Notes under the pieces: generated by a model
The model's input: only the letters and a program-made list of their open reading frames with translations
What the model was told of the DNA's origin: nothing
Database searches by the model: none
Made by a program: the position numbers and the translations under genes
Shown: positions 1-64,000 of the stretch, piece after piece
How the letters are laid out: the number at the start of each line of letters is the position of its first letter
Numbering within the stretch: position 1 is the first letter of the stretch
Source: Minisyncoccota bacterium
GTDB taxonomy: Bacteria > Patescibacteriota > Minisyncoccia > Phycocordibacterales > UBA9973
Length of the DNA: 64,000 nucleotides
Direction of reading: 5' to 3'
Assembly: GCA_041664285.1 (NCBI GenBank)
Contig: JBAYLA010000001.1
Location: 138,092 to 202,091, forward strand

Positions 1-1
1 A

Positions 2-700
2 ATTGCTAAGATTGGTGCTACCTTTTTCCCCGAAAAAGTTATTATTCGTTTTTCTGATTTCAAGACGAATGAATATCGTACATTGTTGGGTGGTGAGTTG
101 TATGAACCTCATGAAGAGAATCCGATGTTGGGATGGCGTGGAGCTTCTCGATATTACGATCCTAAATTCAAAGAATCGTTTAGCCTAGAATGTCAGGCAA
201 TGAAAATTGTCCGAGAGGATATGGGGCTTACTAATGTGATTCCAATGATTCCATTTTGTCGAACTCCAGAGGAGGGGAAAAATGTAATAGAAGTAATGAA
301 AGAATTTGGTCTAGATCGTGCCAAAGACAGCTCTCTTCATATTTATGTAATGTGTGAGATACCTTCCAATATTCTTCTAGCAGATGAATATCTAGAAATT
401 TTTGACGGAATGTCTATTGGCTCCAACGATTTGACTCAGCTCACTCTCGGGCTTGATCGTGATTCTGGAATAGTCACTCATATTGCCAACGAAAATAATC
501 CTGCAGTGAAAAAGCTTATCGCAGAAATCATTCACAAATGCAAAGAAAAAGGTAAGTACATAGGTATTTGTGGTCAAGCACCTTCAGACTATCCAGACTT
601 TGCAGAGTTCCTTGAAGAGGAAGGAATAGAAAGCATGTCTCTAAATCCTGACACGATTATTAAAATAATCATGGCGTTGAGTGAGAACGAAAAAAAATAA
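2..700 (+). CDS. PEP-utilizing enzyme, C-terminal TIM-barrel domain (PEP synthase / pyruvate phosphate dikinase-like); 5' end truncated by the window edge
   Basis: Frame 2 is open from nt 2 with no stop. The translation ...RFSDFKTNEYRTLLGGELYEPHEENPMLGWRGASRY...IGICGQAPSDYPDFAEFLEEEGIESMSLNPD matches the conserved C-terminal PEP-utilizer domain. Confidence 0.75.
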   Translation: MAKIGATFFPEKVIIRFSDFKTNEYRTLLGGELYEPHEENPMLGWRGASRYYDPKFKESFSLECQAMKIVREDMGLTNVIPMIPFCRTPEEGKNVIEVMKEFGLDRAKDSSLHIYVMCEIPSNILLADEYLEIFDGMSIGSNDLTQLTLGLDRDSGIVTHIANENNPAVKKLIAEIIHKCKEKGKYIGICGQAPSDYPDFAEFLEEEGIESMSLNPDTIIKIIMALSENEKK

Positions 701-709
701 AAATCTCTG

Positions 710-791
710 TGCTGGGAGGGAGACTCGAACTCCCAAGGGTTGCCCCACTAGTTCCTAAGACTAGCGCGTATACCAATTCCGCCATCCCAGC
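710..791 (-). tRNA. tRNA-Leu (anticodon TAG)
   Basis: Reverse complement GCTGGGA...CTAGT-CTTAGGA-ACTAG...long variable arm...GGGAGTTCGAGTCTCCC-TCCCAGC-A; cloverleaf folded by hand; type II tRNA. Confidence 0.85.
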
Positions 792-854
792 AATTTCAAA
801 ATTTCGCCTCGTCCACGTTAGAAATTTCCAATAGTGGAAATTTCTTTACGCGTG

Positions 855-927
855 TCCGCCCTGGAGGGATCGAACCTCCGACCTTATCCTTAAGAGGGAT
901 CTGCTCTACCAGCTGAGCTAAGGGCGG
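855..927 (-). tRNA. tRNA-Lys (anticodon CTT)
   Basis: Reverse complement ...TAGCTCAGCTGGTAGAGCA-GATCC-CTCTTAA-GGATA-AGGTC-GGAGGTTCGATCCCTCC-AGGGCGG-A. The acceptor reads CCGCCCT/AGGGCGG (unusual C1:G72), so the exact ends are uncertain by 1 nt. Confidence 0.75.
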
Positions 928-1024
928 GTATATGATTTATCAAAAACAACTTTATATTATTTAACAATCTAACGACCTACCAAAACAGCTAAGGGCGGTT
1001 ACTAAATCTTGCCTTGTGCAAGTG

Positions 1025-1106
1025 TGCCCGGAGTGGGAATCGAACCCACATCCCTTGCGAGACACGATTTTAAGTCGTGCGCGTATACCAGTTCCGCCAT
1101 CCGGGC
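1025..1106 (-). tRNA. tRNA-Leu (anticodon TAA)
   Basis: Reverse complement GCCCGGATGGCGGAACTGGTATACGCGCACGA-CTTAAAA-TCGTG...long variable arm...GTGGGTTCGATTCCCAC-TCCGGGC-A. Confidence 0.85.
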
Positions 1107-1138
1107 AAACATTCTAAAATATTTTAACATACTTTAGA

Positions 1139-1213
1139 TGGAGGCCTGGGTGGGAATCGCACCCACGTATATTCCTTTTGCAGAGGAATGCCTTACTACT
1201 TGGCTACCAGGCC
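1139..1213 (-). tRNA. tRNA-Cys (anticodon GCA), CCA encoded
   Basis: Reverse complement GGCCTGGTAGCCAAGTAGTAAGGCA-TTCCT-CTGCAAA-AGGAA...GTGGGTGCGATTCCCAC-CCAGGCC-T-CCA; U73 discriminator as expected for tRNA-Cys. Confidence 0.85.
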
Positions 1214-1250
1214 TTATTTTATTTAATAAAAACTTACTATTTTAAGAAGT

Positions 1251-1574
1251 TTAACCATTTCGAAGCAATTCGTCAATTTTCTGTCTGTTTTTTTCTCCTT
1301 GATCTATGGCTACATCTAGAAAAGGAATTGTCTTTATCTCTATGTTCTTTTTGATAAATCCTCGCAATTCTCCAAGGTTTCGTTTTATAAATCCTAGTGC
1401 ATCTTTCTCTTTATTAGAAGGAAGAACGGTGATGAATATGGTTGCCTTTTTTAGATCAGGGGAGCAAGAGGTGGAAATAACAGTAATGAGCGAAGTTCTA
1501 TTATTTTCTCTTCCTAAAAATTGAGCCGCCAATTCTTTTATTTGATTTGCTACTTTTTCGTTTCTCTGTATCAT
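1251..1574 (-). CDS. rbfA: ribosome-binding factor A
   Basis: 107-aa ORF immediately downstream of infB and overlapping it by 4 nt; size and position are typical for RbfA. Confidence 0.75.
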   Translation of the reverse strand: MIQRNEKVANQIKELAAQFLGRENNRTSLITVISTSCSPDLKKATIFITVLPSNKEKDALGFIKRNLGELRGFIKKNIEIKTIPFLDVAIDQGEKNRQKIDELLRNG

Positions 1575-3103
1575 TTTTGTGTTATTGAAAAGGACTCCAA
1601 TATATCTCCAGCTACAACTTCTATTTTTGATTCAATCATCATGCCAAATTCAGAACCTTCTTCGACGGTACTTGTTTTTATTTTATTTTTTTCTAAATTG
1701 ATTATTTTAGCTCGGCCGATCTCAAATTCTCGACGCATTATTTTTACTGTACTATTTAAGTTTATCTGTCCTTCTACAACCTTACCTCCCACTATTTGGC
1801 GTTCCTTGGTGCGACTAAAAGCTCTGATAATTTTTGCCCGGCCCACTACCTCTGTGGTTTCAATTTTTGGTCTTCTTTCTTCCATTTGTGTTTCTAGCCA
1901 TTCAGTCATTTTGTAAATAATTTCAAAGAAGGAAATTGTAATTCCTCTCTTTTCTGCGATTTCCATGGCACTACTGTCCGCTTTAACATTAAATCCGATA
2001 ACCAATGCATCAACACCACAAGAAACTCCCTTTATGTCAGATTCAGAAATTGGTCCGATACCCTTACTGACAATTTTAAATTCAGCATTTTGGATTTCGC
2101 TTTTATTTTGTATTTTAGTGATTTCTTTTTCGATGGCTTCAAGAGAACCAGAAACATCGGCTTTTAATATTATTGGTATTATTTTTTTATTTATTTCCTC
2201 TGATTTAGAAGTTTTTTCTTTGAGAGAAGGGACCACTTTTAAATTTTTCCAATTTTCTATTTCTTCTACGGCATCTCCCTTTTTTTGAAAAGTTTTAAAC
2301 TGCGCACCTACTCTTGGCATTTTATCAAATCCGACAATGCGGATAGGGGAAGAGAAAGTTGCTTCGCTTATCATTTTTCCTAGAAAATTTTCTATTATTC
2401 GCGTAGAACACATAGTATCTTCAACTACGACAGTCGTTCCTTTTTTAACGGATCCATTTTTGATAACCAAGGTAGCCATTATCCCACGCCTAGAATCTAA
2501 ATTTACTTCAATGACAAAACCAGAAGCAGGCAGAGCACTATCTCCGGTTAAATTTTCCATTTCTGCTAGAATTAAAATAATCGAGAGTAAATCGTTTACT
2601 CCAGTGCCAACTTTTGCGGAAATTTCTACGAAAGGAATTTTGCCTCCATAATTTTCTAAATAAATTTCATTTTCTGCCAGTTCCGTTTTTGTTTTTTCAA
2701 CATTAGCATCGGCTTTATCTATTTTATTTATCGCGACAATGCATGGGATACCGGATTCTACAATAGTTTTCCAAGCTTCAATTGTTTGTGGTTTTACTCC
2801 TTCAGAAGCGGAAACGACTAAGATAGCAATATCAGCTATTTCTGCACCACGTTCTCGCATTTTTGAAAAGGCTTCGTGTCCTGGGGTATCTAGAAAAGTG
2901 ATTATTTTATCTTGCTTATTTTCATCCAGATGGACAACTTCGTAAGCGGAAAGTCTCTGAGTTATTCCTCCAACTTCATTTTCAGTAATAGCTGTTTTTC
3001 TTATGTAGTCAAGCAAGGTTGATTTACCATGATCAATGTGACCCATTATCACTACCACTGGTGGCCTTGCCACTATATTTTGTTTTTTATTATTTTGTTC
3101 CAT
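1571..3103 (-). CDS. infB: translation initiation factor IF-2 (short form lacking the N-terminal extension)
   Basis: G-domain motifs VVIMGHIDHGKSTLLD, DTPGHEAF and NKID; the C-terminal IF2 domains are conserved. Confidence 0.92.
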   Translation of the reverse strand: MEQNNKKQNIVARPPVVVIMGHIDHGKSTLLDYIRKTAITENEVGGITQRLSAYEVVHLDENKQDKIITFLDTPGHEAFSKMRERGAEIADIAILVVSASEGVKPQTIEAWKTIVESGIPCIVAINKIDKADANVEKTKTELAENEIYLENYGGKIPFVEISAKVGTGVNDLLSIILILAEMENLTGDSALPASGFVIEVNLDSRRGIMATLVIKNGSVKKGTTVVVEDTMCSTRIIENFLGKMISEATFSSPIRIVGFDKMPRVGAQFKTFQKKGDAVEEIENWKNLKVVPSLKEKTSKSEEINKKIIPIILKADVSGSLEAIEKEITKIQNKSEIQNAEFKIVSKGIGPISESDIKGVSCGVDALVIGFNVKADSSAMEIAEKRGITISFFEIIYKMTEWLETQMEERRPKIETTEVVGRAKIIRAFSRTKERQIVGGKVVEGQINLNSTVKIMRREFEIGRAKIINLEKNKIKTSTVEEGSEFGMMIESKIEVVAGDILESFSITQK

Positions 3104-3107
3104 TGCT

Positions 3108-3575
3108 TTATTTTACTTCAGCTTTTTTAAGAGCTTCTTTTTCCTCGGTGGTTAGCTCATATTCCGAATTTCCTTTTTTAATAGGTTTAGCAAAGATGCT
3201 CATTCGTTCACGAGAATATAAACTTGAAATTACCAAACCATCACCTTCTTCATTTAACATCCCAATAGCAAAACTTTGGTTACTACCTTGGTCTGGAAAT
3301 GGATTGAAGCGTATTGTTTCAAGTCCGCGAATGCTTTTTTTCAATTTAGAATTTATGGAAGTAATGTTTTTTTCAATTTCTTCCTTTGCCTTATTTAATT
3401 TACTGATCTCAGCTTCTAGAATGACGATAGTTTCTTCTAAATCTTTTGCTTTTTTACCAAGAAAAAATCTTTTTAGACGTTTTTCGGTGATAATAGCCCA
3501 AATAATGCCCAAAATAAAAAATAAGGCGATAAATGCACTTAAAATAAAAAAAGCAATTTCAAGCTTTGTATTCAT
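3108..3575 (-). CDS. DUF4446-family protein (N-terminal TM helix, coiled coil)
   Basis: Motif RFNPFPDQGSNQSFAIGMLNEEGDGLVISSLYSRERMSIFAKPI is characteristic of DUF4446. It lies upstream of infB in the same operon. Confidence 0.55.
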   Translation of the reverse strand: MNTKLEIAFFILSAFIALFFILGIIWAIITEKRLKRFFLGKKAKDLEETIVILEAEISKLNKAKEEIEKNITSINSKLKKSIRGLETIRFNPFPDQGSNQSFAIGMLNEEGDGLVISSLYSRERMSIFAKPIKKGNSEYELTTEEKEALKKAEVK

Positions 3576-3599
3576 ATGATTTCAATATATACTATTTTT

Positions 3600-4817
3600 A
3601 TGTCGAAATCAATGCAAAAATTGAATAAAATTTACCTTGATTATGCAGCGAGCGTAGAAGCGAATCCTAGCTCTATCCACTCGACTGGCGTAGAAGCAAA
3701 GATAAAACTTCAAAATTCACGCAAAGTTGTCGCTAATATTTTAGGTGCTAGGCCGGAAGAAATAATTTTCACGAGCGGTGGAACAGAAAGCAACAATCTG
3801 GCAATTCAAGGTGTAGTTTTGGCTTGGCATAGAAAAGGGTTGCCACACATTATTACTACCAACATCGAGCATCCTTCAGTATTGAAAACTTTTAAATTAC
3901 TTGAGCAAAGAAAACTTGCGGAGATTTCAGTAATTGCAGTTGAACCAAACGGTATAGTAGATCCAAAAAAAATAAAAAAAGAAATAAAAAAAAATACAAT
4001 ACTTGTTTCAGTAATGTATGCTAATAATGAAATTGGCACTATTCAACCGATAAAAGAAATTGCGAAAGAAATTAGGCACTATAGAAAAATAAGTAAAAAC
4101 TTAACTCTACCAATATTCCACACAGACGCAGTGCAGGCAGTAAATTATTTAGATCTTAGCGTAGAAAAATTGGGTGTAGATTTACTTTCACTTTCTGGTT
4201 CAAAAATAGAAGAAGCCGGCAGGGTTGGAGTTCTTTATAAAAAGAACACAATTAAACTTGAGAAAATATTTGGTGGAGGAGATCAAGAAATGGGGTTACG
4301 TCCAGGAACAGAAAATTTGCCGGAAATTATAAGCTTTTCCAAGGCGCTAAAATTAACGCAAGATATGAAAGAGAAAGAAACAAAACGTTTAACCAAACTT
4401 CGAGATTATTTTATAAGTGAATTTCGCAGAATTATCTTTTTCTCAGGATCTCCTGCTTCGCAACGTCAACCATTCAAAAAAGATAATCCTGCTTCTTTCA
4501 TCATTAACGGGGATTTACAGAATAGATTGCCGAACAATGTAAATATAACTTTTTATAAAATTCCAAGTGATCTTTTGGTTATTGAACTTTCAGTGAAAGG
4601 AATAATGGCATCTTCGAAAAGTGCTTGCGAAAGTTCTAATGCCGAAGGTTCATATGTGATAAAAGCATTACGTAATGAGATGGGCTTGTCCTCCGAAGTT
4701 GGAGCGGGGGAGGGCGGAATGCGTTTTTCAATGGGCCGAAAAACCACCAAAAAAGATATAGATTATACGGTAAAAGCTTTATCTCAAATTTTGACTAAGT
4801 TAAAAAAGTGGTATTGA
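3600..4817 (+). CDS. cysteine desulfurase (class V aminotransferase, NifS/IscS-like). It carries an in-frame insertion of about 18 aa encoded by a palindromic repeat.
   Basis: YLDYAAS...SGGTESNN...H(T)DAVQA...SLSGSKI...SACESS...RFSMGRKTTKKDIDY. Start moved to the ATG at 3600; the track ORF begins at 3576, directly abutting the divergent gene. Confidence 0.85.
   Translation: MSKSMQKLNKIYLDYAASVEANPSSIHSTGVEAKIKLQNSRKVVANILGARPEEIIFTSGGTESNNLAIQGVVLAWHRKGLPHIITTNIEHPSVLKTFKLLEQRKLAEISVIAVEPNGIVDPKKIKKEIKKNTILVSVMYANNEIGTIQPIKEIAKEIRHYRKISKNLTLPIFHTDAVQAVNYLDLSVEKLGVDLLSLSGSKIEEAGRVGVLYKKNTIKLEKIFGGGDQEMGLRPGTENLPEIISFSKALKLTQDMKEKETKRLTKLRDYFISEFRRIIFFSGSPASQRQPFKKDNPASFIINGDLQNRLPNNVNITFYKIPSDLLVIELSVKGIMASSKSACESSNAEGSYVIKALRNEMGLSSEVGAGEGGMRFSMGRKTTKKDIDYTVKALSQILTKLKKWY
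4433..4498 (+). repeat. palindromic repeat element, 32-nt-core family, copy a, inside the cysteine desulfurase CDS
   Basis: AGAATTATCTTTTT-cTCAGGATcTCCTGCTtCGCAACGTCAACCATTc-AAAAAAGATAAT. It has 11-bp flanking inverted repeats and encodes FSGSPASQRQPFKKDNPAS, which is absent from IscS homologs at this position. Confidence 0.7.
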
Positions 4818-4842
4818 CAAAAGCCTTTATGGGGTATATAAT
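4814..4842 (+). promoter_or_regulatory. sigma70-type promoter TTGACA-N17-TATAAT (perfect consensus)
   Basis: TTGACA at 4814-4819, a 17-nt spacer, TATAAT at 4837-4842. An AAGGAG Shine-Dalgarno lies 8 nt upstream of the ATG at 4931. Confidence 0.7.
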
Positions 4843-4930
4843 TTAAGAGTAAAAAGAAAGTTTTTTGAAATTTTTATAAAATACGAAGCAATGGAGCTTC
4901 GTAAGCCTAAGTAAAAAAGGAGAAAAAACA

Positions 4931-5422
4931 ATGGATCAAGATTGTACTTTTGTAAAACGCGTTTGGGGTGACCGTCGGTGTGAACTCGCAGCAACGGATG
5001 GCAAGGAGACTCTTGCGGAAGCAAGGGATGTATTTATGATTATCGATAGTAGTATAAAGCCTCGAGTTAGTCAGATTAAGGCAACTCCTGTAACTCCCTT
5101 CACCATCTATCGAAAGTGTAAAGATGGGACACATGCTCAGGTTTTTAGTAGTTTTGGTGTAGACATGAAAAAGCTTTTATGGGAAGAAGAAAGTCAAATT
5201 ATAGCTTTCTCTCGCGACTATCGCGAAATTATGATTCAAGAGGACGTCAATAGTGGATTTTTCTTTCCCCTTAAAGATGATGGGGGATTCTCTGTTGTAA
5301 GTGTATTCGTGCGAAAAGGAGGTCTTTCTTTACACAAAGATTTGTTGTCTTACGAGGGTATATGGAAGGATGACGAAGAGTATAATTATTGTTATTTCTC
5401 TGTAATTCCTATGGTTCCTTAG
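4931..5422 (+). CDS. hypothetical protein (163 aa), locally elevated GC
   Basis: ORF with a strong promoter, a strong SD, and a downstream intrinsic terminator. No recognisable family. Confidence 0.6.
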   Translation: MDQDCTFVKRVWGDRRCELAATDGKETLAEARDVFMIIDSSIKPRVSQIKATPVTPFTIYRKCKDGTHAQVFSSFGVDMKKLLWEEESQIIAFSRDYREIMIQEDVNSGFFFPLKDDGGFSVVSVFVRKGGLSLHKDLLSYEGIWKDDEEYNYCYFSVIPMVP

Positions 5423-5454
5423 TTTTATTATAAGCCATTTCTCTGTTCGATTAT

Positions 5455-5490
5455 GAAAAACCGAACTGGAGGGACGGTTTTTCATTTTGC
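5455..5490 (+). terminator. Rho-independent terminator
   Basis: GAAAAACCG-aactggaggga-CGGTTTTTC followed by ATTTTGC. Confidence 0.6.
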
Positions 5491-5578
5491 CAATTTGAAA
5501 CTTTTTACCTTTTAAACTTATAAAAAATTTTGAATAAATTAAAAAAGTGGTATTAAAGCACTGCGATTTTGAAAGCTT

Positions 5579-5607
5579 TTGCAAAGATAAAAAATTGGGA
5601 GTATAAT
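5579..5607 (+). promoter_or_regulatory. sigma70-type promoter TTGCAA-N17-TATAAT placed for a leaderless transcript
   Basis: The -10 hexamer ends 8 nt before the ATG at 5616 and there is no Shine-Dalgarno sequence. Confidence 0.55.
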
Positions 5608-5615
5608 TACAGAAT

Positions 5616-6401
5616 ATGGACATTAAGGAATTAAATAAAACTCAACTTATATTATTGGCTATATTACTTAGTTTTATTACTTCCATAGCTACTGGTATAA
5701 CCACTGTGACTTTGATGCAACAGGCACCAGTCTCTTTCACCGCACCGATTAATCGCGTCGTTCAACAAACAATTGAAAAGATTCAGCAAGTGGAAGGAAA
5801 GACTACAGTGCAAACAGTAGTTGTGAAAGAAGAAGATTTAGTCGTGGATGCAATTGCAAAAAATCAATCCGCTGTTTTTTCTATAATTAAAGAAACCCAA
5901 GATTTAACTGGGGCAACCGTTGAAGTTGGAGCCGGACGGGGATTCGCAGTTTCTACTGATGGAATTATTGTGGCTGATGCTTTATCTGTTCCAGATAAAG
6001 GAGTTTATTATGTAAAAAATGATAGTGGAAAATTCAAAGCCGATTTTGTTTCTACCGATAAAGCGGGATTTTCTTTTCTGAACATAGGAGCCTCTGTCAA
6101 CGGTAAGGACAAACTTGTTTTCACTGTACCCGCCTTTGGAGATTTAGATAAAATGAAAACAGGACAGAAGGTTTTAGTTTTTGGTAGTAATATCTCTTCT
6201 TCTATTTTTGAAGGAGATAAAGATGTTAATATAAATGTTACAAAATCAAATACCGGAGGATTGGTCCTTAATTTAGACGGAGAAGCCCTTGGAATTGCTC
6301 TCTTTAGCGATACGACGAATTTTGCTTCAATCAAAACTATTAATGATGCCTTGAAAGCAATAACGCCTGCAAAGACAGACGTTACTTCTCCTAAAATCTA
6401 A
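5616..6401 (+). CDS. membrane-anchored trypsin-like (HtrA/DegP-like) domain protein, probably catalytically inactive
   Basis: N-terminal TM helix. GAGRGFAVSTDGIIVADA and SNTGGLVLNLDGEALGIA align to the HtrA GSGF...TNNHV and GNSGGPL...G..IGI blocks, but the catalytic His is absent and Ser is replaced by Thr. Confidence 0.5.
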   Translation: MDIKELNKTQLILLAILLSFITSIATGITTVTLMQQAPVSFTAPINRVVQQTIEKIQQVEGKTTVQTVVVKEEDLVVDAIAKNQSAVFSIIKETQDLTGATVEVGAGRGFAVSTDGIIVADALSVPDKGVYYVKNDSGKFKADFVSTDKAGFSFLNIGASVNGKDKLVFTVPAFGDLDKMKTGQKVLVFGSNISSSIFEGDKDVNINVTKSNTGGLVLNLDGEALGIALFSDTTNFASIKTINDALKAITPAKTDVTSPKI

Positions 6402-6441
6402 TAATATTTTTTACACTTGACACGTAGTGTATAATATAAAT

Positions 6442-9141
6442 ATGCCTCCATTGAATAAATTTACAACTAAAGCTAAAGACGCTATTAAGAAAGCCCATGA
6501 GCTGGCTATTGAACGTGGAGTAAACCATGTTTCTTCGCTTCATTTGCTTGGTGCGCTCTTACTGCAAGATGAATCAATGGTAAATTCGATTTTAGATAAA
6601 TTGGAAATTGACACCATGCTTTTAACAGATTCTGTTTTAGAATTAATTGAATTACCAGAATCACGTAGCACTATTTCACCGTCTTATCAGATTTATCTAA
6701 ACCCTGACTTGGCACAAGTTATTGAACAGTCAGCAAAATTAGCGGAATATATGAAAGATGATTTTGTTTCAACCGAACATCTTTTTATTGCTATCTTGGA
6801 AGTTACTAGCGAAGCCCGAGAAACTCTCGCGCGATTTAGAATTCACAAAGATCAAGTGATGAAAGTTTTAGAGCAACTTCGCAGTCAAAATATTACCGAC
6901 GTTTCTGAACCAAAGAAATTTAAATTATTAATAAAATATACTCGTAATTTAACCAAATTAGCCAAAGAAGATAAATTAGATCCAGTGATTGGTCGTGACA
7001 ATGAAATCACTCGTATCATGCAGATACTTTCGCGTCGAACAAAGAATAATCCAATTTTAATAGGCGAAGCTGGAACTGGCAAAACTGCAGTGGTGGAGGG
7101 GCTCGCTCAAATGATTATAAAAAATAATGTTCCCGAATCTCTAAAAGACAAAGAAGTTGTTTCACTTGATTTAGGATTACTGGTGGCTGGGACAAAATAT
7201 CGTGGAGAGTTTGAAGAGAGGTTGAAGGGGATTATGAAAGAAATTGAACGATCTGATGGAAAAATAATTCTTTTTATTGATGAAATACATACAATCGTTG
7301 GGGCTGGGGGAGCAGAGGGTACGATGGATGCTTCGAACATGTTGAAGCCGGCACTTTCTCGTGGAGAACTTCGAGCTATTGGCGCGACGACCCTGCGAGA
7401 ATATCAAAAACATATTGAAAAGGATCCTGCTCTAGCTCGTCGTTTTCAGCCAGTTTATATCGATGAACCTGGAATAGAAGATGCTGTAGCTATTCTTCGT
7501 GGTCTCAAAGAGAGATATGAACTTTTTCACGGAGTTAGAATTACCGATGACGCAATAGTTTCGGCTGTGAATCTTTCTTCTCGATATATCACAAACAGAT
7601 TTTTACCAGACAAAGCGGTTGATTTAATAGACGAAGCTTCTTCTTCCTTGAAAATAATGCTTGAGAATAAACCTCCAGTTTTAGAAGATGCCCATAGAAA
7701 AATAATGCGTCTAGAAATTGAAAAAGAAGCTCTGAAAAAAGAAATTAATTCTAAAGGAGAAGAGACAAAAGATAAACAAAAGGACAAAGAAATAAAAAGT
7801 AGAATTAAAGAAATTGATAAAGAAATAGGTAATTTAACCGAAAAAACAAAAGAACTTGAATTAAAATGGGCTAATGAAAAGCAAACTGTGGTTGAAATTC
7901 GAGCTATTAAGAAAGAAATAGAAACTATTCGCCTGGAGGCTGAAGACGCAGAAACAAAAGCCGACCTTTCAAAAGCAGCTGAAATACGTTATGGAAAAAT
8001 TCCGACATTACAAAAAGAACTTGAAGTAAAACTGGCGCGACTAAAAAAATTACAAAAATCACGCAGAATTTTAAAAGAAGAAATTACGGTTGAAGATATT
8101 GCCGAAGTGGTTTCTCGTTGGACAGGTATTCCTCTTACCAAAATGCTTGAAGGAGAGCGTGCCAAACTTGAGAAAATGGAACAAGAACTGAAGAAACGAG
8201 TCTTGGGTCAAGACGAGGCGATAAAACGTGTTGCAGACGTAATTAGGCGTTCTCGTGCGGGTATTTCGGATCCAAACAGACCAATTGGCTCCTTTATCTT
8301 TTTAGGTCCGACTGGAGTTGGTAAGACAGAACTTACTAAGACAATCGGTCAGTTTTTATTTGACGATGAAAGTGCAATTATCCGAGTTGATATGTCTGAA
8401 TACACAGAGAGACATTCAATGTCTAAACTCATTGGTTCTCCTCCTGGATATGTGGGTTATGATGAGTCCGGTCAGCTGACAGAGGCTGTTCGCCATAGGC
8501 CTTATGCAGTTATACTATTTGATGAAATTGAAAAAGCTCATCCAGAAGTTTTCAATATCCTTCTACAGGTTATTGATGAAGGACGCTTGACCGATGGAAA
8601 AGGAAGAGTAGTTAATTTCAAAAATACTATTATAATTTTGACTTCTAATATCGGTTCACAATTTGTAGAAAAAATGGAATCAATTGGATTTTCTAATAAT
8701 TCTCAAAAACAAGATTACAGTAACATGAAAGAAAAAGTGATGGAAGCGCTGAAAGAAAATTTCCGTCCAGAATTTTTGAATCGCCTAGACGAGGTTGTTG
8801 TCTTTGATGTTTTATCAGAAGAAGCTCTCAGGGAAATAGTTAATTTGCGAATCCAAGTAGTTGCTGATCGTCTGAAGAGTAAAGGGATAAATTTTGGAAT
8901 TTCTGACGAAGCCCTGTCTCTTTTGGCTAAAGAAGGTTACGATCCACATTTTGGTGCGAGACCCCTTAATCGTTTAATTCAGAGCAAGATTTTAAATTCA
9001 GTTGCTACTTTTATAATTTCAAACAAAGTCTCAAAAGGGGATACTGTTTATGTTTCGGTAAAAAATAAAGAATTTGTGATTGAAGCCAAAAAGGGCAAAA
9101 TTAAAAGTTCTATTCGAGTCCGAACTCCTTTGTCGACTTAG
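6442..9141 (+). CDS. clpB: ATP-dependent chaperone ClpB
   Basis: Two AAA+ modules ([28 protein letters not shown]) and a long coiled-coil middle domain. The track ORF starts at a GTG at 6427; the ATG at 6442 (MPPLNKF...) is preferred. Confidence 0.92.
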
Positions 9142-9148
9142 ATTTTTG

Positions 9149-9219
9149 TGCGAGTAGGGGGAATCGAACCCCCGTCTAATCCTTGGGAAGGACTCATTCT
9201 ACCACTAAACCATACTCGC
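9149..9219 (-). tRNA. tRNA-Gly (anticodon CCC)
   Basis: Reverse complement GCGAGTATGGTTTAGTGGTAGAATG-AGTCC-TTCCCAA-GGATT-AGAC-GGGGGTTCGATTCCCCC-TACTCGC-A. Confidence 0.85.
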
Positions 9220-9264
9220 ATATTATGTTATAATAGCTTATTACAAATTATTTTCAATATTTTT

Positions 9265-9498
9265 ATGCAAAAGGTAACAATTTATTCAACTCCGTCTTGT
9301 CATTTTTGCCATCTGGCGAAAGATTTTTTTACGGCAAATGGTATCGTTTATACAGAGTATAATGTTGCGAGTGATTTAGAAAAAAGAAAAGAAATGATAG
9401 AAAAAAGTGGCCAAATGGGCGTGCCAGTTATAATCATAGGAGATGAAATCACTGTTGGTTTTGATAAGCCCAAGATAGCAAAATTGCTTGGACTTTAA
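9265..9498 (+). CDS. glutaredoxin-like protein (NrdH/Grx family)
   Basis: MQKVTIYSTPSCHFCHLAKDFF... has a CxxC motif and a thioredoxin-fold signature (GVPVIIIGDE). The track ORF 9148.. reads through tRNA-Gly, so the real start is the ATG at 9265. Confidence 0.75.
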   Translation: MQKVTIYSTPSCHFCHLAKDFFTANGIVYTEYNVASDLEKRKEMIEKSGQMGVPVIIIGDEITVGFDKPKIAKLLGL

Positions 9499-9527
9499 TA
9501 TCCATCTAATATATTATTGCTCTTATA

Positions 9528-9599
9528 GCCCTCGTAGTTCAATGGATAGAACAGTTCCGTCCTAAGGAATAGATGCACGTTCGATTCGTACCGAGGGCA
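9528..9599 (+). tRNA. tRNA-Arg (anticodon CCT)
   Basis: GCCCTCG-TA-GTTCAATGGATAGAAC-A-GTTCC-GTCCTAA-GGAAT-AGAT-GCACGTTCGATTCGTAC-CGAGGGC-A, with one mismatch in the T stem. Confidence 0.8.
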
Positions 9600-9635
9600 C
9601 AAATTTTAATATTATTTATGTTATAGTACTTCTTT

Positions 9636-10454
9636 ATGGACAAATTGTTTAATAAGACAAATTCATTAGTAGAAACAGATTCTTCGTCGAAGACTATTGC
9701 CTCTAAGCTTTCAGATCTAATTGATTCTGGAGACAGTGTTGATTCAACTGTTTTAATGAGTGCTTTAGAAAAAGAAGAAATTACTCAATATCAATATATT
9801 ACTTTAGCTAATCAGCTTATGAAGAAAGGTGAGTGGACCGAAGACGCTCTTGCCAATGTAGGGAAAAAACTTGGAGATCAAATTGAAGGACTTGGGATTG
9901 ATCCTGTTACTAATCTTATGAGGTCTAATTTTTTAGAAGAAAGATTAGATCGTCTAATAAAAGAGTTAAATTTCAAATTAACCCCAGAAAAGAAACGCAG
10001 CTCTCCTTTATTTGCTGTTATGGTTATAGCTATAGACGTCGATAATTTAAGGATATGGAATACATATGGTCATGCTGTTGGCGACAAAGCATTGCGAATA
10101 ATTGCAGATTCTGTTAAAGAAGTAATTCGAGATGATGACGGTGCATTTCGTTTAGGTGACAAATCGGATGAAATTATAGTAACGATGAGAATTACACAAG
10201 ACCTAGAACCTTCTAAATTAGAAGAAATTTTTCGGCGAGTCAAACATAAATTAAATAGTAAATTTATAGAAATTGATAATATCAAGTTACCAGTTACAGT
10301 TGCTGCAGGGTGTGCAATATTGAAACCAGGAGAATCAAGAAAAAATAAAGAAATAATTCATGCCGCTGACCTAAATCAAGCAACGGACAAAACACTTGAA
10401 GTCAAAGAAGAAAGAATAAAGAAAGCTACAGTAAACTTAAATAAACTAAATTAA
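9636..10454 (+). CDS. GGDEF-domain protein with a degenerate active site
   Basis: IDVDNLRIWNTYGHAVGDKALRIIA matches the GGDEF-domain core, but the GG(D/E)EF motif is replaced by RLGDKSDEI. Confidence 0.5.
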   Translation: MDKLFNKTNSLVETDSSSKTIASKLSDLIDSGDSVDSTVLMSALEKEEITQYQYITLANQLMKKGEWTEDALANVGKKLGDQIEGLGIDPVTNLMRSNFLEERLDRLIKELNFKLTPEKKRSSPLFAVMVIAIDVDNLRIWNTYGHAVGDKALRIIADSVKEVIRDDDGAFRLGDKSDEIIVTMRITQDLEPSKLEEIFRRVKHKLNSKFIEIDNIKLPVTVAAGCAILKPGESRKNKEIIHAADLNQATDKTLEVKEERIKKATVNLNKLN

Positions 10455-10496
10455 GCAACCCTTTTAAATTATTTTATTTTGTGCTAAATTAGCTTT

Positions 10497-10769
10497 ATGG
10501 ATCCTGAGTCCAAAAAATTACTAGAAGAAACTTATAGGCTTACAGAGGAGAACAATCATATGCTCCGCAAAGTCAGAAATGTGCAGAGGTGGAGTGTTTT
10601 CTGGTCTAGTTTGAAGATTGTTTTAGTAATTGGAATTGCCTTAGGTTTGTTTTACTTTTTGGAACCATATATAGAAAAGATGATTAGTTTATATAATTCT
10701 GTTTCTGGGACAACTGGAAATATGAATTACAACAGCAGTTCTTTTCAGGATTTATTGAAAAAGTTTTAG
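10497..10769 (+). CDS. small membrane protein, hypothetical
   Basis: 90-aa ORF with one TM helix. Its 3' end contains a partial copy (CTTTTCAGGATTT) of the 32-nt repeat core. Confidence 0.4.
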   Translation: MDPESKKLLEETYRLTEENNHMLRKVRNVQRWSVFWSSLKIVLVIGIALGLFYFLEPYIEKMISLYNSVSGTTGNMNYNSSSFQDLLKKF

Positions 10770-10774
10770 AATAT

Positions 10775-10846
10775 GCCTGGGTAGCTCAGTAGTAGAGCGT
10801 TCCCCTGAAGAGGGACAGGTCGGGTGTGCGATCCACCCCCCAGGCA
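10775..10846 (+). tRNA. tRNA-Phe (anticodon GAA)
   Basis: GCCTGGG-TA-GCTCAGTAGTAGAGC-G-TTCCC-CTGAAGA-GGGAC-AGGTC-GGGTGTGCGATCCACCC-CCCAGGC-A. Confidence 0.85.
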
Positions 10847-10847
10847 C

Positions 10848-10931
10848 AAAAAAAGTAGTAGAATTTTCTTTTTTCAGGATTTCCTGCTACGCAACGTCAA
10901 CCATTTTAAAAAAAAATTCTACTACTTTTTT
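10848..10931. repeat. palindromic repeat element, 32-nt-core family, copy b, intergenic
   Basis: A perfect 20-bp inverted repeat AAAAAAAGTAGTAGAATTTT / AAAATTCTACTACTTTTTTT encloses CTTTTTTCAGGATTTCCTGCTACGCAACGTCAACCATTTTAAAAA. Confidence 0.75.
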
Positions 10932-10951
10932 TGCAACTGAATAAACCTCAA

Positions 10952-11443
10952 TTAGATTGATTTTACCTTAACAGTATTTTTCTTTTCTTTGTCTACTTTT
11001 TTGATTTTAATGGTGACTAGACCATGCTTTTCTGTTGCTTCAACTTCTTCTGGCTCTACTTCTGTAGGGAGGGATATTGTTCGTGAAAACTTACCCCAAT
11101 AAAGTTCTTTGGTAAAATAATTATCTTCATCGATATTTCTATTTTCTTCGCGTTTACCACGGATGGTGACGATATCTCGAGCAATTGATAATTCTAAATC
11201 TTCCGGCTTAACTCCAGCTATCATTGTTTGAATAACGATATCAGTTGGTGTCTGGTAAACGTCTATTGATAATTCTGCTTCTTCGTTTTCTTCTTCAATC
11301 CAGTTGTTATTCTTTTTGTTTTCGTTGTTGTCTTTTATACTTTCTAAATAACTTTTTTTAGAAGTTAATTCTTCTTCAGCGTTGACGCTTCCAGTTAATC
11401 TTTCAAAAAAACTTCTTTTTTTATTTTCCATAGATTTACTCAT
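10952..11443 (-). CDS. Hsp20/alpha-crystallin family small heat-shock protein
   Basis: ACD-domain signature ...DIVIQTMIAGVKPEDLELSIARDIVTIRGKRE...FSRTISLPTEVEPEEVEATEKHGLVTIKIKK. Confidence 0.8.
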   Translation of the reverse strand: MSKSMENKKRSFFERLTGSVNAEEELTSKKSYLESIKDNNENKKNNNWIEEENEEAELSIDVYQTPTDIVIQTMIAGVKPEDLELSIARDIVTIRGKREENRNIDEDNYFTKELYWGKFSRTISLPTEVEPEEVEATEKHGLVTIKIKKVDKEKKNTVKVKSI

Positions 11444-11451
11444 TATTTTAT

Positions 11452-12159
11452 CTAATAATCTTCGCTTATTCTTCTAACTTTTTCAAAAAGTAACATAAGT
11501 ATAATTGTGACGACCCACAAAAATGCTAAAACCTTCAAAAAATCATTTCCAGCATTTCTTATTATAAAAAAATTAAAGGTACTATGCAAGCTAATAGCAA
11601 TTAAAAACCCGACAAAAAGAAAACTTACTCTTTTCCATTTTGCTGCATAGAAGGAAATGCCTATTGAAATACCTATTATTCCACTAGAAATAGCATGCAG
11701 GAGATTAGCACCTAGAAATCTTAGATTACCTGTGCTTAAGCTTGGAATGGCTCCGATTGCTGAAGGAAAGATTTTCAGTAGAAATAGCATATTTTCCAAA
11801 GCAGCAAAACCTAAGGCAGCGGTGATTAGGCATATCGGCCAATCTATTGGCTTAGAGGCATTATTTGTTTTGTATATTATTAGTAATACAGCAAGATATT
11901 TTAATATTTCTTCTACGCTAGCCCACAACACAAGTTGGCCTCCATGAAAGTTTACATGATCTTGAATAAATTTTTGAATTGGCAAGACGATTATGACCGC
12001 TAACATACCTGTAATAAATACGACAGAGATTAGTCCTGTGGGCTCAGCTTGTTCTCCTTCTTCTTCTTTTAGCCAAAACCAAAGCCATAAAAGGGGAGGA
12101 ATAATTCCTCCTAAAAATGCTAAACATAAAATTTTTGGATCTGTTGCTAGGAGGTTCAT
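11452..12159 (-). CDS. PrsW-family intramembrane metalloprotease-like protein
   Basis: Multi-TM protein with EEILKYL, GFAALENMLF and RFLGANLLHAISSG motifs that resemble the PrsW signature blocks. Confidence 0.5.
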   Translation of the reverse strand: MNLLATDPKILCLAFLGGIIPPLLWLWFWLKEEEGEQAEPTGLISVVFITGMLAVIIVLPIQKFIQDHVNFHGGQLVLWASVEEILKYLAVLLIIYKTNNASKPIDWPICLITAALGFAALENMLFLLKIFPSAIGAIPSLSTGNLRFLGANLLHAISSGIIGISIGISFYAAKWKRVSFLFVGFLIAISLHSTFNFFIIRNAGNDFLKVLAFLWVVTIILMLLFEKVRRISEDY

Positions 12160-12164
12160 AGAAC

Positions 12165-14339
12165 TTAATTAGAAGCGAAAGGCCACTTTTCAACCATCAG
12201 GATAGTTTTATTATTTGGGAGCATCGACCAAATTTCTTCTGTGACAAATGGAATAAATGGGTGAAGAGCTTTCAAGAGGGTCGCTAACTGTGTAAGCAGA
12301 AGTATTCTTGCTGAATCGGCACTTACAGTATCTTTGACATTTTTATTTGCTAAAATTTTCTTTTTTGATCGTTCGATGATAACGTCTGCGAAAGTGTGCC
12401 AGAAATAATGATAAAGCTTTTCTGCAACAAGCGAGAACCTGTATTCATTCATCTCTTTTGTAGTTTCTTTTAGTAATTTATTTAATTCTTCTTCGCTCTT
12501 TTTATCTTCTTCATCTAGAGTTGTTGTTTGAAGGGAATCGAAATCTTTTGTTTGTTCTAAAACAAACCTCGAAGCATTCCAGACTTTATTGGTAAATTTA
12601 GCATAACCTCGAATATCATTTTCATTCAATTTTAAATCATTTCCTGGAGTATTGCCGATAATCATTGCCATACGTAATGCATCGTTTCCATATTTTGCCA
12701 CTATGTCAAGTGGGTCAACAGCTTTATTTCCCAAAGATTTAGACATTTTTTTACCGTCAGCAGTGCGAACCATACCATGAAAATATACGGTTTTAAACGG
12801 GACTTCTCCAACGAGGTATTGAGACATTAGAATCATTCTAGCGACCCAGAAAAAAATAAGATCATGACCTGTTTCAAGAATTGTTGTTGGGTGGTAGCTT
12901 TTTAAGTCGTCTGTCTTTTTTGGCCATCCTAATGTTGAGAAAGTCCAAAGTCCTGAAGAAAACCAAGTATCTAGAGTATCTTCATCTTGAGTCCAACCAT
13001 CTTCTTTGGGGGCTTCAATCTCGCAATAAATTTCATTATTTTTATACCAGACTGGAATTCGATGCCCGTACCAAATCTGACGAGAGATACACCAGTCTTG
13101 TAAATTTTCAATCCAATTAAAATAAACTTTTTCAAAATGAATAGGCATTATTTTTATTTTACCTTCGCGGACAGGTTCCAGCATTAAGTCTTTGAGAGAT
13201 TTATTGTCTCGTCTAGCAATTTTTTTATTGACGTCCACGAACCATTGCAACATAATTTGTGGCTCAATCATACCGTTGGTGCGTTCAGCTGTAGCGACTC
13301 TATTGATATAATTTTCATCTACAGAAACAAGTAGGCCTTTATTTTTTAATTTATCAACAATTTTTTCTCTGGCATCGGTAATTTTCATTCCATTAAATTC
13401 TCCGGCGATAGGCAAAAGCTTTCCATATTTATCAATGATTTGTTCTTTGTCTAATTTATGTCTTTCAGCAATTTCAAAATCAATAGCACTATGCCAAGGG
13501 GTGATAGTCATTACCCCTGTGCCGAATTCCATATCTATTGCTTCATCTTTTACAATTGTGGCTTCAATTGGGCCGTTGATCCACTCTAGTTTTATTTTTT
13601 GACCATCTGTGTACTTGGCATACCTTTTGTCTTTTGGATGCATGACGACATATTTATCTCCAAATTTTGTTTCTGGGCGGACAGTACTTATTTCAAAAGG
13701 TCCATATCTAAAAGTGTAAAATTTATTTTTGCGTTCCTCGTAAACTATTTCATCATCAGAAATAACTGTTTGTCCTTTTGGATCCCAATTTACCATTCGG
13801 TGTCCACGATAGATTAATCCATCGTCATACATTTGTTTAAATGCAGTGCGGACGGCTACATTGCGATCTTCGTCTAAAGTAAAGGCTTCTCTAGACCAAT
13901 CTAATGAGGCTCCCATCTTTTTTGCTTGATTCACTATGGTATCATGAGATTCATTTGCAAATTGCTCCACTCGTTTTAAGAATTCTTCACGTCCTAAGTC
14001 ATTTTTTCTTATTCTATCTTTTTCCAATATTTTTTCTACCTTTGATTGAGTGGCAATAGCAGCATGGTCTGTTCCCGGGAGCCAGAGAGTTTTTTTACCT
14101 TGCATACGGGCGTAACGTACCATAATATCTTCTATTACCAACATAAGGGCGTGCCCAGTATGTAAATTGCCGGTTACGTTTGGAGGGGGAAGAACAATGG
14201 AAAAATGTTCTGCATCAGTTTTGGTTATTCCTTTTTCTATGCATACATCCGGGTTAAAAAAACCTGACCCCTCCCAAAGTTTATAGATTCTTTCCTCTGT
14301 ATTTTTAGGGTCGTAGGGCTTGAGAAACTTTTCGTTCAT
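12165..14339 (-). CDS. valS: valyl-tRNA synthetase (short form without the C-terminal coiled coil)
   Basis: PPPNVTGNLHTGHA (HIGH motif), KMSKSLGN (KMSKS motif), DTLDTWFSSGLW. Confidence 0.88.
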   Translation of the reverse strand: MNEKFLKPYDPKNTEERIYKLWEGSGFFNPDVCIEKGITKTDAEHFSIVLPPPNVTGNLHTGHALMLVIEDIMVRYARMQGKKTLWLPGTDHAAIATQSKVEKILEKDRIRKNDLGREEFLKRVEQFANESHDTIVNQAKKMGASLDWSREAFTLDEDRNVAVRTAFKQMYDDGLIYRGHRMVNWDPKGQTVISDDEIVYEERKNKFYTFRYGPFEISTVRPETKFGDKYVVMHPKDKRYAKYTDGQKIKLEWINGPIEATIVKDEAIDMEFGTGVMTITPWHSAIDFEIAERHKLDKEQIIDKYGKLLPIAGEFNGMKITDAREKIVDKLKNKGLLVSVDENYINRVATAERTNGMIEPQIMLQWFVDVNKKIARRDNKSLKDLMLEPVREGKIKIMPIHFEKVYFNWIENLQDWCISRQIWYGHRIPVWYKNNEIYCEIEAPKEDGWTQDEDTLDTWFSSGLWTFSTLGWPKKTDDLKSYHPTTILETGHDLIFFWVARMILMSQYLVGEVPFKTVYFHGMVRTADGKKMSKSLGNKAVDPLDIVAKYGNDALRMAMIIGNTPGNDLKLNENDIRGYAKFTNKVWNASRFVLEQTKDFDSLQTTTLDEEDKKSEEELNKLLKETTKEMNEYRFSLVAEKLYHYFWHTFADVIIERSKKKILANKNVKDTVSADSARILLLTQLATLLKALHPFIPFVTEEIWSMLPNNKTILMVEKWPFASN

Positions 14340-14379
14340 ATATTTCTATAATATCATATTTATCCTGACCCGAGAAGGG

Positions 14380-15534
14380 TTAGAGCCTTAGGCCACCAGT
14401 TGCTTTTAGATTCTTTATTTTCGTAAACTTCTTTTTGTTTTTTATATAATTTAAGTATCCAGCAATACCAATCATGATAGAATTATCTCCCGAAAGTTCT
14501 TTGGGAGGGAAATAGATTTTGATTTTTTTTCCGCCAGAGGCGGATCCGCCTATGGCGGACATTTCGTTCCGAAGGTATTTATTAGCAGAGACTCCTCCCG
14601 CCACGATCAGAGTTTTAACTTTATATGTCTCAATGGCTTTAGCTGTTTTATAAACCAAGCATTCCATTGCAGCATTTTCGAATTCTAGAGCTATTTTGCT
14701 TTTTGTTTCTTCACTTATATTTTTTATTCCGCCAAGATCTCTAATTAAATAAAGCACGGCCGTCTTTAATCCAGAAAAAGAGAAATCAAAATTTTTACTG
14801 CGAAGCATAGGACGGGGAAGAGCTATAGGGGGAGTTTTGGCCGAGCCTGTATGCTTCTGTGAATGGTTGACGTTGCATAGCAGGAAATCCTGAGCAGAAG
14901 CATCAGGCTTGGCCAATCTTTCTTTCTCGGCTAATTTTGAAATCTGTGGTCCGCCTGGGTAGGGAAGGTCTAGCATTCTAGCGACTTTGTCGAAAGCTTC
15001 TCCAACTGCGTCATCGAGTGTCTCCCCAATAATTTCATAATCCATCCATTTTTTCATCAGAACTAGTTGCGTGTGCCCACCAGATATGAGCAATGCCAGA
15101 GTGGGTGTTTGTAATTTTTCTATTTTGAGAGTTCCCTTATTTTTACCAAAAACAGAAAGGATATGTCCCTCCATGTGATTGGTGGGGATCAAAGGTACGT
15201 TCCATTTTTTTACCAAATCTTTTGCAAAAGTAATACCTTCCCAGAGGCACATTTCTAAACCCGGACCATAAGTTACAGCTATGGCATCTACCGGCTTTTC
15301 TTTTTTATTCAACTTTACTTGTTTCAAACTTTTTTCTAATAAGATTGGTAAATTTTTAGCGTGTTCTCTTTTAGCCAGCACAGGAAAAACTCCTCCATAG
15401 GGAATATGAATGTTTACTTGAGAGTTTAAATTATTAGCCAAGACCCTAAAGGAAGGGTTTTTAACCCCTCCTTTTACCTCCAATATACTTACTCCAGTGT
15501 CATCGCAAGATGTTTCAATCGAAAGTATTTTCAT
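14380..15534 (-). CDS. tsaD: tRNA N6-adenosine threonylcarbamoyltransferase TsaD (Kae1/YgjD family). It carries an in-frame insertion of about 25 aa encoded by a palindromic repeat.
   Basis: MKILSIETSCDDTGVSIL..., HMEGH, ...LDLPYPGGPQISKLAE...LPRPM...DFSFSGLKTAV. Start taken at M12 of the track ORF. Confidence 0.88.
   Translation of the reverse strand: MKILSIETSCDDTGVSILEVKGGVKNPSFRVLANNLNSQVNIHIPYGGVFPVLAKREHAKNLPILLEKSLKQVKLNKKEKPVDAIAVTYGPGLEMCLWEGITFAKDLVKKWNVPLIPTNHMEGHILSVFGKNKGTLKIEKLQTPTLALLISGGHTQLVLMKKWMDYEIIGETLDDAVGEAFDKVARMLDLPYPGGPQISKLAEKERLAKPDASAQDFLLCNVNHSQKHTGSAKTPPIALPRPMLRSKNFDFSFSGLKTAVLYLIRDLGGIKNISEETKSKIALEFENAAMECLVYKTAKAIETYKVKTLIVAGGVSANKYLRNEMSAIGGSASGGKKIKIYFPPKELSGDNSIMIGIAGYLNYIKNKKKFTKIKNLKATGGLRL
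14853..14912. repeat. palindromic repeat element, 32-nt-core family, copy c (reverse orientation), inside the tsaD CDS
   Basis: The reverse complement reads GCCTGATGCTTCTG-cTCAGGATTTCCTGCTAtGCAACGTCAACCATTcA-CAGAAGCATaCAGGC. It encodes ...ASAQDFLLCNVNHSQ... within a loop that is about 25 aa shorter in E. coli TsaD. Confidence 0.7.
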
Positions 15535-15672
15535 AAAATGTGTCTTTACTATATCAAGATTGAGCATTTTTTCAAAATCATTAATTAATGAAATATTTCG
15601 CGCGCGTTTTGTGAATTTTTGAAGTAAAATAATGCGATTGCCTAGTAATTTAACAAATGTTAAGATATTCCT

Positions 15673-15834
15673 ATGGAAGGATTTGATTTTTCAAAACCAG
15701 AAGACCAAAAAAGATTTGATGATTCTTCTTTAGAAGTAAAAAAGAGAATTATTGAAGTAGCAAGAACAGAAGCAAACCAACTCAGAGAATTGGTTGTTTC
15801 TGGTAAAGCAAAAGATTATTCTGAGGCACTTTAA
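15673..15834 (+). CDS. hypothetical small protein (53 aa)
   Basis: ORF MEGFDFSKPEDQKRFDDSSLEVKKRIIEVARTEANQLRELVVSGKAKDYSEAL; its stop overlaps the next ATG (TAAATG). Not in the track because it is shorter than 60 aa. Confidence 0.25.
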   Translation: MEGFDFSKPEDQKRFDDSSLEVKKRIIEVARTEANQLRELVVSGKAKDYSEAL

Positions 15835-16080
15835 ATGATATCTAAAACAGAAATTGTTCAAGGTGGTTTTAATGTAGATATGGCTGAAAATGGTGACATA
15901 TTTTTGAATATTGGCGGAGGAAGACAGCTTATAGGTAATCCTCTTGAAGGGACTATAACAGAACTTCCTGGAGATGGATTTTCAATTGATTGGGATAAGT
16001 ATAATGAAAACCTAGAGAAAGTTTTTAAAATTATTGATTTACTTGTTATTGAACAACCTCCATCAAATAATCTGAATTAG
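15835..16080 (+). CDS. hypothetical protein (81 aa)
   Basis: Track ORF, translationally coupled to the preceding small ORF. Confidence 0.3.
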   Translation: MISKTEIVQGGFNVDMAENGDIFLNIGGGRQLIGNPLEGTITELPGDGFSIDWDKYNENLEKVFKIIDLLVIEQPPSNNLN

Positions 16081-16151
16081 TTTTTATTGATATAAATAGT
16101 TTGTTAGATTCTGGGATATCAGATATTAAAAGTCTTGAATAATAATTTAAT

Positions 16152-16227
16152 ATGGTGCGCGATACAGGATTCGAACCTGTGGCCTACCCCACGTCAAGGG
16201 GTCGCTCTACCAACTGAGCTAACCGCG
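16152..16227 (-). tRNA. tRNA-Val (anticodon GAC), CCA encoded
   Basis: Reverse complement GCGCGGT-TA-GCTCAGTTGGTAGAGC-G-ACCCC-TTGACGT-GGGGT-AGGCC-ACAGGTTCGAATCCTGT-ATCGCGC-A-CCA. Confidence 0.85.
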
Positions 16228-16249
16228 CGTTAAAATAATGATAGCACCA

Positions 16250-16993
16250 CTATACTACTAACTTCTCCAATATTTCAAGTTCTTCTTTTGAATTAACGCC
16301 AAGTGTTTCCATTGCATCTACTTGGATGCTTTCGATTTTCTTGTTTTCAATTCCTGCTATCTCCCATAAGTCCGTCAACTGATATTCTTTTTGAGAGTTG
16401 CTGTTTTTATCTAATTTTTTCAATTTATCCCAAAGCCACTGTGTCTTAAACGCATAACAGGAAACATTTACTTCTTTTATTTTTAATTCTTCTTCTGTGC
16501 AATCTTTAATTTCTTTATCAATTATTTTATTGTTTTCTCTTATAATTCTGCCGTAAGTGACGAAAGCTTTTCGCCAATCGTCAAAATCTGGCAATACCGT
16601 TGTCGTAATGGTAATCGTGGCGTCAGAATTTTTATGCTTTTCCCACAAATTTTTTATTGATTCACTTTTTATAAATGGCTGATCTCCGGAAATTACAATA
16701 ATATTTTCTGCATCTCTACAAGTTTGTTCCGTAACCATTACTGCATGACCCGTACCCAGTATTTCTTTTTGAATTACATAGTCGTATTTATTTCCCAGCT
16801 CTTTCATCATCAATTCTTTCTTGTACCCAACGACAACGATAGGCCTCTCGTCTAGAGCCGTTTTATCAACAGATTCAAGTAGGTGTTTTATCATGTGTTT
16901 GCCACGAAGCGATACTAAAGCTTTAGGCAATTCATTTTTCATCCTGGTGCCTTTCCCAGCAGCCAAGATAACGATTCTTACTTTATTTTTCAT
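16250..16993 (-). CDS. sugar-1-phosphate nucleotidyltransferase (GlmU N-terminal-domain-like)
   Basis: RIVILAAGKGTRMKNELPKALV...GTGHAV...VISGDQP nucleotidyltransferase signature; 247 aa, single domain. Confidence 0.7.
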   Translation of the reverse strand: MKNKVRIVILAAGKGTRMKNELPKALVSLRGKHMIKHLLESVDKTALDERPIVVVGYKKELMMKELGNKYDYVIQKEILGTGHAVMVTEQTCRDAENIIVISGDQPFIKSESIKNLWEKHKNSDATITITTTVLPDFDDWRKAFVTYGRIIRENNKIIDKEIKDCTEEELKIKEVNVSCYAFKTQWLWDKLKKLDKNSNSQKEYQLTDLWEIAGIENKKIESIQVDAMETLGVNSKEELEILEKLVV

Positions 16994-17406
16994 GCCTCCC
17001 GATTATAGCAATAAATAGAAAAAATAAAAATTATGATAAAGAAAATAAGTCCGTAAGAACAGGTTGGTAAACCGAGTGAGTAGTTGGTATCGACCCCAGA
17101 GAGGAGTATTTGAACTTCAGGAATCGTGAAGTATCCAGCAAAGAGAATTCCCATACCCGATACAACAGTCGTAATTATTAACATAACTTTTTCTGAAATA
17201 GTTTTTAGGAGTCCGAGTGTAGCTGAAAGGAAGATAATAAGGAACATTCCGAAGCCAAAATAACAAGCTGGATATCCTAGGAAGTAAGGACAAGGTTCAT
17301 TAAAGGCACAAGTGGCAGTAAAGAATTTTGTCGCACTTAAATATCCCGAGAACAAAACCCCTGCTAATCCAAGAAAAAACATTGTTTTATTATATGATTT
17401 TTTCAT
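16990..17406 (-). CDS. cysteine-containing integral membrane protein (possible VKOR/DsbB-like thiol oxidoreductase; uncertain)
   Basis: Four predicted TM helices with a C-x6-C pair (TCAFNEPC) in the first loop. No clear CxxC motif, so the family assignment is weak. Confidence 0.3.
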   Translation of the reverse strand: MKKSYNKTMFFLGLAGVLFSGYLSATKFFTATCAFNEPCPYFLGYPACYFGFGMFLIIFLSATLGLLKTISEKVMLIITTVVSGMGILFAGYFTIPEVQILLSGVDTNYSLGLPTCSYGLIFFIIIFIFSIYCYNREA

Positions 17407-17474
17407 ATAGTTTTTAATTAAATTATTAATGTATTTATTATACCTCTTTTTAACCTTCTAGTGCATATGTAATC

Positions 17475-18209
17475 TTAGTAAAGATTATCTCTCCCAAATT
17501 GAATCATCGTTAAAACATGCCCCTTTCCATTGTGTCTAACCACTTTAGTTTTTATTTTCTTTTTCATTAACTCTGCAATTAATTCTTCTCCATAAATCGT
17601 TGGAATATAGAAATCATGTGTTGCTAAATGTATTTCAATATTTTCTGGTAGATTATCTAGATTTTCAATAGGATTGGTGTCAGCAAGCAAAGAATCATAT
17701 TGTTCTCCATTTTCAAAACCAAGTGAGACCGCTCTCTTTTTAATACACTGACTTGCCATTCCTTTATAGATACAAGCACCCAATTTTGAACCTGGAGTTA
17801 CCGCAACCAATTTATCAACATTAAAATGATTGGCAATATAAAAACTAGGATATGCGCCAATGCTTAGACTTAAAACATTAAAATTATTTAAATTTAACGT
17901 TTTCAGATCATCCACTAATCTTTTCAACAAAACAATGGCAACAGATGGATCAGGGTTAGCAACACCTATAGGACCTTCATATGTTATGACTCTGCCATTC
18001 TTAGGAATTAGACCTAATTGAAGAGCTTGTTTAAAATTAACTCTCCATGGCAAAAAACAGACCCAAGTAGGGGAATCTCCATTTCTAATATCTGTTCTAA
18101 AATAATTTTCATCTCCAATTTCTTTCTCTCTTGATCCACTATTCTTTTTTGCATAGATTTTATCTAGTAAGCCGTAATCTTTTATTTTTGATAATAAATA
18201 ATTAAGCAT
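17475..18209 (-). CDS. alpha/beta-hydrolase fold protein
   Basis: Nucleophile-elbow-like LSLSIGAY and a C-terminal HNGKGH block; 244 aa. Confidence 0.4.
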   Translation of the reverse strand: MLNYLLSKIKDYGLLDKIYAKKNSGSREKEIGDENYFRTDIRNGDSPTWVCFLPWRVNFKQALQLGLIPKNGRVITYEGPIGVANPDPSVAIVLLKRLVDDLKTLNLNNFNVLSLSIGAYPSFYIANHFNVDKLVAVTPGSKLGACIYKGMASQCIKKRAVSLGFENGEQYDSLLADTNPIENLDNLPENIEIHLATHDFYIPTIYGEELIAELMKKKIKTKVVRHNGKGHVLTMIQFGRDNLY

Positions 18210-18235
18210 ATGTTTCTCGTGCTAGCACTTGATGG

Positions 18236-18290
18236 TGACCCTAATTATACGGAATTGGAACTTTATTTTTAATCAAATAAAAGGATTTTC
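18236..18290 (+). repeat. 55-bp direct repeat, left copy; resembles a degenerate tRNA-Glu 3' end (att-like)
   Basis: GTGACCCTAATTATACGGAATTGGAAC...AATCAAATAAAAGGATTTT is about 85% identical to 18878-18934. It begins with GTGACCCTA, the same 9 nt as the 3' acceptor end of tRNA-Glu(TTC) at 25259. Confidence 0.6.
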
Positions 18291-18311
18291 TAAAATACAA
18301 TTTTATATATA

Positions 18312-18349
18312 AAAACAGAAGGCCTCGCATAGAACGAAGAGCGAGGCTC
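18312..18349 (-). terminator. Rho-independent terminator (minus strand)
   Basis: On the minus strand: GCCTCGC-TCTTCGTTCTAT-GCGAGGCC followed by TTCTGTTTTT. It lies 35 nt downstream of the stop of ORF 18384..18773. Confidence 0.6.
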
Positions 18350-18383
18350 CTGTCTGTGCGAGGCTTGATACTTGGAGATCTGG

Positions 18384-18773
18384 CTATGGGAGGTTCGTGG
18401 GAGGTTTCATGAAGGAGTAGCCTACGCTGAATCCTTGACGAAAAATGACTACCAGCTCGAAGGACGACTCCTTCATTCCTGGCTCGTAGAGGGAAAGATC
18501 CACGAAAATCTGGTTTATCCACTCGCTCAGTACGACTGTCATCCGGTTCGAGTTCCTGAAGACTGCCAAGAGATAATTCCTCTTAACGCCTTCGGGGCGC
18601 AGGTATTCTCCCAAGAAATCCTTGAACTTTTCGTCGATGTCGTCTTTCGCTCCGGTCATGTTCTGTATGAACGAGAACGGAAAGCTCGACGCACTTTTTA
18701 GGACTGGGCTATCTTTCCACGCATTCCACTGTACCCAGAGCTTCGGATCGATCGAAGTGTTGATCTTTTTCAT
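18384..18773 (-). CDS. hypothetical protein (129 aa) in a GC-rich (about 50%) 0.6-kb cassette
   Basis: It is the only ORF in the cassette whose orientation matches the downstream terminator. Its composition is foreign relative to the flanks. Confidence 0.4.
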   Translation of the reverse strand: MKKINTSIDPKLWVQWNAWKDSPVLKSASSFPFSFIQNMTGAKDDIDEKFKDFLGEYLRPEGVKRNYLLAVFRNSNRMTVVLSEWINQIFVDLSLYEPGMKESSFELVVIFRQGFSVGYSFMKPPTNLP

Positions 18774-18877
18774 AATTTTCCCTTTCTAAGGAAGGCTTAC
18801 TACGGCCTGTACGGGACCCGACGTTGTTGTCAGGTTGTCCGTTATATTTTTAACACTATTATTAGCTCGTGTCAATT

Positions 18878-18934
18878 TGTGACCCTAATTATACAGAATT
18901 GGAACCACATTTTCAATCAAATAAAGGATTTTGC
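18878..18934 (+). repeat. 55-bp direct repeat, right copy (att-like)
   Basis: GTGACCCTAATTATACAGAATTGGAACC...AATCAAATAAAGGATTTTG. Confidence 0.6.
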
Positions 18935-18988
18935 GTTTTAATATAAATTGCCCTTATCCTAAAATTAGTGTAAAATGAGCTCATAACT

Positions 18989-19246
18989 ATGGATGAAAAT
19001 TACAGAAGGGTAAAATTTAATGACGTTTTTGATGAGAAGCCCGATGGGTCTTTATCTCCCAAAGTACCCATTGAAATAAATGGCGTAAATTTTAATTCTG
19101 GAACCACTTTTTCCAAAGGGGTTGTTTTTGGTGGTATCGATTTTCACCTCTATAAGAATCGAGATATAGCAATCCAAAATTCTGAAGTACCTGAAGAAAA
19201 TACTGATAGTACTGTATTTCACATAGTTGGTTTTTATAAAGAATAA
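18989..19246 (+). CDS. hypothetical protein (85 aa), element-borne
   Basis: Track ORF; first of three tightly packed co-directional small ORFs. Confidence 0.35.
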   Translation: MDENYRRVKFNDVFDEKPDGSLSPKVPIEINGVNFNSGTTFSKGVVFGGIDFHLYKNRDIAIQNSEVPEENTDSTVFHIVGFYKE

Positions 19247-19251
19247 ATAGT

Positions 19252-19611
19252 ATGGCCGATAAAAATCCTACAAAAACTGAAATCCTAGGAACGGTACAAG
19301 CTCAAGCAGAAACTTTAAAAGAATTATCTGAGCGCCTTGTAAAGATTGAAGGTCAAACGGAAAAACAAGAATCAAGAAATCAAAACATAATATATGCGGT
19401 ACTTTTCGCGCTTGCATTTATCGTAGTAACTGTTAGTGTTGAAGTTATACTATCGAGTAAAAGTGATAATTCTGTCGCTAATGATTTTTCTGAAAAACTT
19501 TTCAATATACAAGAAAATACAAACAACAAAATGAATGGTTTACAGAGCACAATAAATAGTATTCAAAGTGAAATTTTATTATTAAGAGCAAAAAATCCTT
19601 ATTTAAAATAA
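19252..19611 (+). CDS. hypothetical coiled-coil membrane protein (119 aa), element-borne
   Basis: Track ORF with a central TM helix flanked by coiled-coil-like segments. Confidence 0.35.
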   Translation: MADKNPTKTEILGTVQAQAETLKELSERLVKIEGQTEKQESRNQNIIYAVLFALAFIVVTVSVEVILSSKSDNSVANDFSEKLFNIQENTNNKMNGLQSTINSIQSEILLLRAKNPYLK

Positions 19612-19613
19612 AT

Positions 19614-19898
19614 ATGAAATCATATACCGTTAGAATTGAATTGCAAAATTCTGTTTTGGGAGATTACGAATCTCTTCATGTCGCAATGGAATCCGCTGGC
19701 TTTAGGAAGTTTATTATTTCAGATCAAGGTATTAAATACAAACTTCCAAATGGGGAATATAATATTTCTGGTAATTTTGATAGGGCAACAATTTTATCTT
19801 TGGCGAAAAGTGCAGTTACAACTACAAATAAAACTGCAGAGATATTGGTAACAGAGTCAAGTGGACGAACTTGGGCTAATCTGAAAGTTATAAAATAG
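19614..19898 (+). CDS. hypothetical protein (94 aa), element-borne
   Basis: Track ORF starting 3 nt after the preceding stop. Confidence 0.35.
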   Translation: MKSYTVRIELQNSVLGDYESLHVAMESAGFRKFIISDQGIKYKLPNGEYNISGNFDRATILSLAKSAVTTTNKTAEILVTESSGRTWANLKVIK

Positions 19899-19908
19899 TT
19901 TATAGATA

Positions 19909-21072
19909 TTATCTATTTCCTTTTGCTCGATTATGCGTTTTGCACAACATCTCACAATTATTAAGCATTGTTTTGCCACCTTTACTCCAAGCTGATACAT
20001 GGTCGGCGTCCATATCCGAAATACTCCAAATCTTGTCTTTGTTTGCATCGTGTCCAATCGCACAGTGAGAGCAGTTTGAAATACCTTTTTTCTTTGCGAT
20101 AGCAGTTTGAGCTTCGTAAACTGAACGCTTAGTTGAATCCTCAAATATTCTTACTTCAAGTAGCTTTGTTTCAACTTCTCCACCTAAAACATATTCAAAA
20201 ATGCCTTTTCGACTTTTTACGAAACCATCGGCATAGAGTTTTTTAACCAAAGCAGAGACGGTAGTCGGATTGTATTTTTTCTTGTGGTAAGTTTCGTAAA
20301 GCCTGTTCCATTCCAAGCCTCTCATATCACTTTCAACTTCAGTAAATATGGTTGAAACCCAATCAATGACTGTGTTGAAATGCTTTTTTAGCTCTGTAAT
20401 ATTTGTATCCTTTCTATGCATGCTCATGTAGTTGTCGATTGCACCGCCAGAAACCCAATCTAAGGCCTGTTCCAAATATGCTTGGCGTTTGATATCACCA
20501 GCTATGTACGCGCTCCATTTATGGACATTAGCATTTTGGCTATTACTAAACTCTTCGCGCGCCTTGGTAACAAAAGTCCCAGAATAGACAGCGTTCAAAA
20601 TTTCCTGCTCGGTCAGTGGCACACCAGCGATATTGATAGTCTTGAACCAATCCTTGATTTCAGGTTCGTCGCCTTCACACACATACACTAGCAACTTAGT
20701 ATTCATTATCTGCTCGCGCTGGCTAGTAGCCATACCACTGTAGTATTGTTCATGACCATTTTTGTCTTTGACTGCAAACTTACCAGCCACAAACCGACCG
20801 ATGCTCGTAATGCGTTGCTGACCGTCTAGCACCTCAAATTTATCCTTACCAGCTTGATTGAAATAAATTAAACCAATAGGATATCCTTTTAAAATTGAGT
20901 CAATAACCGCGACATCTTTTTTGCCATCAGCATAAATGTAATTACGCTGATACTCTGGCTGAATAGTTAGTTTGCCAGAGAGACCAAACAAACCTTTTCC
21001 TTCGAGTTCATTGTAGACGAAACCGTCGCAAACTTCTTTAATGGTAATATCATTTTTTAAGGTTGTTTTCAT
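19909..21072 (-). CDS. DUF262 (ParB-like DGQQR nuclease/NTPase domain) fused to a C-terminal HNH endonuclease; GmrSD/SspE-like
   Basis: The N-terminal ...FEVLDGQQRITSI... block is the DUF262 hallmark. The C-terminal CSHCAIGHD...DADHVSAWSKGGKT...NCEMLCKTHNRAKGN is an HNH motif. Confidence 0.7.
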   Translation of the reverse strand: MKTTLKNDITIKEVCDGFVYNELEGKGLFGLSGKLTIQPEYQRNYIYADGKKDVAVIDSILKGYPIGLIYFNQAGKDKFEVLDGQQRITSIGRFVAGKFAVKDKNGHEQYYSGMATSQREQIMNTKLLVYVCEGDEPEIKDWFKTINIAGVPLTEQEILNAVYSGTFVTKAREEFSNSQNANVHKWSAYIAGDIKRQAYLEQALDWVSGGAIDNYMSMHRKDTNITELKKHFNTVIDWVSTIFTEVESDMRGLEWNRLYETYHKKKYNPTTVSALVKKLYADGFVKSRKGIFEYVLGGEVETKLLEVRIFEDSTKRSVYEAQTAIAKKKGISNCSHCAIGHDANKDKIWSISDMDADHVSAWSKGGKTMLNNCEMLCKTHNRAKGNR

Positions 21073-21073
21073 A

Positions 21074-22264
21074 TTATTTCTTTTTGTGTTTAATTAGAAC
21101 TCTCTGATAAACTTTTTCTCTTAATCCATCACGAATAACAACACCACTCGCATTTAAATCATATACTCCTTTTTTCCCAAACTTATCTAAGTATGCCTGC
21201 TTACATTCCGCTGATGTATAAAATTTGGTCTTTAAACTATAAAGATCTTCGTTTTCACACATTCCTACAATCTTAAACTGTTCAGGAGAATACTTATCAA
21301 GAAAACTAATTGGCACACCCATGATGCCTTTGTAATTACTTGGTATGTTTTTTACTAGCGATACTTCAATCGCATCGTAGTTTTCATATTTCTCAAACTC
21401 TTTATTTGTTGAGAACTTGATTACATCTGCTCCTGACATCAAGGGAATTGGTTGGTGTAGTCGTCCGTGATCAAGATTTGTAAACCAACGCACCCCTTGG
21501 ACTCTTGTTATATAAGTCTTTTTACCTTTTTTGTCAGTCTTAATTTCACGTACTTGATCTAAGTTTGCAACAGCTTCTGGAATCTCATAGAACATTGCAC
21601 CGCCATTAACCCTTGCATTGTTTCCGAGCCATACCTTATTCTCTTTGATCATTGGAAAAATTTCCTTATAAGTTATTGCATTGAGATTACCAATGATTAG
21701 AAATTGTTTTTTGTGCTCGAAAAGTTGCGTAATATATTCACGAAATAAACTAAATGGAGGATTAGTGACTACTATGTCAGATTGTTTGAGCAACTCGACA
21801 CATTCGTCACTTCTAAAATCACCTTCACCCTCAAGCGGAGTCCATTCGTTGTTTTTGTTAGTTCTAAGTTGCTTCGCGATATCTTCTAGCGTAAAAGAGC
21901 CGTCGCCGTCCATGTCACCAACTTCGTTGATAATAAATTTGTTGGCAGTTACTTTTGGACGACCTTTTGATTTAGTAAGAGTTTTATCATCGCCAAATAA
22001 TCCCAATTGCGTATTGGCTACAGGTGAGGGTTTGTAACTTGTAGTGATAAGTTGTTTAAGTCCTAGTTTGTCAAAATTAAGTACAAAATAGCGAAAGAAA
22101 TTACTTTCGAATGGGTCGTCGCAGTTGCTGTAAACCACCTTACCTTTAAAAGTATTTGAGTCATACTCAAGATAGGACTCTACCTCTTTTTGAATATCAG
22201 AAAATTGAGTATAAAACTCATCATTTTTTGCCCGTTTTGCATTTGTGAGATTTTTGTTCGCCAT
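21074..22264 (-). CDS. N6-adenine DNA methyltransferase (EcoRI-methylase-like family)
   Basis: N-terminal KNDEFYTQFSDIQKEV block and motif IV VVTNPPF. It lies immediately upstream of, and is co-transcribed with, the DUF262-HNH gene (1-nt gap). Confidence 0.6.
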   Translation of the reverse strand: MANKNLTNAKRAKNDEFYTQFSDIQKEVESYLEYDSNTFKGKVVYSNCDDPFESNFFRYFVLNFDKLGLKQLITTSYKPSPVANTQLGLFGDDKTLTKSKGRPKVTANKFIINEVGDMDGDGSFTLEDIAKQLRTNKNNEWTPLEGEGDFRSDECVELLKQSDIVVTNPPFSLFREYITQLFEHKKQFLIIGNLNAITYKEIFPMIKENKVWLGNNARVNGGAMFYEIPEAVANLDQVREIKTDKKGKKTYITRVQGVRWFTNLDHGRLHQPIPLMSGADVIKFSTNKEFEKYENYDAIEVSLVKNIPSNYKGIMGVPISFLDKYSPEQFKIVGMCENEDLYSLKTKFYTSAECKQAYLDKFGKKGVYDLNASGVVIRDGLREKVYQRVLIKHKKK

Positions 22265-22530
22265 ATGTATCCTAACTTATGTTGAGAATTATAGCTGTTT
22301 TGGTTCCAAATTGCTAATGGTATTGACGCCATGAAATAGTTTAATGCCTAACCTGTCTTTTGGATTGACTTTTCGGAAAAAAAAGTGTACACTGTTATGG
22401 TAATAACAAAGAAGTTATCACAAAGCAAGTTTGAGTCAAAAGAATTTTAGAGAGAACTGGGACATAACCAGTTTTTTTATTTTTTAGGGAGATAACTCTC
22501 TAAAAAAAACAAAACAACGCACGTTTTTTA

Positions 22531-22566
22531 AAGCCCTCTTGAGCGAAATCCCGAGAGGGCTTTTTG
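22531..22566 (+). terminator. intrinsic terminator-like hairpin (bidirectional)
   Basis: GCCCTCT-tgagcgaaatccc-gAGAGGGC flanked by a T-run and an A-run. Confidence 0.5.
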
Positions 22567-22619
22567 CGTTTCCGTGTGGGCGCAAAATGCGTAATGGGTT
22601 TCGTTCTTTATAGCCGTAT

Positions 22620-22720
22620 TTGTGGTCGTAGCGATATCAGATTAGTGGCTGGCCACTTGTCTATCGCAATTACGACCACGATCCAAGCTAGTCGCCACCC
22701 GCTTTAGCGGTGGCGACGTT
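22620..22720. promoter_or_regulatory. GC-rich hairpin cluster upstream of rep; candidate rolling-circle double-strand origin / nick site
   Basis: GTGGTCGTAGCGATA...TATCGCAATTACGACCAC forms an imperfect 15-bp stem with a GTGGCTGGCCAC palindrome in its loop. GTCGCCACCCGC-TTTA-GCGGTGGCGAC forms an 11-12-bp stem. Confidence 0.45.
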
Positions 22721-22774
22721 GGACGAGCGAAGCGAGTCCGTTGGACTTGATTATACCCACACTTAAAGAGAAAT

Positions 22775-23593
22775 ATGAAATCAACAAATAGAACAATGAT
22801 TATATCTGGCTCAACGATTGAGGCTTATCACTACAAGGAAAGTCCATTGTTTTATGATTACGAAGTGCCTAAGGTTAAAAAATATCCGATTTTAGTTATT
22901 GATGAAGAAAGTGCGCAAAGAAAAATTGAATCTAGAAAATCTTCACAACATCGCTCTCGTTCTGTATTGAGAAGATTGGTAAATACAAATGCGTGGAAAT
23001 GGTATAAGGCTAGTGGTATTCCTTTCATTCCCATTTTTCTAACATTCACATTTGCTGAAAATGTAAAAGATATTAAAGTTGCCAACCCTATTTTTTCTAA
23101 ATTTATTAAGAGATTTAATTATGAAATTACTGGACAAAAGAAAAGTTTTCTTAAGTATGTTGTTGTTACTGAATTTCAAGAGCGTGGGGCAGTTCATTTT
23201 CATGCCGTATTTTTTAATTTAAAACATATTTGGGTTGATACGCTTACTAAAATTTGGGGTCAAGGTTTTATTAAATTAAAGAAAATTAGCCATGTTGATA
23301 ATGTTGGAGCATATATTTCTAAATACATGGTTAAGCATTTTGAAGACGATAGACTTGATGGAAAGAAAAGATATTTTTCAAGTAGCGGATTGATAAAGCC
23401 GACAGTTATAAAAGATGAAGTAAAAGTTCTTCAAATAATAAAGCGTATACCGAAAAAATATCTTAAACATGAAACTGAATATGAAAGAAAACATAAAGGC
23501 AAGAAAATAGGCACCGTTGAATACGTGCAATACAAAATAGACAAGAAGGAGTCTATCTTTGACATTATTCCTGAACTCAAACAAATGCCATGA
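22775..23593 (+). CDS. rolling-circle replication initiator (HUH endonuclease superfamily Rep)
   Basis: Motif I FLTFTF, motif II GAVHFHAVFF (HUH), motif III GAYISKYMVKH (catalytic Tyr), in canonical order. Confidence 0.7.
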   Translation: MKSTNRTMIISGSTIEAYHYKESPLFYDYEVPKVKKYPILVIDEESAQRKIESRKSSQHRSRSVLRRLVNTNAWKWYKASGIPFIPIFLTFTFAENVKDIKVANPIFSKFIKRFNYEITGQKKSFLKYVVVTEFQERGAVHFHAVFFNLKHIWVDTLTKIWGQGFIKLKKISHVDNVGAYISKYMVKHFEDDRLDGKKRYFSSSGLIKPTVIKDEVKVLQIIKRIPKKYLKHETEYERKHKGKKIGTVEYVQYKIDKKESIFDIIPELKQMP

Positions 23594-23772
23594 TTACTCC
23601 TGCCGACTGCCGAAAAATTGACCCTGCTCTTGAAAGTAAAACTGATAAGGAATTACAGGAGGTTATTGAACTTTTGTATGGTCTTGGAGGACTTGCCCTT
23701 GAATCATATTTTAGCGGTTCCAAAAATCTCCGTGGGGTATCTAGACTTAATAATAGTGATGTGCCAAAGTAA
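23590..23772 (+). CDS. hypothetical small protein (60 aa) between rep and the recombinase; possible directionality factor (speculative)
   Basis: Track ORF overlapping the rep stop (ATGCCATGA). Confidence 0.25.
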   Translation: MITPADCRKIDPALESKTDKELQEVIELLYGLGGLALESYFSGSKNLRGVSRLNNSDVPK

Positions 23773-23776
23773 TGCT

Positions 23777-25297
23777 ATGAATACTACCGATACAAAAAAT
23801 GGTGTTATCTATGTCCGAGTTTCTTCTGCTGAACAAATAGACGGCACAAGTTTAGAATCCCAAGAAAGATTTTGCCAAGAATATGCCAAGCGCGAAAATA
23901 TAAATGTCTTAAAAGTTTTTATTGAAAAAGGTGAATCTGCTAAGACGGCAAATAGAACCGAATTTATTAAAGCCATTAGTTTTTGCTCTGAAAAGAAAAA
24001 TAAAATAGAGTGCTTTATCGTTTACAAAGTTGATAGATTTGCTCGCAGTCAATCAGACCATATTTCTGTTAAGGAAACATTGAAAAAATATAATACAGAA
24101 CTTCATTCTGTTACTGAACCTATTGGTGATAGCCCAATGGGTAAAATGATGGAGGGCATACTCTCTACTTTTGCAGAGTTTGATAACAATGTCCGAACAG
24201 AAAGAAGTGTTAATGGTATGAGAGAACGCCTAAAACAAGGTGTATGGGTCTGGCAGGCTCCTCTAGGTTATTACAGAACTTCACAGGGCGAAAACATTAG
24301 TCCTGATCCTAAATTTGCTCCCTATGTGGAACTTGCCTTTAATGAATTTGCTAAAGGAACTTATACTTTTGAATCTCTAGCGAACTTTTTAAATGAAAGA
24401 GGTTTTGTAACTAAATGCGGAAATAAAGCCACCCCTTCTTTAATGGATAAAATAATTAAGAATCCTCTTTATTGCGGAATAATTAAAGTCTGGGACATGG
24501 AACATAAAGGTAGTTTTAATTACATTATTTCGGAAGAACTTTTTAATAAATGTAATGGACGGAAGAAAAAAGAATATATGCCTCGTCTTGCTAAAAATTC
24601 TAATTTCCCATTAAGAAAGTTGGTGGTATGTGAATCTTGCCAGCATTCGCTTACAGGAAGCTCGTCTACGGGCAGAAAGGGCGTTAAATATCCTTATTAT
24701 CACCACCACAAACAAACTTGCCCTTCAGCTAAATTTATTCCAAAAGAAACATTTGAACAGTTGTTTGTGGAATATCTAGCCGATATTACTCCTAGCCCAG
24801 AATATGAAAAAGTATTTAAGGCTATTGTTGTTGATATTTGGAAGAATAATTTTAAGAAGTTGGACGAGCAGAATGAACAAGTGCGAAAAGAAATCAAGGT
24901 TTTTGAAAATCAAAGACAGCGTGTTTTTGAAATGCACCAATCAGGTGTATATTCTGATCAAGATTTTATAGCACAGAAAGATATTCTTAATAAAAAGATT
25001 GCCGAGAAGAAACTTTTGATTCACGAAAAGGCTGTAGAAGAATTTAATATGGACGAAGCATTAGAATATTGCTTTAACTACATACGAGAAACTTCTAAGA
25101 CATGGATTGAACTTGAAACTGAACCAGAGAGAAGATTACGGTTCCAAAAATTTATATTTGCAGAAAATTTAGGATTTTCTGGTGAAGAATTTGGAACCAC
25201 AAAATTAACGCCTATTTACAGCATGTATCAGCAATATTTGACTGAACCATCTTCACTTGTGACCCTACTGGGAATCGCACCCAGATTACCAGCTTGA
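23777..25297 (+). CDS. large serine recombinase / integrase
   Basis: N-terminal resolvase domain GVIYVRVSSAEQ (catalytic Ser) ...VYKVDRFARS, a recombinase domain, zinc ribbon CESCQHSL...YYHHH, and a C-terminal coiled coil. Start taken at the ATG encoding MNTTD. The 3' end overlaps tRNA-Glu. Confidence 0.85.
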   Translation: MNTTDTKNGVIYVRVSSAEQIDGTSLESQERFCQEYAKRENINVLKVFIEKGESAKTANRTEFIKAISFCSEKKNKIECFIVYKVDRFARSQSDHISVKETLKKYNTELHSVTEPIGDSPMGKMMEGILSTFAEFDNNVRTERSVNGMRERLKQGVWVWQAPLGYYRTSQGENISPDPKFAPYVELAFNEFAKGTYTFESLANFLNERGFVTKCGNKATPSLMDKIIKNPLYCGIIKVWDMEHKGSFNYIISEELFNKCNGRKKKEYMPRLAKNSNFPLRKLVVCESCQHSLTGSSSTGRKGVKYPYYHHHKQTCPSAKFIPKETFEQLFVEYLADITPSPEYEKVFKAIVVDIWKNNFKKLDEQNEQVRKEIKVFENQRQRVFEMHQSGVYSDQDFIAQKDILNKKIAEKKLLIHEKAVEEFNMDEALEYCFNYIRETSKTWIELETEPERRLRFQKFIFAENLGFSGEEFGTTKLTPIYSMYQQYLTEPSSLVTLLGIAPRLPA

Positions 25298-25330
25298 AAA
25301 GCTGATGTCCTAACTATTAGACGATAGGGC
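25259..25330 (-). tRNA. tRNA-Glu (anticodon TTC); integration target
   Basis: Reverse complement GGCCCTA-TC-GTCTAATAGTTAGGAC-AT-CAGC-TTTTCAA-GCTG-GTAAT-CTGGGTGCGATTCCCAG-TAGGGTC-A. Confidence 0.8.
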
Positions 25331-25656
25331 CAAAACAGTTAATATCATACCATTTTTTGAAAAAATCGCAAAAATCTTGCAATTATAAAAATTTTATTTT
25401 ATAATAAAACCATGGCAAAGAAAGTTAATTATATGAATACAGCTTGGTGGACGACTCACATTTGTGGGTAGTCTTTCGTTGTATCTATAATTATCTCTAA
25501 AAACAACAACACGCAAGATACCCACAGAAAAGTGGGTTTTTTATTTGTTATTTAATTTTAAGATGAATAAATTTATTTTTAAAAATCATTGTACGGAGTT
25601 CTGGCAATAATAAACATTGTGCAGTTTTCTTATTATTATCTTAAAAATTAAACTAT

Positions 25657-26862
25657 ATGAATAAAAAAATAAAATCATTAAAAAATTTACCAGATGCAAA
25701 TGGCTATTATGGACAATTTGGGGGAAGTTTCGTTCCTCCTCAGTTAGTAAAACCATTACAAGAAATAGAAAGGGAATACAAAAAGGCAAAGAAAGATCCG
25801 AGCTTCCAAAAAGAATATTCTGACTTGCTTAAGAATTATGTTGGCCGTCCTTCTCCGTTATATTTTGCAAAGAATTTAACAAAAAAGCTCGGAGGAGCAA
25901 AAATCTATTTCAAACGGGAAGATTTGAATCACACTGGGGCTCATAAAATAAATCACTGTTTAGGAGAAGTTCTACTAGCAAAAAGAATGGGGAAGAAAAA
26001 AGTCTTAGCCGAAACTGGGGCAGGACAGCACGGAGTAGCCTTAGCCACGGCTGCTGCCTTGCTTGGTTTAGAGTGTGAAATTCACATGGGCTCAATAGAC
26101 ATAGCGAAACAGCATCCAAATGTTATTCGTATGAAATTGCTTGGAGCGAAAGTCTTCGATGTTTCAACTGGAGGAAAGTGTCTGAAGGACGCTGTGGATA
26201 GTGCTTTTACAACTTTTATGAAGGAATATAAAACTACTTTCTTTGCCATAGGGTCTGTCGTCGGACCGCATCCGTATCCTATGATTGTGAGAGATTTTCA
26301 ATCTATTGTTGGGAAAGAAGTAAGAGAACAAATTCTACAACAAGAAAAAAGATTACCAGATTATATTATCGGTTGTGTTGGTGGTGGCTCTAACGCTATT
26401 GGATTATTTCATGAATTTCTTGATGATAAAGTGAAATTAATCGGCGTGGAGCCAGCAGGCAAGGGGACAGGAGTTGGGCAACATGCCGCTACTATTTCTT
26501 ATGGTTCTATGGGGGTACTTCATGGAATGAAAACAATTGTCTTGCAAAATAAAAAAGGTGAACCAGATCCCGTTCACTCTATAGCTTCGGGATTAGATTA
26601 TCCTGGGGTTGGGCCTATCCATGCTTTTCTGAAAGATATTGGAAGAGTTAACTATACTTCAGCGACTGACAAAGAGACGATTAACGCTTTTCTTGAATTA
26701 TCAAAAGTTGAAGGAATTATTCCTGCCCTAGAAAGTGCTCACGCCATAGCCGAGGCAATGAAGTTAGCACCTACTCTAAGTAAAAATAAAATAATTGTTG
26801 TCAATATTTCAGGGCGAGGAGATAAAGACGTTGATTATGTTGCTGAGTTATTAAAAATATAA
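25657..26862 (+). CDS. trpB: tryptophan synthase beta-chain family protein (stand-alone; no trpA in the window)
   Basis: [13 protein letters not shown]...HTGAHKINH...GAGQHGVA...[11 protein letters not shown] beta-family motifs. Confidence 0.85.
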
Positions 26863-26945
26863 TAAAGCTAGCAACATTACAAAGACCACACCTATATTAC
26901 ATATACGCCATGGCTGATATGTAAATTTAATAAACTAGCCAAAGG

Positions 26946-28649
26946 CTAGTAAACTTCCTGCTGGTAGCATTTTTCACAATAAACTATTTCCGGTCTATCG
27001 GGTGCATAGGTGGTTTCGAATTCTACATCGCAAGGCTTACCTTCGTGACTGATGTGCTCTTTGTCGCACAGGCAAGTTCTATGCCAAAGTTTGCTTGCGC
27101 CTCTATTTTTGAAACGCCTTATATGCCTACATTCAGGACAATTTCTTGGGATAGGTATTTGCATTCTTTTATAGAAAGAAAGTTCGTCTGTAATAATTCT
27201 GTAATTTTTGCTACATTCCGTACAAATAAAGACTTCTTTATTTACATCAAAGTCTGATGGTAGTTCTGAAATAGAATCTGGGAAATTTTTCCAATCAATG
27301 GTTTCTTTACCATAAGTTCCACGTTCAGTATCTTCCCATTTAAATCCTTTTTTCAGTGCTTCCTCTTTAGTAAGAGGGAATTCATCCATGGCTGAAGATT
27401 CGTTGTAGCCAAAAGCTGAAATTTTAGATGGATAAAAGTCTCCATAAATTCCTTCTTGTTTCATTTTTTCAATAATTTCTTCTCGTAATTTTTTGTATTC
27501 TTCTTTGGTATATTGTTTATTGAAAATACAATATGAACCTTTTTTTAAGTTTACACATCCAAAACAGTTATTCGAATTTGGGCAATTCACGCAATACTCC
27601 ATAAATTGGGAACCCCAACATATAGAACCACAAATAACATTTGATGTTTCAATCCCATTATTAAGACTATTGTAAATTAATTCAGCCCCACGTCCTGCGG
27701 TATTACAATCTACACAATCTTTTGCCCCACGCCAAACATGTATACTGTGGGCATTATCTTCTGCATCGTAAGAATGGAAACAATTACGATTATTTTTCAC
27801 ATTGGTCATATAATTCCCAGTAGAATTTACAGCATTAAAAATCTCAGCAAATTTTCTCGGTTTGTCTTCTATGAAATTCTGAAATTCTTTTTTAAAAGAT
27901 TCCACGCCCGAATGTGTGTCTAATTGAAAAGACTTTAATTTCTTTTCATACTCCTCTTCTGTATATGGTTCATTAAAAATGTGATATTTTTGTTGACGTA
28001 AATTTATACATCCAAGGCAATTCGTACATCCACGACAATCAAGCAGAAACGAGCTATCTAAACAGCTATAACAACCTTTAGAAAAACGTAAATTATTGCA
28101 GTCATAACAATCATCCACTTCATAAGACAACTCTACTTTATTAGTAAAAGAACAATCAACTAAATCTTTAGAGAGCTGAATCCAGTAACAATTTATACAA
28201 TTTTCGTTATTAGAGCTTTCTATGATCACATAGCAATTTTTATTATCTGCGGTTAAATTAAGATAACTACAGCGAACATCGTTTGTAGAAAATAGAGCTG
28301 GTTTTGGAACTTTATTCCAAAGCTTTTTCCATTGTTCAAAAAATGGTTTATTAGGATCATAATCTATGGCGTATTTCTTACTGTCTAAATCGTCACTCCA
28401 CCAGCAGTCTGGGCACCAGACTGGATAATTTTTATTAGGGCTAAAAGTTGAAATACCTTCCTTTTTACAATTATCGCATTGACGTTTATAGAAGCACCTT
28501 TCATTTCTGAAACAAAGTCGCAATTGCGCTCGACAATCTGGGCAAATTTTTGGTACTGATACTTTTACTTTTTCATAAAATCCAAAATCATCAGGTTCAA
28601 TAACGAAATCCTTCTTACAATTTTGGCAATTAAGTGTCTCTCTGTTCAT
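26946..28649 (-). CDS. large cysteine-rich protein, paralog 1 (N- and C-terminal CxxC...FY...CPxCR zinc ribbons; internally duplicated Cys-repeat core)
   Basis: N-terminal CQNCKKDFVIEPDDFGFYEKVKVSVPKICPDCRAQLRL and C-terminal CTECSKNYRIITDELSFYKRMQIPIPRNCPECRHIRRF. Repeated C-x2-C units and two FGC(I/V)NL(R/K)..Y.(I/F)FN..YT.EEY.K blocks. By eye about 10% Cys. Ends ...PEIVYCEKCYQQEVY. Confidence 0.7.
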   Translation of the reverse strand: MNRETLNCQNCKKDFVIEPDDFGFYEKVKVSVPKICPDCRAQLRLCFRNERCFYKRQCDNCKKEGISTFSPNKNYPVWCPDCWWSDDLDSKKYAIDYDPNKPFFEQWKKLWNKVPKPALFSTNDVRCSYLNLTADNKNCYVIIESSNNENCINCYWIQLSKDLVDCSFTNKVELSYEVDDCYDCNNLRFSKGCYSCLDSSFLLDCRGCTNCLGCINLRQQKYHIFNEPYTEEEYEKKLKSFQLDTHSGVESFKKEFQNFIEDKPRKFAEIFNAVNSTGNYMTNVKNNRNCFHSYDAEDNAHSIHVWRGAKDCVDCNTAGRGAELIYNSLNNGIETSNVICGSICWGSQFMEYCVNCPNSNNCFGCVNLKKGSYCIFNKQYTKEEYKKLREEIIEKMKQEGIYGDFYPSKISAFGYNESSAMDEFPLTKEEALKKGFKWEDTERGTYGKETIDWKNFPDSISELPSDFDVNKEVFICTECSKNYRIITDELSFYKRMQIPIPRNCPECRHIRRFKNRGASKLWHRTCLCDKEHISHEGKPCDVEFETTYAPDRPEIVYCEKCYQQEVY

Positions 28650-28704
28650 GCAAAGATTATATCAGAAATGCCAAAAAAGTCTTTATTTGGTATAGTTAAC
28701 ACCT

Positions 28705-29673
28705 ATGAATCTTTTTTATCCTATTCAATTGTTAGCGGACTGGGTAACTTATACAGTTTTGAACCATATTCCAGGTACTTTGTCTGCTAATGCAATTAAC
28801 TTTTTTATCTTTGACACAATCAAGATATTTATTCTTTTAACTGTCATTATCTTTATTGTTTCAATCATTCGATCATATTTACCACCAGAAAAGATAAAAG
28901 GAATACTATCTCACAAAAATATTTACACGGGAAATATTACCGCTTCTCTTTTGGGAATTATTACTCCATTTTGTTCTTGTTCAGCTATTCCTTTATTTTT
29001 AGGATTTATTCAAGCAGGGGTTCCACTAGGGGTAACTTTTTCTTTTCTAGTAGCATCGCCGATGATTAATGAAGTAGCCTTAGTTTTACTTTTAGGAATG
29101 TTTGGCTGGAAGATTGCCTTAATGTATATAGTGAGCGGACTTATCATTTCTATTTTTGCCGGAATAATTATCGGAAAAATGAAGGTAGAAAACTTAGTAG
29201 AATCTTTTGTTTATGAAAATACTGTGAATGGAAATATTGTTTTATCAACTATGACTCAAAGAGAAAGATTAATTTATGCAAAAAATTATACTTTAGATAT
29301 TTTACAAAAAGTTTGGCCATATATTGTAATTGGGATTGGGGTAGGGGCTTGGATTCATGGATACGTTCCGATAGATTTTTTGGCTCAGTACGCAGGCAGC
29401 GACAAGTGGTATACAGTTCCAATTGCCGTGCTTATTGGAATACCTCTTTATTCGAATGCCGCCGGTGTTATCCCACTAGTATCTGCTTTAACAGAAAAAG
29501 GTGTTTCAATAGGAACAACTCTTGCTTTTATGATGTCTGTCACCGCTTTATCCCTTCCCGAATTTATGATTCTAAAAAAGGTAATGAAAATTAAACTGAT
29601 AATAATTTTTGCTGGAATCGTCGGAGTCGGGATAATGTTTACTGGTTTTCTTTTTAATTTGATTTTGAAGTAA
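28705..29673 (+). CDS. DUF318/ArsP-family permease with a TPFCSCS motif
   Basis: Multi-TM protein; ...ITPFCSCSAIPLFLGFIQAGVPLGVTFSFLVASPMINE... matches the conserved cysteine-containing core of this predicted permease family. Confidence 0.6.
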   Translation: MNLFYPIQLLADWVTYTVLNHIPGTLSANAINFFIFDTIKIFILLTVIIFIVSIIRSYLPPEKIKGILSHKNIYTGNITASLLGIITPFCSCSAIPLFLGFIQAGVPLGVTFSFLVASPMINEVALVLLLGMFGWKIALMYIVSGLIISIFAGIIIGKMKVENLVESFVYENTVNGNIVLSTMTQRERLIYAKNYTLDILQKVWPYIVIGIGVGAWIHGYVPIDFLAQYAGSDKWYTVPIAVLIGIPLYSNAAGVIPLVSALTEKGVSIGTTLAFMMSVTALSLPEFMILKKVMKIKLIIIFAGIVGVGIMFTGFLFNLILK

Positions 29674-29725
29674 ATAATTCAATTGAAAAAATCCCCAAAA
29701 ATGGTAGATTGGAACAACGGAGCGA

Positions 29726-29812
29726 GGAGGCGTGGCTGAGTGGTTGAAGGCACCACTTTCGAAAAGTGGCATCGAGGAAACTTGATCGTGAGTTCAAATC
29801 TCACCGCCTCCG
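29726..29812 (+). tRNA. tRNA-Ser (anticodon CGA)
   Basis: GGAGGCG-TG-GCTGAGTGGTTGAAGGC-A-CCACT-TTCGAAA-AGTGG-long variable arm-GTGAGTTCAAATCTCAC-CGCCTCC-G; type II tRNA. Confidence 0.85.
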
Positions 29813-29843
29813 CAGAATATTTAAGATTTGGTATAATCAAACT

Positions 29844-31586
29844 ATGGATTCGGAAACAAAATCTATAAATTGTCAGAGTTGCAAAAAAGACTTCGTGATT
29901 ACATCTGATGATTTTAATTTCTATGAAAGAATGCAGGTTCCTCCACCAACTTTTTGCCCGCAATGCCGAGTGATTAGAAGAATGAGTTTCTTGAATGATC
30001 GGAATTTTTACAAGAGAAAGTGTGACAAAACTGGAAATATATGTGTTTCTTTATTTCCTGAAGATTTTAAAACTCCAGTTTATTCACCCAAAGCTTGGTG
30101 GGCTGATGACTGGGACGCTATTTCATATGGTCAAGATTATGATTTTTCTAAACCATTTTTCGAACAATTTAAAGAATTAATGAAAAAAGTTCCTCAATTC
30201 TCCATGCAAAGTCAGTATACTACTCTAATAAATAGTGAGTATACAATGATGGGAACTTACAACCGTAATTGTTTTATGGTTACGAATACAGAATATTGCG
30301 AGGACTGTGTTTACACCACCTATACTTCTCATAGTAATAATTGTTTGGATACATACATGTGTGACAGCTCAGAATTTTGTTGTGAATGTATTAATGTCAG
30401 AAAATGTAGTAAAGCTATTTTTAGTATAGATTGCGAAGATTGTTTCAATATTGCTTTTTCAAAAAACCTTAAAGGTTGTCATGATTGCTTCGGTTGTTTT
30501 AATTTAAGAAATAAATCCTATTATTTTTTTAACGAACAATTAACTCAAGAAGAATATCAAAAGAAATTAGATGAATACGACACTGGTTCAGAAAGAAATG
30601 TTTTAAATTTAATCAAAAGATTTAAAAAAGAAAATTTAAAATATCCTAAAAAGTTTATGGAGGGAACGAAAAATGTAAAAGTTTCTGGTAATTATCTATA
30701 TCAATCAAAGAAAGCTTTAACCTGTTTCGAATCGCTTGGACTTGAAGATTGTAAATATTGCCAATTTTGTTTTTTGAAGCCAACTCGTGACTCATACGAT
30801 ATGACCCAATGGGGAGGGAATGCTCGGTTTATCTATGATTGTATGGGGGCTGGAGACAATGAAAGTATGATTAAATTTTCGATTGACTGCTGGGCTCAAG
30901 GTTCGAATATAGAATATTCTTATCACATTGTTTCACCTAATGATGATTTATTTGGATGTATTGGTTTGAAACATAAAAGATATTGTATTTTAAATAAACA
31001 ATATACTAAAGAGGAATATGAAAAATTAATTCCCCAAATTAAGCAACATATGAATGATATGCCCTATGTTGATAAAAAGGGGAGAGTCTATAAATATGGA
31101 GAATTTTTCCCAAGCGAGCTATCTTTTTTTGGTTATAACGAAACATTAGCTTATAGTTATTTTCCATTAACCCAAAAGGAAGCAGAGGAAAAAGGTTTAA
31201 ATTGGACAGAAATAAAAATAAATAGACATGAAATAACGAAAAAATCTTCTGAATTACCAGACAATATAAAAGATGTTGACGATAGCATTTTAAATGAAAC
31301 TATTGAAGATGAAGTCAATAATCGACCTTACAAAATAACTGAACAAGAACTTAAAATTTTAAGGCGATTAAATGTTCCCTTGCCACGGAAACATTATAAT
31401 CAAAGACATTATGATCGCGTTGCCAAAAGAAATCCCATGCAACTCTGTGTTAGAACTTGCATGTGCGACAAGGGGAATCATTTTCATGGTGCTGAAAAAT
31501 GCGAAATAGAATTTGAAACATCATATTTACCTGATAGCCCAGAAATAGTTTATTGTGAAAAATGTTATCAACAAGAAGTTTACTAA
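29844..31586 (+). CDS. large cysteine-rich protein, paralog 2
   Basis: Same architecture as paralog 1 (CQSCKKDFVITSDDFNFYERMQVPPPTFCPQCRVIRRM...) and shares the terminal PEIVYCEKCYQQEVY. The track ORF start at 29766 lies inside tRNA-Ser, so the real start is the ATG at 29844. Confidence 0.7.
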   Translation: MDSETKSINCQSCKKDFVITSDDFNFYERMQVPPPTFCPQCRVIRRMSFLNDRNFYKRKCDKTGNICVSLFPEDFKTPVYSPKAWWADDWDAISYGQDYDFSKPFFEQFKELMKKVPQFSMQSQYTTLINSEYTMMGTYNRNCFMVTNTEYCEDCVYTTYTSHSNNCLDTYMCDSSEFCCECINVRKCSKAIFSIDCEDCFNIAFSKNLKGCHDCFGCFNLRNKSYYFFNEQLTQEEYQKKLDEYDTGSERNVLNLIKRFKKENLKYPKKFMEGTKNVKVSGNYLYQSKKALTCFESLGLEDCKYCQFCFLKPTRDSYDMTQWGGNARFIYDCMGAGDNESMIKFSIDCWAQGSNIEYSYHIVSPNDDLFGCIGLKHKRYCILNKQYTKEEYEKLIPQIKQHMNDMPYVDKKGRVYKYGEFFPSELSFFGYNETLAYSYFPLTQKEAEEKGLNWTEIKINRHEITKKSSELPDNIKDVDDSILNETIEDEVNNRPYKITEQELKILRRLNVPLPRKHYNQRHYDRVAKRNPMQLCVRTCMCDKGNHFHGAEKCEIEFETSYLPDSPEIVYCEKCYQQEVY

Positions 31587-31634
31587 CTAAATTATATATT
31601 CAAAATTATTCAGATATTGTCACAGCACCCACTT

Positions 31635-32576
31635 TTATTTAGTATGTATCGTTAAGTAAATATCTTCTACGGCACGGACGGCGTCACCAGCTGCTATGTT
31701 GTTTTGGTGATAGAGAATATTAGTACAATCACCAGCCGCCCAGATGCCTGGGGTTTCTGTTTTTTGGGACCAAGCGTCAATTTTTATTTTATTTATTTCA
31801 TCAAGTGGCACTAAAGTTTGTACGAAATCAGTATTTGGAATTTGTCCTACTTCTACGAAAATACCTGAAACTTTCAATTCTATTTCTTTTTCAGAAGTTT
31901 TTTCCTTGTAAACTATTCCTTCTACAAATTTATCACCTTGTATCTCTAAAATATCTATATTTTTTAATATTTTAATTTTTGGATTTTGTAAAACTTTTTG
32001 AACAGTAATTTGATCTGCACGAAAAGTATCACTGCGGTGTACTATGGTTACAGATTTACAATAAGCGACAAGTTGTGAAGCGGATTCAAAAGCGGCATTG
32101 CCTCCACCAACCACAACCACATCCATATCTGCAAAAAGAGGTCCGTCACAAGTGGCGCAGTAGGTGAGTCCTTTGTGTTCTAGTTTATCAGCATTTTTGA
32201 CGGTAAGTTTTCTGCGTCCGCTTCCAGTGGCAATTAAAATTGTTTTGGTTGAGAATTCTTGTCCAGATTCTGTTTTTACAGAAAAGTCATTAGGATTTTT
32301 TGTAATATTAGTTACTTTTTCTCCTTCTTTTACTTCTAGACTATCTCCTGTATTTTCTAAAACATGACTTTTTAAATTATCAGCCAATTCTGCACCAGAG
32401 ATAGAAGGAGTACCAATCCAATTATAAATTTTCTCGGACACAATACTTTGTCCGCCCCATTCTGAAGTAATAAAGAGTGTTTTTAGTCTCTTTCTAGAAG
32501 CGTAAACAGCGGCTGCGCTTCCAGCCGGTCCACCTCCTATAATTATTAAATCGTATGTCATCTTTTTATTATACAC
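31635..32576 (-). CDS. trxB: thioredoxin-disulfide reductase
   Basis: DLIIIGGGPAGSAAA (FAD), the CATCDG redox-active disulfide, and VVGGGNAA (NADPH). Confidence 0.9.
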   Translation of the reverse strand: MYNKKMTYDLIIIGGGPAGSAAAVYASRKRLKTLFITSEWGGQSIVSEKIYNWIGTPSISGAELADNLKSHVLENTGDSLEVKEGEKVTNITKNPNDFSVKTESGQEFSTKTILIATGSGRRKLTVKNADKLEHKGLTYCATCDGPLFADMDVVVVGGGNAAFESASQLVAYCKSVTIVHRSDTFRADQITVQKVLQNPKIKILKNIDILEIQGDKFVEGIVYKEKTSEKEIELKVSGIFVEVGQIPNTDFVQTLVPLDEINKIKIDAWSQKTETPGIWAAGDCTNILYHQNNIAAGDAVRAVEDIYLTIHTK

Positions 32577-32597
32577 TAGAAATAGAAATTAAAATCA

Positions 32598-32681
32598 AAC
32601 TTTTTCCGGTACGGATTTTTTTCTGATGAAAAAAATCCTGAAGTTCTCGCGCCGTCGCACTCGAAACCCCCCAAAAGTTTA
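32598..32681 (-). repeat. 65-nt structured repeat family, copy 2 (reverse orientation, GCGC-gacg-GCGC variant)
   Basis: Reverse complement AAACTTTTGGGGGGTTTCGAGTGCGACGGCGCGAGAACTTCAGGATTTTTTTCATCAGAAAAAAATCCGTACCGGAAAAAGTTT. Confidence 0.7.
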
Positions 32682-32690
32682 TTTTAATTT

Positions 32691-33902
32691 CTATTTCTTA
32701 TTACGTCGTAAAAATGCTGGAACAGCGCTCCAGTCATCACCATCATCTTCAATAATTTCTTCCTTAACTTCTTTCTTTTCCATTTTCTTAATAAAATCAT
32801 TGTTACCTACACTTCCATTTTGTCTCCCGTTCTGCATATTATTTTGGATACTATTATTTATTTCTTTTTTTATTACCACTGGAGTTTCGTCTTTGAGAAG
32901 TTGGCCTACTACTGCCCCACTGTTAAAAAGATTTTTGCGAGGCATATCAGCAGGGAACGAGGTTGCTATCACGGTAACTTTTATTTCTCCCTTTTTCAAC
33001 TTTTCATCACGAATTGTTCCGAAGATTACTTTCGCATCTTTGTCGATTGATTCAGTAATTATTTTTGCGGCTTCTTGAATTTCATTAATAGTCAAATCAT
33101 CGCCACCAGAGATAGCGAAGAGCACCCCTTTCGCGCCGTGAATAGAAACTTCCAAGAGAGGAGAATTAATAGCAGCCAAAGCAGCTTTTTCAGCTCGCTT
33201 TTCTCCAGAAGCATTACCAATACCCATCAGAGCTGAACCAGCATTTGCCATGACAGCTTTAATATCTGCAAAATCAACATTAATGATACCCGGAGTAGTA
33301 ATTAAATCAGAAATACCTTCAACTGCTTGACGTAATACATCATCGCATTTAACAAAAGCATCTTTGAAATTAGTATTTTTATCAGCCAATTGGAGTAATT
33401 TATCGTTTGGAATAATAATGATAGCATCAACTTCTTTAGCCAAATCATCAATTCCTTTCTCGGCTATTTTCATTCGGTGATTTCCTTCAAAGAAGAAAGG
33501 TTTGGTTGTGACCGCTACAGTCAAGATACCTTGTTCTCTAGCTGCGCGAGCCACGATCGGAGCAGCGCCTGTCCCAGTACCTCCTCCCATTCCACAAGCT
33601 AGAAAAATCATGTCTGCTCCTTTGATGACATCTTGGATTTCAGACTTTGTTTCTTCAGCTGCTTTTTTTCCAACTTCTGGATCCATCCCAGCACCAAGAC
33701 CTTTTGTAAGATTTTTTCCTATATGAATTTTTTTCTCAGCCAGAGAGTGGTGTAAGTCTTGAGTATCTGTATTCATGCAAATAAAGGTGACCCCTTTAAC
33801 TTTAGAATTTATCATGTGGTTTACTGCATTCTTTCCAGAACCCCCGATTCCGATGACCATAATACGAGCAAAACTTTGTATTTCTTGATTTATTTTTGGC
33901 AT
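32691..33902 (-). CDS. ftsZ: cell division GTPase FtsZ
   Basis: IGIGGSGKNAVNHM...GMGGGTGTGAAPIVA tubulin/FtsZ signature. Confidence 0.95.
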   Translation of the reverse strand: MPKINQEIQSFARIMVIGIGGSGKNAVNHMINSKVKGVTFICMNTDTQDLHHSLAEKKIHIGKNLTKGLGAGMDPEVGKKAAEETKSEIQDVIKGADMIFLACGMGGGTGTGAAPIVARAAREQGILTVAVTTKPFFFEGNHRMKIAEKGIDDLAKEVDAIIIIPNDKLLQLADKNTNFKDAFVKCDDVLRQAVEGISDLITTPGIINVDFADIKAVMANAGSALMGIGNASGEKRAEKAALAAINSPLLEVSIHGAKGVLFAISGGDDLTINEIQEAAKIITESIDKDAKVIFGTIRDEKLKKGEIKVTVIATSFPADMPRKNLFNSGAVVGQLLKDETPVVIKKEINNSIQNNMQNGRQNGSVGNNDFIKKMEKKEVKEEIIEDDGDDWSAVPAFLRRNKK

Positions 33903-34061
33903 ATTTTTTAAAAAATTAATCCCTCGCTTTTGCTCGGGATCCCGACCTTAGGTCAGGACTTGTATGGAAACACACTACCACTAGAGCAAAAAAAAGCAAA
34001 CCAATTAAGTTCTGGTAATTATGTTCTAGTTTCTGGTCACTAGTATCTAACACTTAATTTC

Positions 34062-35225
34062 CTATGGCAAGAGTTGTTTTAAATTTGATGTTAAGATGTT
34101 TTTTAAATCTTTGAAAAAGTTTTTTAAGGTATCTTCTCCATAACTACCACCATCTTTATTAGAAATTAGAAGACCAATTACGTTTAGATAAGCCCCATCT
34201 CGGAGTTTTGTTTTTGTGTTGCCAAAAATTTCAGTTGACCCAATACTGGAAGGAAGTTTTAAAATTGATTTTGATAATTCTGCTAAAAGGGGAGTATTGG
34301 CACCACCACCGACAAAAACAATACCAGCTGGTAAAAGTTCTGACCTCTTTATTTTTTTTAAATTATTTTCTATTGATTCAAAAATATCACAAAGTCGTGC
34401 CTCGATTATTTCATCAAGTTTTTTCTTTGAAAACTCTTCCGTATTGTTTCCAAGTTTTAAAGCTTCTGCTTTTTCCAACGAAATTTTAAAACCAAGAGCG
34501 AGGTCGTTAGTTATTTTAGTTGAACCGATTGAAAAAGTTGTAATCGACATCAAGGATCCATTTTCAAAGACAGATAGCGAAGTTGTTTGATCCCCGATAT
34601 CAACTAATGCCACTCCAACGATTTTTTGTCTCTCAGACAAGGCAATATTACTAATAGCTAAAGGGGAGGCGATGACATCTATGGTGGCGACTCCAGCTTC
34701 AGCAATAGCTCCAAGTAAATCTTCTAAATGTATAATAGAATAGGTAACAAAAAGAGCTTTTGCCTCAAGCTTTGTTCCCGTCATTCCTTCAAGTCTACCA
34801 AACACTTCTTTTCCATCAAGGCGAAAAGTCTGTGGAAATATATGAATAATTTTTTTATTACCTAAGTTTAGATTATCTTCACAATCCTTTAGTGCCTTAT
34901 TAATGTCGAGAGTTGTTACTTCACCATCTGCTTTTGAAACTATTGTTCCACCAGAACTTACCTCACTCTTCAGAGTAGCGCCCGAAAGGGAAACGAAACA
35001 ACGTTTAATTTTTAGACCAGAAGTTTTCTCTGCTAAGGCAACTGCATTTTTTACAGAGGTAGCAACGAGAGAAGAATCTACCACGTAGCCGTATCGCATA
35101 CCTAATGTTGGGCTTTCACCCACGCCAATAATTTTAGGATTTTTTTCTCCTTTTAGAAATTCTCCGACCACAACTCGCGTCATGGAAGATCCCACGTCTA
35201 TTCCCACTGAAATATTTCTGATCAT
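34062..35225 (-). CDS. ftsA: cell division protein FtsA
   Basis: Actin-like ATPase GIDVGSSMTRVVVGE...VDIGDQTTSLSVF...GGGANTP; upstream of ftsZ. Confidence 0.88.
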   Translation of the reverse strand: MIRNISVGIDVGSSMTRVVVGEFLKGEKNPKIIGVGESPTLGMRYGYVVDSSLVATSVKNAVALAEKTSGLKIKRCFVSLSGATLKSEVSSGGTIVSKADGEVTTLDINKALKDCEDNLNLGNKKIIHIFPQTFRLDGKEVFGRLEGMTGTKLEAKALFVTYSIIHLEDLLGAIAEAGVATIDVIASPLAISNIALSERQKIVGVALVDIGDQTTSLSVFENGSLMSITTFSIGSTKITNDLALGFKISLEKAEALKLGNNTEEFSKKKLDEIIEARLCDIFESIENNLKKIKRSELLPAGIVFVGGGANTPLLAELSKSILKLPSSIGSTEIFGNTKTKLRDGAYLNVIGLLISNKDGGSYGEDTLKNFFKDLKNILTSNLKQLLP

Positions 35226-35541
35226 ATTTTTCCTCTAGTCTCTCCATTGTACTACTATGTTCGAAACCTTTCAAATGAAGCATTCCGTGGATAACTAAAA
35301 AGCCTAAAAATTGATCGAAAGTTCTTCCAAATTTTTTTGCTCCTTTTTTGATTACAGCAGGGCAGAGTATAATTTCACCCACATTTGTGCGAAGAGGAAA
35401 AGATAGGATATTGGTAGCTTTATCTATCTTCCTATATTTTTTATTTATTTTTCTAGATGTTCTCTCATCAACACAGGCAATTGACAGGGAATAGTTTTTT
35501 CCCAAAATATCATTTTTCATTATTGAAAAATCATCCTCCAT
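35134..35541 (-). CDS. ybeY: endoribonuclease YbeY (rRNA maturation factor)
   Basis: HGMLHLKGFEH zinc-binding motif. The 3' end overlaps the annotated ftsA start by about 90 nt. Confidence 0.8.
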   Translation of the reverse strand: MEDDFSIMKNDILGKNYSLSIACVDERTSRKINKKYRKIDKATNILSFPLRTNVGEIILCPAVIKKGAKKFGRTFDQFLGFLVIHGMLHLKGFEHSSTMERLEEKYDQKYFSGNRRGIFHDASCGRRISKRRKKS

Positions 35542-35543
35542 GT

Positions 35544-35777
35544 TTATTTAGTTACCATTTTGCCGAGCTTTTTGAGTTTCTCTATTTCTTTTCTTCTTTC
35601 GAGTTTCTTCAGAGCACTTTTTTTATTTTTAAGTTTTGACTCTTTTCTTAAATTATAGCGAGCACCTTTAACTTTACGGATAATACCGGACTCTTGAATT
35701 CTGCGCGAAAAGCGACGCAAAACGCTTGCATTATTTTCATTTGGATTTTTCTTCACTTCGATTACTGTTTTTGCCAT
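35544..35777 (-). CDS. rpsU: 30S ribosomal protein bS21
   Basis: MAKTVIEVKKNPNENNASVLRRFSRRIQESGIIRKVKGARYNLRKESK... is a typical S21. Confidence 0.85.
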   Translation of the reverse strand: MAKTVIEVKKNPNENNASVLRRFSRRIQESGIIRKVKGARYNLRKESKLKNKKSALKKLERRKEIEKLKKLGKMVTK

Positions 35778-35903
35778 ATGGTTACAAGATTAGCATAATT
35801 TTTTTTTAAAGCAAGCATGCATACTTAAATTTCAAGTGTCTAAGCAAGTATTTCTTCCTTTTTTTATTGACTTTTTTACAAAAAAAGATAATATTAGAAA
35901 ATT

Positions 35904-36371
35904 ATGCAACAAGCAGGAGATTATATAACTGAAGAAAAAAGGCAAATGCTTTTGGTAGAGTTGGCAGACCTTAAGGGGCCAAAAAGAAAAGAAATTCTAA
36001 AAAGTTTAGAGTATTCCAAGTCATTGGGTGACTTATCAGAAAATGCCGAATATCATCAAGCTCGTGAAGATCAAGGCAAATTAGAAGCACGAATTGTTAA
36101 AATAGAACAAATTTTACAATCTTCCCAAACGGTCAAAGGGGGTGGAGGAGATATCATCGAAATTGGCTCTAAAGTAGTTGTTCAGAAAAAGGGAACAAAA
36201 GATGAGAAAAAATATGTTATAGTAGGTTCAGAGGAAGCAGACATGAAAGTAGGGAAGATTTCTAATCGATCACCCTTTGGTACTGCGCTTTTTGGTAAAA
36301 AGAAAGGCGACAATGTTTCATTTAAAACTCCCAATGGTTTGGTTAATTATGAAATCATAAATGTTTCCTAA
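35904..36371 (+). CDS. greA: transcription elongation factor GreA
   Basis: N-terminal coiled coil ...LSENAEYHQAREDQGKLEARI... and C-terminal FKBP-like domain. Confidence 0.85.
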   Translation: MQQAGDYITEEKRQMLLVELADLKGPKRKEILKSLEYSKSLGDLSENAEYHQAREDQGKLEARIVKIEQILQSSQTVKGGGGDIIEIGSKVVVQKKGTKDEKKYVIVGSEEADMKVGKISNRSPFGTALFGKKKGDNVSFKTPNGLVNYEIINVS

Positions 36372-36383
36372 GCTGAAAAAATT

Positions 36384-37844
36384 ATGTCTTCAATTGATGA
36401 AATTAGGGACGCTAGAATAAAAAAACTTAAACTCTTAGAAAGTAGAGGATATAAGGCATATCCAGCAGATTCTTTGAGAGAAATTTCTCTGAAAGAGGCA
36501 TTTGATAATTTTGAAAATCTTGAAAAAGGTAAAGAAACAAAATGGATTGCAGGCAGAATAATGTCTATTCGTGGACAGGGGGCTATTGTTTTTATTACCT
36601 TAAATGATGGAACTGGAACTTTTCAAGGATTACTAAAAAAAGATATTCTCGGTGATGAAAAATTTAATTTTTGGAATGATGTCGTTGACATCGGAGACTT
36701 TGTAGAGACACAAGGAACTTTCTTTACCACAAAAAGAGGAGAGAAGACACTTGAGGTAAAAGATTGGCACATGCTTTCAAAAAGTTTGAGACCTCTACCT
36801 GAAAAATGGCATGGCTTAGTGGACGTAGAAGAAAGATTCCGAAAAAGATATTTAGATATTTTAATGAACCCGGAGATGAAAGAGCTTTTTGAGAAGAAGG
36901 CAAAATTTTGGGATGTGACTCGTAATTTTCTGAAAAAAGAAAATTTTCTAGAAGTTGAAACTCCAACCCTAGAAGTGACCACAGGCGGAGCAGAAGCGAG
37001 ACCTTTTGGAACTCACCATAATGATTTTGATATGGATGTCTATATGCGTATTTCAGTCGGGGAACTCTGGCAGAAGAGATTGATGACGGCTGGGTTTCCT
37101 AGAACTTTTGAAATAGGTAGAGTTTATAGGAATGAGGGAGGAAGCCCAGAGCACACCCAAGAATTCACCAATATGGAATTCTACGCCTCTTTTATGAACA
37201 TAAACGAAGGGAAAAAATTGGTCAGAGATTTGTATATAAAAATAGCGAAGGAAGTTTTTGGAAAAACTGAATTTGAAACTAGAGGACATAAATTTAATTT
37301 GAGCGGGGATTGGGGAGAAATAGATTATGTAGAAGAAATCAAAAAACAAACAGGAATTGATGTCTTGGAGGATTCAGAGGAAAAAATGGAAAAGACATTA
37401 AAGAAATTGAAAGTAGAGTTTCAGGGAAAAAATAGAGAGAGAATGACTGACTCACTTTGGAAATTTTGTCGCAAGAATATTTCTGGTCCGGTGTTTCTTG
37501 TAAATCATCCCAAGCTCGTTGCTCCTCTTTCCAAAGAAAATGGGGAAGACAATCGAAAAACAGAAATGTTTCAAGTGATTATTGCTGGAAGTGAGATCGG
37601 GAGAGCTCATGCAGAATTAAATGACCCTGTTGATCAGAAAAAAAGGTTTGACGAACAGAAGAAATTGATTGAAGGAGGGGATAAAGAAGCGATGATGTCT
37701 GATATGGAATTTGTGGAGATGCTTGAATATGGCATGCCCCCATGTTTCGGTTTCGGTTTCGGTGAAAGGTTCTTTGCTTTTCTGGTAGATAAACCGATTC
37801 GCGAAATTCAGCTATTCCCCCTAATGAGACCGGTTAAAGATTAA
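36384..37844 (+). CDS. lysS: lysyl-tRNA synthetase (class II)
   Basis: OB-fold N-domain; class II motifs FLEVETP, GRVYRNEG, and GFGFGERF at the C-terminus. Confidence 0.9.
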   Translation: MSSIDEIRDARIKKLKLLESRGYKAYPADSLREISLKEAFDNFENLEKGKETKWIAGRIMSIRGQGAIVFITLNDGTGTFQGLLKKDILGDEKFNFWNDVVDIGDFVETQGTFFTTKRGEKTLEVKDWHMLSKSLRPLPEKWHGLVDVEERFRKRYLDILMNPEMKELFEKKAKFWDVTRNFLKKENFLEVETPTLEVTTGGAEARPFGTHHNDFDMDVYMRISVGELWQKRLMTAGFPRTFEIGRVYRNEGGSPEHTQEFTNMEFYASFMNINEGKKLVRDLYIKIAKEVFGKTEFETRGHKFNLSGDWGEIDYVEEIKKQTGIDVLEDSEEKMEKTLKKLKVEFQGKNRERMTDSLWKFCRKNISGPVFLVNHPKLVAPLSKENGEDNRKTEMFQVIIAGSEIGRAHAELNDPVDQKKRFDEQKKLIEGGDKEAMMSDMEFVEMLEYGMPPCFGFGFGERFFAFLVDKPIREIQLFPLMRPVKD

Positions 37845-37899
37845 ATAATAATATTAAAAAACCACCAAATTGGTGGTTTTTTAATATATACCCTTCACT

Positions 37900-38550
37900 T
37901 TGTTCAAGGTCCTCAATTTTCTAGTTTTTCTTCAAAAAACGAAATTTGGGAGTTATCAACACCTAGTAGTCCCTCACAATATAATAACTGAAAAATATAA
38001 ATACTATCCATATAACATAAAAGATACTATTGAATCCAAAAAACATTTTGCAAAATGTATACTTATGGTATACTTAAAAGTAATATTTAATATGGTTAAA
38101 CATAAAGCAAAACCAGCAGATGAACCGCATGATTCTCAAGAGAATGATGAATCAAAAGCAAAAACTGTTCCACTTTTTTCGGGGATTAGTGATGCTATTT
38201 CTGATGAAGCATTAGAAGACCATAAAGTTGCAAAAGTAATAGCAAAAACAGCTCTTTCAGAAAACAAGCGATTGGAAAAAGAAATAATTGAACTAAAAAA
38301 TTATAAAGACCAATATTATGAAAAAAAAGAAGAATCGGCAGTTTTATCAACACAAATAAATCAGCAAGGAGAATCTATAGGAGTTCGCAATTTATTTTTT
38401 ACTATAGGAGGTCTACTTGGAGGTCTTTTGTTTGTTGCAGACATGGCTTCTTATCGCTTAGGATTTGGTATTGGTTGTATAGCATGTTTTATTGTGGCTA
38501 TGTTAAAACCAGATTTCAAAATTAGCAGTTTTTGGAAAAGAGAAAAATAG
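37900..38550 (+). CDS. hypothetical protein with a C-terminal membrane anchor
   Basis: Track ORF. Confidence 0.35.
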   Translation: MFKVLNFLVFLQKTKFGSYQHLVVPHNIITEKYKYYPYNIKDTIESKKHFAKCILMVYLKVIFNMVKHKAKPADEPHDSQENDESKAKTVPLFSGISDAISDEALEDHKVAKVIAKTALSENKRLEKEIIELKNYKDQYYEKKEESAVLSTQINQQGESIGVRNLFFTIGGLLGGLLFVADMASYRLGFGIGCIACFIVAMLKPDFKISSFWKREK

Positions 38551-38552
38551 TT

Positions 38553-38927
38553 ATGAATATAAAAATATCAGGAATTGAAAATAGAGGAGATTTAGAAAAA
38601 GAACGAATTGTCTTTAATGTTTTGGCTGATGATGACGCAGGAAGATATATCGTTTTAAAAAGTAGAAAAATAGGGGAAGATAAAGTTTCTGTAAAACCGA
38701 GTGCTATTTTATGGTTTACAGATCAAGAAGTTAAAAAAGATGATTTTGTTATTCTTTATACAAAAAAAGGTATATATAAATCAAGTAAAAACGAGGCAGG
38801 GAATACTTCTCACTTTTTTTATTGGGATAAAGAAACACCAATTTGGAACAACGATAATGATGCTGTTGTTTTAGTAAATGCAAATACTTGGGAGTTTAAG
38901 TTCTTAAAAGAAAAGGAGAATGCCTAG
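38553..38927 (+). CDS. hypothetical protein (125 aa)
   Basis: Track ORF 38532.., start moved to MNIKISG; followed by a terminator. Confidence 0.35.
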   Translation: MNIKISGIENRGDLEKERIVFNVLADDDAGRYIVLKSRKIGEDKVSVKPSAILWFTDQEVKKDDFVILYTKKGIYKSSKNEAGNTSHFFYWDKETPIWNNDNDAVVLVNANTWEFKFLKEKENA

Positions 38928-38991
38928 ACATGATCTTATAAACGCCCTTAAGCGTGCAATAAACTAATAAAAAAGACTAAATAATACTAGT

Positions 38992-39022
38992 AAAAAACGG
39001 AAGAAAAACTTCCGTTTTTTTT
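38992..39022 (+). terminator. Rho-independent terminator (bidirectional)
   Basis: AAAAAACGGAAG-aaaaa-CTTCCGTTTTTTTT. Confidence 0.7.
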
Positions 39023-39147
39023 ATCGTTAAAACCAATAAAAGTTATCCACAGGCGGGGCTTGGTGTTATTTTTGCCTGTGGTTTATAATGTTAACTAAGT
39101 GGGAAAAAGTGGGAAATCTGTGTATAAGTTATTTTTAATAAAAAATT

Positions 39148-39585
39148 ATGTTAATCGGAGAATACATACATACCATAGATGAGAAGAATAGAATTTCCAT
39201 GCCGGCAAAGTTTCGTAAAGAACTCGGCAAGAAAATTATTATTACTCCGGGATTAGAAAAATGTTTATTTATTTTCACTTTGAAGGAATGGGAGAAGGTA
39301 AGCAAGAAACTTTCAAATTCAAATACAGAACTTTCTTTTCTGAAAGCGGATCAAAGAAATTTTAATAGATATATGTTCGGACGGGCAGCAGAAGTGGAGA
39401 TAGATTCAATTGGAAGAATTTTGATACCAGATTTTTTGAAAGACAGAATTGGATTAAAGAATACAGCAGCGTTAATTGGAGTAGAGGATAGGGTAGAAGT
39501 TTGGAACGATAAGGTTTGGTCGCAGAGCCAGGAAGCTATATCTAAGCAAGCGGGAGAGTTGGCGGAAAAGCTTGGAAATAGTTAG
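39148..39585 (+). CDS. mraZ: division/cell-wall cluster transcriptional regulator MraZ
   Basis: Two MraZ repeats (IDEKNRISMPAKFR... / ...IDSIGRILIPDFL); first gene of the dcw cluster. Confidence 0.85.
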   Translation: MLIGEYIHTIDEKNRISMPAKFRKELGKKIIITPGLEKCLFIFTLKEWEKVSKKLSNSNTELSFLKADQRNFNRYMFGRAAEVEIDSIGRILIPDFLKDRIGLKNTAALIGVEDRVEVWNDKVWSQSQEAISKQAGELAEKLGNS

Positions 39586-39597
39586 TTAGTAAGAAGT

Positions 39598-39702
39598 GAT
39601 CTTCGAAAGCATAATTTAGGGGGTTTCGAGGCTGTCGAGCCGAGAACTTCAGGATTTTTTAAGCTTCAAAAAATCTGTACCCTAAATTATGCTTTCGAAG
39701 AT
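39598..39702 (+). repeat. 65-nt structured repeat family, copy 1 (GGCT-gtcg-AGCC variant) with 23-bp perfect terminal inverted repeats
   Basis: ATCTTCGAAAGCATAATTTAGGG-GGTTTCGAGGCTGTCGAGCCGAGAACTTCAGGATTTTTTAAGCTTCAAAAAATCTGTA-CCCTAAATTATGCTTTCGAAGAT. Confidence 0.75.
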
Positions 39703-39711
39703 AAGAAAATT

Positions 39712-40608
39712 ATGGAAAGCATACACAAGACAGTTCTTTTAAATGAAACAACAGAAGGCCTAAATTTGCAAGATAATTCTTTAGTACTTGACTGTACTTT
39801 TGGGGGGGGAGGACACAGTAAAGAAATTTTATTGAGGTATCCAAATTCAAAAGTCATTGCCTTAGACCAAGACAATACTGTTTGGGAAAAAGCAAAAGAT
39901 AAATTCAAAGGACTAGAAAGTAGAATTACTTTTGTAAACGCAAATTTTAGAGATCTGAAAACAAAAGGTTTTCCAGTAAAGCTAGAAAATCTGCATGGAA
40001 TTATTTTTGATTTAGGTTTGAGTTCAGATCAGTTAGAGAATTCTGGACGAGGATTTTCCTTTATGAAAGATGAGCCACTACTCATGACCATGAAAGAAAA
40101 TCCTCTTTCGGAAGATGTTACAGCGCTAGATGTTGTAAACACTTGGGAAGAGAAGAATTTAGCAGACATTATTTATGGCTACGGAGAAGAAAGATACGGG
40201 AGAAAAATAGCCAAAGGAATAGTGGATGCAAGGAAAAGTGGAGAGATCAAGACCACCTTTGATTTAGTCAAGATAATTGAGGGGGCGATACCAGTAAGAT
40301 ATAGAAGGGGAAGATTGAATCCAGCTACCAAAACGTTTCAAGCATTACGGATAGCAGTCAATGATGAGCTGGGAGCTTTAAAAGATGGATTAGGAGAAGG
40401 GTTTGATCAATTAAAGGTAGGCGGAAGGATGGCGGTTATTTCTTTCCATAGTTTAGAAGATAGAATCGTTAAGAAATTTTATAAAGAAAAAGAAAAAGAG
40501 AGTAAGGCAAGATTGATTAACAAAAAGCCAATAAGTGCAGGTAGTGGAGAGTTAAAGAATAATTTAAGAGCGAGAAGCGCAAAGTTAAGAATTTTAGAAA
40601 AAATATGA
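39712..40608 (+). CDS. rsmH: 16S rRNA (cytosine1402-N4)-methyltransferase RsmH (MraW)
   Basis: ...DCTFGGGGHS...IIFDLGLSSDQL...; second gene of the dcw cluster. Confidence 0.9.
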   Translation: MESIHKTVLLNETTEGLNLQDNSLVLDCTFGGGGHSKEILLRYPNSKVIALDQDNTVWEKAKDKFKGLESRITFVNANFRDLKTKGFPVKLENLHGIIFDLGLSSDQLENSGRGFSFMKDEPLLMTMKENPLSEDVTALDVVNTWEEKNLADIIYGYGEERYGRKIAKGIVDARKSGEIKTTFDLVKIIEGAIPVRYRRGRLNPATKTFQALRIAVNDELGALKDGLGEGFDQLKVGGRMAVISFHSLEDRIVKKFYKEKEKESKARLINKKPISAGSGELKNNLRARSAKLRILEKI

Positions 40609-40988
40609 GACAAGCAACCTTACAACTAAAAACCCGCATCCAAAACGTAAATATTATGAATAATAATATTGAAGTTGAGAAAAATATTTTTAATACTATG
40701 CTTCTAGTTTTAGCTGCTCTTGCACTTTTTTACGTTTTAATTTTAGGAAATATGGTTTTTAATATTGTCGAGAGGAAAACTTTAGAAAAAGAGATGCTCA
40801 CCCTTAATAATGAAGTTGGGGAATTAGAGGTTTCTTATTTAGCTGTTTCAAATAGTATTGATACGAATCTTTCATCTATAATGGGTTTCAAAGAAACAAA
40901 AGCAACGTTTGCCACTCGTAAATCTCTAGGATTTAATTCTAACGGTAGCAATTTTGGAAACGTAAAACTTGCTAACAATGAAATCTAG
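40605..40988 (+). CDS. ftsL: FtsL-like small bitopic cell-division protein
   Basis: Single TM helix plus a coiled coil; sits in the rsmH-ftsI position of the dcw cluster. Assigned by position only. Confidence 0.4.
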   Translation: MRQATLQLKTRIQNVNIMNNNIEVEKNIFNTMLLVLAALALFYVLILGNMVFNIVERKTLEKEMLTLNNEVGELEVSYLAVSNSIDTNLSSIMGFKETKATFATRKSLGFNSNGSNFGNVKLANNEI

Positions 40989-42693
40989 TTTTGTTTTTAG
41001 GGGCAGAATAATTCTTTTTTTTGTTGTAATTTTTGCTGGCATACTTATTGCCAAACTTTTCTTTGTGCAACTCGTGCATGGTGGTACATATTCACAAGCT
41101 GCCGATCATCAATATTCTACCCCTTCAGCTAATATTTTTGAACGAGGAACAATTTACTTTGAACGTAAAGATGGAGTGCTTATTTCTGCGGCTACACAGG
41201 TTTCTGGTTTTAAGATGGCTATTAATCCTGATAAAATTCTTGATGCAGAAAATACTTATCTAAAATTATCTAAAATTATAACTATTGATCATGATGATTT
41301 TATAACCAAGGCTAGTCAGAAAAATGATCCCTATGAAGAAATAATTCATCGTCTTTCTAAGAAACAGGCTGATGCCATTACTGCTTTAAAAATTTCTGGG
41401 GTAAGTATTTTTAAAGAAAAATGGCGTTTTTACCCTGGGGCAAATTTGGCTGCTCATACTCTTGGCTTGGTGGGGTATAAAGGCAATGAATTAGGTGGAC
41501 GTTACGGACTCGAGAGACAATACGATGCTATTTTATCTCGGAGTGTAGACAACCCTTATATTAATTTTTTTGCTGAAGTTTTTTCTAATATAAAGAAAAC
41601 CTTATTTGAAAACAATGTCGCCGAAGGAGATATTGTAACAACCATTGAGCCTCAAGTTCAAAGTTTTTTAGAAAAAAAGTTGATGGAAGTAAAGAATAAA
41701 TATCAAATTGATTCTGTTGGAGGAATAATTATGAATCCGCAAGATGGGTCTATTTACGCTCTTGGGGTACTGCCTTCTTTTGATCTTAATAATTTTTCTC
41801 AAGTTAAAAATGTTTCTACCCTTTCTAATCCATTAGTGGAAAATGTTTTAGAGTTTGGGTCTGTCGTCAAGCCTTTGGTAATGGCAGCTGCCCTTAATGA
41901 GGGAGTGGTGAAAGCAAATACGACTTATAACGATAAAGGTGAAGTTACAGTTGAAAAACATCAAATATTTAATTTTGATAAAAAGGGGAGGGGTCCAGGT
42001 ACGAGTATGCAGGAAGTTCTAAATCAATCTCTCAATACAGGGATGGTTTTTGTAGAACAACATTTAGGTAAAGTAAATTTACGTAATTATTTACTTGCTT
42101 ATGGTATTAAAGATAAAACTGGAATTGATTTACCAAACGAGACTTCTGGGCTCGTTTCAGGAATATTAACCAGTCCTCGTGAAATTGAATATGCCAATGC
42201 TGCTTTTGGTCAAGGAATTGCTTTTACTCCAGTTGAATTAATTCGAGCCTTAGCATCTCTCTCAAATGGTGGGAATTTAGTTGTTCCTCACATTGTTAAA
42301 GAAATAAAATATAACAATGGAACTTCTAAACAAATGACTTACTCGACCACTCTCACCAAAATATCTAAAGCTACTTCCGAAGAGATAACCAGAATGCTTG
42401 TGCAGGCCATGGATAAAGGGATAGCTGGAGACTCAAAAAAACTTGATCATTTCAGCGTGGCAGCAAAAACAGGGACAGCTCAAGTTGCAGACAACATAAA
42501 TGGAGGATATTATGAAGATAGACATAACCATTCTTTCGTGGGTTATTTTCCTGCTTATGGTCCGAAGTTTATAATTTTTCTTTACGCGATAAATCCAAAA
42601 GGGGTGCTTTATTCTGCGATTACTTGGACTGATCCCTTTTTAGAGATTACAAAATTTTTATTAAATTATTACAATATTTCACCAGACAGATGA
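40969..42693 (+). CDS. ftsI: penicillin-binding protein (FtsI/PBP2-type transpeptidase)
   Basis: N-terminal TM helix; transpeptidase motifs SVVKP (SxxK), SLN, KTGTAQ. Confidence 0.85.
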   Translation: MLTMKSSFVFRGRIILFFVVIFAGILIAKLFFVQLVHGGTYSQAADHQYSTPSANIFERGTIYFERKDGVLISAATQVSGFKMAINPDKILDAENTYLKLSKIITIDHDDFITKASQKNDPYEEIIHRLSKKQADAITALKISGVSIFKEKWRFYPGANLAAHTLGLVGYKGNELGGRYGLERQYDAILSRSVDNPYINFFAEVFSNIKKTLFENNVAEGDIVTTIEPQVQSFLEKKLMEVKNKYQIDSVGGIIMNPQDGSIYALGVLPSFDLNNFSQVKNVSTLSNPLVENVLEFGSVVKPLVMAAALNEGVVKANTTYNDKGEVTVEKHQIFNFDKKGRGPGTSMQEVLNQSLNTGMVFVEQHLGKVNLRNYLLAYGIKDKTGIDLPNETSGLVSGILTSPREIEYANAAFGQGIAFTPVELIRALASLSNGGNLVVPHIVKEIKYNNGTSKQMTYSTTLTKISKATSEEITRMLVQAMDKGIAGDSKKLDHFSVAAKTGTAQVADNINGGYYEDRHNHSFVGYFPAYGPKFIIFLYAINPKGVLYSAITWTDPFLEITKFLLNYYNISPDR

Positions 42694-42699
42694 TCCTAT

Positions 42700-44055
42700 A
42701 TGAAAACAACTTTTAAAAAAATAATAACTTATATTTTAAGAATTGAGTCACAACTCGTACTTTTAAAATATAAACCAAAAATTATTGCAGTTACCGGATC
42801 ATTTGGAAAGACTTCTACCAAAGACGCAGTTTATGCTGTTCTTTCTAAAATCTCATATGTTCGTAAAAGTGAAAAAAGTTTTAATAGTGAAATAGGATTA
42901 CCCCTCACTATCTTAGGTGTTCCAAATGGATGGAGTAATCCATTAACTTGGATTCTCAATATATTTCGAGGTTTATGGCTTTTTATTGGGCCTCATAAAT
43001 ATCCTAAATGGCTTGTCCTCGAGGTGGGAGTAGGTAAACCAGACGATATGAGAAAGACTGCCTTGTGGTTGAAGACTGATGTCGTTATTTTGACTGCGAT
43101 TGGCGATACTCCTCCTCATGTTGAATTCTTTAATTCACATAAACATCTTTTAGAAGAAAAAAGTCAACTTATAAAAACTTTAAAGAAAGACGGCATTTTA
43201 ATATTAAATGCAGACGATGAAATGTTCCTGGAGATAAAGGAAAAAAGTAAACACAAAACTATCACTTATGGTTTTAAGGAGGGTGCTGATGTTTTGGGTT
43301 CCGGTGATACTATTTTTTATAATGAAAACAATGAATCTTCTACAAATAGTCTTCTAGGTGAGCCAGCCGGAGTAATTTTTAGAGTAGACGAAGGGGGGAG
43401 CAGTTTTCCTGTTGTTATTGAAAAAGTCTTTGGCCGAAACCATATTTATGCGACACTTTCAGCTTTGGCGTTATCTTCTAGTTTAGAATTAAATATGTTG
43501 ACAGCCGTAAACTCACTTAAAAATTATGATGTTGCTCCTGGCAGAATGAGATTACTGAAAGGGATAAACGATAGCTTGATTATTGATGATACATACAATT
43601 CTTCTCCTTTTGCTTGTGAATCCGCACTTAAAACTTTAGGTGAAATAAAAAGTAAAAATGAAGCCTATAGAAAAATTGCTGTTTTGGGTGATATGTTGGA
43701 ACTTGGACGACACACACTTGCTGCTCATAAAGATATTGGCAAAATAGCAAAAGAAATTTTAAGCGAAGATCAAAATAAAAAGATAAATATGCTTATGATT
43801 GTTGGGCCTAGAGCTAAAGCTATCAAAGAAGGCGCAATAGAGGCGGGCATGAAAGATAAAAATATCTTTGAATTTTTAAATTCAAGAGAAGCAGGAATTT
43901 TTCTAAAAACTTTTGTACGAGCAAATGATTTAGTGCTTATAAAAGGTTCTCAGGGTATGCGAATGGAGAGAGCGGTAGAAGCGATCCTTTTAGATAAAGA
44001 AAATAAAAATAAATTACTAGTCCGTCAGGATTCAGAGTGGCTTCAAAAAAACTAA
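42700..44055 (+). CDS. murF: Mur ligase, most consistent with UDP-MurNAc-pentapeptide synthetase MurF (MurE not excluded)
   Basis: IIAVTGSFGKTSTKD P-loop and Mur ligase middle and C-terminal domains; follows ftsI. Confidence 0.6.
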   Translation: MKTTFKKIITYILRIESQLVLLKYKPKIIAVTGSFGKTSTKDAVYAVLSKISYVRKSEKSFNSEIGLPLTILGVPNGWSNPLTWILNIFRGLWLFIGPHKYPKWLVLEVGVGKPDDMRKTALWLKTDVVILTAIGDTPPHVEFFNSHKHLLEEKSQLIKTLKKDGILILNADDEMFLEIKEKSKHKTITYGFKEGADVLGSGDTIFYNENNESSTNSLLGEPAGVIFRVDEGGSSFPVVIEKVFGRNHIYATLSALALSSSLELNMLTAVNSLKNYDVAPGRMRLLKGINDSLIIDDTYNSSPFACESALKTLGEIKSKNEAYRKIAVLGDMLELGRHTLAAHKDIGKIAKEILSEDQNKKINMLMIVGPRAKAIKEGAIEAGMKDKNIFEFLNSREAGIFLKTFVRANDLVLIKGSQGMRMERAVEAILLDKENKNKLLVRQDSEWLQKN

Positions 44056-44056
44056 A

Positions 44057-44305
44057 TTAAATTTCTCCAATGAATTTTAAAATCCATTTTTCTGCTTTTT
44101 CCACCAAGGGGAAAACATGGGGGGATTTTTGTGCATGCTTGTGTATGAGAAGGCGAATAGCTGGAAAATAAAGAGAAAGAATCATAAAGCCAATAATTAA
44201 AAAGAGTATTCCTTGCAGTAAGGGCACGACTAAGCCGAGAAATCCTAAGAGTATAAAACTAATTCCAATAATTAAAACAAAAGTTTTCTTTATTTCTTTT
44301 TTCAA
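44057..44305 (-). CDS. small inner-membrane protein (DUF454/YbaN-like)
   Basis: 82 aa with two TM helices; LGLVVPLLQGILFLIIGFMILSLYFP resembles the YbaN family. Confidence 0.4.
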   Translation of the reverse strand: MKKEIKKTFVLIIGISFILLGFLGLVVPLLQGILFLIIGFMILSLYFPAIRLLIHKHAQKSPHVFPLVEKAEKWILKFIGEI

Positions 44306-44320
44306 GGGTTTTTTGACTTT

Positions 44321-45691
44321 TTAATACCTATTAAGTTTAAAAGCAGCAGTTGTCTTAGGACCTACTATTCCATCAACCACTAATCCTGGAACACTAGTTT
44401 GGAAAGCTTTCACAGCTGCATAAGTTTTCGGACCAAATTTTCCGTCCAGAACTAAACCTGATCCTAAACTCTTTTGTAAACAAACAACATCAGCACCAGA
44501 CAAACCACGTCTTAAGGTTCTACCGATTGTACAAGTTGAAGAAAAATTACCAAGTTTCAAAGCAGCAGTTGTCTTAGGACCTACTATTCCATCAACCACT
44601 AATCCTGGAACACTAGTTTGAAAAGCTTTCACAGCTGCATAAGTTTTCGGACCAAATTTTCCGTCCAGAACTAAACCTGATCCTAAACTCTTTTGTAAAC
44701 AAACAACATCAGCACCAGTTGAACCACGCCTTAAGGTTCTATTAATTGAACAAGAAGAAGTAGGTGCTGACAGAACTCCGCAAGATATTCCCGTGATTAC
44801 ACTAAAACCTACGGATGAAGTACAACCTAATGGATAGCTTCCGCAAGGTTTTCCTGTGGTTATACTAAAACCGGAAGCAGAACTACAACCATAAGGGAGG
44901 CCTGTTGTTGGATCGTAATCAGAATTTGAAGAAGAATTTGAATTTGTTTGATTAATCACTGGCGTCACCCCACAAGAGCCACCCGTAATTACACTAACCC
45001 CCAAAGATGAGTTACAACCTAATGGATAGAGTCCACAAGATATCCCCGTGGTTGTACTAAATCCTGAAGTAGAAGAACTACAACCGCAAAGGAGACCTGT
45101 ATTTTGATCGTAACCAGAAATTAAACAAGTTGAGGTAGAATTTGAATTATTTAAATTACCTGAAGTAACCGAAATACTCGAAGTATTAGAATTATTTAGA
45201 TTATTTGAATTAGTCGAATTGGGGGAGGTTTTTTCTGACGTTTTCTCTATACAAGACTTTCCTGTGGTTGGACTAAAACCCGAAGAAGAAGAACTACAAC
45301 CACAAAGGAAACCTGTTGTTAAATCATGATCATTTACACAGTTTGGATCAGAAAAAGATGTGTTAGGTTGTACAGTGCCACAATATTCTCCCTTATTTGT
45401 AAGCCAATCTGTAGCTGCTGAGCAACCACAACTAAAACCTGTCGTTGTATCATAACCATTTTCACAAGTCGGATCAGAAGATGTGAAAGTTGCAGAATTT
45501 GCTTTGACGCAACTTTCTCCTGTAAATATATTATAGCCAGAAGTTATACTACTACAGCCACTAGCCACACTAGTACCACTGCTCACACTAGTACTACCAG
45601 TTACTATAGTTGCATTTGCAGAGTTTGTATTAAATAAAAACAAACCTAAAACAAAGATAAAAGTAAGCGAAATTAATTTATATTTTTTCAT
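44321..45691 (-). CDS. secreted cysteine-rich repeat protein with two C-terminal peptidoglycan-binding (PG_binding_1-like) domains
   Basis: Signal peptide MKKYKLISLTFIFVLGLFLF...ANA. Repeated DxxTG(F/L)xCGCS modules. Two copies of ...GADVVCLQKSLGSGLVLDGKFGPKTYAAVKAFQTSVPGLVVDGIVGPKTTAA.... Start moved to M42 of the track ORF. Confidence 0.6.
   Translation of the reverse strand: MKKYKLISLTFIFVLGLFLFNTNSANATIVTGSTSVSSGTSVASGCSSITSGYNIFTGESCVKANSATFTSSDPTCENGYDTTTGFSCGCSAATDWLTNKGEYCGTVQPNTSFSDPNCVNDHDLTTGFLCGCSSSSSGFSPTTGKSCIEKTSEKTSPNSTNSNNLNNSNTSSISVTSGNLNNSNSTSTCLISGYDQNTGLLCGCSSSTSGFSTTTGISCGLYPLGCNSSLGVSVITGGSCGVTPVINQTNSNSSSNSDYDPTTGLPYGCSSASGFSITTGKPCGSYPLGCTSSVGFSVITGISCGVLSAPTSSCSINRTLRRGSTGADVVCLQKSLGSGLVLDGKFGPKTYAAVKAFQTSVPGLVVDGIVGPKTTAALKLGNFSSTCTIGRTLRRGLSGADVVCLQKSLGSGLVLDGKFGPKTYAAVKAFQTSVPGLVVDGIVGPKTTAAFKLNRY
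44324..44781. repeat. tandem duplication (2 x roughly 229 bp, about 95% identical) encoding the two PG-binding domains
   Basis: AGTTTAAAAGCAGCAGTTGTCTTAGGACCTACTATTCCATCAACCACTAATCCTGGAACACTAGTTTGGAAAGC... recurs from 44553 with few substitutions. Confidence 0.8.
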
Positions 45692-45766
45692 AACTTTGAT
45701 TATATCAAATAATATATAAAAGTATATCATATTAAAATTTTTTAGATTTTTTGTATAATGTAAACT

Positions 45767-46207
45767 ATGAAGCTTGATATGCTTACAAAAAGAGCTATAC
45801 AGCATACTCTCCATTGTTTGTTGGGGTGTTCGATAGGTGAAATCCTAGGTATGTCCATAACTACTTGGCTTGGTTGGGAAACACTAGTGAAGGTGATCTT
45901 TTCTATACCACTTGCGTTCCTTTTTGGATATCTACTCACTTCTTGGTCGCTTGTGCGCAGGGGTGTATCTTGGCGTGCAGCCATCAAGACTACGATTGCC
46001 ACGGACACAATCTCAATATTATCAATGGAGATAGTAGATAGTGTATTTCTATTTTTTATTCCGGGCGCAATGAATGTACATCTAGGTGATTTACTTTATT
46101 GGTTTAAACTACTTTCTGCACTTGTGACCGCCTTTTTATTTACTGTTCCAGTCAATCGTTTTTTTATAGCTCGAAACAGCGAGGAGCATCATGTGCATAC
46201 TCACTAG
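45767..46207 (+). CDS. hypothetical multi-TM membrane protein with an HCLLGCSIGE motif
   Basis: Track ORF, 146 aa, 4 predicted TM helices. Confidence 0.4.
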   Translation: MKLDMLTKRAIQHTLHCLLGCSIGEILGMSITTWLGWETLVKVIFSIPLAFLFGYLLTSWSLVRRGVSWRAAIKTTIATDTISILSMEIVDSVFLFFIPGAMNVHLGDLLYWFKLLSALVTAFLFTVPVNRFFIARNSEEHHVHTH

Positions 46208-46211
46208 TAGT

Positions 46212-46283
46212 GTGACTCTACTGGGAATCGCACCCAGATTTGAAGCTTGAGAAGCTTCCGTCCTAACTATTAGACGATAGAGC
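46212..46283 (-). tRNA. tRNA-Glu (anticodon CTC)
   Basis: Reverse complement GGCTCTA-TC-GTCTAATAGTTAGGAC-GGAAGC-TTCTCAA-GCTTC-AAAT-CTGGGTGCGATTCCCAG-TAGAGTC-A. Confidence 0.8.
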
Positions 46284-46336
46284 CAATAAAAAAAATATAG
46301 CATTTTTCAATAAAAAACTAAAGAAAAATTTAAAAG

Positions 46337-47374
46337 TTACTCTTCGATTTTTGGTTTTTCTACTTCTAGTAAGGCAAGCTCGGGTGAAGTGCCAGCTATG
46401 CGGAGCACGTCCTTATCTATTTTTTTTAGTTCTTTGTTTGAAGCATTGTAGTGATTTACCACTGTGCCTAAAGCATTCCCGAGTTTATTGTGATATTCAT
46501 CATAAGATTTTAAATGTTTCCCTAAGTCTTCCACTTTTTTAATTATTTCTTTTGCCGATTCTTCTATTTTGAGGGCTTTGAGTCCTTGTAAGACAGTTTG
46601 TAAATAAGCGAGAAATGATGTTGGGGAGGTGATAATAACTTTGTATTTTCCGGCTGCGCGCTGGATTAGATTTTCATTTTCTTCTGTGGTAGAGGCACCT
46701 ACTTTATTAGTGAGCAGGTCGTAATAAATAGCTTCATGGGGAATAAACATAAAAGCGAAATCCGTGGTACCCTTGGTTGGCTGGATATATTTCGCTGTTT
46801 CAGTAATTCTATTTTTTAAATCATTTATAAAAATTGTTTCCAGTTTTTTCTTTTCTGTTCCATCTCGTTCTTCTACCATTTTATTATAATTTTCTAATGA
46901 GAACTTTGAATCGATTGGAATGATTTTATCTTTTACGAAGACGACTGCGTCAACGATAGTTTTATCTGGGAATTCATATTGCATCTGATAGCTTCCTGGA
47001 GGTAAGACATTTTTTAAAACTGTCTCTAGGTAATATTCACCCAAAATTCCGCGTTGTTTTGGATTTTTTAAAACATTCTCCAAACTTTGAAGTTGGTCAG
47101 CAAAAGAGATGACTTGTTTATTTGTTTCGTCTAGCCTAGTGAGTCTTTCTGTGACATCGCGAATTATTTTATTTGATTCAGAAGAATGAAACTTCAAACT
47201 TTCATTAACTTGTCTGTGGCTTTCACCGATTTTACTATCTACTGTTCGCGAGAGTTCATTTATTTGGTTTAAAATAAGGTTTAATCCTATATTGTCGTCT
47301 TTTCTACTAAAAATAAAATAAGCAATAATGCCTCCAATAAAAGCTGCTATTATAATGAATAAAGTGATTTCCAT
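46337..47374 (-). CDS. rmuC: DNA recombination protein RmuC
   Basis: N-terminal TM helix, long coiled coil, and the conserved RmuC C-terminal domain (...TTDFAFMFIPHEAIYYDLL...). Confidence 0.8.
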   Translation of the reverse strand: MEITLFIIIAAFIGGIIAYFIFSRKDDNIGLNLILNQINELSRTVDSKIGESHRQVNESLKFHSSESNKIIRDVTERLTRLDETNKQVISFADQLQSLENVLKNPKQRGILGEYYLETVLKNVLPPGSYQMQYEFPDKTIVDAVVFVKDKIIPIDSKFSLENYNKMVEERDGTEKKKLETIFINDLKNRITETAKYIQPTKGTTDFAFMFIPHEAIYYDLLTNKVGASTTEENENLIQRAAGKYKVIITSPTSFLAYLQTVLQGLKALKIEESAKEIIKKVEDLGKHLKSYDEYHNKLGNALGTVVNHYNASNKELKKIDKDVLRIAGTSPELALLEVEKPKIEE

Positions 47375-47389
47375 ATTTTTATTTTATCA

Positions 47390-48106
47390 TTATTTCTCTA
47401 GATAATACTTTAGTGTATAAATCCAATCTTCGTCTATTTGGTCACTCGCAGTCTTTTGTTGAAGGAGCCATTCCAGATATCCTCGGTCTACTTTTAGTAC
47501 TTCTTCTATCTTCTTGCCTAAATGTTTTCCAAAGTTAAAAGACAAGAGGAGTGATGGATGAGAAGAAATTTCTACCATTTTTTCTATTGCCTCATTTTCG
47601 TTCAAGTTTTCTTCTTTTATAATTTTATTTTTTAAACGTTCAAAAAGTTTTTCTAACACCAAAACATCTCCCATCGCGTCATGGGCCGTAGCTTCTACGT
47701 CTAGGTCAAGCAAATAACGCAAGTATTGTAAGTTGTATCGCTCTATTTTACCTTCAGGGTCTAAAAATCTAGCGACTCGGAGTGTGCAGATAAATTTATT
47801 TGGTTTTATTCCTTCTTTTTCTATAACCATTAAGTCAAAAGTAGCATTATGAGCAATAACAATAGAATCTTTATCTTCAAAAAGTTTTTTAATGATTGGT
47901 TGGTCAGTGCTTTCTTTGAAGGTTGGTTTATTTTCAACCATTTTATTTGTTATGTGATGTATCGCTGAAGCTTCAGGGGGTATTTTAATTTTTGGTTTAT
48001 AAAAACCAACAAAACTTTCATCTCCACTTTTGTAAGCAATTTGGATTAAAAAATCTTTTTCTGTATTACCTGTGGTTTCTGTATCAAAAAATATTAATTT
48101 AGTCAT
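47390..48106 (-). CDS. DEDDh 3'-5' exonuclease (DnaQ/epsilon-like) with a C-terminal extension
   Basis: Exo I FFDTETTG, Exo II IAHNATFDL, Exo III HDAMGD. Confidence 0.8.
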   Translation of the reverse strand: MTKLIFFDTETTGNTEKDFLIQIAYKSGDESFVGFYKPKIKIPPEASAIHHITNKMVENKPTFKESTDQPIIKKLFEDKDSIVIAHNATFDLMVIEKEGIKPNKFICTLRVARFLDPEGKIERYNLQYLRYLLDLDVEATAHDAMGDVLVLEKLFERLKNKIIKEENLNENEAIEKMVEISSHPSLLLSFNFGKHLGKKIEEVLKVDRGYLEWLLQQKTASDQIDEDWIYTLKYYLEK

Positions 48107-48145
48107 TTGGTTATTTTAACATATTTTGATATAATAAAAAGTATA

Positions 48146-48246
48146 TAAAATATAATTTTTCGCAGGGGTTTCGTAGGCTGTCGAGCTTTGAACTCCAATC
48201 TTTTTTTCACCAGAAAAAAATCCGTACCGAAGAAAAATTGATATTT
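48146..48246 (+). repeat. 65-nt structured repeat family, copy 3 (diverged 3' half)
   Basis: AAATATAATTTTTCGCAGGGGTTTCGTAGGCTGTCGAGCTTTGAACTCCAATCTTTTTTTCACCAGAAAAAAATCCGTACCGAAGAAAAATTGATATTTT. Confidence 0.7.
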
Positions 48247-48265
48247 TATATACTTTTGCTTATTT

Positions 48266-48718
48266 ATGCTACATGAACAAATAAAAAATGGGATAAAGGA
48301 ATCAATGATGGCGAAAGATATTTTACGCTTGAAAGCTTTCCGGGCGATGTCTGCAGCTTTTACCAATGAACTTGTGGCTAAAAATAAAAAACCACAAGAA
48401 ATGCTAAGTGATGAAGAGGCTCTTGTTGTTATTACCAAGTTGGCCAAGCAGAGGCGTGATTCTATCGAGCAATTCAAAAAAGGAGGCCGAGCAGATTTAG
48501 TCAAAGAAGAAGAAGAGGAGCTTACTATTTTTGAAACTTTTTTGCCTAAACTAATGGATAAAAGTGAAGTAGAGAAAGTTGCCCGAGTAAAAAAGGATGA
48601 GCTTGGAATTATTGACGTCACCAAGAAGGGCATGCTGATGTCTGCCTTGATGAAAGATTTGAAAGGGAAAGCGGATGGGTCAATAGTTAAAGAAGTGGTG
48701 GACTCTCTTTTTGAATAA
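48266..48718 (+). CDS. GatB/YqeY domain protein
   Basis: 150 aa; N-terminal LKEAMKARDKLRL-like block (IKESMMAKDILRLKAFRA) and YqeY architecture. Confidence 0.7.
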   Translation: MLHEQIKNGIKESMMAKDILRLKAFRAMSAAFTNELVAKNKKPQEMLSDEEALVVITKLAKQRRDSIEQFKKGGRADLVKEEEEELTIFETFLPKLMDKSEVEKVARVKKDELGIIDVTKKGMLMSALMKDLKGKADGSIVKEVVDSLFE

Positions 48719-48724
48719 TCATTT

Positions 48725-49330
48725 ATGGATACGATTAATCTTCTAATTGGTTTAGTAGAACATAATCAAGTTCTAGCATATCTTTTTATTTTTATCGGGC
48801 TTATTTTTGAGGGAGAATTCTTTATAATTTTTACCGGAATTTTGGCACATCTCGGAGCTTTGAACTTTTGGTTCTCTCTTTTTTTTATTTTCTTAGGTGC
48901 TTTATCTAAAACTTTTCTTGGTTATGCTTTAGGAGAATGTCTTTATAAAAAATTTCAATACCATAGATTTTTTAAATATATTCAAAAACGAGTTTATAAT
49001 ATTTTACCTAGATTCAAAGCTAAACCATTTTGGTCTATTTTTATTTCTAAATTTATAATAGGTGCAAATAATATTGTTGTTATTTTTTCGGGTTTTGAGA
49101 AAATAAATTTCAAACTTTATTTAAAAGCAGAAATTTTAGCTACGATAGTTTGGGCGCCACTCCTTCTTTCTTTAGGTTTCTTTTTCAGCTATACTGCCTT
49201 ACATATAAGCCGTGAGATTTGGACATTCTCTTTGGTGATTATAGTTTTGTTCATAATATTCACCCTTTTTGATAAATTAGTATCTTGGCTTTATGAATTA
49301 TTTGAAGAATTTTACAATGACAAACAATAA
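48725..49330 (+). CDS. DedA/SNARE-associated family membrane protein
   Basis: ...FIGLIFEGEFFIIFTGILA... re-entrant motif and 4-5 TM helices. Confidence 0.5.
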   Translation: MDTINLLIGLVEHNQVLAYLFIFIGLIFEGEFFIIFTGILAHLGALNFWFSLFFIFLGALSKTFLGYALGECLYKKFQYHRFFKYIQKRVYNILPRFKAKPFWSIFISKFIIGANNIVVIFSGFEKINFKLYLKAEILATIVWAPLLLSLGFFFSYTALHISREIWTFSLVIIVLFIIFTLFDKLVSWLYELFEEFYNDKQ

Positions 49331-50252
49331 AAAATTAAAATTAGTTACACATAATGGATCTTTTCATGGAGATGACGTTTTTGCTTGTGCTACTCTAATT
49401 CTTTATTTAGAAAAAAACAATAAAGAATTTTCCGCCCAAGGCGGACCAGCCTCTGGCTGGGAAGTATTTCGCACCAGAGATCCTGAGATCATAGAGAATG
49501 GCGAGTATGTTTTTGATGTGGGTGGAATTTACGACGAAGAAAAGAATAGATTTGACCATCATCAAAAAGGTGGTGCTGGGAAAAGAGGGAATGGTATAGA
49601 ATATTCGTCTTTTGGTTTAGTTTGGAAAAAGTTTGGAATAGAAATTTGTGAATCTCAGAAAATTTTTGACACAGTAGATAGGAAATTAGTTTCTCCTATT
49701 GATGCTGACGATAATGGAATTGATTTATACAAAAATAATTTTGAAAACGTTTTGCCCTATACAATAAACGATGTTTTGTCTATTTTTTCTAAAACAGCCC
49801 TGGAAGACATAGATAAAGACGAGCAATTTTTTAAAGCAGTTGTTTGGGCAAAAGAAATTTTAAGCAGAGAAATAAAAAGAACCAGTGATCAAATAGAAAT
49901 TACAAAAATTATTCAGGATTTTTATAAAAATAGTCAAGACAAAAGATTGGTCGTTATAGACAAGCCGAAAGTTTCTAGACATGAAATTTATGATGCATTA
50001 CAAGATTTTCCTGAACCTCTTTTCATTGTTTACGGTGATAGCGAAGATTGGGGAGTTGTAGCTATGAGAAAAGAAATAAATAGTTTCAAAAACAGAAAAG
50101 ATTTTCCACAAAATTGGGGAGGTTTGAGAGAAGAAGAATTACAGAAAATTACTGGTGTATCGGATGCAGTTTTTTGCCATCGAGCACTTTTCCTAGCAGT
50201 AGCGAAAACTAAAGAAGGAGCTATCAAATTAGCAGAAATTGCGGTAGAATAA
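49317..50252 (+). CDS. MYG1/UPF0160 family metal-dependent hydrolase
   Basis: LKLVTHNGSFHGDDVFACATL N-terminal signature; conserved H/D residues throughout. Confidence 0.75.
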   Translation: MTNNKKLKLVTHNGSFHGDDVFACATLILYLEKNNKEFSAQGGPASGWEVFRTRDPEIIENGEYVFDVGGIYDEEKNRFDHHQKGGAGKRGNGIEYSSFGLVWKKFGIEICESQKIFDTVDRKLVSPIDADDNGIDLYKNNFENVLPYTINDVLSIFSKTALEDIDKDEQFFKAVVWAKEILSREIKRTSDQIEITKIIQDFYKNSQDKRLVVIDKPKVSRHEIYDALQDFPEPLFIVYGDSEDWGVVAMRKEINSFKNRKDFPQNWGGLREEELQKITGVSDAVFCHRALFLAVAKTKEGAIKLAEIAVE

Positions 50253-50265
50253 CAATTAGCTCATA

Positions 50266-50364
50266 AAATATAATTTTTCGCAGGGGTTTCGTAGGCTGTC
50301 GAGCCGAGAACTTCAAGATTTTTTAAGCTTCAAAAAATCTGTACCGGAGAAAAATTGATATTTT
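50266..50364 (+). repeat. 65-nt structured repeat family, copy 4
   Basis: AAATATAATTTTTCGCAGGGGTTTCGTAGGCTGTCGAGCCGAGAACTTCAAGATTTTTTAAGCTTCAAAAAATCTGTACCGGAGAAAAATTGATATTTT. Confidence 0.75.
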
Positions 50365-50384
50365 GTGAGCTAATAATTAAACCT

Positions 50385-51398
50385 ATGGCATTTATTGATG
50401 AAATGAAAATAGAAGCTTTCGCAGGACGTGGTGGAGACGGAGTCGTGCGTTGGCGTCAAGAAAAATTTGTACCAAAAGGTGGACCCTCAGGTGGGGATGG
50501 AGGCCGTGGTGGCAATTTCTATATTCTAGCTGTGCGTGATGTTCACATCCTTTCTAAATATAAAGCGAAAAAAAGTTTTTCAGCCGGACGAGGGGAAGAT
50601 GGTGGAAACAAAAGTCTTCATGGTGCAAATGGAGAAGATTTTTTTCTCGAGTTGCCAATTGGTTCTATTGTTACGAATCTGGAAACCGATGAAACTTGGC
50701 AGCTAGAAGAGGAGGGGCAGAAATTTATGATTTTGAAGGGTGGTTATGGTGGTTTTGGCAACGAACATTTTAAAAGTTCTACCAACACAACCCCTAAGGA
50801 ATCACGAGAAGGAGCGGAGGGAGAAAAAGGAAATTTCCGAATAGAGTTGGAGCTTTTTGCTGATGTTGGATTTATTGGACTTCCCAATGCAGGGAAAACT
50901 TCTTTATTAAATTCACTCACTAACGCAGAGGGACGCGTCGGGGATTATGCTTTTACTACTCTTGACCCAAATCTCGGAGATTTTTATGGATATATTATTG
51001 CTGATATTCCTGGAATTATTGAAGGAGCATCAGAAGGCAAAGGCCTCGGAGTAAAATTTTTACGACACATTAAGCGTACAAAAATGCTTGCACATTTAGT
51101 TTCTTTTGAGAATTTGTCTAAAGGTACAACTGGAATGATGAAAACTTATAAAGAAATTCGTAAAGAACTTGAAAAATATGATAAAAAATTAGGTCTAGGA
51201 AAAGATGGTCTCTCTTCAAAAGATGAAATAATAATTTTAACGAAATCTGATGTTGTAGAAGATTCGAAAATTATTACTAAAAAAATAAACGAATTTGAAA
51301 AATTAGGCAAAAGAGTTTTTGTAGTTTCGTTATTTGATGATAAAATGGTAAAGAAATTCAGAGACGAGCTAGTAAAGATTTTGAAAAAAGCTAAATAA
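50385..51398 (+). CDS. obg: GTPase Obg
   Basis: Obg fold MAFIDEMKIEAFAGRGGDGVVRWRQEKFVPKGGPSGGDGGRGGN... followed by a G domain GLPNAGKTSLL...DIPGII. Start at M11 of the track ORF. Confidence 0.9.
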   Translation: MAFIDEMKIEAFAGRGGDGVVRWRQEKFVPKGGPSGGDGGRGGNFYILAVRDVHILSKYKAKKSFSAGRGEDGGNKSLHGANGEDFFLELPIGSIVTNLETDETWQLEEEGQKFMILKGGYGGFGNEHFKSSTNTTPKESREGAEGEKGNFRIELELFADVGFIGLPNAGKTSLLNSLTNAEGRVGDYAFTTLDPNLGDFYGYIIADIPGIIEGASEGKGLGVKFLRHIKRTKMLAHLVSFENLSKGTTGMMKTYKEIRKELEKYDKKLGLGKDGLSSKDEIIILTKSDVVEDSKIITKKINEFEKLGKRVFVVSLFDDKMVKKFRDELVKILKKAK

Positions 51399-51401
51399 TT
51401 T

Positions 51402-52832
51402 ATGGCAAATAAGTATTATCCAACAATTGGACTTGAAATTCACGCAGAGTTAAAAACACAAACGAAAATGTTTTGTGGTTGTAAGAATGACCCAGATGAA
51501 GAAAAGCCCAATGTAAATATTTGCCCAGTTTGCATGGCACATCCAGGAGCCTTACCGGTGTTAAATAAAAAAGCGATAGAGAATGTGATAAAAGTTGGAT
51601 TAGCAGTTAATGGAACAATTGCTGACTTTACAGAATTTGATCGTAAGAATTATTTTTACCCAGATATTCCTAAAGGATATCAGATTTCTCAATATAAATA
51701 TCCAATAGTTTCTGGTGGTAAGTTGGCCGAAATGGATATTACTCGGGTGCACTTAGAAGAAGATACTGCGAATAATAAACATGATCGTGGAGACTTCTCT
51801 TTAATTGACTTTAATCGTGCCGGAGTACCTTTAATGGAGCTTGTGACCGAACCTCATACATTTTCGAATGCAGAAGAAGCAGCCAAAAAAGCAACTAAGT
51901 TTGCCAAAGAGTTTCAGTTGATACTTTGGTATTTAGGTGTGTCTGAAGCCAATATGGAGAAAGGTGAAATGCGAGTTGAGGCCAATATTTCTATTTCTGC
52001 AGATCCGAAAATTCTTGGAACGAAAGTCGAAGTTAAAAATTTAAATTCTTTCAGGAGTGTTGAACGAGCTATTAAATATGAGATAGATAGAATGACCAAA
52101 CTTTTGGAAGAGGGTAAGGGGTCAGAAATTGTTCAAGAAACGCGAGGGTGGGATGATTCCAAACAGAAAACATTTTCTCAGAGAACAAAAGAGGGAAGTG
52201 CAGATTATCGATATTTTCCAGATCCCGATTTACCAAAGTTGAAACTCCATGAAGCTTTTGATTTAGAGAAAATGAAAAAAGAATTACCGGAATTACCAGC
52301 AGAAAAACGTGTTAGATATCAAAAAGATTTTGTAATTAAAGACGAAGACATAGAAAGCTATATCAACGACCAAGTGCTGGGTGCGTGGTTTGAAGAAATT
52401 GCAACAATTTTAAATAATAAAGAATTAGTAAAACTTGCTTCCAATTATATAACCTCAGACTATGTTGGTCTTAAAAACTCTAACCCAGAAATTAAACTGA
52501 CTAAGCCAGAAAATTTTGCTGAGCTTATTAAGATGACAAAGGATGGCTACATTTCTTCCCGTGCAACAAAAGATATAATGGGTAGAATTTTTATTCATGA
52601 TGAATCACCAAAGAAAATTGCTGAAGAAAATAACTTACTTCAAACCCATGACGAAGGAGAACTTAAAAAAATAGTAGAGAAGATAATTTCAGAAAATCCT
52701 GACGTGGTTGCAATTTATAAAGCTGGAAAAGAAAACGCTATTATGTCCCTAGTTGGTAAAATAATTAAAGAATCAAATGGTTCTGCTAATCCTCAAATTG
52801 TTATTAAATTGTTAAAAGAAATGCTAAAATAG
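51402..52832 (+). CDS. gatB: Asp-tRNA(Asn)/Glu-tRNA(Gln) amidotransferase subunit B
   Basis: YYPTIGLEIHAELKTQTKMFCGC...NICPVCMAHPG N-terminal GatB signature and a YqeY-like tail. Confidence 0.9.
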   Translation: MANKYYPTIGLEIHAELKTQTKMFCGCKNDPDEEKPNVNICPVCMAHPGALPVLNKKAIENVIKVGLAVNGTIADFTEFDRKNYFYPDIPKGYQISQYKYPIVSGGKLAEMDITRVHLEEDTANNKHDRGDFSLIDFNRAGVPLMELVTEPHTFSNAEEAAKKATKFAKEFQLILWYLGVSEANMEKGEMRVEANISISADPKILGTKVEVKNLNSFRSVERAIKYEIDRMTKLLEEGKGSEIVQETRGWDDSKQKTFSQRTKEGSADYRYFPDPDLPKLKLHEAFDLEKMKKELPELPAEKRVRYQKDFVIKDEDIESYINDQVLGAWFEEIATILNNKELVKLASNYITSDYVGLKNSNPEIKLTKPENFAELIKMTKDGYISSRATKDIMGRIFIHDESPKKIAEENNLLQTHDEGELKKIVEKIISENPDVVAIYKAGKENAIMSLVGKIIKESNGSANPQIVIKLLKEMLK

Positions 52833-52836
52833 GTTA

Positions 52837-53703
52837 ATGAAAACCTTAAGAGAATATATAAAAGAAGCGGAAGAAAAAGGCGTAGCCATCGGGCATTTTA
52901 ATATTTCTAATTTAGAAGGATTTCATGGTGTTTACCATTCAGCCAAGAAATTAAATGTGCCTGTTATCATTGGGCTTTCCGAAGGCGAAGAAGATTTTGT
53001 TGGAAGGAATGAAGCCATAGGAATGATTAAGGAAATTAGGGAAAAAGAAAATTTTCCAATTTTTCTAAATGCAGATCATCACTATAGTTTTGAAAGAGTG
53101 AAACTTGCTATTGATGCTGGTTTTGATTCGGTAATTTTTGATGGTGCTAATTTAAGTTTTGAAGAGAATGTAAAAATTACTAAAGAGTGTGTGGAGTATG
53201 CCCATAAAATTATAAAAGAAACAGGACGAGATATTTTAGTTGAGGCAGAGATTGGCTTTATTGGTTCTGGTTCAAATATAAAAGACACAATTCCAGAAGG
53301 TGCTGGAGTTTTAACTAAACCTGAAGAAGCAAAAAAATTCGTTGAATTAACAGGCTTAGATATGCTTGCGCCGTCTGTTGGAAGTATCCATGGTTTGATA
53401 AAAAGTGGTAAACCACACATTGATGCAGAATTGGTTGCTGAAATAAAAAAGGCAACTGGTATTCCATTGGTATTGCATGGTGGTTCAGGATTGAGAGATG
53501 TTGACTTTACTAATGCAGCAAAGGCAGGAATTTCGATTATTCATATCAGCACTGAGATCAGGTTGTCTTATGACGAAGCACTTAAAAAGTCTTTATTAGA
53601 CAATCCTAACGAAACTACACCTTATAAAATATTACAACCAGCTGTAGATGCTATAGAAAAAGTAGTAGAAAACAGATTGAAACTTTTTAACGGAATAGAA
53701 TAA
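52837..53703 (+). CDS. fba: class II fructose-bisphosphate aldolase family protein
   Basis: ...LNADHHYSFE...VIFDG...HGGSG... class II aldolase motifs. Confidence 0.85.
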   Translation: MKTLREYIKEAEEKGVAIGHFNISNLEGFHGVYHSAKKLNVPVIIGLSEGEEDFVGRNEAIGMIKEIREKENFPIFLNADHHYSFERVKLAIDAGFDSVIFDGANLSFEENVKITKECVEYAHKIIKETGRDILVEAEIGFIGSGSNIKDTIPEGAGVLTKPEEAKKFVELTGLDMLAPSVGSIHGLIKSGKPHIDAELVAEIKKATGIPLVLHGGSGLRDVDFTNAAKAGISIIHISTEIRLSYDEALKKSLLDNPNETTPYKILQPAVDAIEKVVENRLKLFNGIE

Positions 53704-55434
53704 ATGAAAGAATCTAAAACTCCTAAATTTGACGCATTGATAGATAAAATTTTAGATGAATTAATTCCTCACGTTAGAATTTGCCCAGATTGCAAAAAAG
53801 AATTTAAGATTGAAAATGATGACATTGTGTTTTATAGAATATTTCGAGTTCCTCCATCTAAGCTTTGCCCTAATTGTCGCCAGAAACGTCGATTGGCCTA
53901 CGCTAATTATTCAAGTATTTATAAACGTAAGTGTGATGTTCCTGGTCACTCAGATATTATGATTTCACCTGTGGCACCTGTGATGCCTTGGATTACTTAT
54001 GATTATGAGACATATTATTCTGATGTTTGGGACCCATTTTCTTATGGGAAAGATGTAAAACAAGGAGAATCTTTTTTTGATCAATTTTTAAATTTATTGA
54101 AAGTTATTCCTCAGCCAGGAGTGCGTCGTGGTGAAAATTCTCCCAATTCTGATTTTAGTTTTTATGGGAAAAACATGAAAGATTGCTATTATGTTTTTGG
54201 TGGACGATATTCAGAAGATGTTATGTTTTCTTCCTCAATTTATCGTTCAAAACATGTTTTAGATTCTTACTCTGTTTACGATGTTGATACTGTTTTTAAT
54301 AACATTGGCACCAATGGAAGTTATAAAACAAACTACGCATATTTTTCTTCAAATTGTATTGATTGTGATTTTATTTTTGATTGTCGAAATTGTCAGAATT
54401 GTTTCGGTTGCGTGAATTTACGCAATAAGAATTATTGTTATTTTAATGAACAATTAACTAAAGAGGAATATAAAACAAAAAGAAAAAATATAGATTTAGG
54501 TAGTATTAAAACAGCGAAAGAATATCAAGAAAAATTTTTCAACTTTCTTAAAGAAAACTCCATTCGAGCTGTCAGAATTTCTCAATCAAATAATTGCTTC
54601 GGTGAAGATATTCGTAAGTCCAATAATTGTCAGCATTGTTATCAAGTTGAAGAATCAGAAAATTTAAAATATGCATCTTTTGCGATTGTTCTTTTAAGAG
54701 ACTCTATGGACGTAGGGCATTCTGGAGGAGCAGAGAAAATATATTATTCACAAAATTGTGGTACTAAATCTTCTAATATTAAATTTTCTTTTGCTATAAA
54801 AGAATCAATAGATTGCGAGTATATTATGTCTTCAAAAAATTGCACTAATTGTTTTGGCTGTGTAGGACTTCAGAATGCTTCATATTGCATATTTAATAAA
54901 AAGTATTCCCCAGATGAATACTGGAAAATTTTAGATGAAATTAAAAGTACGATGTTAATAAGTGGAGATTACGGAGAATTTTTTCCAATGTCTTTTGCTC
55001 CTTGTGCCTATAATAGTTCCTTGGCAAATATTTTATATCCAATGACGGAAGAAGAAGCAAAGTCAAATGGAGTTTTTTGGCAACAAGATACCAATGTTGA
55101 TTTAAAAGATCTGAAAAGCATTCCTGCAAGTGATTTGCCCGACAATGTAGATGATGTTACGGAAAGTCTTTATCAGAATGCGATTATAGGGTATTTTTCA
55201 AAAAAACCATTTAAAATTATTCCTAGAGAAGTTGCATTTTATAAAAAGAATAGATTACCACTTCCGACGGATACGCCTTATCAACGTACAATTGATAGAT
55301 TTAAATTTTTAAATAATTTTCAAGTTTATCCAGAAAATTGTTTTTCTTGCAATAAAGAAATTGAATCATCTTTTAGAAAAGTTGATGGATATAAACCTCT
55401 TTGTGAACAATGTTATCAGAGAGAAATTTTATAG
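53704..55434 (+). CDS. large cysteine-rich protein, paralog 3 (more diverged)
   Basis: N-terminal CPDCKKEFKIENDDIVFYRIFRVPPSKLCPNCRQKRRL; CRNCQNCFGCVNLRNKNYCYFNEQLTKEEYK and CTNCFGCVGLQNASYCIFNKKYSPDEY blocks; the C-terminal ribbon is partly degenerate. Confidence 0.7.
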   Translation: MKESKTPKFDALIDKILDELIPHVRICPDCKKEFKIENDDIVFYRIFRVPPSKLCPNCRQKRRLAYANYSSIYKRKCDVPGHSDIMISPVAPVMPWITYDYETYYSDVWDPFSYGKDVKQGESFFDQFLNLLKVIPQPGVRRGENSPNSDFSFYGKNMKDCYYVFGGRYSEDVMFSSSIYRSKHVLDSYSVYDVDTVFNNIGTNGSYKTNYAYFSSNCIDCDFIFDCRNCQNCFGCVNLRNKNYCYFNEQLTKEEYKTKRKNIDLGSIKTAKEYQEKFFNFLKENSIRAVRISQSNNCFGEDIRKSNNCQHCYQVEESENLKYASFAIVLLRDSMDVGHSGGAEKIYYSQNCGTKSSNIKFSFAIKESIDCEYIMSSKNCTNCFGCVGLQNASYCIFNKKYSPDEYWKILDEIKSTMLISGDYGEFFPMSFAPCAYNSSLANILYPMTEEEAKSNGVFWQQDTNVDLKDLKSIPASDLPDNVDDVTESLYQNAIIGYFSKKPFKIIPREVAFYKKNRLPLPTDTPYQRTIDRFKFLNNFQVYPENCFSCNKEIESSFRKVDGYKPLCEQCYQREIL

Positions 55435-55520
55435 TTTAAATTTGCTTTTTTGTCATTTTTATATATACCCGTACACTTATTCGAATGATATTACATCAGG
55501 TTATTTTTGACTTTTAATAA

Positions 55521-56219
55521 GTGTTCGGGTATACTATCCTTATGTTTATAATTAAAGCTACAAAGAGAGAGGCAGGTGTTAAATTAGATAGTTTGAGAAA
55601 AGAGGGAGAAATCCCGGCTGTTTTTTATGGAGCGGGCAAAGAGACAACTTCTATTTCAGTTTCAATCGTTGATTTCAAGAAAGTCTGGCGAGAGGCAGGA
55701 GAATCTTCAGCTGTTAAAATTGAAATGTTAAATAGTAATATTGATGTGCTTATTCATGAAGTACAAGTTGACCCAATAACTAGTGAGCCAATTCATGTGG
55801 ACTTTTTAGCAATCGATATGAAAAAGAAAATTCGTGTTCACATCCCACTTGAATTTGAGGGTATCTCTGCTGCAGTTAAAAGTGGACTTGGAAATCTTGT
55901 TAAGGTTATCCATGAGCTTGAAATTGAAGCACTTCCTTCCGACTTACCTCACAATCTTGTTGTTGATCTTTCTAAACTAAACACACTCGATGATCAAATC
56001 TTTGTTTCTGATATTAAACTTCCTACTGGAGTTGCTGTTATTAACGAACCAACTGAAGTTGTAGTTTCTGTTGTTGAACAAGTGGAAGAAAAAGAAGAAG
56101 TTGCCGCCCCAGTTGATCTATCTGCTATTGAAGTTGAAAAGAAAGGCAAAAAAGACGAGGAAGGGGCTGAAGGAGTTGCACCTACAGCAGCAGAAGAGAA
56201 AAAGACGGAAAAAAAATAA
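55521..56219 (+). CDS. rplY: 50S ribosomal protein bL25 (general stress protein Ctc form)
   Basis: ...IKATKREAGVKLDSLRKEGEIPAVFYG... plus an acidic C-terminal tail; the real start may be the ATG at about 55542. Confidence 0.8.
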   Translation: MFGYTILMFIIKATKREAGVKLDSLRKEGEIPAVFYGAGKETTSISVSIVDFKKVWREAGESSAVKIEMLNSNIDVLIHEVQVDPITSEPIHVDFLAIDMKKKIRVHIPLEFEGISAAVKSGLGNLVKVIHELEIEALPSDLPHNLVVDLSKLNTLDDQIFVSDIKLPTGVAVINEPTEVVVSVVEQVEEKEEVAAPVDLSAIEVEKKGKKDEEGAEGVAPTAAEEKKTEKK

Positions 56220-56250
56220 CCTTATTCTCAAATATGATATAATAAAGACT

Positions 56251-57642
56251 ATGATCAAGAAATTAGTCATAGTCTTTGTTTTTATTTTTACCGCGTTACT
56301 TTTTTTCGGTTCTTTTGCGGTTCATAAAATTATAGCGGCTGATTGTTCTGACTCAATTTATGCCAAAGCGAATGAAACTGCTTGCCTTCAGGAACAGAAA
56401 GACTTAGAGGCTCAATTTATTGAATTATCAAAACAAAAAGCCAAATTAGACAAACAAAGTAGTACTTACGCCTTAGAAGTAAAAAAACTGACAACTCAGA
56501 TTAATGCCCTAAATGCTAAAATAAAAGCTCGAGTTTTAGTTATTACTCAATTAAAAATACACATAGGAGAAAAGGTCAATACCATTAACTCACTTTCTAA
56601 GAAGATAGACCGCGAGCACTCATCACTTGCTCAACTTTTAAGAAATACAAATGAATTCGATAATAATAATTTGGTAAATTTAATTTTGTCTAACGAGAGT
56701 ATTTTTGATTTTTATAGTGATTTGGAGTCTTATAATTCTATCAAGCAGGCAATCAAAGATTCTGTTGATGTTATCAATGGAGTAAAAACTGAAACAGAAG
56801 TACAAAAAAAAGATTTAGAAATAAAACAAGATGCCGAAACTGATGCTAAGTATGAATTAGAGAGTGCTCAAAAACAAGCGGCTCAATTAAAAACAGAAAA
56901 TAGTATACTTAAAGCTGGAGTAGATAATCAAGCAGCAACCGTTAAAAAACTTGCAGATGAAAAAAAAGCTAGGGCTAATAAAATTAGAAATGCCCTAATT
57001 CAGTTTCAGGGTAGTGGTATCTCTAATAAAGAGATAAAATTTGGAGAAGCATATGATTATGCTAAAAAGGCATCATTAAAAACTGGAGTTCGAGCAGCTC
57101 TTATTTTAGCTATTATGCAACAAGAAACTAGTTTTGGTAGTAATTTTGGTGGATGTTATGTTACTAACTTGACAACAGGAGATGGTAAGGGAATTAACAC
57201 TGGTGCTTTTTATGAAAAAGTTATGGGACTTGGAAGTTTAGGTTATTTTAAACGCATCACAGAAAGTCTTGGACTTGATTGGAGCAATACACCTGTTTCA
57301 TGTCCAATTGATATTAAGGGTCGTGGTACCGCAACAAAGTATTATGACGGGCGTGGTTATGGAGGTGCTATGGGATATACACAATTTATTCCAAGTACAT
57401 GGGTATTAGTTGAAGCACGAGTTTGTTCCAATCTTTTAGTTGAGACTGCCAATCCATGGAATCCAGAACATGCTGTTATGGCAACTGCAGTACATTTACA
57501 AGATTTAGGTGCAGGAAAGCAAACATATACAGCAGAGCATAATGCTGCTTGTAAATATTATGGATCTTGTTCTAGTTATGCAAGCTCGGTAATGAAAAAA
57601 GCTACGAGCATACAGATGGATATAGATAATCTTGAAGATTAA
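56251..57642 (+). CDS. secreted coiled-coil protein with a C-terminal lytic-transglycosylase (SLT)-like domain
   Basis: Signal/TM MIKKLVIVFVFIFTALLFFGSFA; about 250 aa of coiled coil; SLT-like AIMQQETSFGSN (catalytic Glu) and GAMGYTQFIPSTW. Start at M61 of the track ORF. Confidence 0.55.
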   Translation: MIKKLVIVFVFIFTALLFFGSFAVHKIIAADCSDSIYAKANETACLQEQKDLEAQFIELSKQKAKLDKQSSTYALEVKKLTTQINALNAKIKARVLVITQLKIHIGEKVNTINSLSKKIDREHSSLAQLLRNTNEFDNNNLVNLILSNESIFDFYSDLESYNSIKQAIKDSVDVINGVKTETEVQKKDLEIKQDAETDAKYELESAQKQAAQLKTENSILKAGVDNQAATVKKLADEKKARANKIRNALIQFQGSGISNKEIKFGEAYDYAKKASLKTGVRAALILAIMQQETSFGSNFGGCYVTNLTTGDGKGINTGAFYEKVMGLGSLGYFKRITESLGLDWSNTPVSCPIDIKGRGTATKYYDGRGYGGAMGYTQFIPSTWVLVEARVCSNLLVETANPWNPEHAVMATAVHLQDLGAGKQTYTAEHNAACKYYGSCSSYASSVMKKATSIQMDIDNLED

Positions 57643-57695
57643 TAGAACGATTTTTGCTTGCTTTCAAGTTAAAATTATGATAATGTTTTTGAGCA

Positions 57696-57920
57696 ATGAA
57701 AAAAGATATACATCCAAAATATAATTTAAAGACTAAAGCTATCTGTGCTTGTGGAGCTGTTTTTGAAGTTGGTTCCACGATGCCAGAAATTAAAATGGAA
57801 ATTTGTAGCCAATGTCATCCTTTCTATACTGGTAATGAAAAAATAATGGATACGGCTGGACGAGTAGAAAGATTCAATAAACGTAGAGCTGCAACTCCTA
57901 AAGCTAAGGTAAAAAAATAA
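57696..57920 (+). CDS. rpmE: 50S ribosomal protein bL31
   Basis: MKKDIHPKY...C.C...[10 protein letters not shown] is a typical L31 with zinc-ribbon cysteines. Confidence 0.9.
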
Positions 57921-57932
57921 AAGATTTAAAAA

Positions 57933-58018
57933 CCGAAATTTTTATCGGTACAGATTTTTTGAAGCTTAAAAAATCCTGAAGTTCTCGCGCCGTCGCGCTC
58001 GAAACCCCTTAAAAATTT
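57933..58018 (-). repeat. 65-nt structured repeat family, copy 5 (reverse orientation, GCGC-gacg-GCGC variant)
   Basis: Reverse complement AAATTTTTAAGGGGTTTCGAGCGCGACGGCGCGAGAACTTCAGGATTTTTTAAGCTTCAAAAAATCTGTACCGATAAAAATTT. Confidence 0.75.
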
Positions 58019-58051
58019 GTTTTTAATTCTTTTAATTTTTTATTATATTTT

Positions 58052-59032
58052 ATGACTTTCGATCTAGATGAACTAAAGAAAAATCACAACACGAGCTATC
58101 TAGCTAGTGTTTTAGAGAAACTTTCTCGTGAAGAAGCTGAAGTTCGTGAAATGCTTGCTTCGGATGAGACGCTTCACGAGATGGCTGCTAAAGAACTACA
58201 ATTTATTCAAGAAGAGAGGGAACGGATAGAAAAACAAATTCAGGATATTTTAGATAAAGATAAAGAAGCAGAAGAGTTTCCAAACGAAGTAATATTAGAA
58301 GTACGAGCAGGAGCTGGTGGCGACGAGGCTTCTCTTTTTGCCTGGGAGCTGGCGCATATGTATGAAAAGTTTGCAGAGTCACAGGGTTGGGCTTGGAAAG
58401 TAAATTATGAATCAAAGAGTGATCTAAATGGGTACAAAGAAGCTTCTTTTGAAATAAAAGGGAGGAACCCAAATAATAATGTTTATAAAAAAATGCGTTA
58501 TGAACAGGGAGTACATAGAGTGCAAAGAATTCCTGCAACTGAAAAAAATGGCCGAGTGCATACTTCCACTGCTTCAGTGGCGGTATTACCAATTAAAAAG
58601 AAAATAACTTTTCAAATAAATCCAGCTGATTTTGAAATGGAATATTCACGTTCTGGTGGAAAGGGTGGGCAAAATGTAAATAAAGTAGAGACCGCTGTTC
58701 GAATTATCCATATTCCAACAGGACTGGATGTTCGTTCCACCAATGAAAGAAGCCAGCTAGCGAATCGTGAACAAGCGATGATGATTTTAACAGCGAAACT
58801 TCAGCAATTAGAAGAAGAAAAAGAAGCCAAGAAATACTCTGGCCAGAGAAAGGAACAAATAGGGTCTGGGGATCGTTCTGAAAAAATCCGCACTTATAAC
58901 TTTTCTCAAGATCGCGTCACAGATCATCGAATAAAGAAGTCGTGGCACAATTTACCAAAAATTCTAGAAGGAGAGATAGGGGACATAATTCAAGCACTTG
59001 ATTCTGGAGTGGTGGGGAACGAAGAAGAGTAA
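58052..59032 (+). CDS. prfA: peptide chain release factor 1
   Basis: PxT-type decoding region (RIPATE) and GGQ motif SGGKGGQNVNKVETAVRIIHIPTG. Confidence 0.9.
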   Translation: MTFDLDELKKNHNTSYLASVLEKLSREEAEVREMLASDETLHEMAAKELQFIQEERERIEKQIQDILDKDKEAEEFPNEVILEVRAGAGGDEASLFAWELAHMYEKFAESQGWAWKVNYESKSDLNGYKEASFEIKGRNPNNNVYKKMRYEQGVHRVQRIPATEKNGRVHTSTASVAVLPIKKKITFQINPADFEMEYSRSGGKGGQNVNKVETAVRIIHIPTGLDVRSTNERSQLANREQAMMILTAKLQQLEEEKEAKKYSGQRKEQIGSGDRSEKIRTYNFSQDRVTDHRIKKSWHNLPKILEGEIGDIIQALDSGVVGNEEE

Positions 59033-59050
59033 TTATGCTATAATCAATTT

Positions 59051-59380
59051 ATGAAAGAAGGAAAACGAAGTACTTATGAGCTTAAAGAACACGAGTATTC
59101 ATTTGAAGAATTTAATAAACAATTCAATAATTTTCACCTTATTTTTGCAGTAGACAATAAAGAATATATGTCTAGTGTTAAAGGGGTTCTTCTTTCAGGA
59201 GAATATTCTAAAAAATTTGAAGAGATTAAAGAAAAATTTAATAAAAGAATAAAAGATGAAAAGAAAAGGAAAACCCCCAGTGATATTAAACAAGAACATA
59301 TTTCTGATCTGTATGAAATATATAAAGATTTGAGGAAGAAAGGTTTTTCTAATAAACAACTAGGACTTAAATATTGGTAA
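59051..59380 (+). CDS. hypothetical protein (109 aa)
   Basis: Track ORF, lysine-rich. Confidence 0.35.
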   Translation: MKEGKRSTYELKEHEYSFEEFNKQFNNFHLIFAVDNKEYMSSVKGVLLSGEYSKKFEEIKEKFNKRIKDEKKRKTPSDIKQEHISDLYEIYKDLRKKGFSNKQLGLKYW

Positions 59381-59534
59381 ATAATTTTTTGAAATTGCAT
59401 TTCGTTTTAGATATGTTATGCTTGTTTGGTAGTATTCTCATTTAGCGAAATAGAGTTTCTACGCTTGATCTTTTTAAGGTCAGGTTTATAAGTAGTTTTT
59501 TGTCCTTTTTAGGAAAAAAGGAAGAAATAATAGT

Positions 59535-59852
59535 ATGGCTACAAAGCTATATGTAGGGGGACTCCCTTACAGCACTCAAGAGGATGCTCTTAAAGAGCTC
59601 TTCGCACAAGCTGGAAACGTTGTTTCCGCTGTGATTATCATGGACAAAATGTCCGGTCGTTCAAAAGGTTTTGGATTCGTCGAAATGTCATCTCAGGATG
59701 AGGCGGCAAAGGCCATCTCAATGTTTAATGACCAAGAATTCGAAGGACGTAAGCTGACTGTTAACGAGGCTCGTCCAATGGAAGCTCGACCACCACGTTC
59801 AAATGGTGGAGATCGAGGAGGATACAACGGTGGAGGACGCCGAGAATACTAA
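59535..59852 (+). CDS. RRM-domain RNA-binding protein with a glycine/arginine-rich tail
   Basis: RNP2 KLYVGGL and RNP1 KGFGFVEM motifs. Confidence 0.85.
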   Translation: MATKLYVGGLPYSTQEDALKELFAQAGNVVSAVIIMDKMSGRSKGFGFVEMSSQDEAAKAISMFNDQEFEGRKLTVNEARPMEARPPRSNGGDRGGYNGGGRREY

Positions 59853-59867
59853 TTCTAAAATGAACCT

Positions 59868-59899
59868 AAAAACAACCCCGCAATATGCGGGGTTGTTTG
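59868..59899 (+). terminator. Rho-independent terminator
   Basis: CAACCCCGC-aatat-GCGGGGTTG followed by TTTGCG. Confidence 0.7.
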
Positions 59900-59948
59900 C
59901 GTCTATGTGCTTTTTCTGTTATATTTCTTATGTTGTTTTAATAATAAT

Positions 59949-59974
59949 GAGCGTGTAGTTTAGTATAGGACGCT
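59949..59974 (+). pseudogene. tRNA fragment (acceptor 5' strand plus D arm); duplicate of the tRNA-Ile 5' end
   Basis: GAGCGTGTAGTTTAGTATAGGACGCT versus GAGCGTGTAGTTCAGTGGTAGAACGCT of the intact tRNA 55 nt downstream. Confidence 0.55.
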
Positions 59975-60003
59975 ACGGGGATGATGTTTAAGAAATATGT
60001 TTC

Positions 60004-60075
60004 GAGCGTGTAGTTCAGTGGTAGAACGCTGTCCTGATAAGACAGAGGCCGATGGTTCGATCCCATCCACGCTCA
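60004..60075 (+). tRNA. tRNA-Ile (anticodon GAT)
   Basis: GAGCGTG-TA-GTTCAGTGGTAGAAC-G-CTGTC-CTGATAA-GACAG-AGGCC-GATGGTTCGATCCCATC-CACGCTC-A. Confidence 0.85.
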
Positions 60076-60185
60076 CAAAAAATTCTTATTTTTGAATGTT
60101 TGACACATAAATACATATGTGTTATTGTTTGCGAAACAACAGCTATTCGAAAAAAATTTTTTATATATATGAAGGAGGAGTTATA

Positions 60186-60425
60186 ATGGCGGGACCTTAT
60201 TTTAAGGGACAAGAACCAGCGATTTGTGGTTGCTATTATCCTGATGTTGTCCGTATTCAGGATGATATAAAAAAGAACACACGGACTCTTTTTTGCATCA
60301 CTCATGGGATGATGCATCTGTCGTTAAAACATTTTCCAGGGGCAGCTATCAGAAGTAGAGTTGAAGAAATTCCTTCTGATGAATGGAGGGAAAAAGAAAG
60401 AACAAGGCTACAAAATATAAAATAA
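60186..60425 (+). CDS. hypothetical protein (79 aa), GC-rich island
   Basis: GGAGG Shine-Dalgarno 7 nt upstream of the ATG; MAGPYFKGQEPAICGCYYPD... Confidence 0.4.
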   Translation: MAGPYFKGQEPAICGCYYPDVVRIQDDIKKNTRTLFCITHGMMHLSLKHFPGAAIRSRVEEIPSDEWREKERTRLQNIK

Positions 60426-60462
60426 TAATACATTACAAAACGAGAACGAAAGGAGATTGAGT

Positions 60463-61488
60463 ATGAAAAAGGTCTTAATTCTAGGATTTGGAGGTACGAT
60501 CGCAATGATTCCCGACGTAAGCGGAGTTCTCGCTCCAGCAAAGAGTATCGAGGAAATTCTACTTATCGTACCATCACTACGCGAGATGGCTGATGTGGAA
60601 TTGGTGCAAGTTGAGAATAAAGATAGCACTAATATTACGCCTAGCCACTGGACAAAGTTAGCAATCAAGATCGCCGAAATTCATGGCGATTATGATGCGA
60701 TCATTGTCACCCATGGGACAGACACCATGGCATACACAGCGGGAGCAGTTTCACTGGCCCTCGGTCGTGAATTGGAGATTCCCATCGTTTTCACGGGATC
60801 TCAGCTTCCACTTATCTCGTACGGTTCAGATGCGCGCTTCAATCTCGAAAACGCAATGAAGACAGTTCTCGAAGCATGTGAGGTAGGTATCGCTGAAGTG
60901 ATGATTGTTTTCAGTGATTTAGTACTTCGTGCAAGTCGGACTGTTAAAATTAGCGAAGCGAAGTTCGGAGCGTTTGATTCACCAGCGTTTCCGTATCTCT
61001 CACAGATCACGGCAACTGGGGTTTGTTTCATTCCCCAAGCGCTCAAAGCCGGCGAAAAGAAAACGATTCTCGACATCAAGCCACATTTTCAGCGTGGCAT
61101 ATTGTCGGTCGAGATTGTTCCGGGACTCGAACCGGGAATCTTGATGGCCGTTCTGAAGTCCGGAACGTGCCAGGGATTGCTTCTCAAATCGCTCGGTGCG
61201 GGAAACGTTCCATCTGAAGAGGAGTATTCTATACTGCCAGTCATCGAGGCAGCGACTTCCAAGTACAAAGTTCCGGTTCTCGTTTCGACGAAGTTCGTGG
61301 GTGGCAACACACACATGGACATATACGAACCGGGCAAACTCGCCCTCGAAGCCGGAGCTATTCCGACCGGCGACATGACAGACGTCATGGCGCAGATCAA
61401 ATTCATGTGGGCTCTCGCACAAGGGCACCGTGACCGAAAATCGCTTGAGGAAGTAATTAAAAAGAGTTTTGTGGGAGAAATCTCTTAA
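60463..61488 (+). CDS. L-asparaginase / GatD-like amidohydrolase (type I asparaginase family), about 50% GC
   Basis: LGFGGTIAM (catalytic Thr motif), HGTDTM, and a C-terminal domain present. AAAGGAG SD 8 nt before the ATG at 60463. Confidence 0.75.
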   Translation: MKKVLILGFGGTIAMIPDVSGVLAPAKSIEEILLIVPSLREMADVELVQVENKDSTNITPSHWTKLAIKIAEIHGDYDAIIVTHGTDTMAYTAGAVSLALGRELEIPIVFTGSQLPLISYGSDARFNLENAMKTVLEACEVGIAEVMIVFSDLVLRASRTVKISEAKFGAFDSPAFPYLSQITATGVCFIPQALKAGEKKTILDIKPHFQRGILSVEIVPGLEPGILMAVLKSGTCQGLLLKSLGAGNVPSEEEYSILPVIEAATSKYKVPVLVSTKFVGGNTHMDIYEPGKLALEAGAIPTGDMTDVMAQIKFMWALAQGHRDRKSLEEVIKKSFVGEIS

Positions 61489-61696
61489 AAAGCAAGACGT
61501 GCTTGACGTTTTTTAAGCAATAGGAGGAGATCCCAATCAACTATCACAATAGCCAGCACAAACCGAAAGGAGATAAAGTGTCTGGCTATTTAATTTTTTT
61601 ACAGACACAAATATAGATAATGATATAGCACTTAACACTACATTATAATTTCTTGGCTTCGGTCAGGATTTTCTGTTTTTATGATAGAATATATTA

Positions 61697-61951
61697 ATGA
61701 GTGATACTTTAGAAATAGAGATTCAAAATTTAAAAGAACGTAACAAGAGAGTAGAGATCGATAAAGCTTGGGAAGGGAGCTGGACGAGGCGTTTCACTAT
61801 AATGATATTAACTTTTGTCATTGCTAGTATCTGGCTTTTAGTAATAAAAGAGTCACGTGTTTTATTGAAAGCGATGGTTCCAACACTTGGATATCTTCTT
61901 TCGACTTTATCAATTCCTCAAATTAAAAAAATTTGGGCTAAAAATAATTAG
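61697..61951 (+). CDS. hypothetical small membrane protein (84 aa)
   Basis: Track ORF with one TM helix. Confidence 0.3.
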   Translation: MSDTLEIEIQNLKERNKRVEIDKAWEGSWTRRFTIMILTFVIASIWLLVIKESRVLLKAMVPTLGYLLSTLSIPQIKKIWAKNN

Positions 61952-62015
61952 TCCTAAAAGCTACGTCTAATTCTCACATTGATTTTTAAAGGAATATTTG
62001 ATATAAACGAATCAC

Positions 62016-62525
62016 ATGAAAATAAAAATTTTTACATGCGGGGGAACTATAGATAAAGATTATTTAGAAACTAAAGGAATCTACAATTTTTCTTTTGGTA
62101 AACCTGCCATAAATGAAATGTTGCAAAATAAAGTTAATTTAAATTTTGGCTATAGTATAAAGTCTCTTTTTGCAAAAGACAGTCTCAAAATGAAAGGCAA
62201 ACTTTATATGAATGAAACAGATAGACAATTGATCAAAAAGGCATGTCAGGGTACTAAAGAAAATAAAATTTTAATAACACACGGAACAGACACGATGATA
62301 GATACTGCTAAAATTTTAAGTACTATTCCAAATAAAATTATTGTTTTGACGGGTGCTTCACAGCCCTATAAGTTTCATGAGTCTGATGCAGATTTTAATA
62401 TTGGTGTGGCTATCGGTGCTCTCAATATTTTAGATAAAGGAGTTTATATTTCAATGAACGGAAGAGTATATGAATGGGATAAATGTGAAAAGCGTTCTGA
62501 TGGATGGTTCGTGGACAAAAAATAG
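62016..62525 (+). CDS. asparaginase N-terminal-domain-like protein (169 aa, native AT-rich composition)
   Basis: FTCGGTIDK and ITHGTDTM motifs but only the N-terminal domain. Confidence 0.55.
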   Translation: MKIKIFTCGGTIDKDYLETKGIYNFSFGKPAINEMLQNKVNLNFGYSIKSLFAKDSLKMKGKLYMNETDRQLIKKACQGTKENKILITHGTDTMIDTAKILSTIPNKIIVLTGASQPYKFHESDADFNIGVAIGALNILDKGVYISMNGRVYEWDKCEKRSDGWFVDKK

Positions 62526-62654
62526 TTTGCATCTAGAATATCTTTATATTACAATATGGTAAAGCTTTTTGGCTTTTGTTTTTGCTTGTCTCGTATTAAA
62601 TTTTGGTTACGGGGCATAAAAATGAGTATTATCAATTAAGATTTTTATATTAAT

Positions 62655-62957
62655 ATGGATGAAAATAAACAAAATTTTAATACCTTAGATTCATCTCATC
62701 ACAGTAGTCCAGGCTGGCATAGACCGGTAATGTTTTTTTACATCAAAACAACTTCTTGGATAATTTTACCTTTGATCTTAGGTTTGATTTTAGGAAAATA
62801 TATAGGTGAGTCTGCCGGTAGTCAAACATTGTTTTTTGGAATTATCTTTTTGGGGTTTTTAATTACTTGCTATGGAATTTATCGAGAGGTTAAAACATAT
62901 TTGAAAGATTTAGAAAAACAAAAAAATAAAAAAAATGATCAGCTCAACTCAAAATAA
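62655..62957 (+). CDS. AtpZ/AtpI-like small membrane protein preceding atpB
   Basis: Two TM helices; sits directly upstream of the ATP synthase a-subunit gene and overlaps it. Confidence 0.4.
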   Translation: MDENKQNFNTLDSSHHSSPGWHRPVMFFYIKTTSWIILPLILGLILGKYIGESAGSQTLFFGIIFLGFLITCYGIYREVKTYLKDLEKQKNKKNDQLNSK

Positions 62958-63810
62958 TATACCAGTGGAAGTAATTCACGAAACAACAATTTTTGCCGAG
63001 CCAGTTTTTCATGTTGGAAGTTTTCAAATTACAAATTCTCTTTTAAATTCATGGCTAGCAGTTTTGGTAATTCTAATTCTTTTAGTGGCTCTTCGTTTAA
63101 AGTTGAAACAAATTCCAGGCAAAATTCAGCATATTTTTGAAATTCTTTTAGAGGGGGCTCTGTCTTTATGCGACCAAGTAACCAACGATCGTAAATTAAC
63201 ACTCAAAATTTTCCCTTTAGTCACTTCTCTCTTTATTTTTATTTTAATAAATAATTGGCTTGGACTTTTGCCATTTGTCGGGTCAGTTGGTTTTATAGCA
63301 AAAGAAGCTGGGCAATCTTTTTTTATACCAGTCTTCCGTGCAGGGACAGCTGATATTAACACTACTTTAGCTTTGAGTTTGGCGATTGTTGTTGCTTCAA
63401 ATATTTTCGGAATCGTAAGTATTGGTGCTTGGAAAATTTTCAATAAATATGTTAATATAAAGGCACTCGGAGGTATAGTGACAAAATTCCGAAAGGATAA
63501 AAGTGTCATAATAGTTGCCCCGATTACGTTTTTTGTTGGCATTCTAGAGTTAATTGGAGAAATAGCTAAAGTGGCGTCTCTTTCTTTCCGACTTTTCGGC
63601 AATGTGTTTGCCGGAGAAGTATTGTTGGCCTCAATGGGGGCAATTTTTCTTTATATTTTGCCAACCCCCTTTTTGTTCTTGGAAGTGTTTATTGGGCTTA
63701 TCCAAGCATTGATATTTTCTCTACTGGCTACGGTTTATTTTACAATAGCATCTCAAGATCATGAAGAGCACGAAGAAGAGAGTCACGAAAAAGAATTAGT
63801 TAGTATTTAA
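62935..63810 (+). CDS. atpB: F0F1 ATP synthase subunit a
   Basis: SLSFRLFGNVFAGEVLL contains the conserved essential Arg; five TM helices. Confidence 0.88.
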   Translation: MISSTQNNIPVEVIHETTIFAEPVFHVGSFQITNSLLNSWLAVLVILILLVALRLKLKQIPGKIQHIFEILLEGALSLCDQVTNDRKLTLKIFPLVTSLFIFILINNWLGLLPFVGSVGFIAKEAGQSFFIPVFRAGTADINTTLALSLAIVVASNIFGIVSIGAWKIFNKYVNIKALGGIVTKFRKDKSVIIVAPITFFVGILELIGEIAKVASLSFRLFGNVFAGEVLLASMGAIFLYILPTPFLFLEVFIGLIQALIFSLLATVYFTIASQDHEEHEEESHEKELVSI

Positions 63811-64000
63811 GATTGGTATAAAATTATTAATTATTAGTCGAAATTATTAGAAAAATTAATGAGCAAAGCGAATATAATTTTCTAACCCCGTTAAATAATT
63901 TTTGTTAAACAAAAATTAAAATCCAAAGATTTTATTTAACAGGGTAAAGATTTTTATGCTCACAGGATTCGCTAAAAATCATTTATGGAAAAAGAAGTAG

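Follow-up and report, generated by a model that had tools for sequence, protein, structure and literature searches.

KpnI, Hpy99I and PacI are HNH Type II restriction enzymes (PMC4081073). In their systems, methylase and nuclease are encoded by separate genes of one operon, the HNH domain is stabilised by zinc and protection is provided by adenine or cytosine methylation; the nucleases are small proteins that recognise their target sequence unaided and lack an NTP-binding domain of the ParB/Srx type. Another set of related enzymes is formed by the DUF262 nucleases, of which all the characterised members (GmrSD, BrxU, SspE) target or sense modified DNA (PMC4619093, PMC12707154). GmrSD and BrxU, which combine DUF262 with DUF1524, are Type IV enzymes that stand alone and attack modified DNA. 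SspE and DndI, effectors of the DUF262 fold as well, carry out restriction in host systems that modify DNA (SspABCD-SspE and DndBCDE-DndI), in which the mark comes from a multi-gene phosphorothioate pathway.

In the window (the whole stretch of 64,000 nt that was analysed), a DUF262 domain is fused to an HNH domain, and the gene of this protein lies next to that of an EcoRI-family methyltransferase. A full-text literature search yielded no paper on the DUF262-HNH architecture or on its pairing with an EcoRI-family methylase; a 2025 survey does no more than list ParB-CTPase-HNH fusions, which it calls novel and unstudied. HpyAXII (GTAC) was considered as a characterised relative and was rejected, since it is a PabI-family glycosylase.

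Anatomy of the cassette and of its carrier element

The upstream gene, M (21074..22264, minus strand), encodes an EcoRI-family (NPPF) N6-adenine DNA methyltransferase of 396 aa. When analysed with Pfam, the protein was covered by PF13651 (EcoRI_methylase) over profile positions 1-345 of 345 (E 1.4e-121), with a score of 406 bits for a gathering cut-off of 26.4, and this whole-profile match is accompanied by the (N/D)PP(F/Y) motif of the family. The NPPF motif IV and the DEFYTQ N-terminus reported in the initial annotation were both found, NDEFYTQ at aa 14-20 and TNPPFS at aa 167-172; the four residues of the catalytic motif IV, N168, P169, P170 and F171 (21752..21763, minus strand), are invariant in the family alignments A3 and A4. 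A PDB sequence search with the methyltransferase gave no match, nor did a profile search, and NCBIfam holds no model matching either protein of the pair. M.EcoRI, the founder of PF13651, shares with the present enzyme the Pfam family across the whole profile as well as the NPPF motif IV. However, its partner is the PD-(D/E)xK enzyme EcoRI, whereas the present subfamily pairs with DUF262-HNH proteins, is 350-450 aa long and contains two hypervariable, insert-rich modules.

The downstream gene, R (19909..21072, minus strand), encodes a nuclease of 387 aa made up of a DUF262 (ParB/Srx-like NTPase) domain, a helical middle region and a zinc-HNH domain. The DUF262/GmrSD_N domain (aa 36-163; 20584..20967, minus strand; PF03235, E 4e-23) includes the motifs EYQR (aa 40-43) and DGQQR (aa 83-87; nt 20812-20826, minus strand). 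A family alignment of 58 sequences (mean identity 34%) shows Q42, R43, D83, G84 and R87 to be invariant; conservation reaches at least 90% for Q85 and Q86. The zinc-finger HNH domain spans aa 334-387 (19912..20073, minus strand), within which PF01844 matches aa 347-387 with 25.6 bits for a cut-off of 21.4; the C-terminus is also matched by PF14279 (HNH), and the Pfam scan of the nuclease gave no match to PF07510, the DUF1524 His-Me domain of GmrD. The fusion of DUF262(DGQQR) to HNH instead of DUF1524, as first read from the sequence, is thus borne out. The HNH residues C334, C337, D357-H358, N372, C373, C377 and H380-N381 are all present, and the domain possesses a D-H general base, a structural Asn, a metal-binding Asn/His and two zinc Cys pairs. 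The same alignment shows no variation at C334 and H358 and at least 90% conservation at C337, N372 and C377, so that the catalytic residues have been kept.

In a PDB sequence search, the single nuclease found no match, and profiles reached only the HNH domain and BrxU. The HNH profile matched the Gme HNH structure 4h9d (E 1e-6), with alignment of the Cys, His and Asn residues, and also McrA. Foldseek retrieved ParB CTPase folds and BrxU, and the nuclease has as structural neighbours three DUF262 nucleases of defence systems, BrxU, SspE and DndI, the best match being BrxU. With GmrSD and BrxU, the nuclease has in common the N-terminal DUF262/GmrSD_N domain with its DGQQR motif; it differs from them by a PF01844 HNH C-terminus with Cys/His zinc ligands and by a length about 200 aa shorter. 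In addition, the PADLOC profiles PDLC03418 (REase_II; nuclease aa 6-386, profile positions 5-371 of 372, E 7.5e-85) and PDLC03297 (MTase_II; E 7.5e-101) place the two proteins in the Type II classes of that collection; the PADLOC paper is silent on the sequences behind its RM profiles. With the HNH Type II systems, the cassette has in common the separate methylase and nuclease genes of one operon, the zinc-stabilised HNH domain and the presumed protection by methylation.

The two genes are separate, adjacent and co-oriented, and the gap of 1 nt that had been noted between them is confirmed: a single nucleotide (21073, minus strand) separates the TAA stop of M from the ATG start of R (...AAA TAA T ATG...). 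M and R are likely to be translationally coupled, judging from this junction. A sigma-70-like site upstream of M (TTAGCA-18-TATAAT; 22288..22317, minus strand), a consensus match of 10/12 only, may act as a promoter, and a scan of the junction revealed no terminator-like site between M and R. In 75 other cassettes, the distance from M to R is most often -4, +1 or +2 nt. Since 0.6-2.4 kb of inserted genes are found between M and R in 12 of these 75, tight coupling is not obligatory; the inserted genes include TIR-like, Fic/RhuM-like and AAA ATPase genes.

The pair is carried by an integrative element of about 6.4 kb (18879..25268) located at tRNA-Glu, which comprises three small ORFs, M, R, a Rep gene (22775-23593, plus strand; PF23343) and the gene of a large serine recombinase (about 23777-25297, plus strand). 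The latter displays Resolvase, Recombinase and Zn-ribbon domains and matches a PHROG integrase (E 8.5e-83), and its ORF extends into tRNA-Glu (25259-25331). The terminal 9 nt of the tRNA-Glu 3' end, GTGACCCTA, are repeated at 18235 and 18879, and both repeats share the same 45-nt arm. The mobile-element setting proposed earlier is therefore supported by the Rep gene, the recombinase and the repeats, and the gene layout and element context are not due to chance. The GC-rich remnant of 644 nt adjoining the element gave no Rfam or Pfam match. No sspABCD or dndABCDE genes lie near the nuclease gene, whose neighbours are the genes of the methyltransferase, Rep and the serine recombinase and small ORFs. 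When palindrome avoidance was analysed in the window, in the window minus the element and in the element alone, no 4-mer or 6-mer was prominent. Joint travel of carrier and cassette was also considered and was rejected, as other loci share only the cassette, with unrelated flanks.

Linkage of the two genes across genomes

More than 8000 relatives of the nuclease are present in databases. An EcoRI-family methyltransferase gene was found upstream, on the same strand, at 78 of 80 genome loci encoding such a relative, and the remaining two loci leave little or no room for one. The co-occurrence of the pair, on which the initial annotation depended, thus extends far beyond this genome. The locus L064 was examined as a possible R without M and was rejected, because its contig ends 3.2 kb upstream, past an inserted cargo gene. 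The M-then-R order is also found in Gammaproteobacteria, Actinomycetota, Bacillota plasmids and a Flavobacterium phage; the pair is located on the chromosome of Pseudohongiella and on plasmids of Moraxella, Enterococcus, Paucilactobacillus and Yimella. Many copies of the cassette are chromosomal, and many small plasmids carry it; on one of these it lies between two toxin-antitoxin pairs. Unlike the Type IV enzymes GmrSD and BrxU, the cassette nuclease is obligatorily linked to a methyltransferase.

Starting from M in viral contigs, R was found downstream at 50 of 74 loci, including R proteins only 35-40% identical, and the methyltransferase was an orphan in phage contexts at the other 24. The nuclease without the methyltransferase is almost never found. 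The methyltransferase is thus not merely a solitary phage enzyme, and this asymmetry between common orphan M and rare orphan R is the one expected of restriction-modification (R-M) systems. Furthermore, a natural M::R fusion protein (P0168) was detected, a single case which may be an assembly or gene-calling artefact. In several cassettes, an XRE-HTH gene resembling those of controller (C) proteins lies directly upstream of M, and one locus combines two tandem M genes of different alleles with a single R. The pair is thus no peculiarity of the present element; it is a very common cassette, which PADLOC profiles label as Type II R-M.

A mosaic methyltransferase beside a constant nuclease

Sequence variation in the methyltransferase is confined to two hypervariable modules, both presumed to be target-recognition elements: V1 (aa 211-255; 21500..21634, minus strand) and V2 (aa 331-390; 21095..21274, minus strand). 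Identity to the window methyltransferase drops to 0.32-0.46 in V1 and to 0.17-0.29 in V2, and it is in V2 that the structural model is predicted with least confidence (pLDDT 37-56). About 20 discrete V1 alleles were distinguished, together with about 35 alleles of V2 which are shuffled independently of V1, and 53 allele combinations were counted in 72 cassettes. Identities follow a bimodal distribution, with values under 30% or over 70%. At the DNA level, cassette comparisons revealed mosaics with sharp breakpoints: against L009 and L020, the identity of the window cassette falls sharply in V1 alone, and against L007 and L011 it falls to 7-45% in V2 alone. Stacked spare copies of V2 are present in L044 and L068. 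Such patterns indicate that V1 and V2 alleles are reshuffled by recombination, and we infer that the two modules set specificity.

The nuclease behaves differently. Of 2556 pairs, 97% show higher conservation in R than in M, the mean identities being 76% and 59%, respectively. Among the 51 pairs in which R is at least 90% identical, the V1 allele differs in 25 and the V2 allele in 42, and nucleases 96-98% identical are paired with unrelated V1/V2 alleles. Thus, L041 and L053 share 98% identity in R and 26% in V2; for L028 and L029, the corresponding values are 97% in R, 29% in V1 and 21% in V2. When R is at least 85% identical (376 pairs), identity stays at 35% or more in every 20-aa window of R, whereas in 94% of these pairs at least one such window of M lies below this value. 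Similarly, when R was scanned in 30-aa windows, none was found to follow the sharing of alleles, with effects of 0.035 at most. As the nuclease remains nearly constant while segments of M are swapped, it is probably the methylase, and not the nuclease, which chooses the DNA to be attacked. V1 and V2 could nevertheless be surface loops diversifying for another reason, and R might, in principle, acquire a different specificity through a small number of substitutions.

Readings of the cassette

Three options had been put forward for the pair in the initial annotation, namely an R-M-like system, a Type IV enzyme beside an anti-restriction methylase and a post-segregational killing pair; the first of these is the best supported. 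Gene anatomy, conserved catalytic motifs, family-wide linkage and the combination of a mosaic M with a constant R lead us to favour, with a confidence only just on the probable side, a compact two-gene R-M cassette in which a generic nuclease is combined with methylase-set specificity, carried as cargo by a small integrative element. Conservation of the HNH residues, of the zinc ligands and of the ParB/Srx-type NTP motifs makes the R-M cassette the best reading. The product of M would mark resident DNA by N6-adenine methylation, and the restriction subunit R, with its ParB/Srx-type nucleotide-binding switch, helical middle and zinc-stabilised HNH, would cleave DNA devoid of the methyl mark. 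The nuclease is probably blind to the target sequence, specificity being held by the exchangeable V1 and V2 modules. It might join the methylase in a working complex, after the manner of Type I/III systems, or sense the methyl marks of its partner, as SspE and DndI sense phosphorothioate; by analogy with both, it would be a generic NTP-switched nuclease guided by the methylase specificity. R would accordingly depend on M or on its mark, and NTP binding or hydrolysis would be the licensing switch.

A Type II system of the classical kind (IIP or IIS), in which the nuclease itself reads a fixed site, the methylase protects that same site and V1 and V2 are tolerated loops, appears doubtful, though it would account for several features: the full-length REase_II match beside that to MTase_II, the M-then-R operon with its translational coupling, the well-known HNH precedents KpnI, Hpy99I and PacI, and the C-protein-like HTH genes upstream of some cassettes, which are typical of such systems. 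REases normally diverge faster than their MTases, and the reverse is seen in 97% of the pairs. Moreover, the discrete, recombining and bimodal alleles resemble target-recognition modules, near-identical R proteins are paired with unrelated alleles, R contains no mosaic or allele-linked segment, and conserved NTP-binding motifs have no role in a classical enzyme, whereas here the N-terminal half of the nuclease is a conserved DUF262 domain, invariant across M modules. It is the reshuffling of M alleles beside an allele-blind R that argues against the Type IIP scheme.

A GmrSD-like Type IV nuclease directed against modified phage DNA, accompanied by an independent orphan or anti-restriction methylase shielding the element from host enzymes, would agree with the action of GmrSD, BrxU and SspE on modified DNA, with BrxU as the best structural match and with the orphan methyltransferases of phage genomes. 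Yet two genes of independent function would not stay together in a coupled operon across phyla, as these do at 78 of 80 loci; even R proteins with identities as low as 35% are paired with M, R is essentially never alone, an M::R fusion exists, and the C-terminal domain is PF01844 HNH and not the DUF1524 of GmrSD. We regard this explanation as very improbable. The same is nearly true of a module acting mainly in post-segregational killing, with little phage defence, which we hold to be quite improbable: the 6.4-kb integrative element, the many small plasmids and the locus between two toxin-antitoxin pairs would suit an addiction function, but this function is not exclusive, since any R-M pair with a stable nuclease does likewise. 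Furthermore, selection by invaders, and not simple maintenance, is suggested by the diversifying, reshuffled methylase alleles and by the defence-type genes found between M and R, and many copies are chromosomal. Within the favoured R-M reading, loss of the cassette would expose unprotected DNA to residual nuclease, and the pair would in this way also stabilise its carrier.

A broader proposal, which is possible but falls somewhat short of probable in our estimation, is that these cassettes form an abundant and unrecognised minimal two-gene R-M class with Type I/III logic in bacteria, plasmids and phages, the specificity of which is set by the M modules. It would consist of a monomeric EcoRI-family methylase with two independently shufflable recognition modules and of a universal nuclease, a ParB-fold switch joined to HNH, guided by the methylase or by missing m6A marks; a single recombination in M would then change the specificity and leave R untouched. 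With Type III and Type I systems, the cassette shares a modification subunit with modules swappable between conserved flanks, presumably for recognition, and the data suggest the same division of labour, with a conserved, nucleotide-dependent and sequence-blind restriction subunit. In contrast, the methylase belongs to the EcoRI family (PF13651) and not to Mod (beta-class N6_N4 MTase) or HsdM/S, a ParB/Srx-type switch and HNH replace the SF2 helicase motor and PD-(D/E)xK, and a complex of M with R is, for the cassette, a putative one. From the Ssp and Dnd systems, the cassette differs by its nuclease domain and by its putative mark, N6-methyladenine, for which one enzyme of the EcoRI family would suffice. 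The term "unconventional" used at the outset holds for a constant nuclease served by a mosaic methylase, and not for the fusion as such.

Were specificity set by the methylase alone, with a generic nuclease, the cassette would be the smallest known R-M design whose specificity can be re-programmed by swaps of short modules. Its wide spread would thereby be explained, the more than 8000 relatives extending to candidate-phyla bacteria as well as to phages and Gram-positive plasmids. In the same case, methylation-guided restriction would become a further role of the ParB/Srx nucleotide-switch fold, ordinary adenine methylation would be connected with the DUF262 effectors that sense phosphorothioate (SspE and DndI), and biotechnology would gain a compact methylase/nuclease pair that can be programmed. 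If the system is plain Type IIP, it would be an ordinary member of a common and poorly annotated R-M family. In the current genome annotation, the nuclease is named only "DUF262 domain-containing protein", and systems annotated in this way are overlooked when transformation barriers are assessed.

The methylase and nuclease genes of the cassette

Two open reading frames of the minus strand were confirmed, in coordinates and in identity, exactly as proposed in the initial annotation. They are an adenine methyltransferase gene, here assigned to the EcoRI family (M, 21074..22264, 396 aa), followed by a DUF262-HNH nuclease gene (R, 19909..21072, 387 aa). When the junction was read from the sequence (AAA TAA T ATG), one base was found to separate the M stop codon from the R start codon. 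A promoter-like site was present 5' of the MTase, and no terminator-like site was detected by scanning the M-R boundary. The MTase gave a whole-profile match to Pfam EcoRI_methylase (E 1.4e-121); in the nuclease, residues 36-163 corresponded to GmrSD_N/DUF262 (E 4e-23) and residues 347-387 to HNH, with a score exceeding the gathering score. The motifs already named from the sequence were recovered (NDEFYTQ and TNPPFS in the MTase, DGQQR in the nuclease), together with the HNH signature D357-H358 ... N372 ... N381 and the Zn ligands C334, C337, C373, C377 and H380. In the PADLOC analysis, profiles classed as Type II REase and Type II MTase covered the nuclease and the MTase over their full length; the PGAP label of the nuclease is merely 'DUF262 domain-containing protein'.

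The nuclease was aligned with diverse members of its family (58 sequences, mean identity 34%). Residues Q42, R43, D83, G84, R87, Q156, E157, N160, W238, F243, R308, F310, C334 and H358 were invariant, and Q85, Q86, N372, C337 and C377 were conserved at 90% or more, so that the HNH catalytic residues are retained. This conservation indicates selection on the HNH site as well as on the ParB/Srx-type nucleotide pocket. For the nuclease, the AlphaFold model had a mean pLDDT of 77 and a pTM of 0.43, a value which leaves the relative positions of the domains uncertain. Its structural neighbours were ParB-like proteins and sulfiredoxin and, for the C-terminus, McrA, Cas9 and the Gme HNH domain; among these neighbours there was no similar solved Type II enzyme.

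More than 8000 relatives of the nuclease were found at E < 1e-5, and the best 120 of these were 74-90% identical, with a length of 387 aa in nearly all cases. A search of a set clustered at 50% identity yielded 440 representatives at E <= 1e-30, most of which had the same full-length architecture. One of them, P0168 (688 aa), carries EcoRI_methylase, GmrSD_N and HNH in one polypeptide; it represents either a true fusion of M to R or an error of gene calling. For M as for R, the closest relatives belong to Patescibacteria metagenome-assembled genomes, from which a host of the candidate phyla radiation is probable.

At genome loci encoding a nuclease relative, an EcoRI-family MTase was located upstream on the same strand in 78 of 80 cases, the remaining two having too little upstream DNA to judge. 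These loci cover Patescibacteria, Bacteroidota, Chloroflexota, Proteobacteria, Actinomycetota, Omnitrophota and Planctomycetota, and the co-occurrence that the initial annotation set as a check was borne out. The M-then-R order was also observed on the Pseudohongiella acticola chromosome, on plasmids of Moraxella, Enterococcus faecium, Paucilactobacillus, Yimella and many Actinomycetota, and in Flavobacterium phage laban6-1, and most junctions measured -4, +1 or +2 nt. The pair is a very common cassette. When viral contigs were searched from the M side, R was downstream in 50 of 74 evaluable loci, including proteins only 35-40% identical to the R of the window. In the other 24 loci, M was an orphan in an ordinary phage context, but R was hardly ever seen without M; the MTase is more than a solitary phage-type enzyme. 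Judged from gene content, common orphan M and rare orphan R would be the mark of a toxic nuclease dependent on its methylase.

In several cassettes, an XRE-HTH gene, likened to R-M controller (C) proteins, stands immediately 5' of M. At locus L091 (5668-5865) it encodes 65 aa and abuts M, likewise at L008, L011, L031, L035, L039 and L066; the cassette of the window is without it. Unrelated genes, 0.6-2.4 kb in total length, separate M from R in about 12 of the 75 cassettes (loci L008, L010, L022, L046, L056, L074-L077, L081, L086, L019 and L070). The M-R junction is a hotspot for defence-type cargo, whose identities were assigned by eye: coiled-coil DUF2130-like, AAA ATPase, RhuM/Fic-like, TIR-like, T5orf172/GIY-YIG-like and DUF3800-like proteins and a second MTase. 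Such a hotspot is also seen inside Type I operons.

Variation of the methylase against a constant nuclease

M and R were extracted from 72 non-redundant cassettes and compared in 2556 pairs. M was the less conserved of the two in 97% of these (mean identity 76% for R and 59% for M), and its divergence was concentrated in two hypervariable modules, V1 (aa 211-255) and V2 (aa 331-390). Identity within V1 and V2 was bimodal (<30% or >70%), that of R and of the M core unimodal. About 20 V1 and 35 V2 alleles occurred in 53 combinations, and one allele can recur in cassettes with R identity as low as ~70%. The allele distribution shows that V1 and V2 recombine freely. In nucleotide sequence, the M core and R of the window were 80-97% identical to those of other cassettes, identity fell to 7-58% precisely at V1 or V2, and the flanking DNA was unrelated.

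Loci with almost the same R carried unrelated alleles in M: L041/L053 (R 98%, V2 26%), L028/L029 (R 97%, V1 29%, V2 21%) and L017/L022 (R 96%, V1 98%, V2 23%). Where two R proteins were at least 90% identical (51 pairs), the V1 allele differed in 25 and the V2 allele in 42. With the limit set at 85% (376 pairs), every 20-aa window of R stayed at or above 35% identity, and M contained a window below that value in 94%. Furthermore, no 30-aa window of R tracked allele sharing by regression (largest effect 0.035).

In two Saccharibacteria loci (L044, 3460-4004; L068, 3452-4004), the C-terminal module of M is stacked three times with a different V2 in each copy. The stacked unit consists of GVPISFLDK, V2 and RI(F/L)IKHK, and its final copy touches the nuclease start. 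These copies are either remains of serial module replacement or spares for switching by deletion. At another locus, one R is accompanied by two M genes in tandem, which differ in their alleles. All these arrangements, like the free recombination of V1 and V2, fit a constant R and a mosaic M. The MTase model was of only moderate confidence (pLDDT 68), lowest in V2, and no solved homologue was found for placing V1 and V2.

Interpretation of the pair

Discrete modules that recombine between conserved flanks are the behaviour of recognition domains in Type I S subunits and Type III Mod proteins, which V1 and V2 resemble in these respects. Should the methylation target be defined by V1 and V2, then R, being unchanged with them, cannot read that target on its own. 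In the most economical model, R would be a generic restriction subunit, either recruited by M to unmodified sites or sensing the presence or absence of its partner's m6A marks, and the DUF262 nucleotide switch would license the HNH cut. A precedent for mark sensing is offered by SspE and DndI, the DUF262 effectors of phosphorothioate modification systems.

That the pair is an R-M cassette, the first reading of the initial annotation, is highly probable and is supported by the linkage, the PADLOC labels and the conserved active sites. The fuller statement, a generic nuclease whose specificity comes from presumed recognition modules V1 and V2 of M, is favoured by a modest degree. The strongest competing account, a classical Type IIP system with V1 and V2 as irrelevant loops, is considered unlikely. 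Palindrome avoidance gave no guide to the recognition site, as no 4- or 6-mer stood out in the window, in the window minus the element or in the element alone. Also proposed at the outset was a Type IV enzyme that merely shares its location with an independent orphan methylase; this is very improbable, being hard to reconcile with the linkage data. As for addiction, every R-M pair of this kind brings it about as a side effect, and it is not a separate alternative.

Since defence-finder profiles already label this very common cassette Type II R-M, the copy of the window is not novel in itself. No description of the pair or of its architecture was found in the literature searched; motifs may have been assigned to the family in REBASE. 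The constant nuclease and mosaic methylase suggest a new R-M variant, which would combine Type I/III logic with a ParB-fold switch and an HNH nuclease.

The integrative element carrying the cassette

As first proposed, the pair lies on a mobile element, here a small integrative one with Rep, a serine recombinase and tRNA-Glu repeats. A Rep protein (PF23343; rolling-circle-type PHROGs) and then a large serine recombinase are encoded downstream of a divergent intergenic region. The recombinase ORF and the tRNA-Glu gene occupy 23618-25331, the tRNA lying at 25259-25331 on the minus strand. Its last 9 nt (GTGACCCTA) were found again at 18879 and 18235, each copy followed by the same arm of ~45 nt; the element therefore extends from about 18879 to 25268, and a tandem remnant of 644 nt adjoins it on the left. 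The recombinase ORF continues for 39 nt into the tRNA 3' end, so that in the integrated form its C-terminus is encoded by tRNA sequence; in the excised circle this C-terminus would be different. An ATG near 23777 is the more likely recombinase start.

The intergenic region 5' of Rep (22500-22770) is strongly structured, with three hairpins. Its single-strand DNA fold reached -58.5 kcal/mol versus -34.8 in shuffles (z = -7.1), and the region probably serves the element as its origin of replication.

The adjoining remnant (18235-18878) is richer in GC than the neighbouring DNA and is flanked by two copies of the tRNA-Glu 3' end plus element arm, 85% identical over 54 nt. Pfam searching of its 129-aa ORF (18384..18773, minus strand) and Rfam searching of the region gave no match; the remnant could represent a sister element, decayed or of miniature type, that shares the integrase site. 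In a Saccharibacteria genome (L020), a tRNA-Glu (2491-2567) 84% identical to that of the window lies ~250 nt from the cassette, with Rep and integrase genes absent in between. A 94-aa ORF (19614-19898, plus strand), convergent with the nuclease gene, matches over its full length phrog_8894 (E 5.6e-18), a phage family of unknown function, and is the sole phage-like gene among the small ORFs of the element.

Follow-up and report, generated by a model that had tools for sequence, protein, structure and literature searches.

The window analysed here, a stretch of 64,000 nucleotides from a Minisyncoccota bacterium, carries genes for three cysteine-rich proteins (termed p1, p2 and p3), and it raises the question of what such proteins do. 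An earlier note on this DNA considered metal storage or delivery, thiol-redox chemistry or a structural role at the cell surface. The three open reading frames proposed there were borne out in position, strand and length, and the ArsP-type permease, the tRNA-Ser and the thioredoxin reductase described beside p1 and p2 are all present:

26946..28649, minus strand: p1, 567 aa with 42 Cys (7.4%)
28705..29673, plus strand: ArsP_1 permease (E 3.8e-79) with an FCSCS motif
29726..29813, plus strand: tRNA-Ser(cga), between the permease and p2
29844..31586, plus strand: p2, 580 aa with 34 Cys (5.9%); the length agrees with an independent gene call
31635..32576, minus strand: thioredoxin reductase-like protein (TrxB) with a CATC active site, convergent with p2
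53704..55434, plus strand: p3, 576 aa with 27 Cys (4.7%)

The Cys contents of the three proteins are 6-9 times the window median of 0.8%, although the earlier estimate of about one residue in ten was too high. The p1 sequence exactly matches that of P0001, 'hypothetical protein WCW93_01020 [Candidatus Paceibacterota bacterium]'. As proposed, the three are paralogs, homologous over their full lengths with 30-38% identity (38% for p1 and p2, 30% for p1 and p3). Each has its own orthologous group with identity of up to 80-83% (60-83% across species), and the duplication is therefore old. p1 and p2 do end in the same 15-mer, PEIVYCEKCYQQEVY, but the recent duplication read from this identity is refuted: the coding DNA differs at 6 of 48 nucleotides, all synonymously, and the motif also occurs in homologs from other genomes. 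Judged from these sequences, the shared 15-mer is a conserved motif. Nor is this a lineage-specific expansion, as had been claimed, given the separate orthologous groups and the much larger arrays that other genomes hold.

A search with p1 returned at least 7325 matches and one with p3 returned 1048, while a profile search yielded at least 5449 clusters at 50% identity, nearly all of 540-600 aa and matched end to end. At least 556 loci were found in a GTDB scan, the best 80 of which are almost all labelled as Patescibacteria lineages, and wherever a source record gives the organism of a member, it is one of the Paceibacteria-type Patescibacteria (CPR). Named members are typically called 'hypothetical protein'; one of them, P0435, is labelled 'Zn ribbon nucleic-acid-binding protein' by one source. 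The three window proteins belong, as ancient paralogs, to a very large family without a name, and the members found in the present searches belong to Paceibacteria-type ultra-small bacteria. The family had not been recognised earlier, and our searches agree: the ~450-aa core has no match in Pfam, NCBIfam, PADLOC or PHROGs, sequence and fold searches of the PDB return no more than a generic resemblance of beta-solenoid or LIM-like kind, and a fold search against PDB and viral structures gave nothing better than generic solenoids.

Family proteins have about 575 aa and are soluble, without a signal peptide. Their domain order, established by multiple sequence alignment and hhalign, is treble-clef finger A, finger B, two tandemly duplicated narrow beta-solenoids, an acidic middle region, finger A' and finger B'. 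In p1 these elements lie as follows (residue numbers count Met1, i.e. alignment numbering plus one):

28509..28637, minus strand: finger A (residues ~5-47), C8-x2-C11-x24-C36-x2-C39, zf_Tbcl type
28392..28487, minus strand: finger B (residues ~55-86), C58-x2-C61-x17-C79-x2-C82, zf_Tbcl_2 / TIGR04272 type
27864..28304, minus strand: beta-solenoid I and helices (residues ~116-262)
27450..27863, minus strand: beta-solenoid II and helix (residues ~263-400), an internal duplicate of solenoid I
27240..27449, minus strand: conserved acidic middle region (residues ~401-470)
26949..27239, minus strand: C-terminal fingers A' (C476, C479, C504, C507) and B' (C526, C540, C558, C561)

AF2 prediction, a check suggested in the earlier note, gave confident models of p1 (pLDDT 88.0, pTM 0.87) and, independently, of p3 (pLDDT 89.6, pTM 0.87), with the elements in the same order; in solenoid II of p1, pLDDT is 62-78 over residues 270-350 and >90 thereafter. 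The internal duplication of the core noticed previously is real (hhalign 99.9%, E 3.5e-35). In each solenoid every third residue faces inward and is Cys, Ser, Thr, Val or Leu; a C-x2-C-x2-C-x2-C coil and an alpha-helix close it, the coil of p1 solenoid I being C205-x2-C208-x2-C211-x2-C214 and leading into NLR...FN..YTEEEY. Autocorrelation of the solenoid I sequence is strongest at a 12-residue period, and a lag of 18 is disfavoured. The middle region contains the near-invariant motifs YG.F.P,.YN.S.A, FPLT.EEA and W.

The terminal ribbons are zinc-type fingers, as had been thought, and are distant members of zf_Tbcl and zf_Tbcl_2, which match 17 and 11 of 75 homologs, respectively. Repetition of the N-terminal ribbon at the C-terminus was confirmed (hhalign 99.1%, E 1.9e-18), but the Cys ligands of the copy persist only in p1, having been lost from p2, p3 and the orthologs of both. 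The second finger (B) likewise aligns with the last (B'; hhalign 97.2%, E 3.6e-11). Four Cys are retained family-wide in two fingers only, namely A (invariant in 75/75 aligned homologs) and B', whose Cys are invariant across the family. Finger B of p2, p3 and their orthologs has lost three of its four Cys, the C58 position being the exception. p1 alone among the three retains all four terminal zinc fingers; in p2 and p3 few or no Cys remain in fingers B and A', and p2 has 3 and 1 Cys in its solenoid caps.

Do the many cysteines point to metal storage or delivery, or to thiol-redox chemistry, with CxxCxxCxxC sets that hold Zn or Fe-S or switch between thiol and disulfide states in company with the permease and TrxB? 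The elevated Cys content would fit such a role, as would the solenoid I coil, which is conserved to >90% in the p1 and p3 groups, and the physical adjacency of the two genes in the window genome. However, neither ArsP permease nor TrxB occurs within 6 kb of a family member in any of 81 related loci, among them p1 orthologs of 80-91% identity over the best aligned segment. This neighbourhood check largely refutes the proposal already, because the adjacency is not conserved. Furthermore, TrxB is convergent with p2 and therefore not co-transcribed with it, and both neighbours are probably there by chance. The metal-storage and thiol-redox roles are weakened again because the core Cys are freely replaced: most differ between paralogs, with Ser, Thr, Val or Leu in their place, and the p2 group has systematically lost its CxxCxxCxxC sets, with Leu in place of the first Cys of the solenoid I coil in 44 of 45 orthologs and a second cap that has only one or two Cys. 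Pfam and NCBIfam searches of the window proteins and Pfam searches of 75 homologs gave no Fer4, radical-SAM or metallothionein match. Taken together, a metal or redox function seems highly improbable. The VKOR/DsbB-like protein mentioned earlier does correspond to an open reading frame (16990-17406), but its 22.2 bits fall below the cut-off of 27.5.

The 81 related loci hold 232 family genes, at least two in 61 of them, and these genes stand in tandem on one strand in arrays of as many as 13. In the largest array, 13 genes with pairwise identity of 36-58% occupy 23.4 kb of one contig, and some neighbouring genes overlap by 4 nt. Paralogs are probably produced jointly, from tandem operons with translational coupling, and they probably act together. 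Co-transcription and translational coupling could suggest hetero-oligomers, and the beta-solenoid core could bring to mind bactofilin-like cytoskeletal or filament proteins that self-assemble by stacking the solenoids of several paralogs. Genes for mreB, mreC, ftsZ or ftsA do lie near family genes in the window and at two other loci, but cell-division neighbours are not conserved across loci, and neither the window proteins nor the 75 homologs gave a bactofilin Pfam match. Both solenoids are also capped by a Cys coil and helix, and therefore end-to-end stacking should be blocked. We regard filament formation as very unlikely.

The consistent genomic partner of the family is an orphan soluble VirD4/HerA-like ATPase, and the link is reciprocal. 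With the family as query, a TrwB_AAD_bind / TraG-D_C / DUF87 ATPase is found in 26 of 81 loci. When the ATPase is used as query, a same-strand family gene, usually adjoining it, is found in 59 of 80 loci (41 of the 47 that are at least 10 kb long), although these 80 loci are relatives of a single ATPase (66-96% identity) and the association may therefore be partly inherited synteny and not independent. A CxxC-x17-CxxC finger is carried by 46 of 47 long ATPases versus 1 of 91 short ones, and dnaK - ATPase - family gene(s) - ATPase - dnaJ is a recurrent gene order. Within the window, none of p1, p2 and p3 adjoins a VirD4/HerA-like ATPase, dnaK or dnaJ. p3 is flanked by fructose-bisphosphate aldolase and ribosomal protein L25, a position syntenic in an ortholog of 66% identity, and p1 and p3 orthologs are surrounded by unrelated housekeeping genes. 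ATPase-adjacent members belong mostly to other paralog groups, ~40% identical to p1-p3; a p3 relative of 58% identity lies in a four-gene array adjoining such an ATPase.

Because the ATPases and family genes sit inside a dnaK-dnaJ cluster in many genomes, we propose that the family comprises zinc-stabilised scaffold, client or adaptor proteins of a soluble VirD4/HerA-like ATPase, and give this proposal a little less than an even chance. Their probable partners are dedicated soluble FtsK/HerA/VirD4-type P-loop ATPases flanking the arrays, the long class of which carries finger B. As clients or adaptors, the family proteins may serve a step in which an ATPase translocates, assembles or unfolds protein or nucleic acid. 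The terminal fingers would bind structural Zn and serve as docking modules, and the rigid solenoids would provide a scaffold or binding surface rather than a centre of catalysis or redox chemistry. ICP-MS has shown Zn binding by small archaeal proteins that consist of the CxxC-x17-CxxC domain (PMC12704099).

The same gene clusters might instead point to export, in which T4CP-like ATPases recruit disulfide-bonded Cys-ladder beta-helix proteins for delivery to the cell surface or a host cell and DnaK/DnaJ prevent their folding. In favour are the matches of the flanking ATPases to T4SS coupling-protein families and the position of the arrays between dnaK and dnaJ. Large paralog arrays also fit host-interacting proteins, and a review describes a T4SS as essential in cultured Saccharibacteria, a different Patescibacteria lineage (PMC12857230). 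Nevertheless, no signal peptide and no transmembrane or hydrophobic segment was found in the proteins, which also leaves the cell-surface role considered earlier unsupported, and the ATPases lack a membrane anchor. The terminal fingers are homologous to a cytoplasmic ATPase finger and to Zn-binding cytoplasmic small proteins, the cross-species identity of orthologs (60-83%) is unusually high for effectors, and just 148 of 5713 VirD4-like homologues in Patescibacteria lie near virB4 (PMC12102498). Export is therefore an unlikely function.

We hold it equally doubtful that the family binds nucleic acids, with basic terminal fingers contacting DNA or RNA alongside an FtsK/HerA-type DNA translocase in DNA uptake, segregation or RNA metabolism. 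The finger regions are basic (pI 8.5 and 9.6), the core and middle region are acidic, and Arg residues after the second CxxC are invariant or nearly so. The partner ATPase matches a T4SS coupling-protein 'DNA-binding domain' family, and translation and replication genes are among the p1 and p3 neighbours. However, no known nucleic-acid-binding domain scores above threshold, the closest sequence resemblance of finger B', a weak one, is to the protein-binding LIM domains, and the name of P0435, which would favour this function, is an automatic annotation.

How does the proposed scaffold, client or adaptor family compare with known systems? Its fingers A and B have the spacings of zf_Tbcl (PF13451; C-x2-C-x24-C-x2-C) and of the treble-clef zf_Tbcl_2 (PF23477) / TIGR04272 (C-x2-C-x17-C-x2-C), respectively. 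These models span just ~120 of ~570 residues, the window proteins score below their curated cut-offs (19.9 versus 24, 19.4 versus 27 and 16.5 versus 36), and p2 and p3 depart from them in the Cys missing from fingers B and A'. We know of no function for the zf_Tbcl-type Pfam families.

Insect antifreeze proteins (spruce budworm AFP, 1m8n) are likewise narrow solenoids with small inward Cys or Ser at every third position. The AFP of Tenebrio molitor has a 12-residue TCTxSxxCxxAx coil, and the 12-residue period of solenoid I fits such short-period beta-helices. Elsewhere, a Cys ladder within a narrow beta-helix typically marks a secreted protein with disulfide bonds, which counts against the scaffold, client or adaptor proposal. 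The antifreeze proteins are distinguished by small size, secretion, disulfide bonds and TxT ice-binding faces, whereas the family has ~575 aa, zinc fingers, no signal peptide and Cys that can be exchanged for Ser, Thr, Val or Leu; no sequence homology to them was found, and Tenebrio AFP is not among the matches. LpxA, LpxD, GlmU and gamma-carbonic anhydrase, left-handed hexapeptide beta-helices that are also short-strand solenoids, are the top PDB Foldseek matches, but weak ones (E >= 0.013, TM <= 0.13). The window proteins and 75 homologs have no Hexapep Pfam match, and their inward positions are spaced by 3, unlike the [LIV]-G-x2-[STAV]-x pattern; the disfavoured lag of 18 is another difference. 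The curli CsgA-type beta-solenoid (8c50) differs in that it belongs to secreted amyloid subunits, which have neither Cys ladders nor zinc fingers.

The family-linked ATPase resembles T4CPs (VirD4/TrwB/TraD) in its matches to TrwB_AAD_bind, TraG-D_C, T4SS-DNA_transf and DUF87, and HerA-type ATPases in its matches to the PADLOC HerA and mad8 models. Canonical T4CPs have an N-terminal membrane anchor that these ATPases lack, and T4CP and HerA systems do not share the CxxC-x17-CxxC finger of one class of them. Their neighbours are Cys-rich solenoid arrays and dnaK/dnaJ rather than relaxases or other T4SS genes. Also comparable are the orphan T4CP homologues of Patescibacteria, most of which are reported to lie away from virB4 (PMC12102498).

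The three cysteine-rich paralogs of the window, p1, p2 and p3, belong to an ancient, multi-paralogous and strongly conserved family of soluble proteins in which zinc fingers flank a double β-solenoid. Within the genomes searched, this family is found only in Paceibacteria-type CPR bacteria. The earlier note, made from the sequence alone, had recognized the three genes, and our analysis confirms their positions and lengths:

26946-28649, minus strand: p1, ORF, family member of 567 aa
29844-31586, plus strand: p2, ORF, family member of 580 aa
53704-55434, plus strand: p3, ORF, family member of 576 aa

The open frame of p2 reaches upstream to a GTG at 29766, a start that overlaps the tRNA-Ser gene (29726-29813); a separate gene prediction for this contig (record L162) independently yields a protein of 580 aa. 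Cysteine accounts for 7.4% of the residues in p1, 5.9% in p2 and 4.7% in p3, compared with a median of 0.8% for the ORFs of the window that are 150 aa or longer. The enrichment noticed previously is therefore real, but its size had been overestimated at about one residue in ten. End-to-end alignment gives 38% identity between p1 and p2 and 30% between p1 and p3. A C-terminal 15-mer common to p1 and p2 had been read as a sign of recent duplication. However, the two coding segments differ at 6 of 48 nt, every change is synonymous, and the same 15-mer is also found in homologs from other genomes. On these findings, gene conversion and recent duplication at the p1 and p2 C-termini were both rejected, and they indicate instead that the 15-mer is held by sequence constraint. 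Around p1 and p2, a search for promoters and terminators detected promoter-like sites less often than in shuffled sequence, and terminator-like sites at about the frequency expected by chance.

A fourth cysteine-rich ORF (44321-45814, minus strand; 497 aa, 4.9% Cys) was considered as a further paralog and rejected, as it encodes an unrelated repeat protein. Its N-terminal hydrophobic segment suggests that it is probably exported, and Cys/Gly/Ser-rich repeats of the form TTG(F/L)xCGCSS... are accompanied by two C-terminal PG_binding_1 domains. This protein is similar to extracellular proteins of archaea-parasitizing Paceibacteria that carry peptidoglycan-binding domains and are reported to be highly expressed (PMC10936435).

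Searches with p1 and p2 each returned more than 7300 significant matches, which is a lower bound, and the search with p3 returned 1048. The names borne by family members read 'hypothetical protein', and their sources are Patescibacteria lineages. An exhaustive profile search recovered 5449 clusters at 50% identity, including 2306 at E ≤ 1e-30, and nearly all of the best-scoring 150 matches are 540-600 aa in length and matched end to end. At least 556 loci were found on scanning GTDB with one genome per species. The best 80 of these carry Paceibacterota, Nomura-, Lipton-, Jorgensen-, Staskawicz-, Niyogibacteria and Minisyncoccia labels, with a few labels that are generic or probably mis-binned. 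Several genomes with matches also bear 'Saccharibacteria' in their NCBI title, an assignment to be taken with caution. The family is essentially absent from the viral contig collection, where a single fragment is located at a contig end. Our full-text literature search found no description of the family, and a Paceibacteria metatranscriptome paper covered only signal-peptide proteins.

Each paralog tops its own orthologous series, with identities across species of 60-83% and maximum ortholog identities of 83% (p1), 83% (p2) and 80% (p3). In the protein collection, p1 is an exact match to entry P0001, and the best among the matches listed for p2 and p3 are 83% and 80% identical, respectively. 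The separate series indicate that the paralogs are ancient.

The order of domains in these proteins was derived from profile-profile comparisons among slices of A2, an alignment of 75 family sequences. As the earlier note had proposed, the core is internally duplicated (99.9%, E 3.5e-35) and the N-terminal ribbon is repeated near the C-terminus (hhalign, 99.1%, E 1.9e-18). Homology also links the second finger of the N-terminal region with the last one of the C-terminal region (97.2%, E 3.6e-11). The resulting order is finger A, finger B, two successive units of solenoid plus helix (solenoids I and II), a conserved acidic middle region, finger A' and finger B'. Confident AF2 models of p1 (pLDDT 88.0, pTM 0.87) and p3 (pLDDT 89.6, pTM 0.87) agree in the order of their elements.

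Residue numbers used here count Met1, which is missing from A2 and from the p1 model, so that numbers there are one lower. In finger A, C8, C11, C36 and C39 form a four-Cys site from two CxxC pairs that is invariant in 75 of 75 sequences of A2, and C526, C540, C558 and C561 of finger B' are invariant to the same extent. Finger B of p1 (C58-x2-C61-x17-C79-x2-C82) fits the C-x2-C-x17-C-x2-C spacing of zf_Tbcl_2/TIGR04272, and finger B' retains the x17-CxxC half of this spacing (C540-x17-C558-x2-C561 in p1). Three of the four finger B cysteines are gone from p2 and p3, which consequently depart from this pattern. Indeed, the cysteines of finger B and of finger A' (C476, C479, C504 and C507) are kept only within the p1 group, comprising p1 and its orthologs.

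Matches of these fingers to known domains fall below the established cut-offs. The zf_Tbcl domain (PF13451) matches p1 with 19.9 bits (E 7e-4), under the gathering threshold of 24 bits, and matches neither p2 nor p3. Likewise, p1 scores 19.4 bits against a cut-off of 27 for zf_Tbcl_2 (PF23477) and 16.5 against 36 for the NCBIfam model TIGR04272. At E ≤ 0.01, 17 of the 75 homologs match zf_Tbcl (best 4.7e-6) and 11 match zf_Tbcl_2 (best 1.9e-7). Such sub-threshold scores suggest that the family fingers are distant relatives of zf_Tbcl rather than certified members. Small proteins of M. mazei that carry a CxxC-x17-CxxC domain bind zinc as determined by ICP-MS (PMC12704099). When a single sequence, a profile and one finger by itself were searched against PDB sequences, no more than weak LIM-like or C2H2-like resemblances emerged (E ≥ 0.003).

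In the AF2 models, each core consists of very short strands in runs (E--E--E in p1, EEEE--EEEE in p3) and is closed by an α-helix. Inward-type residues (Cys, Ser, Thr, Val, Leu and Ile) occupy every third position of the solenoid sequence. Foldseek comparison with the PDB returned left-handed β-helix proteins only, and weakly (E ≥ 0.013, TM ≤ 0.13), while a fold search of BFVD gave nothing better than E 1e-3; these weak matches indicate a similar fold class rather than homology. The core of about 450 residues has no match in Pfam (2025 copy), NCBIfam 20.0, PADLOC, PHROGs or the PDB. Scans of p1-p3 with Pfam, NCBIfam, PADLOC and PHROGs, and of the 75 homologs with Pfam, detected the terminal fingers alone and at sub-threshold scores, and neither PADLOC nor PHROGs matched p1, p2 or p3 to an anti-phage or phage family. 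A left-handed β-helix with an 18-residue coil is disfavored by autocorrelation of the solenoid I profile, which peaks at 12 residues and argues against a lag of 18. Hexapeptide-repeat helices were considered as well, and no Hexapep Pfam match exists in p1-p3 or the 75 homologs. A further possibility is that family members form bactofilin-like filaments. Again, the bactofilin Pfam domain has no match in p1-p3 or the 75 homologs, and we judge this reading to be very unlikely. For a secreted β-helix of the insect-AFP type, the proteins carry no export signal, and finger A begins as early as residue 8. Across the family, peak hydropathy over 19 residues has a median of 0.85.

The distribution of cysteines within the core differs between paralogs. 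Specifically, the last coil of solenoid I (C205-x2-C208-x2-C211-x2-C214) shows conservation above 90% in both the p1 and the p3 group, and Leu replaces the first of its cysteines in 44 of 45 p2 orthologs. The equivalent coil of solenoid II has just one or two Cys left in the p2 group, and between paralogs Ser, Thr, Val or Leu stands in for other core cysteines. This pattern of loss and exchange suggests that most core cysteines act either as small residues for packing or as structural ligands that can be dispensed with, and not like a universal catalytic, redox or cluster site. Nor is a 4Fe-4S ferredoxin-type or other Fe-S protein supported: the coil motif C-x2-C-x2-C-x2-C lacks the CP of a CxxCxxCxxxCP-type motif, Fer4 has no match in Pfam or NCBIfam, and the ligands are not conserved in the p2 group.

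The genes surrounding p1 and p2 had previously suggested a metal or thiol system in which the family acts with an ArsP permease and thioredoxin reductase. The local layout is as described, with an ArsP_1 permease bearing an FCSCS motif followed by tRNA-Ser and p2, and a CATC thioredoxin reductase convergent with p2. However, tblastn with the window ArsP and TrxB proteins found neither in any of 81 family-carrying loci of related genomes, a set that comprises family members with 6 kb of flank and includes orthologs of p1 whose best aligned segment is 80-91% identical. The same search with FtsZ, FtsA and twelve further neighbors was equally negative in the 81 loci, save for one PALP match. The proposed conserved adjacency of permease, paralogs and trxB is thus contradicted, a functional unit of these genes is disfavored, and we consider the metal or thiol system the least probable of the explanations weighed. 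In the related genomes, p1 orthologs adjoin mreB, RRF or tgt, and the synteny of p3 is limited to a close relative.

Several other features of the window were recorded. The protein called VKOR/DsbB-like in the earlier note is probably a 138-aa ORF (16990-17406, minus strand) directly after a nucleotidyltransferase gene (16250-16993); its VKOR match is sub-threshold (22.2 bits, with a cut-off of 27.5). A replication-initiator-like ORF (REP_ORF2-G2P / RepSA, 22775-23593) and, after it, a large serine recombinase gene (23618-25297) lie immediately upstream of the PALP gene and p1. The 3' end of the recombinase gene overlaps tRNA-Glu(ttc) (25259-25331, minus strand), and the segment 22775-25331 looks like a small mobile element integrated at a tRNA gene. 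A full-length asparaginase-like gene (60457-61488, plus strand; 343 aa) lies about 0.5 kb upstream of a 169-aa ORF (62016-62525, plus strand) that has the asparaginase N-terminal domain only and may be a truncated duplicate or pseudogene. Among 12 tRNA genes window-wide, four (Leu, Lys, Leu and Cys) are clustered within 500 bp (709-1213, minus strand).

Family genes commonly occur in tandem. The 81 loci contain 232 of them, and at least two are present in 61 loci, nearly always on one strand. The genomes of Paceibacteria-type CPR bacteria are about 1 Mb or less in size, yet some of them give long stretches to this one family: bases 1-23440 of contig JALLOO010000001.1 (loci L012 and L081) carry 13 consecutive same-strand family genes that fill 94% of 23.4 kb. 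Some neighbors in this array overlap by 4 nt, and pairwise identities are 36-58%. From such arrangements, the arrayed genes appear to be old, co-transcribed paralogs.

A second type of gene recurs beside these arrays. In 26 of the 81 loci we found a soluble P-loop ATPase that matches TrwB_AAD_bind, TraG-D_C, T4SS-DNA_transf and DUF87/HerA and has no hydrophobic segment. In the reverse test, an alignment of 30 such ATPases was searched against metagenome contigs, and a family gene was present in 59 of 80 ATPase loci (41 of 47 when the locus is 10 kb or longer), sharing the strand of the ATPase and mostly adjoining it. Reciprocal same-strand adjacency between the family and soluble VirD4/HerA-like ATPases thus extends across many genomes; these loci are phylogenetically related, and part of the signal is therefore inherited synteny. 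Most of the family members next to ATPases belong to paralog groups different from those of p1-p3 and are about 40% identical to these three. A p3 relative (58% identical) is a member of a four-gene array beside such an ATPase. The window encodes no such ATPase, dnaK or dnaJ, and p1-p3 do not adjoin an ATPase.

The ATPases fall into two classes. In 46 of 47 long ATPases (at least 560 aa), a CxxC-x17-CxxC finger immediately follows the ATPase domain; among the short ATPases, 1 of 91 has this finger. The finger of the long class scores 41.8 bits with zf_Tbcl_2 and is of the same type as fingers B and B' of the family. Furthermore, in L102, L107, L118, L122, L126 and L130 (L130:3848-13254) and in similar loci, the genes repeatedly follow one order: dnaK, a long ATPase gene, one or two genes of the family, a short ATPase gene, dnaJ, and a gene for a multi-pass membrane protein of 195 aa without a Pfam match. 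Two HerA/VirD4-like ATPases are thus located within the classical dnaK-dnaJ pair.

We propose that the terminal fingers are structural Zn sites that would serve as docking modules, and that the solenoids would provide scaffolds or binding surfaces. Co-translated paralogs probably act together, and family members may serve the ATPases as adaptors, or be their clients, during the handling of protein or nucleic acid, possibly with a connection to chaperones. Taken as a whole, this proposal is tentative and a little short of probable. Binding of nucleic acids by the family overlaps with it, and as a reading of its own we regard it as unlikely. Alternatively, family members could be exported, disulfide-bonded proteins of the cell surface or effectors. 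Cys-ladder helices, ATPases resembling type IV coupling proteins (T4CPs; VirD4-like) and DnaK/J are all consistent with export, but the absence of export signals, the cytoplasmic type of the fingers and the high conservation argue against it and leave it with a low probability.

The proposal of docking fingers and ATPase clients can be extended. The finger common to one ATPase class and the family, together with the frequent dnaK-dnaJ nesting, raises the possibility that the arrays and the two ATPase classes form an undescribed Paceibacteria-specific machine, for example for chaperone-assisted, ATPase-driven assembly or export in episymbiosis. This extension is doubtful, albeit not far-fetched. 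In Patescibacteria, only 148 of 5713 VirD4-like homologues are near virB4 (PMC12102498). Linkage to the family may explain why most T4CP homologues of these bacteria sit away from T4SS genes, and such a machine, if it exists, would account for thousands of these 'orphans'.

The reciprocal linkage offers a concrete partner candidate for a family that is large, conserved, taxonomically restricted and without annotation, and that for these reasons probably underlies lineage-specific biology. Its size, its conservation, its cost to very small genomes and the ATPase link make the family notable, but uncharacterized families are plentiful in CPR genomes. The value of these findings lies in a defined, testable module, not in a solved mechanism.

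With regard to known systems, the nearest relatives of the fingers are zf_Tbcl and zf_Tbcl_2, distant kin that are themselves Pfam families of unknown function. The building blocks of the family, zinc fingers and a β-solenoid, are familiar fold classes, and their combination may represent a new kind of short-period β-solenoid with Cys ladders, a four-Cys terminal coil and flanking paired treble-clef fingers. We judge that the family as a whole lies outside every characterized kind of system and constitutes a new domain architecture within a new conserved gene module.

Follow-up and report, generated by a model that had tools for sequence, protein, structure and literature searches.

The five repeats of the window (the 64,000-nt stretch of DNA analysed here) are copies of an apparently undescribed family of hairpin DNA insertions in ultra-small Patescibacteria. 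The element is non-coding and dispersed, about 105–135 bp in whole length (104–133 bp in the five copies within these 64 kb), and the inserted unit is the entire hairpin, i.e. AT-rich inverted arms (P1) together with an asymmetric core of 61–63 nt. A sequence-only reading had described the repeats as a structured family with compensatory covariation, which was borne out by a covariance model, by covariation statistics and by RNAalifold, and had offered three identities for it: a MITE/REP-like element, a family of small RNAs or a terminator/insulator module. The first of these fits best, since empty sites without arms occur in relatives, target-site duplications (TSDs) of 7 bp flank young copies, and the copies are intergenic and found in both orientations. 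We consider it probable, though well short of certain, that the repeats form a MITE/REP-like family of small, mobile, non-autonomous hairpins specific to Patescibacteria. Weighing against this reading are the absence of a transposase from the loci searched, arms that vary within a genome, clear TSDs confined almost wholly to one young subfamily, a near-identical core and shared insertion sites in divergent lineages, and an antisense bias among co-directional genes.

A covariance model generated from 67 copies was run over the window with the filters off and retrieved exactly five copies, scoring 104.1, 96.9, 87.6, 78.4 and 58.9 bits; the next match scored 14.4 bits. Both the model and inspection of the sequence placed all five on the strands proposed earlier, and the earlier consensus (GGGG-TTTCG-hairpin 1 ... 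CTGTACC) was correct. The copies are real, but the elements are longer than had been given, their arms reaching the following outer coordinates:

32578–32698, minus strand: copy 1; core 32608–32669; from the ftsZ stop to the trxB start, sense; 78.4 bits
39599–39702, plus strand: copy 2; core 39618–39681; 23-bp perfect arms; fills the mraZ–rsmH spacer; 104.1 bits
39623–39647, plus strand: P2 of copy 2, GUU(U)C-GA-GGCU[GUCG]AGCC-GA-GAAC; basal helix, tandem G.A, 4-bp apical stem, GNCG loop
39652–39676, plus strand: P3 of copy 2, GGAUUUUUU[AAGCUUC]AAAAAAUCU
39648–39651 and 39677–39679, plus strand: junction strands of copy 2, UUCA and GUA, respectively
48131–48263, plus strand: copy 3; core 48166–48228; between the divergent exoX and yqeY; 58.9 bits
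50250–50379, plus strand: copy 4; core 50284–50345; from a MYG1-family gene to obg, sense; 96.9 bits
57910–58042, minus strand: copy 5; core 57947–58007; from the rpmE stop to the start of a release-factor gene, antisense to both; 87.6 bits

All five copies are intergenic as previously described, but the further claim that they lie at operon boundaries did not hold: copy 2 is located between mraZ and rsmH, and copy 3 between the −10 box and the start codon of yqeY, its insertion point being directly after the TATAAT box. The outer 5′ arm of copy 1 overlaps the final codons of ftsZ (AGAAATAG), and the outer arm of copy 5 begins in the A-run at the rpmE stop. The 23-bp perfect arms, formerly assigned to copy 1, are actually those of copy 2; the arms of copy 1 are 26 nt in length and 88% complementary. 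Copy 2 gave a predicted RNA fold of −48.7 kcal/mol (z = −8.6) and DNA folds of −31.7 and −31.3 kcal/mol on its two strands. Copy 3 is degenerate, with P2 and P3 partly broken.

On one strand the core is modelled as a three-way junction, in which P2 contains tandem G.A pairs and a GNCG loop and P3 is an A/U hairpin with a loop of AAGCUUC or CANCAG. Paired cells amounted to 87.1% in the alignment and to at most 58% when the partners were slid. The covariation score was 0.303 as compared to 0.116 in shuffled alignments (none of 500 shuffles reached 0.303), and RNAalifold independently predicted the same three helices. Among the 67 copies, double substitutions were observed at all four apical pairs of P2 (e.g., GC in 45 and CG in 19 at one pair, UA in 46 and CG in 17 at another). 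The closing pair of P3 is GC in 48 copies, GU in 14 and AU in four, with a single A.C, and its apical pair is UA in 54 and CG in eight. The covariation between the two hairpin 1 variants, GGCU/AGCC and GCGC/GCGC, is real, but three base pairs differ and not two; copy 1 has a U.G at one of these. The AAGCTT loop proposed for every copy is present in copies 2, 4 and 5 only, the other two possessing TCATCAG and TCACCAG.

The arms that flank the core are AT-rich and 22–33 bp in length. They had been described as copy-specific but related terminal inverted repeats (TIRs). They do not form a conserved TIR motif: only the 8–12 bp beside the core are semi-conserved, and beyond these the arm sequence differs between copies within one genome. 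Three asymmetries keep a constant relation to the core, namely the purine-purine internal loops of P2 and of P1 and an extrahelical base on the 3′ side (in the 3′ arm of 40 copies and the 5′ arm of two; p = 4e-10). Fixed asymmetries of this kind argue that a folded single strand is recognised. The idea that arms are guide-like copies of other loci was rejected, as those of copy 2 have no other occurrence in the window and the AT-rich arms of the other copies match only low-complexity sequence.

Comparison with related genomes showed that arms and core insert jointly into very short intergenic spacers. In L129 and L130, syntenic relatives with RsmH 78–79% identical, the sites of copies 1, 2 and 3 are empty in both, and that of copy 4 is empty in L130 only. 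The spacers at these empty sites are without arms and measure 14 nt (copy 1), 23 or 1 nt (copy 2), 35 nt (copy 3) and 2 nt (copy 4). Since empty sites in such close relatives lack arms, the arms arrive together with the core, and insertion of the core into a pre-existing hairpin is ruled out for copies 1–4; such an event may have taken place at the rpmE site. Direct repeats of at least 7 nt flank six of 66 copies as compared with 1.3% in controls (p ~2e-4). Every one of the five near-identical copies with long arms in a single Nomurabacteria MAG is among them (TAAGTAA, ATTTTACA, TATACAA, TCAAAAC and TTTATCA), as is one copy in L062, the repeats measuring 7–8 nt; 7-bp direct repeats at the youngest copies are as expected from a staggered cut. 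Copy 2 has a candidate 6-bp TSD, TAAGAA, at 39590–39595 and 39702–39707, with a 3-nt tip, GTG, at 39596–39598. Apart from this 6-nt candidate, clear TSDs are confined to one young subfamily, and most older copies show none.

The 3′ arm of copy 1 carries CTATTTCT, which is complementary to the ftsZ end AGAAATAG that is also present at the empty sites, and an arm of copy 2 resembles the L129 spacer. Inverted duplication of the flank is kept only as a possible origin of arms, since the 6-nt TSD at copy 2 and the orthologous arms in L005 and L059 explain copy 2 too. The genome also contains further palindromic insertions, among them some that lie in frame within tsaD and an aminotransferase gene, which indicates that hairpin insertions are active in this lineage.

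Copies persist and are vertically inherited at the same intergenic sites, and have been lost in other lineages. A copy orthologous to copy 1 with related arms is present in L059, and the copy 4 site of L129 is filled at 19561–19649, on the opposite strand, by an element with related arms (CTCATAAAATA). An element occupies the copy 2 site in L005, L080 and L088 and the identical point of copy 3 in L078, each time in the opposite orientation; the core and inner arms have been inverted in situ in some lineages. Orthologous arms are mutual best matches, scoring 23 for copy 2 and L005 (next best 9) and 32 for copy 1 and L059. Sharing of intergenic sites extends to genomes in which RsmH identity is as low as 58–64%, and six same-site cases were observed as opposed to about 0.4 expected under the rough assumption of 800 intergenic sites per genome. 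The rpmE site of copy 5 is taken by a divergent GC-rich relative in L062, by a different palindromic element in L040 and by a core-less A-tract/stem/T-tract hairpin in L084. A near-identical core across divergent lineages, together with shared sites in streamlined genomes, argues for host selection or a strong target preference.

Scanning of related genomes, as had been suggested, identified the same core in at least 70 further places, all in Patescibacteria MAGs, with 82 covariance-model matches in 70 loci. Among the matches listed, the carriers were Nomurabacteria, Paceibacterota, and MAGs labelled as Saccharibacteria, Yanofskybacteria and others; matches in other phyla did not extend to the remainder of the core. 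In divergent GC-rich relatives the architecture is kept with a changed sequence, and the junction sequences are not conserved. A search of about 0.5 Mb of loci revealed neither an IS200/IS605, IS110 or other transposase or cognate gene near the copies nor solo TIRs of the long-arm subfamily flanking a gene. When all open reading frames of 65 loci were clustered, only housekeeping neighbours and one paralogous zinc-finger family emerged, the latter at the frequency expected without linkage. A blastn search with copy 2 against phage and plasmid collections gave no match; ten matches to viral contigs were dismissed as chance, as the remaining core was missing from them. Searching the literature by sequence words and topic returned no description of the family.

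In the mechanism that we propose, an enzyme acting in trans would recognise the folded core on a single strand, be it ssDNA (an extruded hairpin or a replication intermediate) or RNA, and would cut at the foot of the stem and not at a set sequence at the ends; such a mode of cutting would account for the differences in arms between copies. Arm complementarity could be kept by template switching within the hairpin, by gene conversion or by selection for the hairpin, and inversion could occur by recombination or template switching between the arms. Host effects would be secondary, perhaps at some sites, in the form of strong mRNA hairpins, insulation or termination. We tentatively suggest that the three-way junction, with its fixed purine-purine loops and its extrahelical base in one arm, might be the recognition module of an undescribed structure-specific system of Patescibacteria, either a transposase/recombinase or host machinery. 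A transposase or recombinase would act on the extruded or single-stranded hairpin and cut the stem foot whatever its sequence; an enzyme of this type would explain the copy-specific arms, the 7-bp duplications and the flip/flop forms. Host machinery would be RNA- or DNA-binding and would use hairpins as gene punctuation where intergenic DNA is almost absent, and selection would then maintain the element at orthologous sites throughout the phylum.

A related explanation, which we regard as rather unlikely, is that of an RNA hairpin recruited by the host, in which P1 in either orientation acts as a terminator, insulator, mRNA stabiliser or RNase III processing element and is retained at its sites for that reason. 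It is compatible with a mobile origin. Gene 3′ ends adjoin the 3′ side of the element more often (44 of 63 cases) than its 5′ side (26 of 61), and few copies (seven of 56) are located between divergent genes. Distant genomes have the same sites filled, the site downstream of rpmE always bears some long hairpin (in the window, L062, L040 and L084), copy 1 comes after ftsZ, where the dcw cluster usually ends, and as RNA the stems are highly stable (−29 to −49 kcal/mol). A host role as an insulator or terminator is possible. Yet copy 2 resides inside the mraZ–rsmH pair and copy 3 between a −10 box and a start codon, the stem is not followed by a consistent U-tract, and the element is absent at four sites in close relatives. 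Moreover, a plain stem would suffice for such functions, which would not account for the G.A loops, the extrahelical base or the conservation of an asymmetric core, and ordinary short terminator-like hairpins exist elsewhere in the window, e.g., at 37851–37887.

A structured non-coding RNA family or a self-cleaving ribozyme, with the active three-way junction on the GGGGUUUCGAG strand, appears improbable. Its merits are the covariation of P2 and P3, the invariant junction nucleotides, tandem sheared-type G.A pairs that are sensible on one strand only, a P3 closing pair that alternates among GC, GU and AU with its single A.C, and the architecture retained by the divergent GC-rich relatives despite sequence change. 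The junction sequences nevertheless vary in those relatives, and orientation to transcription is inconsistent: copies occur in both orientations relative to genes, 27 of the 35 between co-directional neighbours are antisense to them and eight are sense (p = 0.002; a bias that the mobile reading does not explain either), and orthologous copies are flipped. Wobble mismatches are strand-symmetric save at one pair, with 63 G.U to 54 A.C and no strand bias in the arms, and 24 to 11 in the core, or 10 to 10 once one hot pair is removed. No promoter or terminator is conserved with the core, and transcription starting at the core would preclude P1. At gathering thresholds, the 4227 Rfam families yielded only tRNAs in the whole window, with no match near the gathering score for families including hammerhead, twister, twister-sister, pistol and hatchet, and copy 2 searched at E up to 10 gave only weak microRNA-type hairpins far below threshold. 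A hammerhead core sought by eye on both strands was rejected because the sequence does not fit CUGANGA/GAAA, the ninth position and the junction lengths being wrong; the CTGATGA in copy 1 is merely its variable P3 loop. The flipped cores, the inconsistent orientation, the symmetric mismatches and the Rfam outcome together tell against the small-RNA option of the earlier reading.

We hold it very improbable that the element is a DNA-level site, whether a recombination site that works as folded ssDNA (attC-like), an invertible switch, or a cruciform or protein-binding site for chromosome organisation. Structure is conserved above arm sequence, the extrahelical base is in one arm in 40 copies versus two, as in attC, the core was inverted in situ at several sites, and both strands fold equally well as DNA. 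Against this, the elements are flanked by housekeeping genes in mixed orientation and not by a promoterless cassette array, no integrase or invertase is adjacent at the loci examined, the stem foot shows no conservation of the attC R-box consensus (RYYYAAC/GTTRRRY), the 61-nt invertible segment is without a recognisable promoter, and the TSDs of young copies are signs of transposition. Chance resemblance or a recent segmental duplication confined to the contig, which might account for five copies within 26 kb (32.6–58.0 kb) and none in the first 32 kb, has practically no probability, being refuted by scores of 59–104 bits against a next best of 14, by flanks and arms that differ among the copies, and by dozens of copies in other genomes.

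Patescibacteria have tiny streamlined genomes with very few described mobile or regulatory non-coding elements. The core family, with at least one other palindromic family that inserts in frame into essential genes, means that hairpin insertions are common in these bacteria, survive long periods of divergence and can change orientation where they lie. The covariance model is ready for annotating unexplained intergenic DNA in thousands of MAGs. The family itself offers (i) a marker of insertion, loss and inversion dynamics, (ii) a handle on the enzyme or binding protein through phylogenetic profiling, and (iii) a natural test of long structured hairpins as gene punctuation in ultra-small bacteria.

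Among known systems, an intrinsic terminator is a short GC-rich stem with a U-tract at the end of a unit, whereas the stems here are AT-rich, 22–33 bp long and tipped by a 61-nt branched structure, and copies 2 and 3 are not at unit ends. A small RNA gene family would have its own promoter and terminator and a fixed strand; the present copies have both orientations, flipped cores and symmetric wobbles. The PATE derived from IS200/IS605 have two similar subterminal hairpins and no TIR or TSD, and insert 3′ of a fixed tetra- or pentanucleotide, whereas P2 and P3 are unrelated in sequence and long inverted arms and TSDs are present. Integron attC sites likewise function as a folded single strand, conserve stem structure and extrahelical bases over sequence, and can branch at the apex. 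They differ in their promoterless cassette arrays, integrase and R″/R′ boxes at the stem foot, none of which is found here; AAC/GTT shows only partial conservation and is placed near the core, away from the stem foot. The T-shaped terminal hairpins of parvoviruses (flip/flop) also combine a long stem with two small unequal arms and a branched tip in two inverted configurations. Those hairpins serve linear ssDNA viruses as telomeres and are inverted by hairpin transfer, unlike these internal chromosomal insertions, for which we know of no Rep-like gene, and the analogy is one of form only.

The Rickettsia palindromic elements (RPE) are similarly palindromes of about 100–150 bp; they reside in reduced genomes of bacteria that depend on a host, and are old, inherited vertically and conserved in position from species to species. 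RPE-1 inserts in frame into proteins, as does the second palindromic family of this window, whereas the core family was seen in intergenic DNA only; RPEs have no sequence relationship to the present elements and are without a clear TIR or TSD or a phylum-wide three-way-junction core. Correia/NEMIS (Neisseria) and similar bacterial MITEs (ERIC, RUP and bcr1 of the Bacillus cereus group) share a size of about 100–160 bp, inverted ends, TSDs and intergenic locations; they are co-transcribed as long hairpins and are found in both orientations, and some (e.g., bcr1) show compensatory changes. Their TIRs are conserved and their TSDs fixed (TA for Correia, TTTAT for bcr1), whereas here the TIR is copy-specific, the TSD measures about 7 bp, and conservation resides in the branched, asymmetric core, the non-Watson-Crick loops of which are fixed.

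REP, BIME and REPIN sequences, mobilised by RAYT, are short, intergenic, palindromic and multi-copy, lie mostly by gene 3′ ends, are thought to be recognised as a folded single strand, and are long-lived, conserved in position and possibly of use to the host in mRNA stability and termination, all of which is shared. A REP is an imperfect palindrome of 20–40 nt with GTAG or CGTC at one end; no such terminal tag exists here, GACG (CGTC on the other strand) being confined to the P2 loop. REPs have a RAYT gene and no TSDs, whereas the loci examined have no RAYT and the young copies have TSDs. With MITEs the family shares a small size (<300 bp), non-coding nature, dispersal in multiple copies, and presence or absence at orthologous sites with arms and core absent together; it differs in its copy-specific TIRs and in that no insertion sequence with matching ends is present in the loci examined. 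In classical MITEs of DDE transposases the TIRs are the conserved part, and in REPINs the arms are conserved and the loop variable, whereas here the arms differ within one genome and the centre, a 61-nt three-way junction, is conserved. This reversal of both arrangements calls for a mechanistic explanation.

Covariance model R1 of family 1, built with 67 copies as input and applied to the window without filters, returned exactly five matches, at 104.1, 96.9, 87.6, 78.4 and 58.9 bits, with the next at 14.4 bits. All five copies claimed in the sequence-only reading were thus recovered. Their extents had been drawn too short, since the inverted arms reach the positions listed here, and the 23-bp perfect arms, although present, had been assigned to the wrong copy and belong to c2.

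Family 1 copies in the window and the corresponding sites in two syntenic relatives, L129 (RsmH 79% identical to that of the window) and L130 (78%)
c1, 32578-32698, minus strand, ftsZ-trxB site; L129 empty, 14 nt; L130 empty, 14 nt
c2, 39599-39702, plus strand, the 39.6-kb copy, mraZ-rsmH site; L129 empty, 23 nt; L130 empty, 1 nt
c3, 48131-48263, plus strand, the degenerate 48.1-kb copy, exoX-yqeY site; L129 empty, 35 nt; L130 empty, 35 nt
c4, 50250-50379, plus strand, MYG1-obg site; L129 filled, 97.5 bits, opposite strand, related arms (CTCATAAAATA); L130 empty, 2 nt
c5, 57910-58042, minus strand, spacer before a release-factor gene

The window, an ENA metagenome contig, has a G+C content of 34.8% and carries dcw genes, ftsA/ftsZ, greA and aspS; its RsmH does not differ from the one encoded by a MAG listed at NCBI as Candidatus Paceibacterota bacterium. 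Direct reading and alignment gave a core common to the five copies, GGGGTTTCG(T)AG-[4-bp stem, GNCG loop]-CGAGAACTTCAGG-[A/T hairpin]-CYGTACC. Folding resolved every copy into the following features: (i) one long outer stem formed by the arms, P1 (22-33 bp), which is AT-rich and mostly copy-specific in sequence, topped by a three-way junction, (ii) a small hairpin P2, GUU(U)C-GA-GGCU[GUCG]AGCC-GA-GAAC, which includes a symmetric tandem G.A motif, (iii) a second small hairpin P3, GGAUUUUUU[AAGCUUC]AAAAAAUCY, and (iv) junction strands UUCA and GUA. RNA folding energies of the core-sense strand were -29 to -49 kcal/mol (z -3.1 to -8.6) and the opposite strand behaved similarly; as DNA, the two strands of c2 folded equally well (-31.7 vs -31.3 kcal/mol). 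A perfect 18-bp palindrome (ATATTAAAAAACCACCAA/TTGGTGGTTTTTTAATAT) directly after aspS, at 37851-37887, resembles a standard intrinsic terminator working in both directions, indicating that this genome uses short classical hairpins too.

In the 67-sequence alignment, standard pairs occupied 87.1% of cells, compared with 35-58% when the partners were slid, and the covariation score was 0.303 against 0.116 +/- 0.007 for shuffles, with 0/500 shuffles as high. Double substitutions occurred in 4/4 apical P2 pairs, 5/9 P3 pairs and 14/15 P1 pairs, as evidence for the compensatory covariation that had been claimed from the sequence; the basal P2 helix and the junction were almost invariant. RNAalifold, a check proposed along with that claim, predicted the same helices when these were not supplied. 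The copies are phylogenetically non-independent, so all p-values in this analysis are indicative only.

A scan of species-representative genomes with the pattern GGGTTTCG-N12-18-GAGAACTTCA identified at least 114 loci. Among the matches listed, those with 13-nt spacing and the rest of the core came in every case from Patescibacteria MAGs (whose NCBI taxon labels are possibly imprecise); matches in GC-rich phyla and viral contigs lay inside coding DNA and lacked the rest of the core. The covariance-model scan of related genomes that had been suggested yielded further copies, 82 in 70 comparison loci (8-20-kb pieces of other genomes), a sample skewed to conserved cores by the search pattern. Searches of phage and plasmid collections and of Rfam gave no family 1 match, and a literature search found no description of the repeat. 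Weak R1 matches (25-34 bits) in more GC-rich contexts, at L060, L062, L043 and L108, have the same plan in different sequence: P1 is long, P2 reads C-G(C)A-[GGCY GNCG RGCC]-GA-G, and the loop of P3 is of AGCA type. Family 1 is thus part of a structural superfamily.

Signs of recent mobility were clearest in the Nomurabacteria MAG MFTH01, which holds several near-identical copies with arms of ~40 nt (TGAATTACGAAACTCGTCGAAGGCATGTC...). Around 5/5 testable copies, 7-8-nt direct repeats (TAAGTAA, ATTTTACA, TATACAA, TCAAAAC and TTTATCA) were found outside the 3-nt tips. Overall, direct repeats of at least 7 nt flanked 6/66 copies, compared with 1.3% when left and right flanks were randomly paired (p ~2e-4, indicative), and c2 has a 6-nt candidate target-site duplication (TSD), TAAGAA. 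With the core in fixed orientation, the tips read TCA...AAG in some copies and CTT...YGA in others, so that flip and flop forms coexist in one genome. Neither a transposase nor a solo terminal inverted repeat (TIR) was found in the 8-20-kb comparison loci.

None of the empty sites in L129 or L130 had arms; hence arms come and go together with the core. A same-site survey, in which all loci were searched by tblastn with the flanking proteins, found mraZ-rsmH filled in L005, L080 and L088, each opposite in orientation to the window; ftsZ-trxB filled in L059, oriented as in the window; and exoX-yqeY filled in L078 at the identical insertion point, directly after GATATAAT, in the opposite orientation. 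When ~100 copies were compared, the arms of c2 matched those of L005 best (score 23; next 9, median -6), and the c1 arms matched L059 best (score 32), confirming orthology. Six same-site cases were seen where ~0.4 would be expected at random, if each genome is roughly assumed to offer 800 intergenic sites. It follows that many copies are old, descend vertically, and have undergone inversion at their sites and, in certain lineages, loss.

The c5 spacer, which runs to 58052, follows a small gene (57697-57915, plus strand) that lies after a transglycosylase gene and that, read from its MKKDIHPKY... start alone, we take to be rpmE (L31-like). Four different long hairpins occupy this spacer across genomes.

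Hairpins in the rpmE/release-factor spacer
Window: family 1, reversed
L062: GC-rich relative, forward
L040: another palindromic core (family 2)
L084: core-less hairpin (A-tract, stem, T-tract)

The best-supported interpretation places family 1 among small, non-autonomous mobile hairpins of MITE/REP type, one of three options in the sequence-only reading. Its main rival, which is compatible with a mobile origin, is that the host uses the hairpin for insulation, termination or processing. Conservation of sites across genomes and the rpmE site favor such a role, but copies also lie within mraZ-rsmH and in a 5' leader, U-tracts are missing, and the conservation of the core is left unexplained.

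An RNA gene or ribozyme is less likely. Between co-directional genes, 27 copies were antisense and 8 sense (p = 0.002, indicative), with 14 more between convergent and 7 between divergent genes. Arm mismatches were of the G.U type on the core-sense strand in 63 cases vs 54 on the other strand, and the corresponding core counts of 24 vs 11 became 10 vs 10 once one hot pair was removed. The mixed orientation and symmetric mismatches speak against both a cis-regulatory RNA and an RNA gene of the usual kind, and disfavor the small-RNA family that had also been proposed. Several departures from a perfect palindrome are nevertheless fixed with the core: purine-purine loops (GA/GA in P2 and, in most cases, GAA/GAA atop P1), which would read as pyrimidine mismatches on the opposite strand; one additional base ~11 bp out, which 40 copies have in the 3' arm and 2 in the 5' arm; and, in a long-arm subfamily, a further asymmetric internal loop with GUYGAA facing NAGAAA. 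These imply that a folded single strand, which may be ssDNA or RNA, is the recognized form.

An attC-like or invertible DNA site is also a less likely reading, and family 1 differs from attC in having neither R boxes nor cassette arrays. Chance resemblance is less likely as well.

As a mobile hairpin, family 1 would be inserted whole with a staggered cut and would then persist, invert and decay. A mobilizing or binding factor would read the folded core and act at the stem foot, and intra-hairpin template switching, gene conversion or selection might maintain the complementarity of the arms. The 3' arm of c1 includes CTATTTCT, the complement of AGAAATAG at the end of ftsZ, and the latter is present at empty sites too; this one case is a hint that flanking DNA can be taken into the palindrome.

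Other elements were observed in the same DNA. Family 2 has a 35-nt core (TCAGGATTTCCTGCTACGCAACGTCAACCATT) within copy-specific arms.

Copies of family 2
Window 10847-10933, palindromic element
Window 4426-4492, palindromic element
Window 14854-14900, palindromic element
L040:2725-2815, palindromic element

One copy sits between genes, immediately behind a tRNA, and two lie in frame within genes, an insertion mode that resembles Rickettsia palindromic elements. The Pfam match of a class-V aminotransferase ends at a family 2 insertion, and TsaD contains an insertion of 23 aa (PDASAQDFLLCNVNHSQKHTGSA) that the L129 orthologue lacks. Three family 1 copies (L054:6283-6363, L068:1002-1083 and L096:3119-3199) have a short GC-rich hairpin inserted in the P3 loop, such as CCTGCCTGCCGGCAGGCAGG or CCACCCCGCC...GGCGGGG; peptide insertions of the GGSASGG / ARGGSALGG type in TsaD (window about 14509-14562, and L129 tsaD) may be its coding counterpart. 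The RsmH homologues P0002 (81% identical) and P0005 (75%) contain an internal ~25-aa insertion (AKNFLETAPSESKGQGTHTFLKNSL), absent from the window RsmH and possibly one more in-frame element. The gene of a large serine recombinase (L130:811-2442, GCA_043812335.1) adjoins trxB where the window has other genes, and the boundary possibly marks an integrated element. Three paralogues of ~570-600 aa (26946-28649, minus; 29766-31586, plus; 53704-55434, plus) carry treble-clef zinc fingers at the N terminus as their only recognized domain; their family occurs in 9/65 loci with an element, as can be explained without linkage. Two 54-nt direct repeats, 85% identical (GTGACCCTAATTATACGGAATTGGAAC...), at 18235-18288 and 18879-18932, bracket ~640 nt with small ORFs. 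Several internal tandem repeats of ~195-219 nt at 44333-45345 lie in an ORF (44321-45814, minus) for a repeat-domain protein with peptidoglycan-binding domains, unrelated to family 1.

In behavior, the known systems closest to family 1 are REP/REPIN, Correia, ERIC or bcr1-type MITEs and the palindromic elements of Rickettsia. Unlike REP/REPIN, it carries neither a GTAG nor a CGTC tag, and no RAYT gene was seen in the comparison loci; unlike MITEs, it lacks a conserved TIR and a fixed dinucleotide or pentanucleotide TSD. Since it lacks defining features of each named family, it was not placed in any of them. Its unusual trait is that the branched center is conserved and the inverted arms are variable, and it is classed with the small palindromic mobile repeats, outside the named families.
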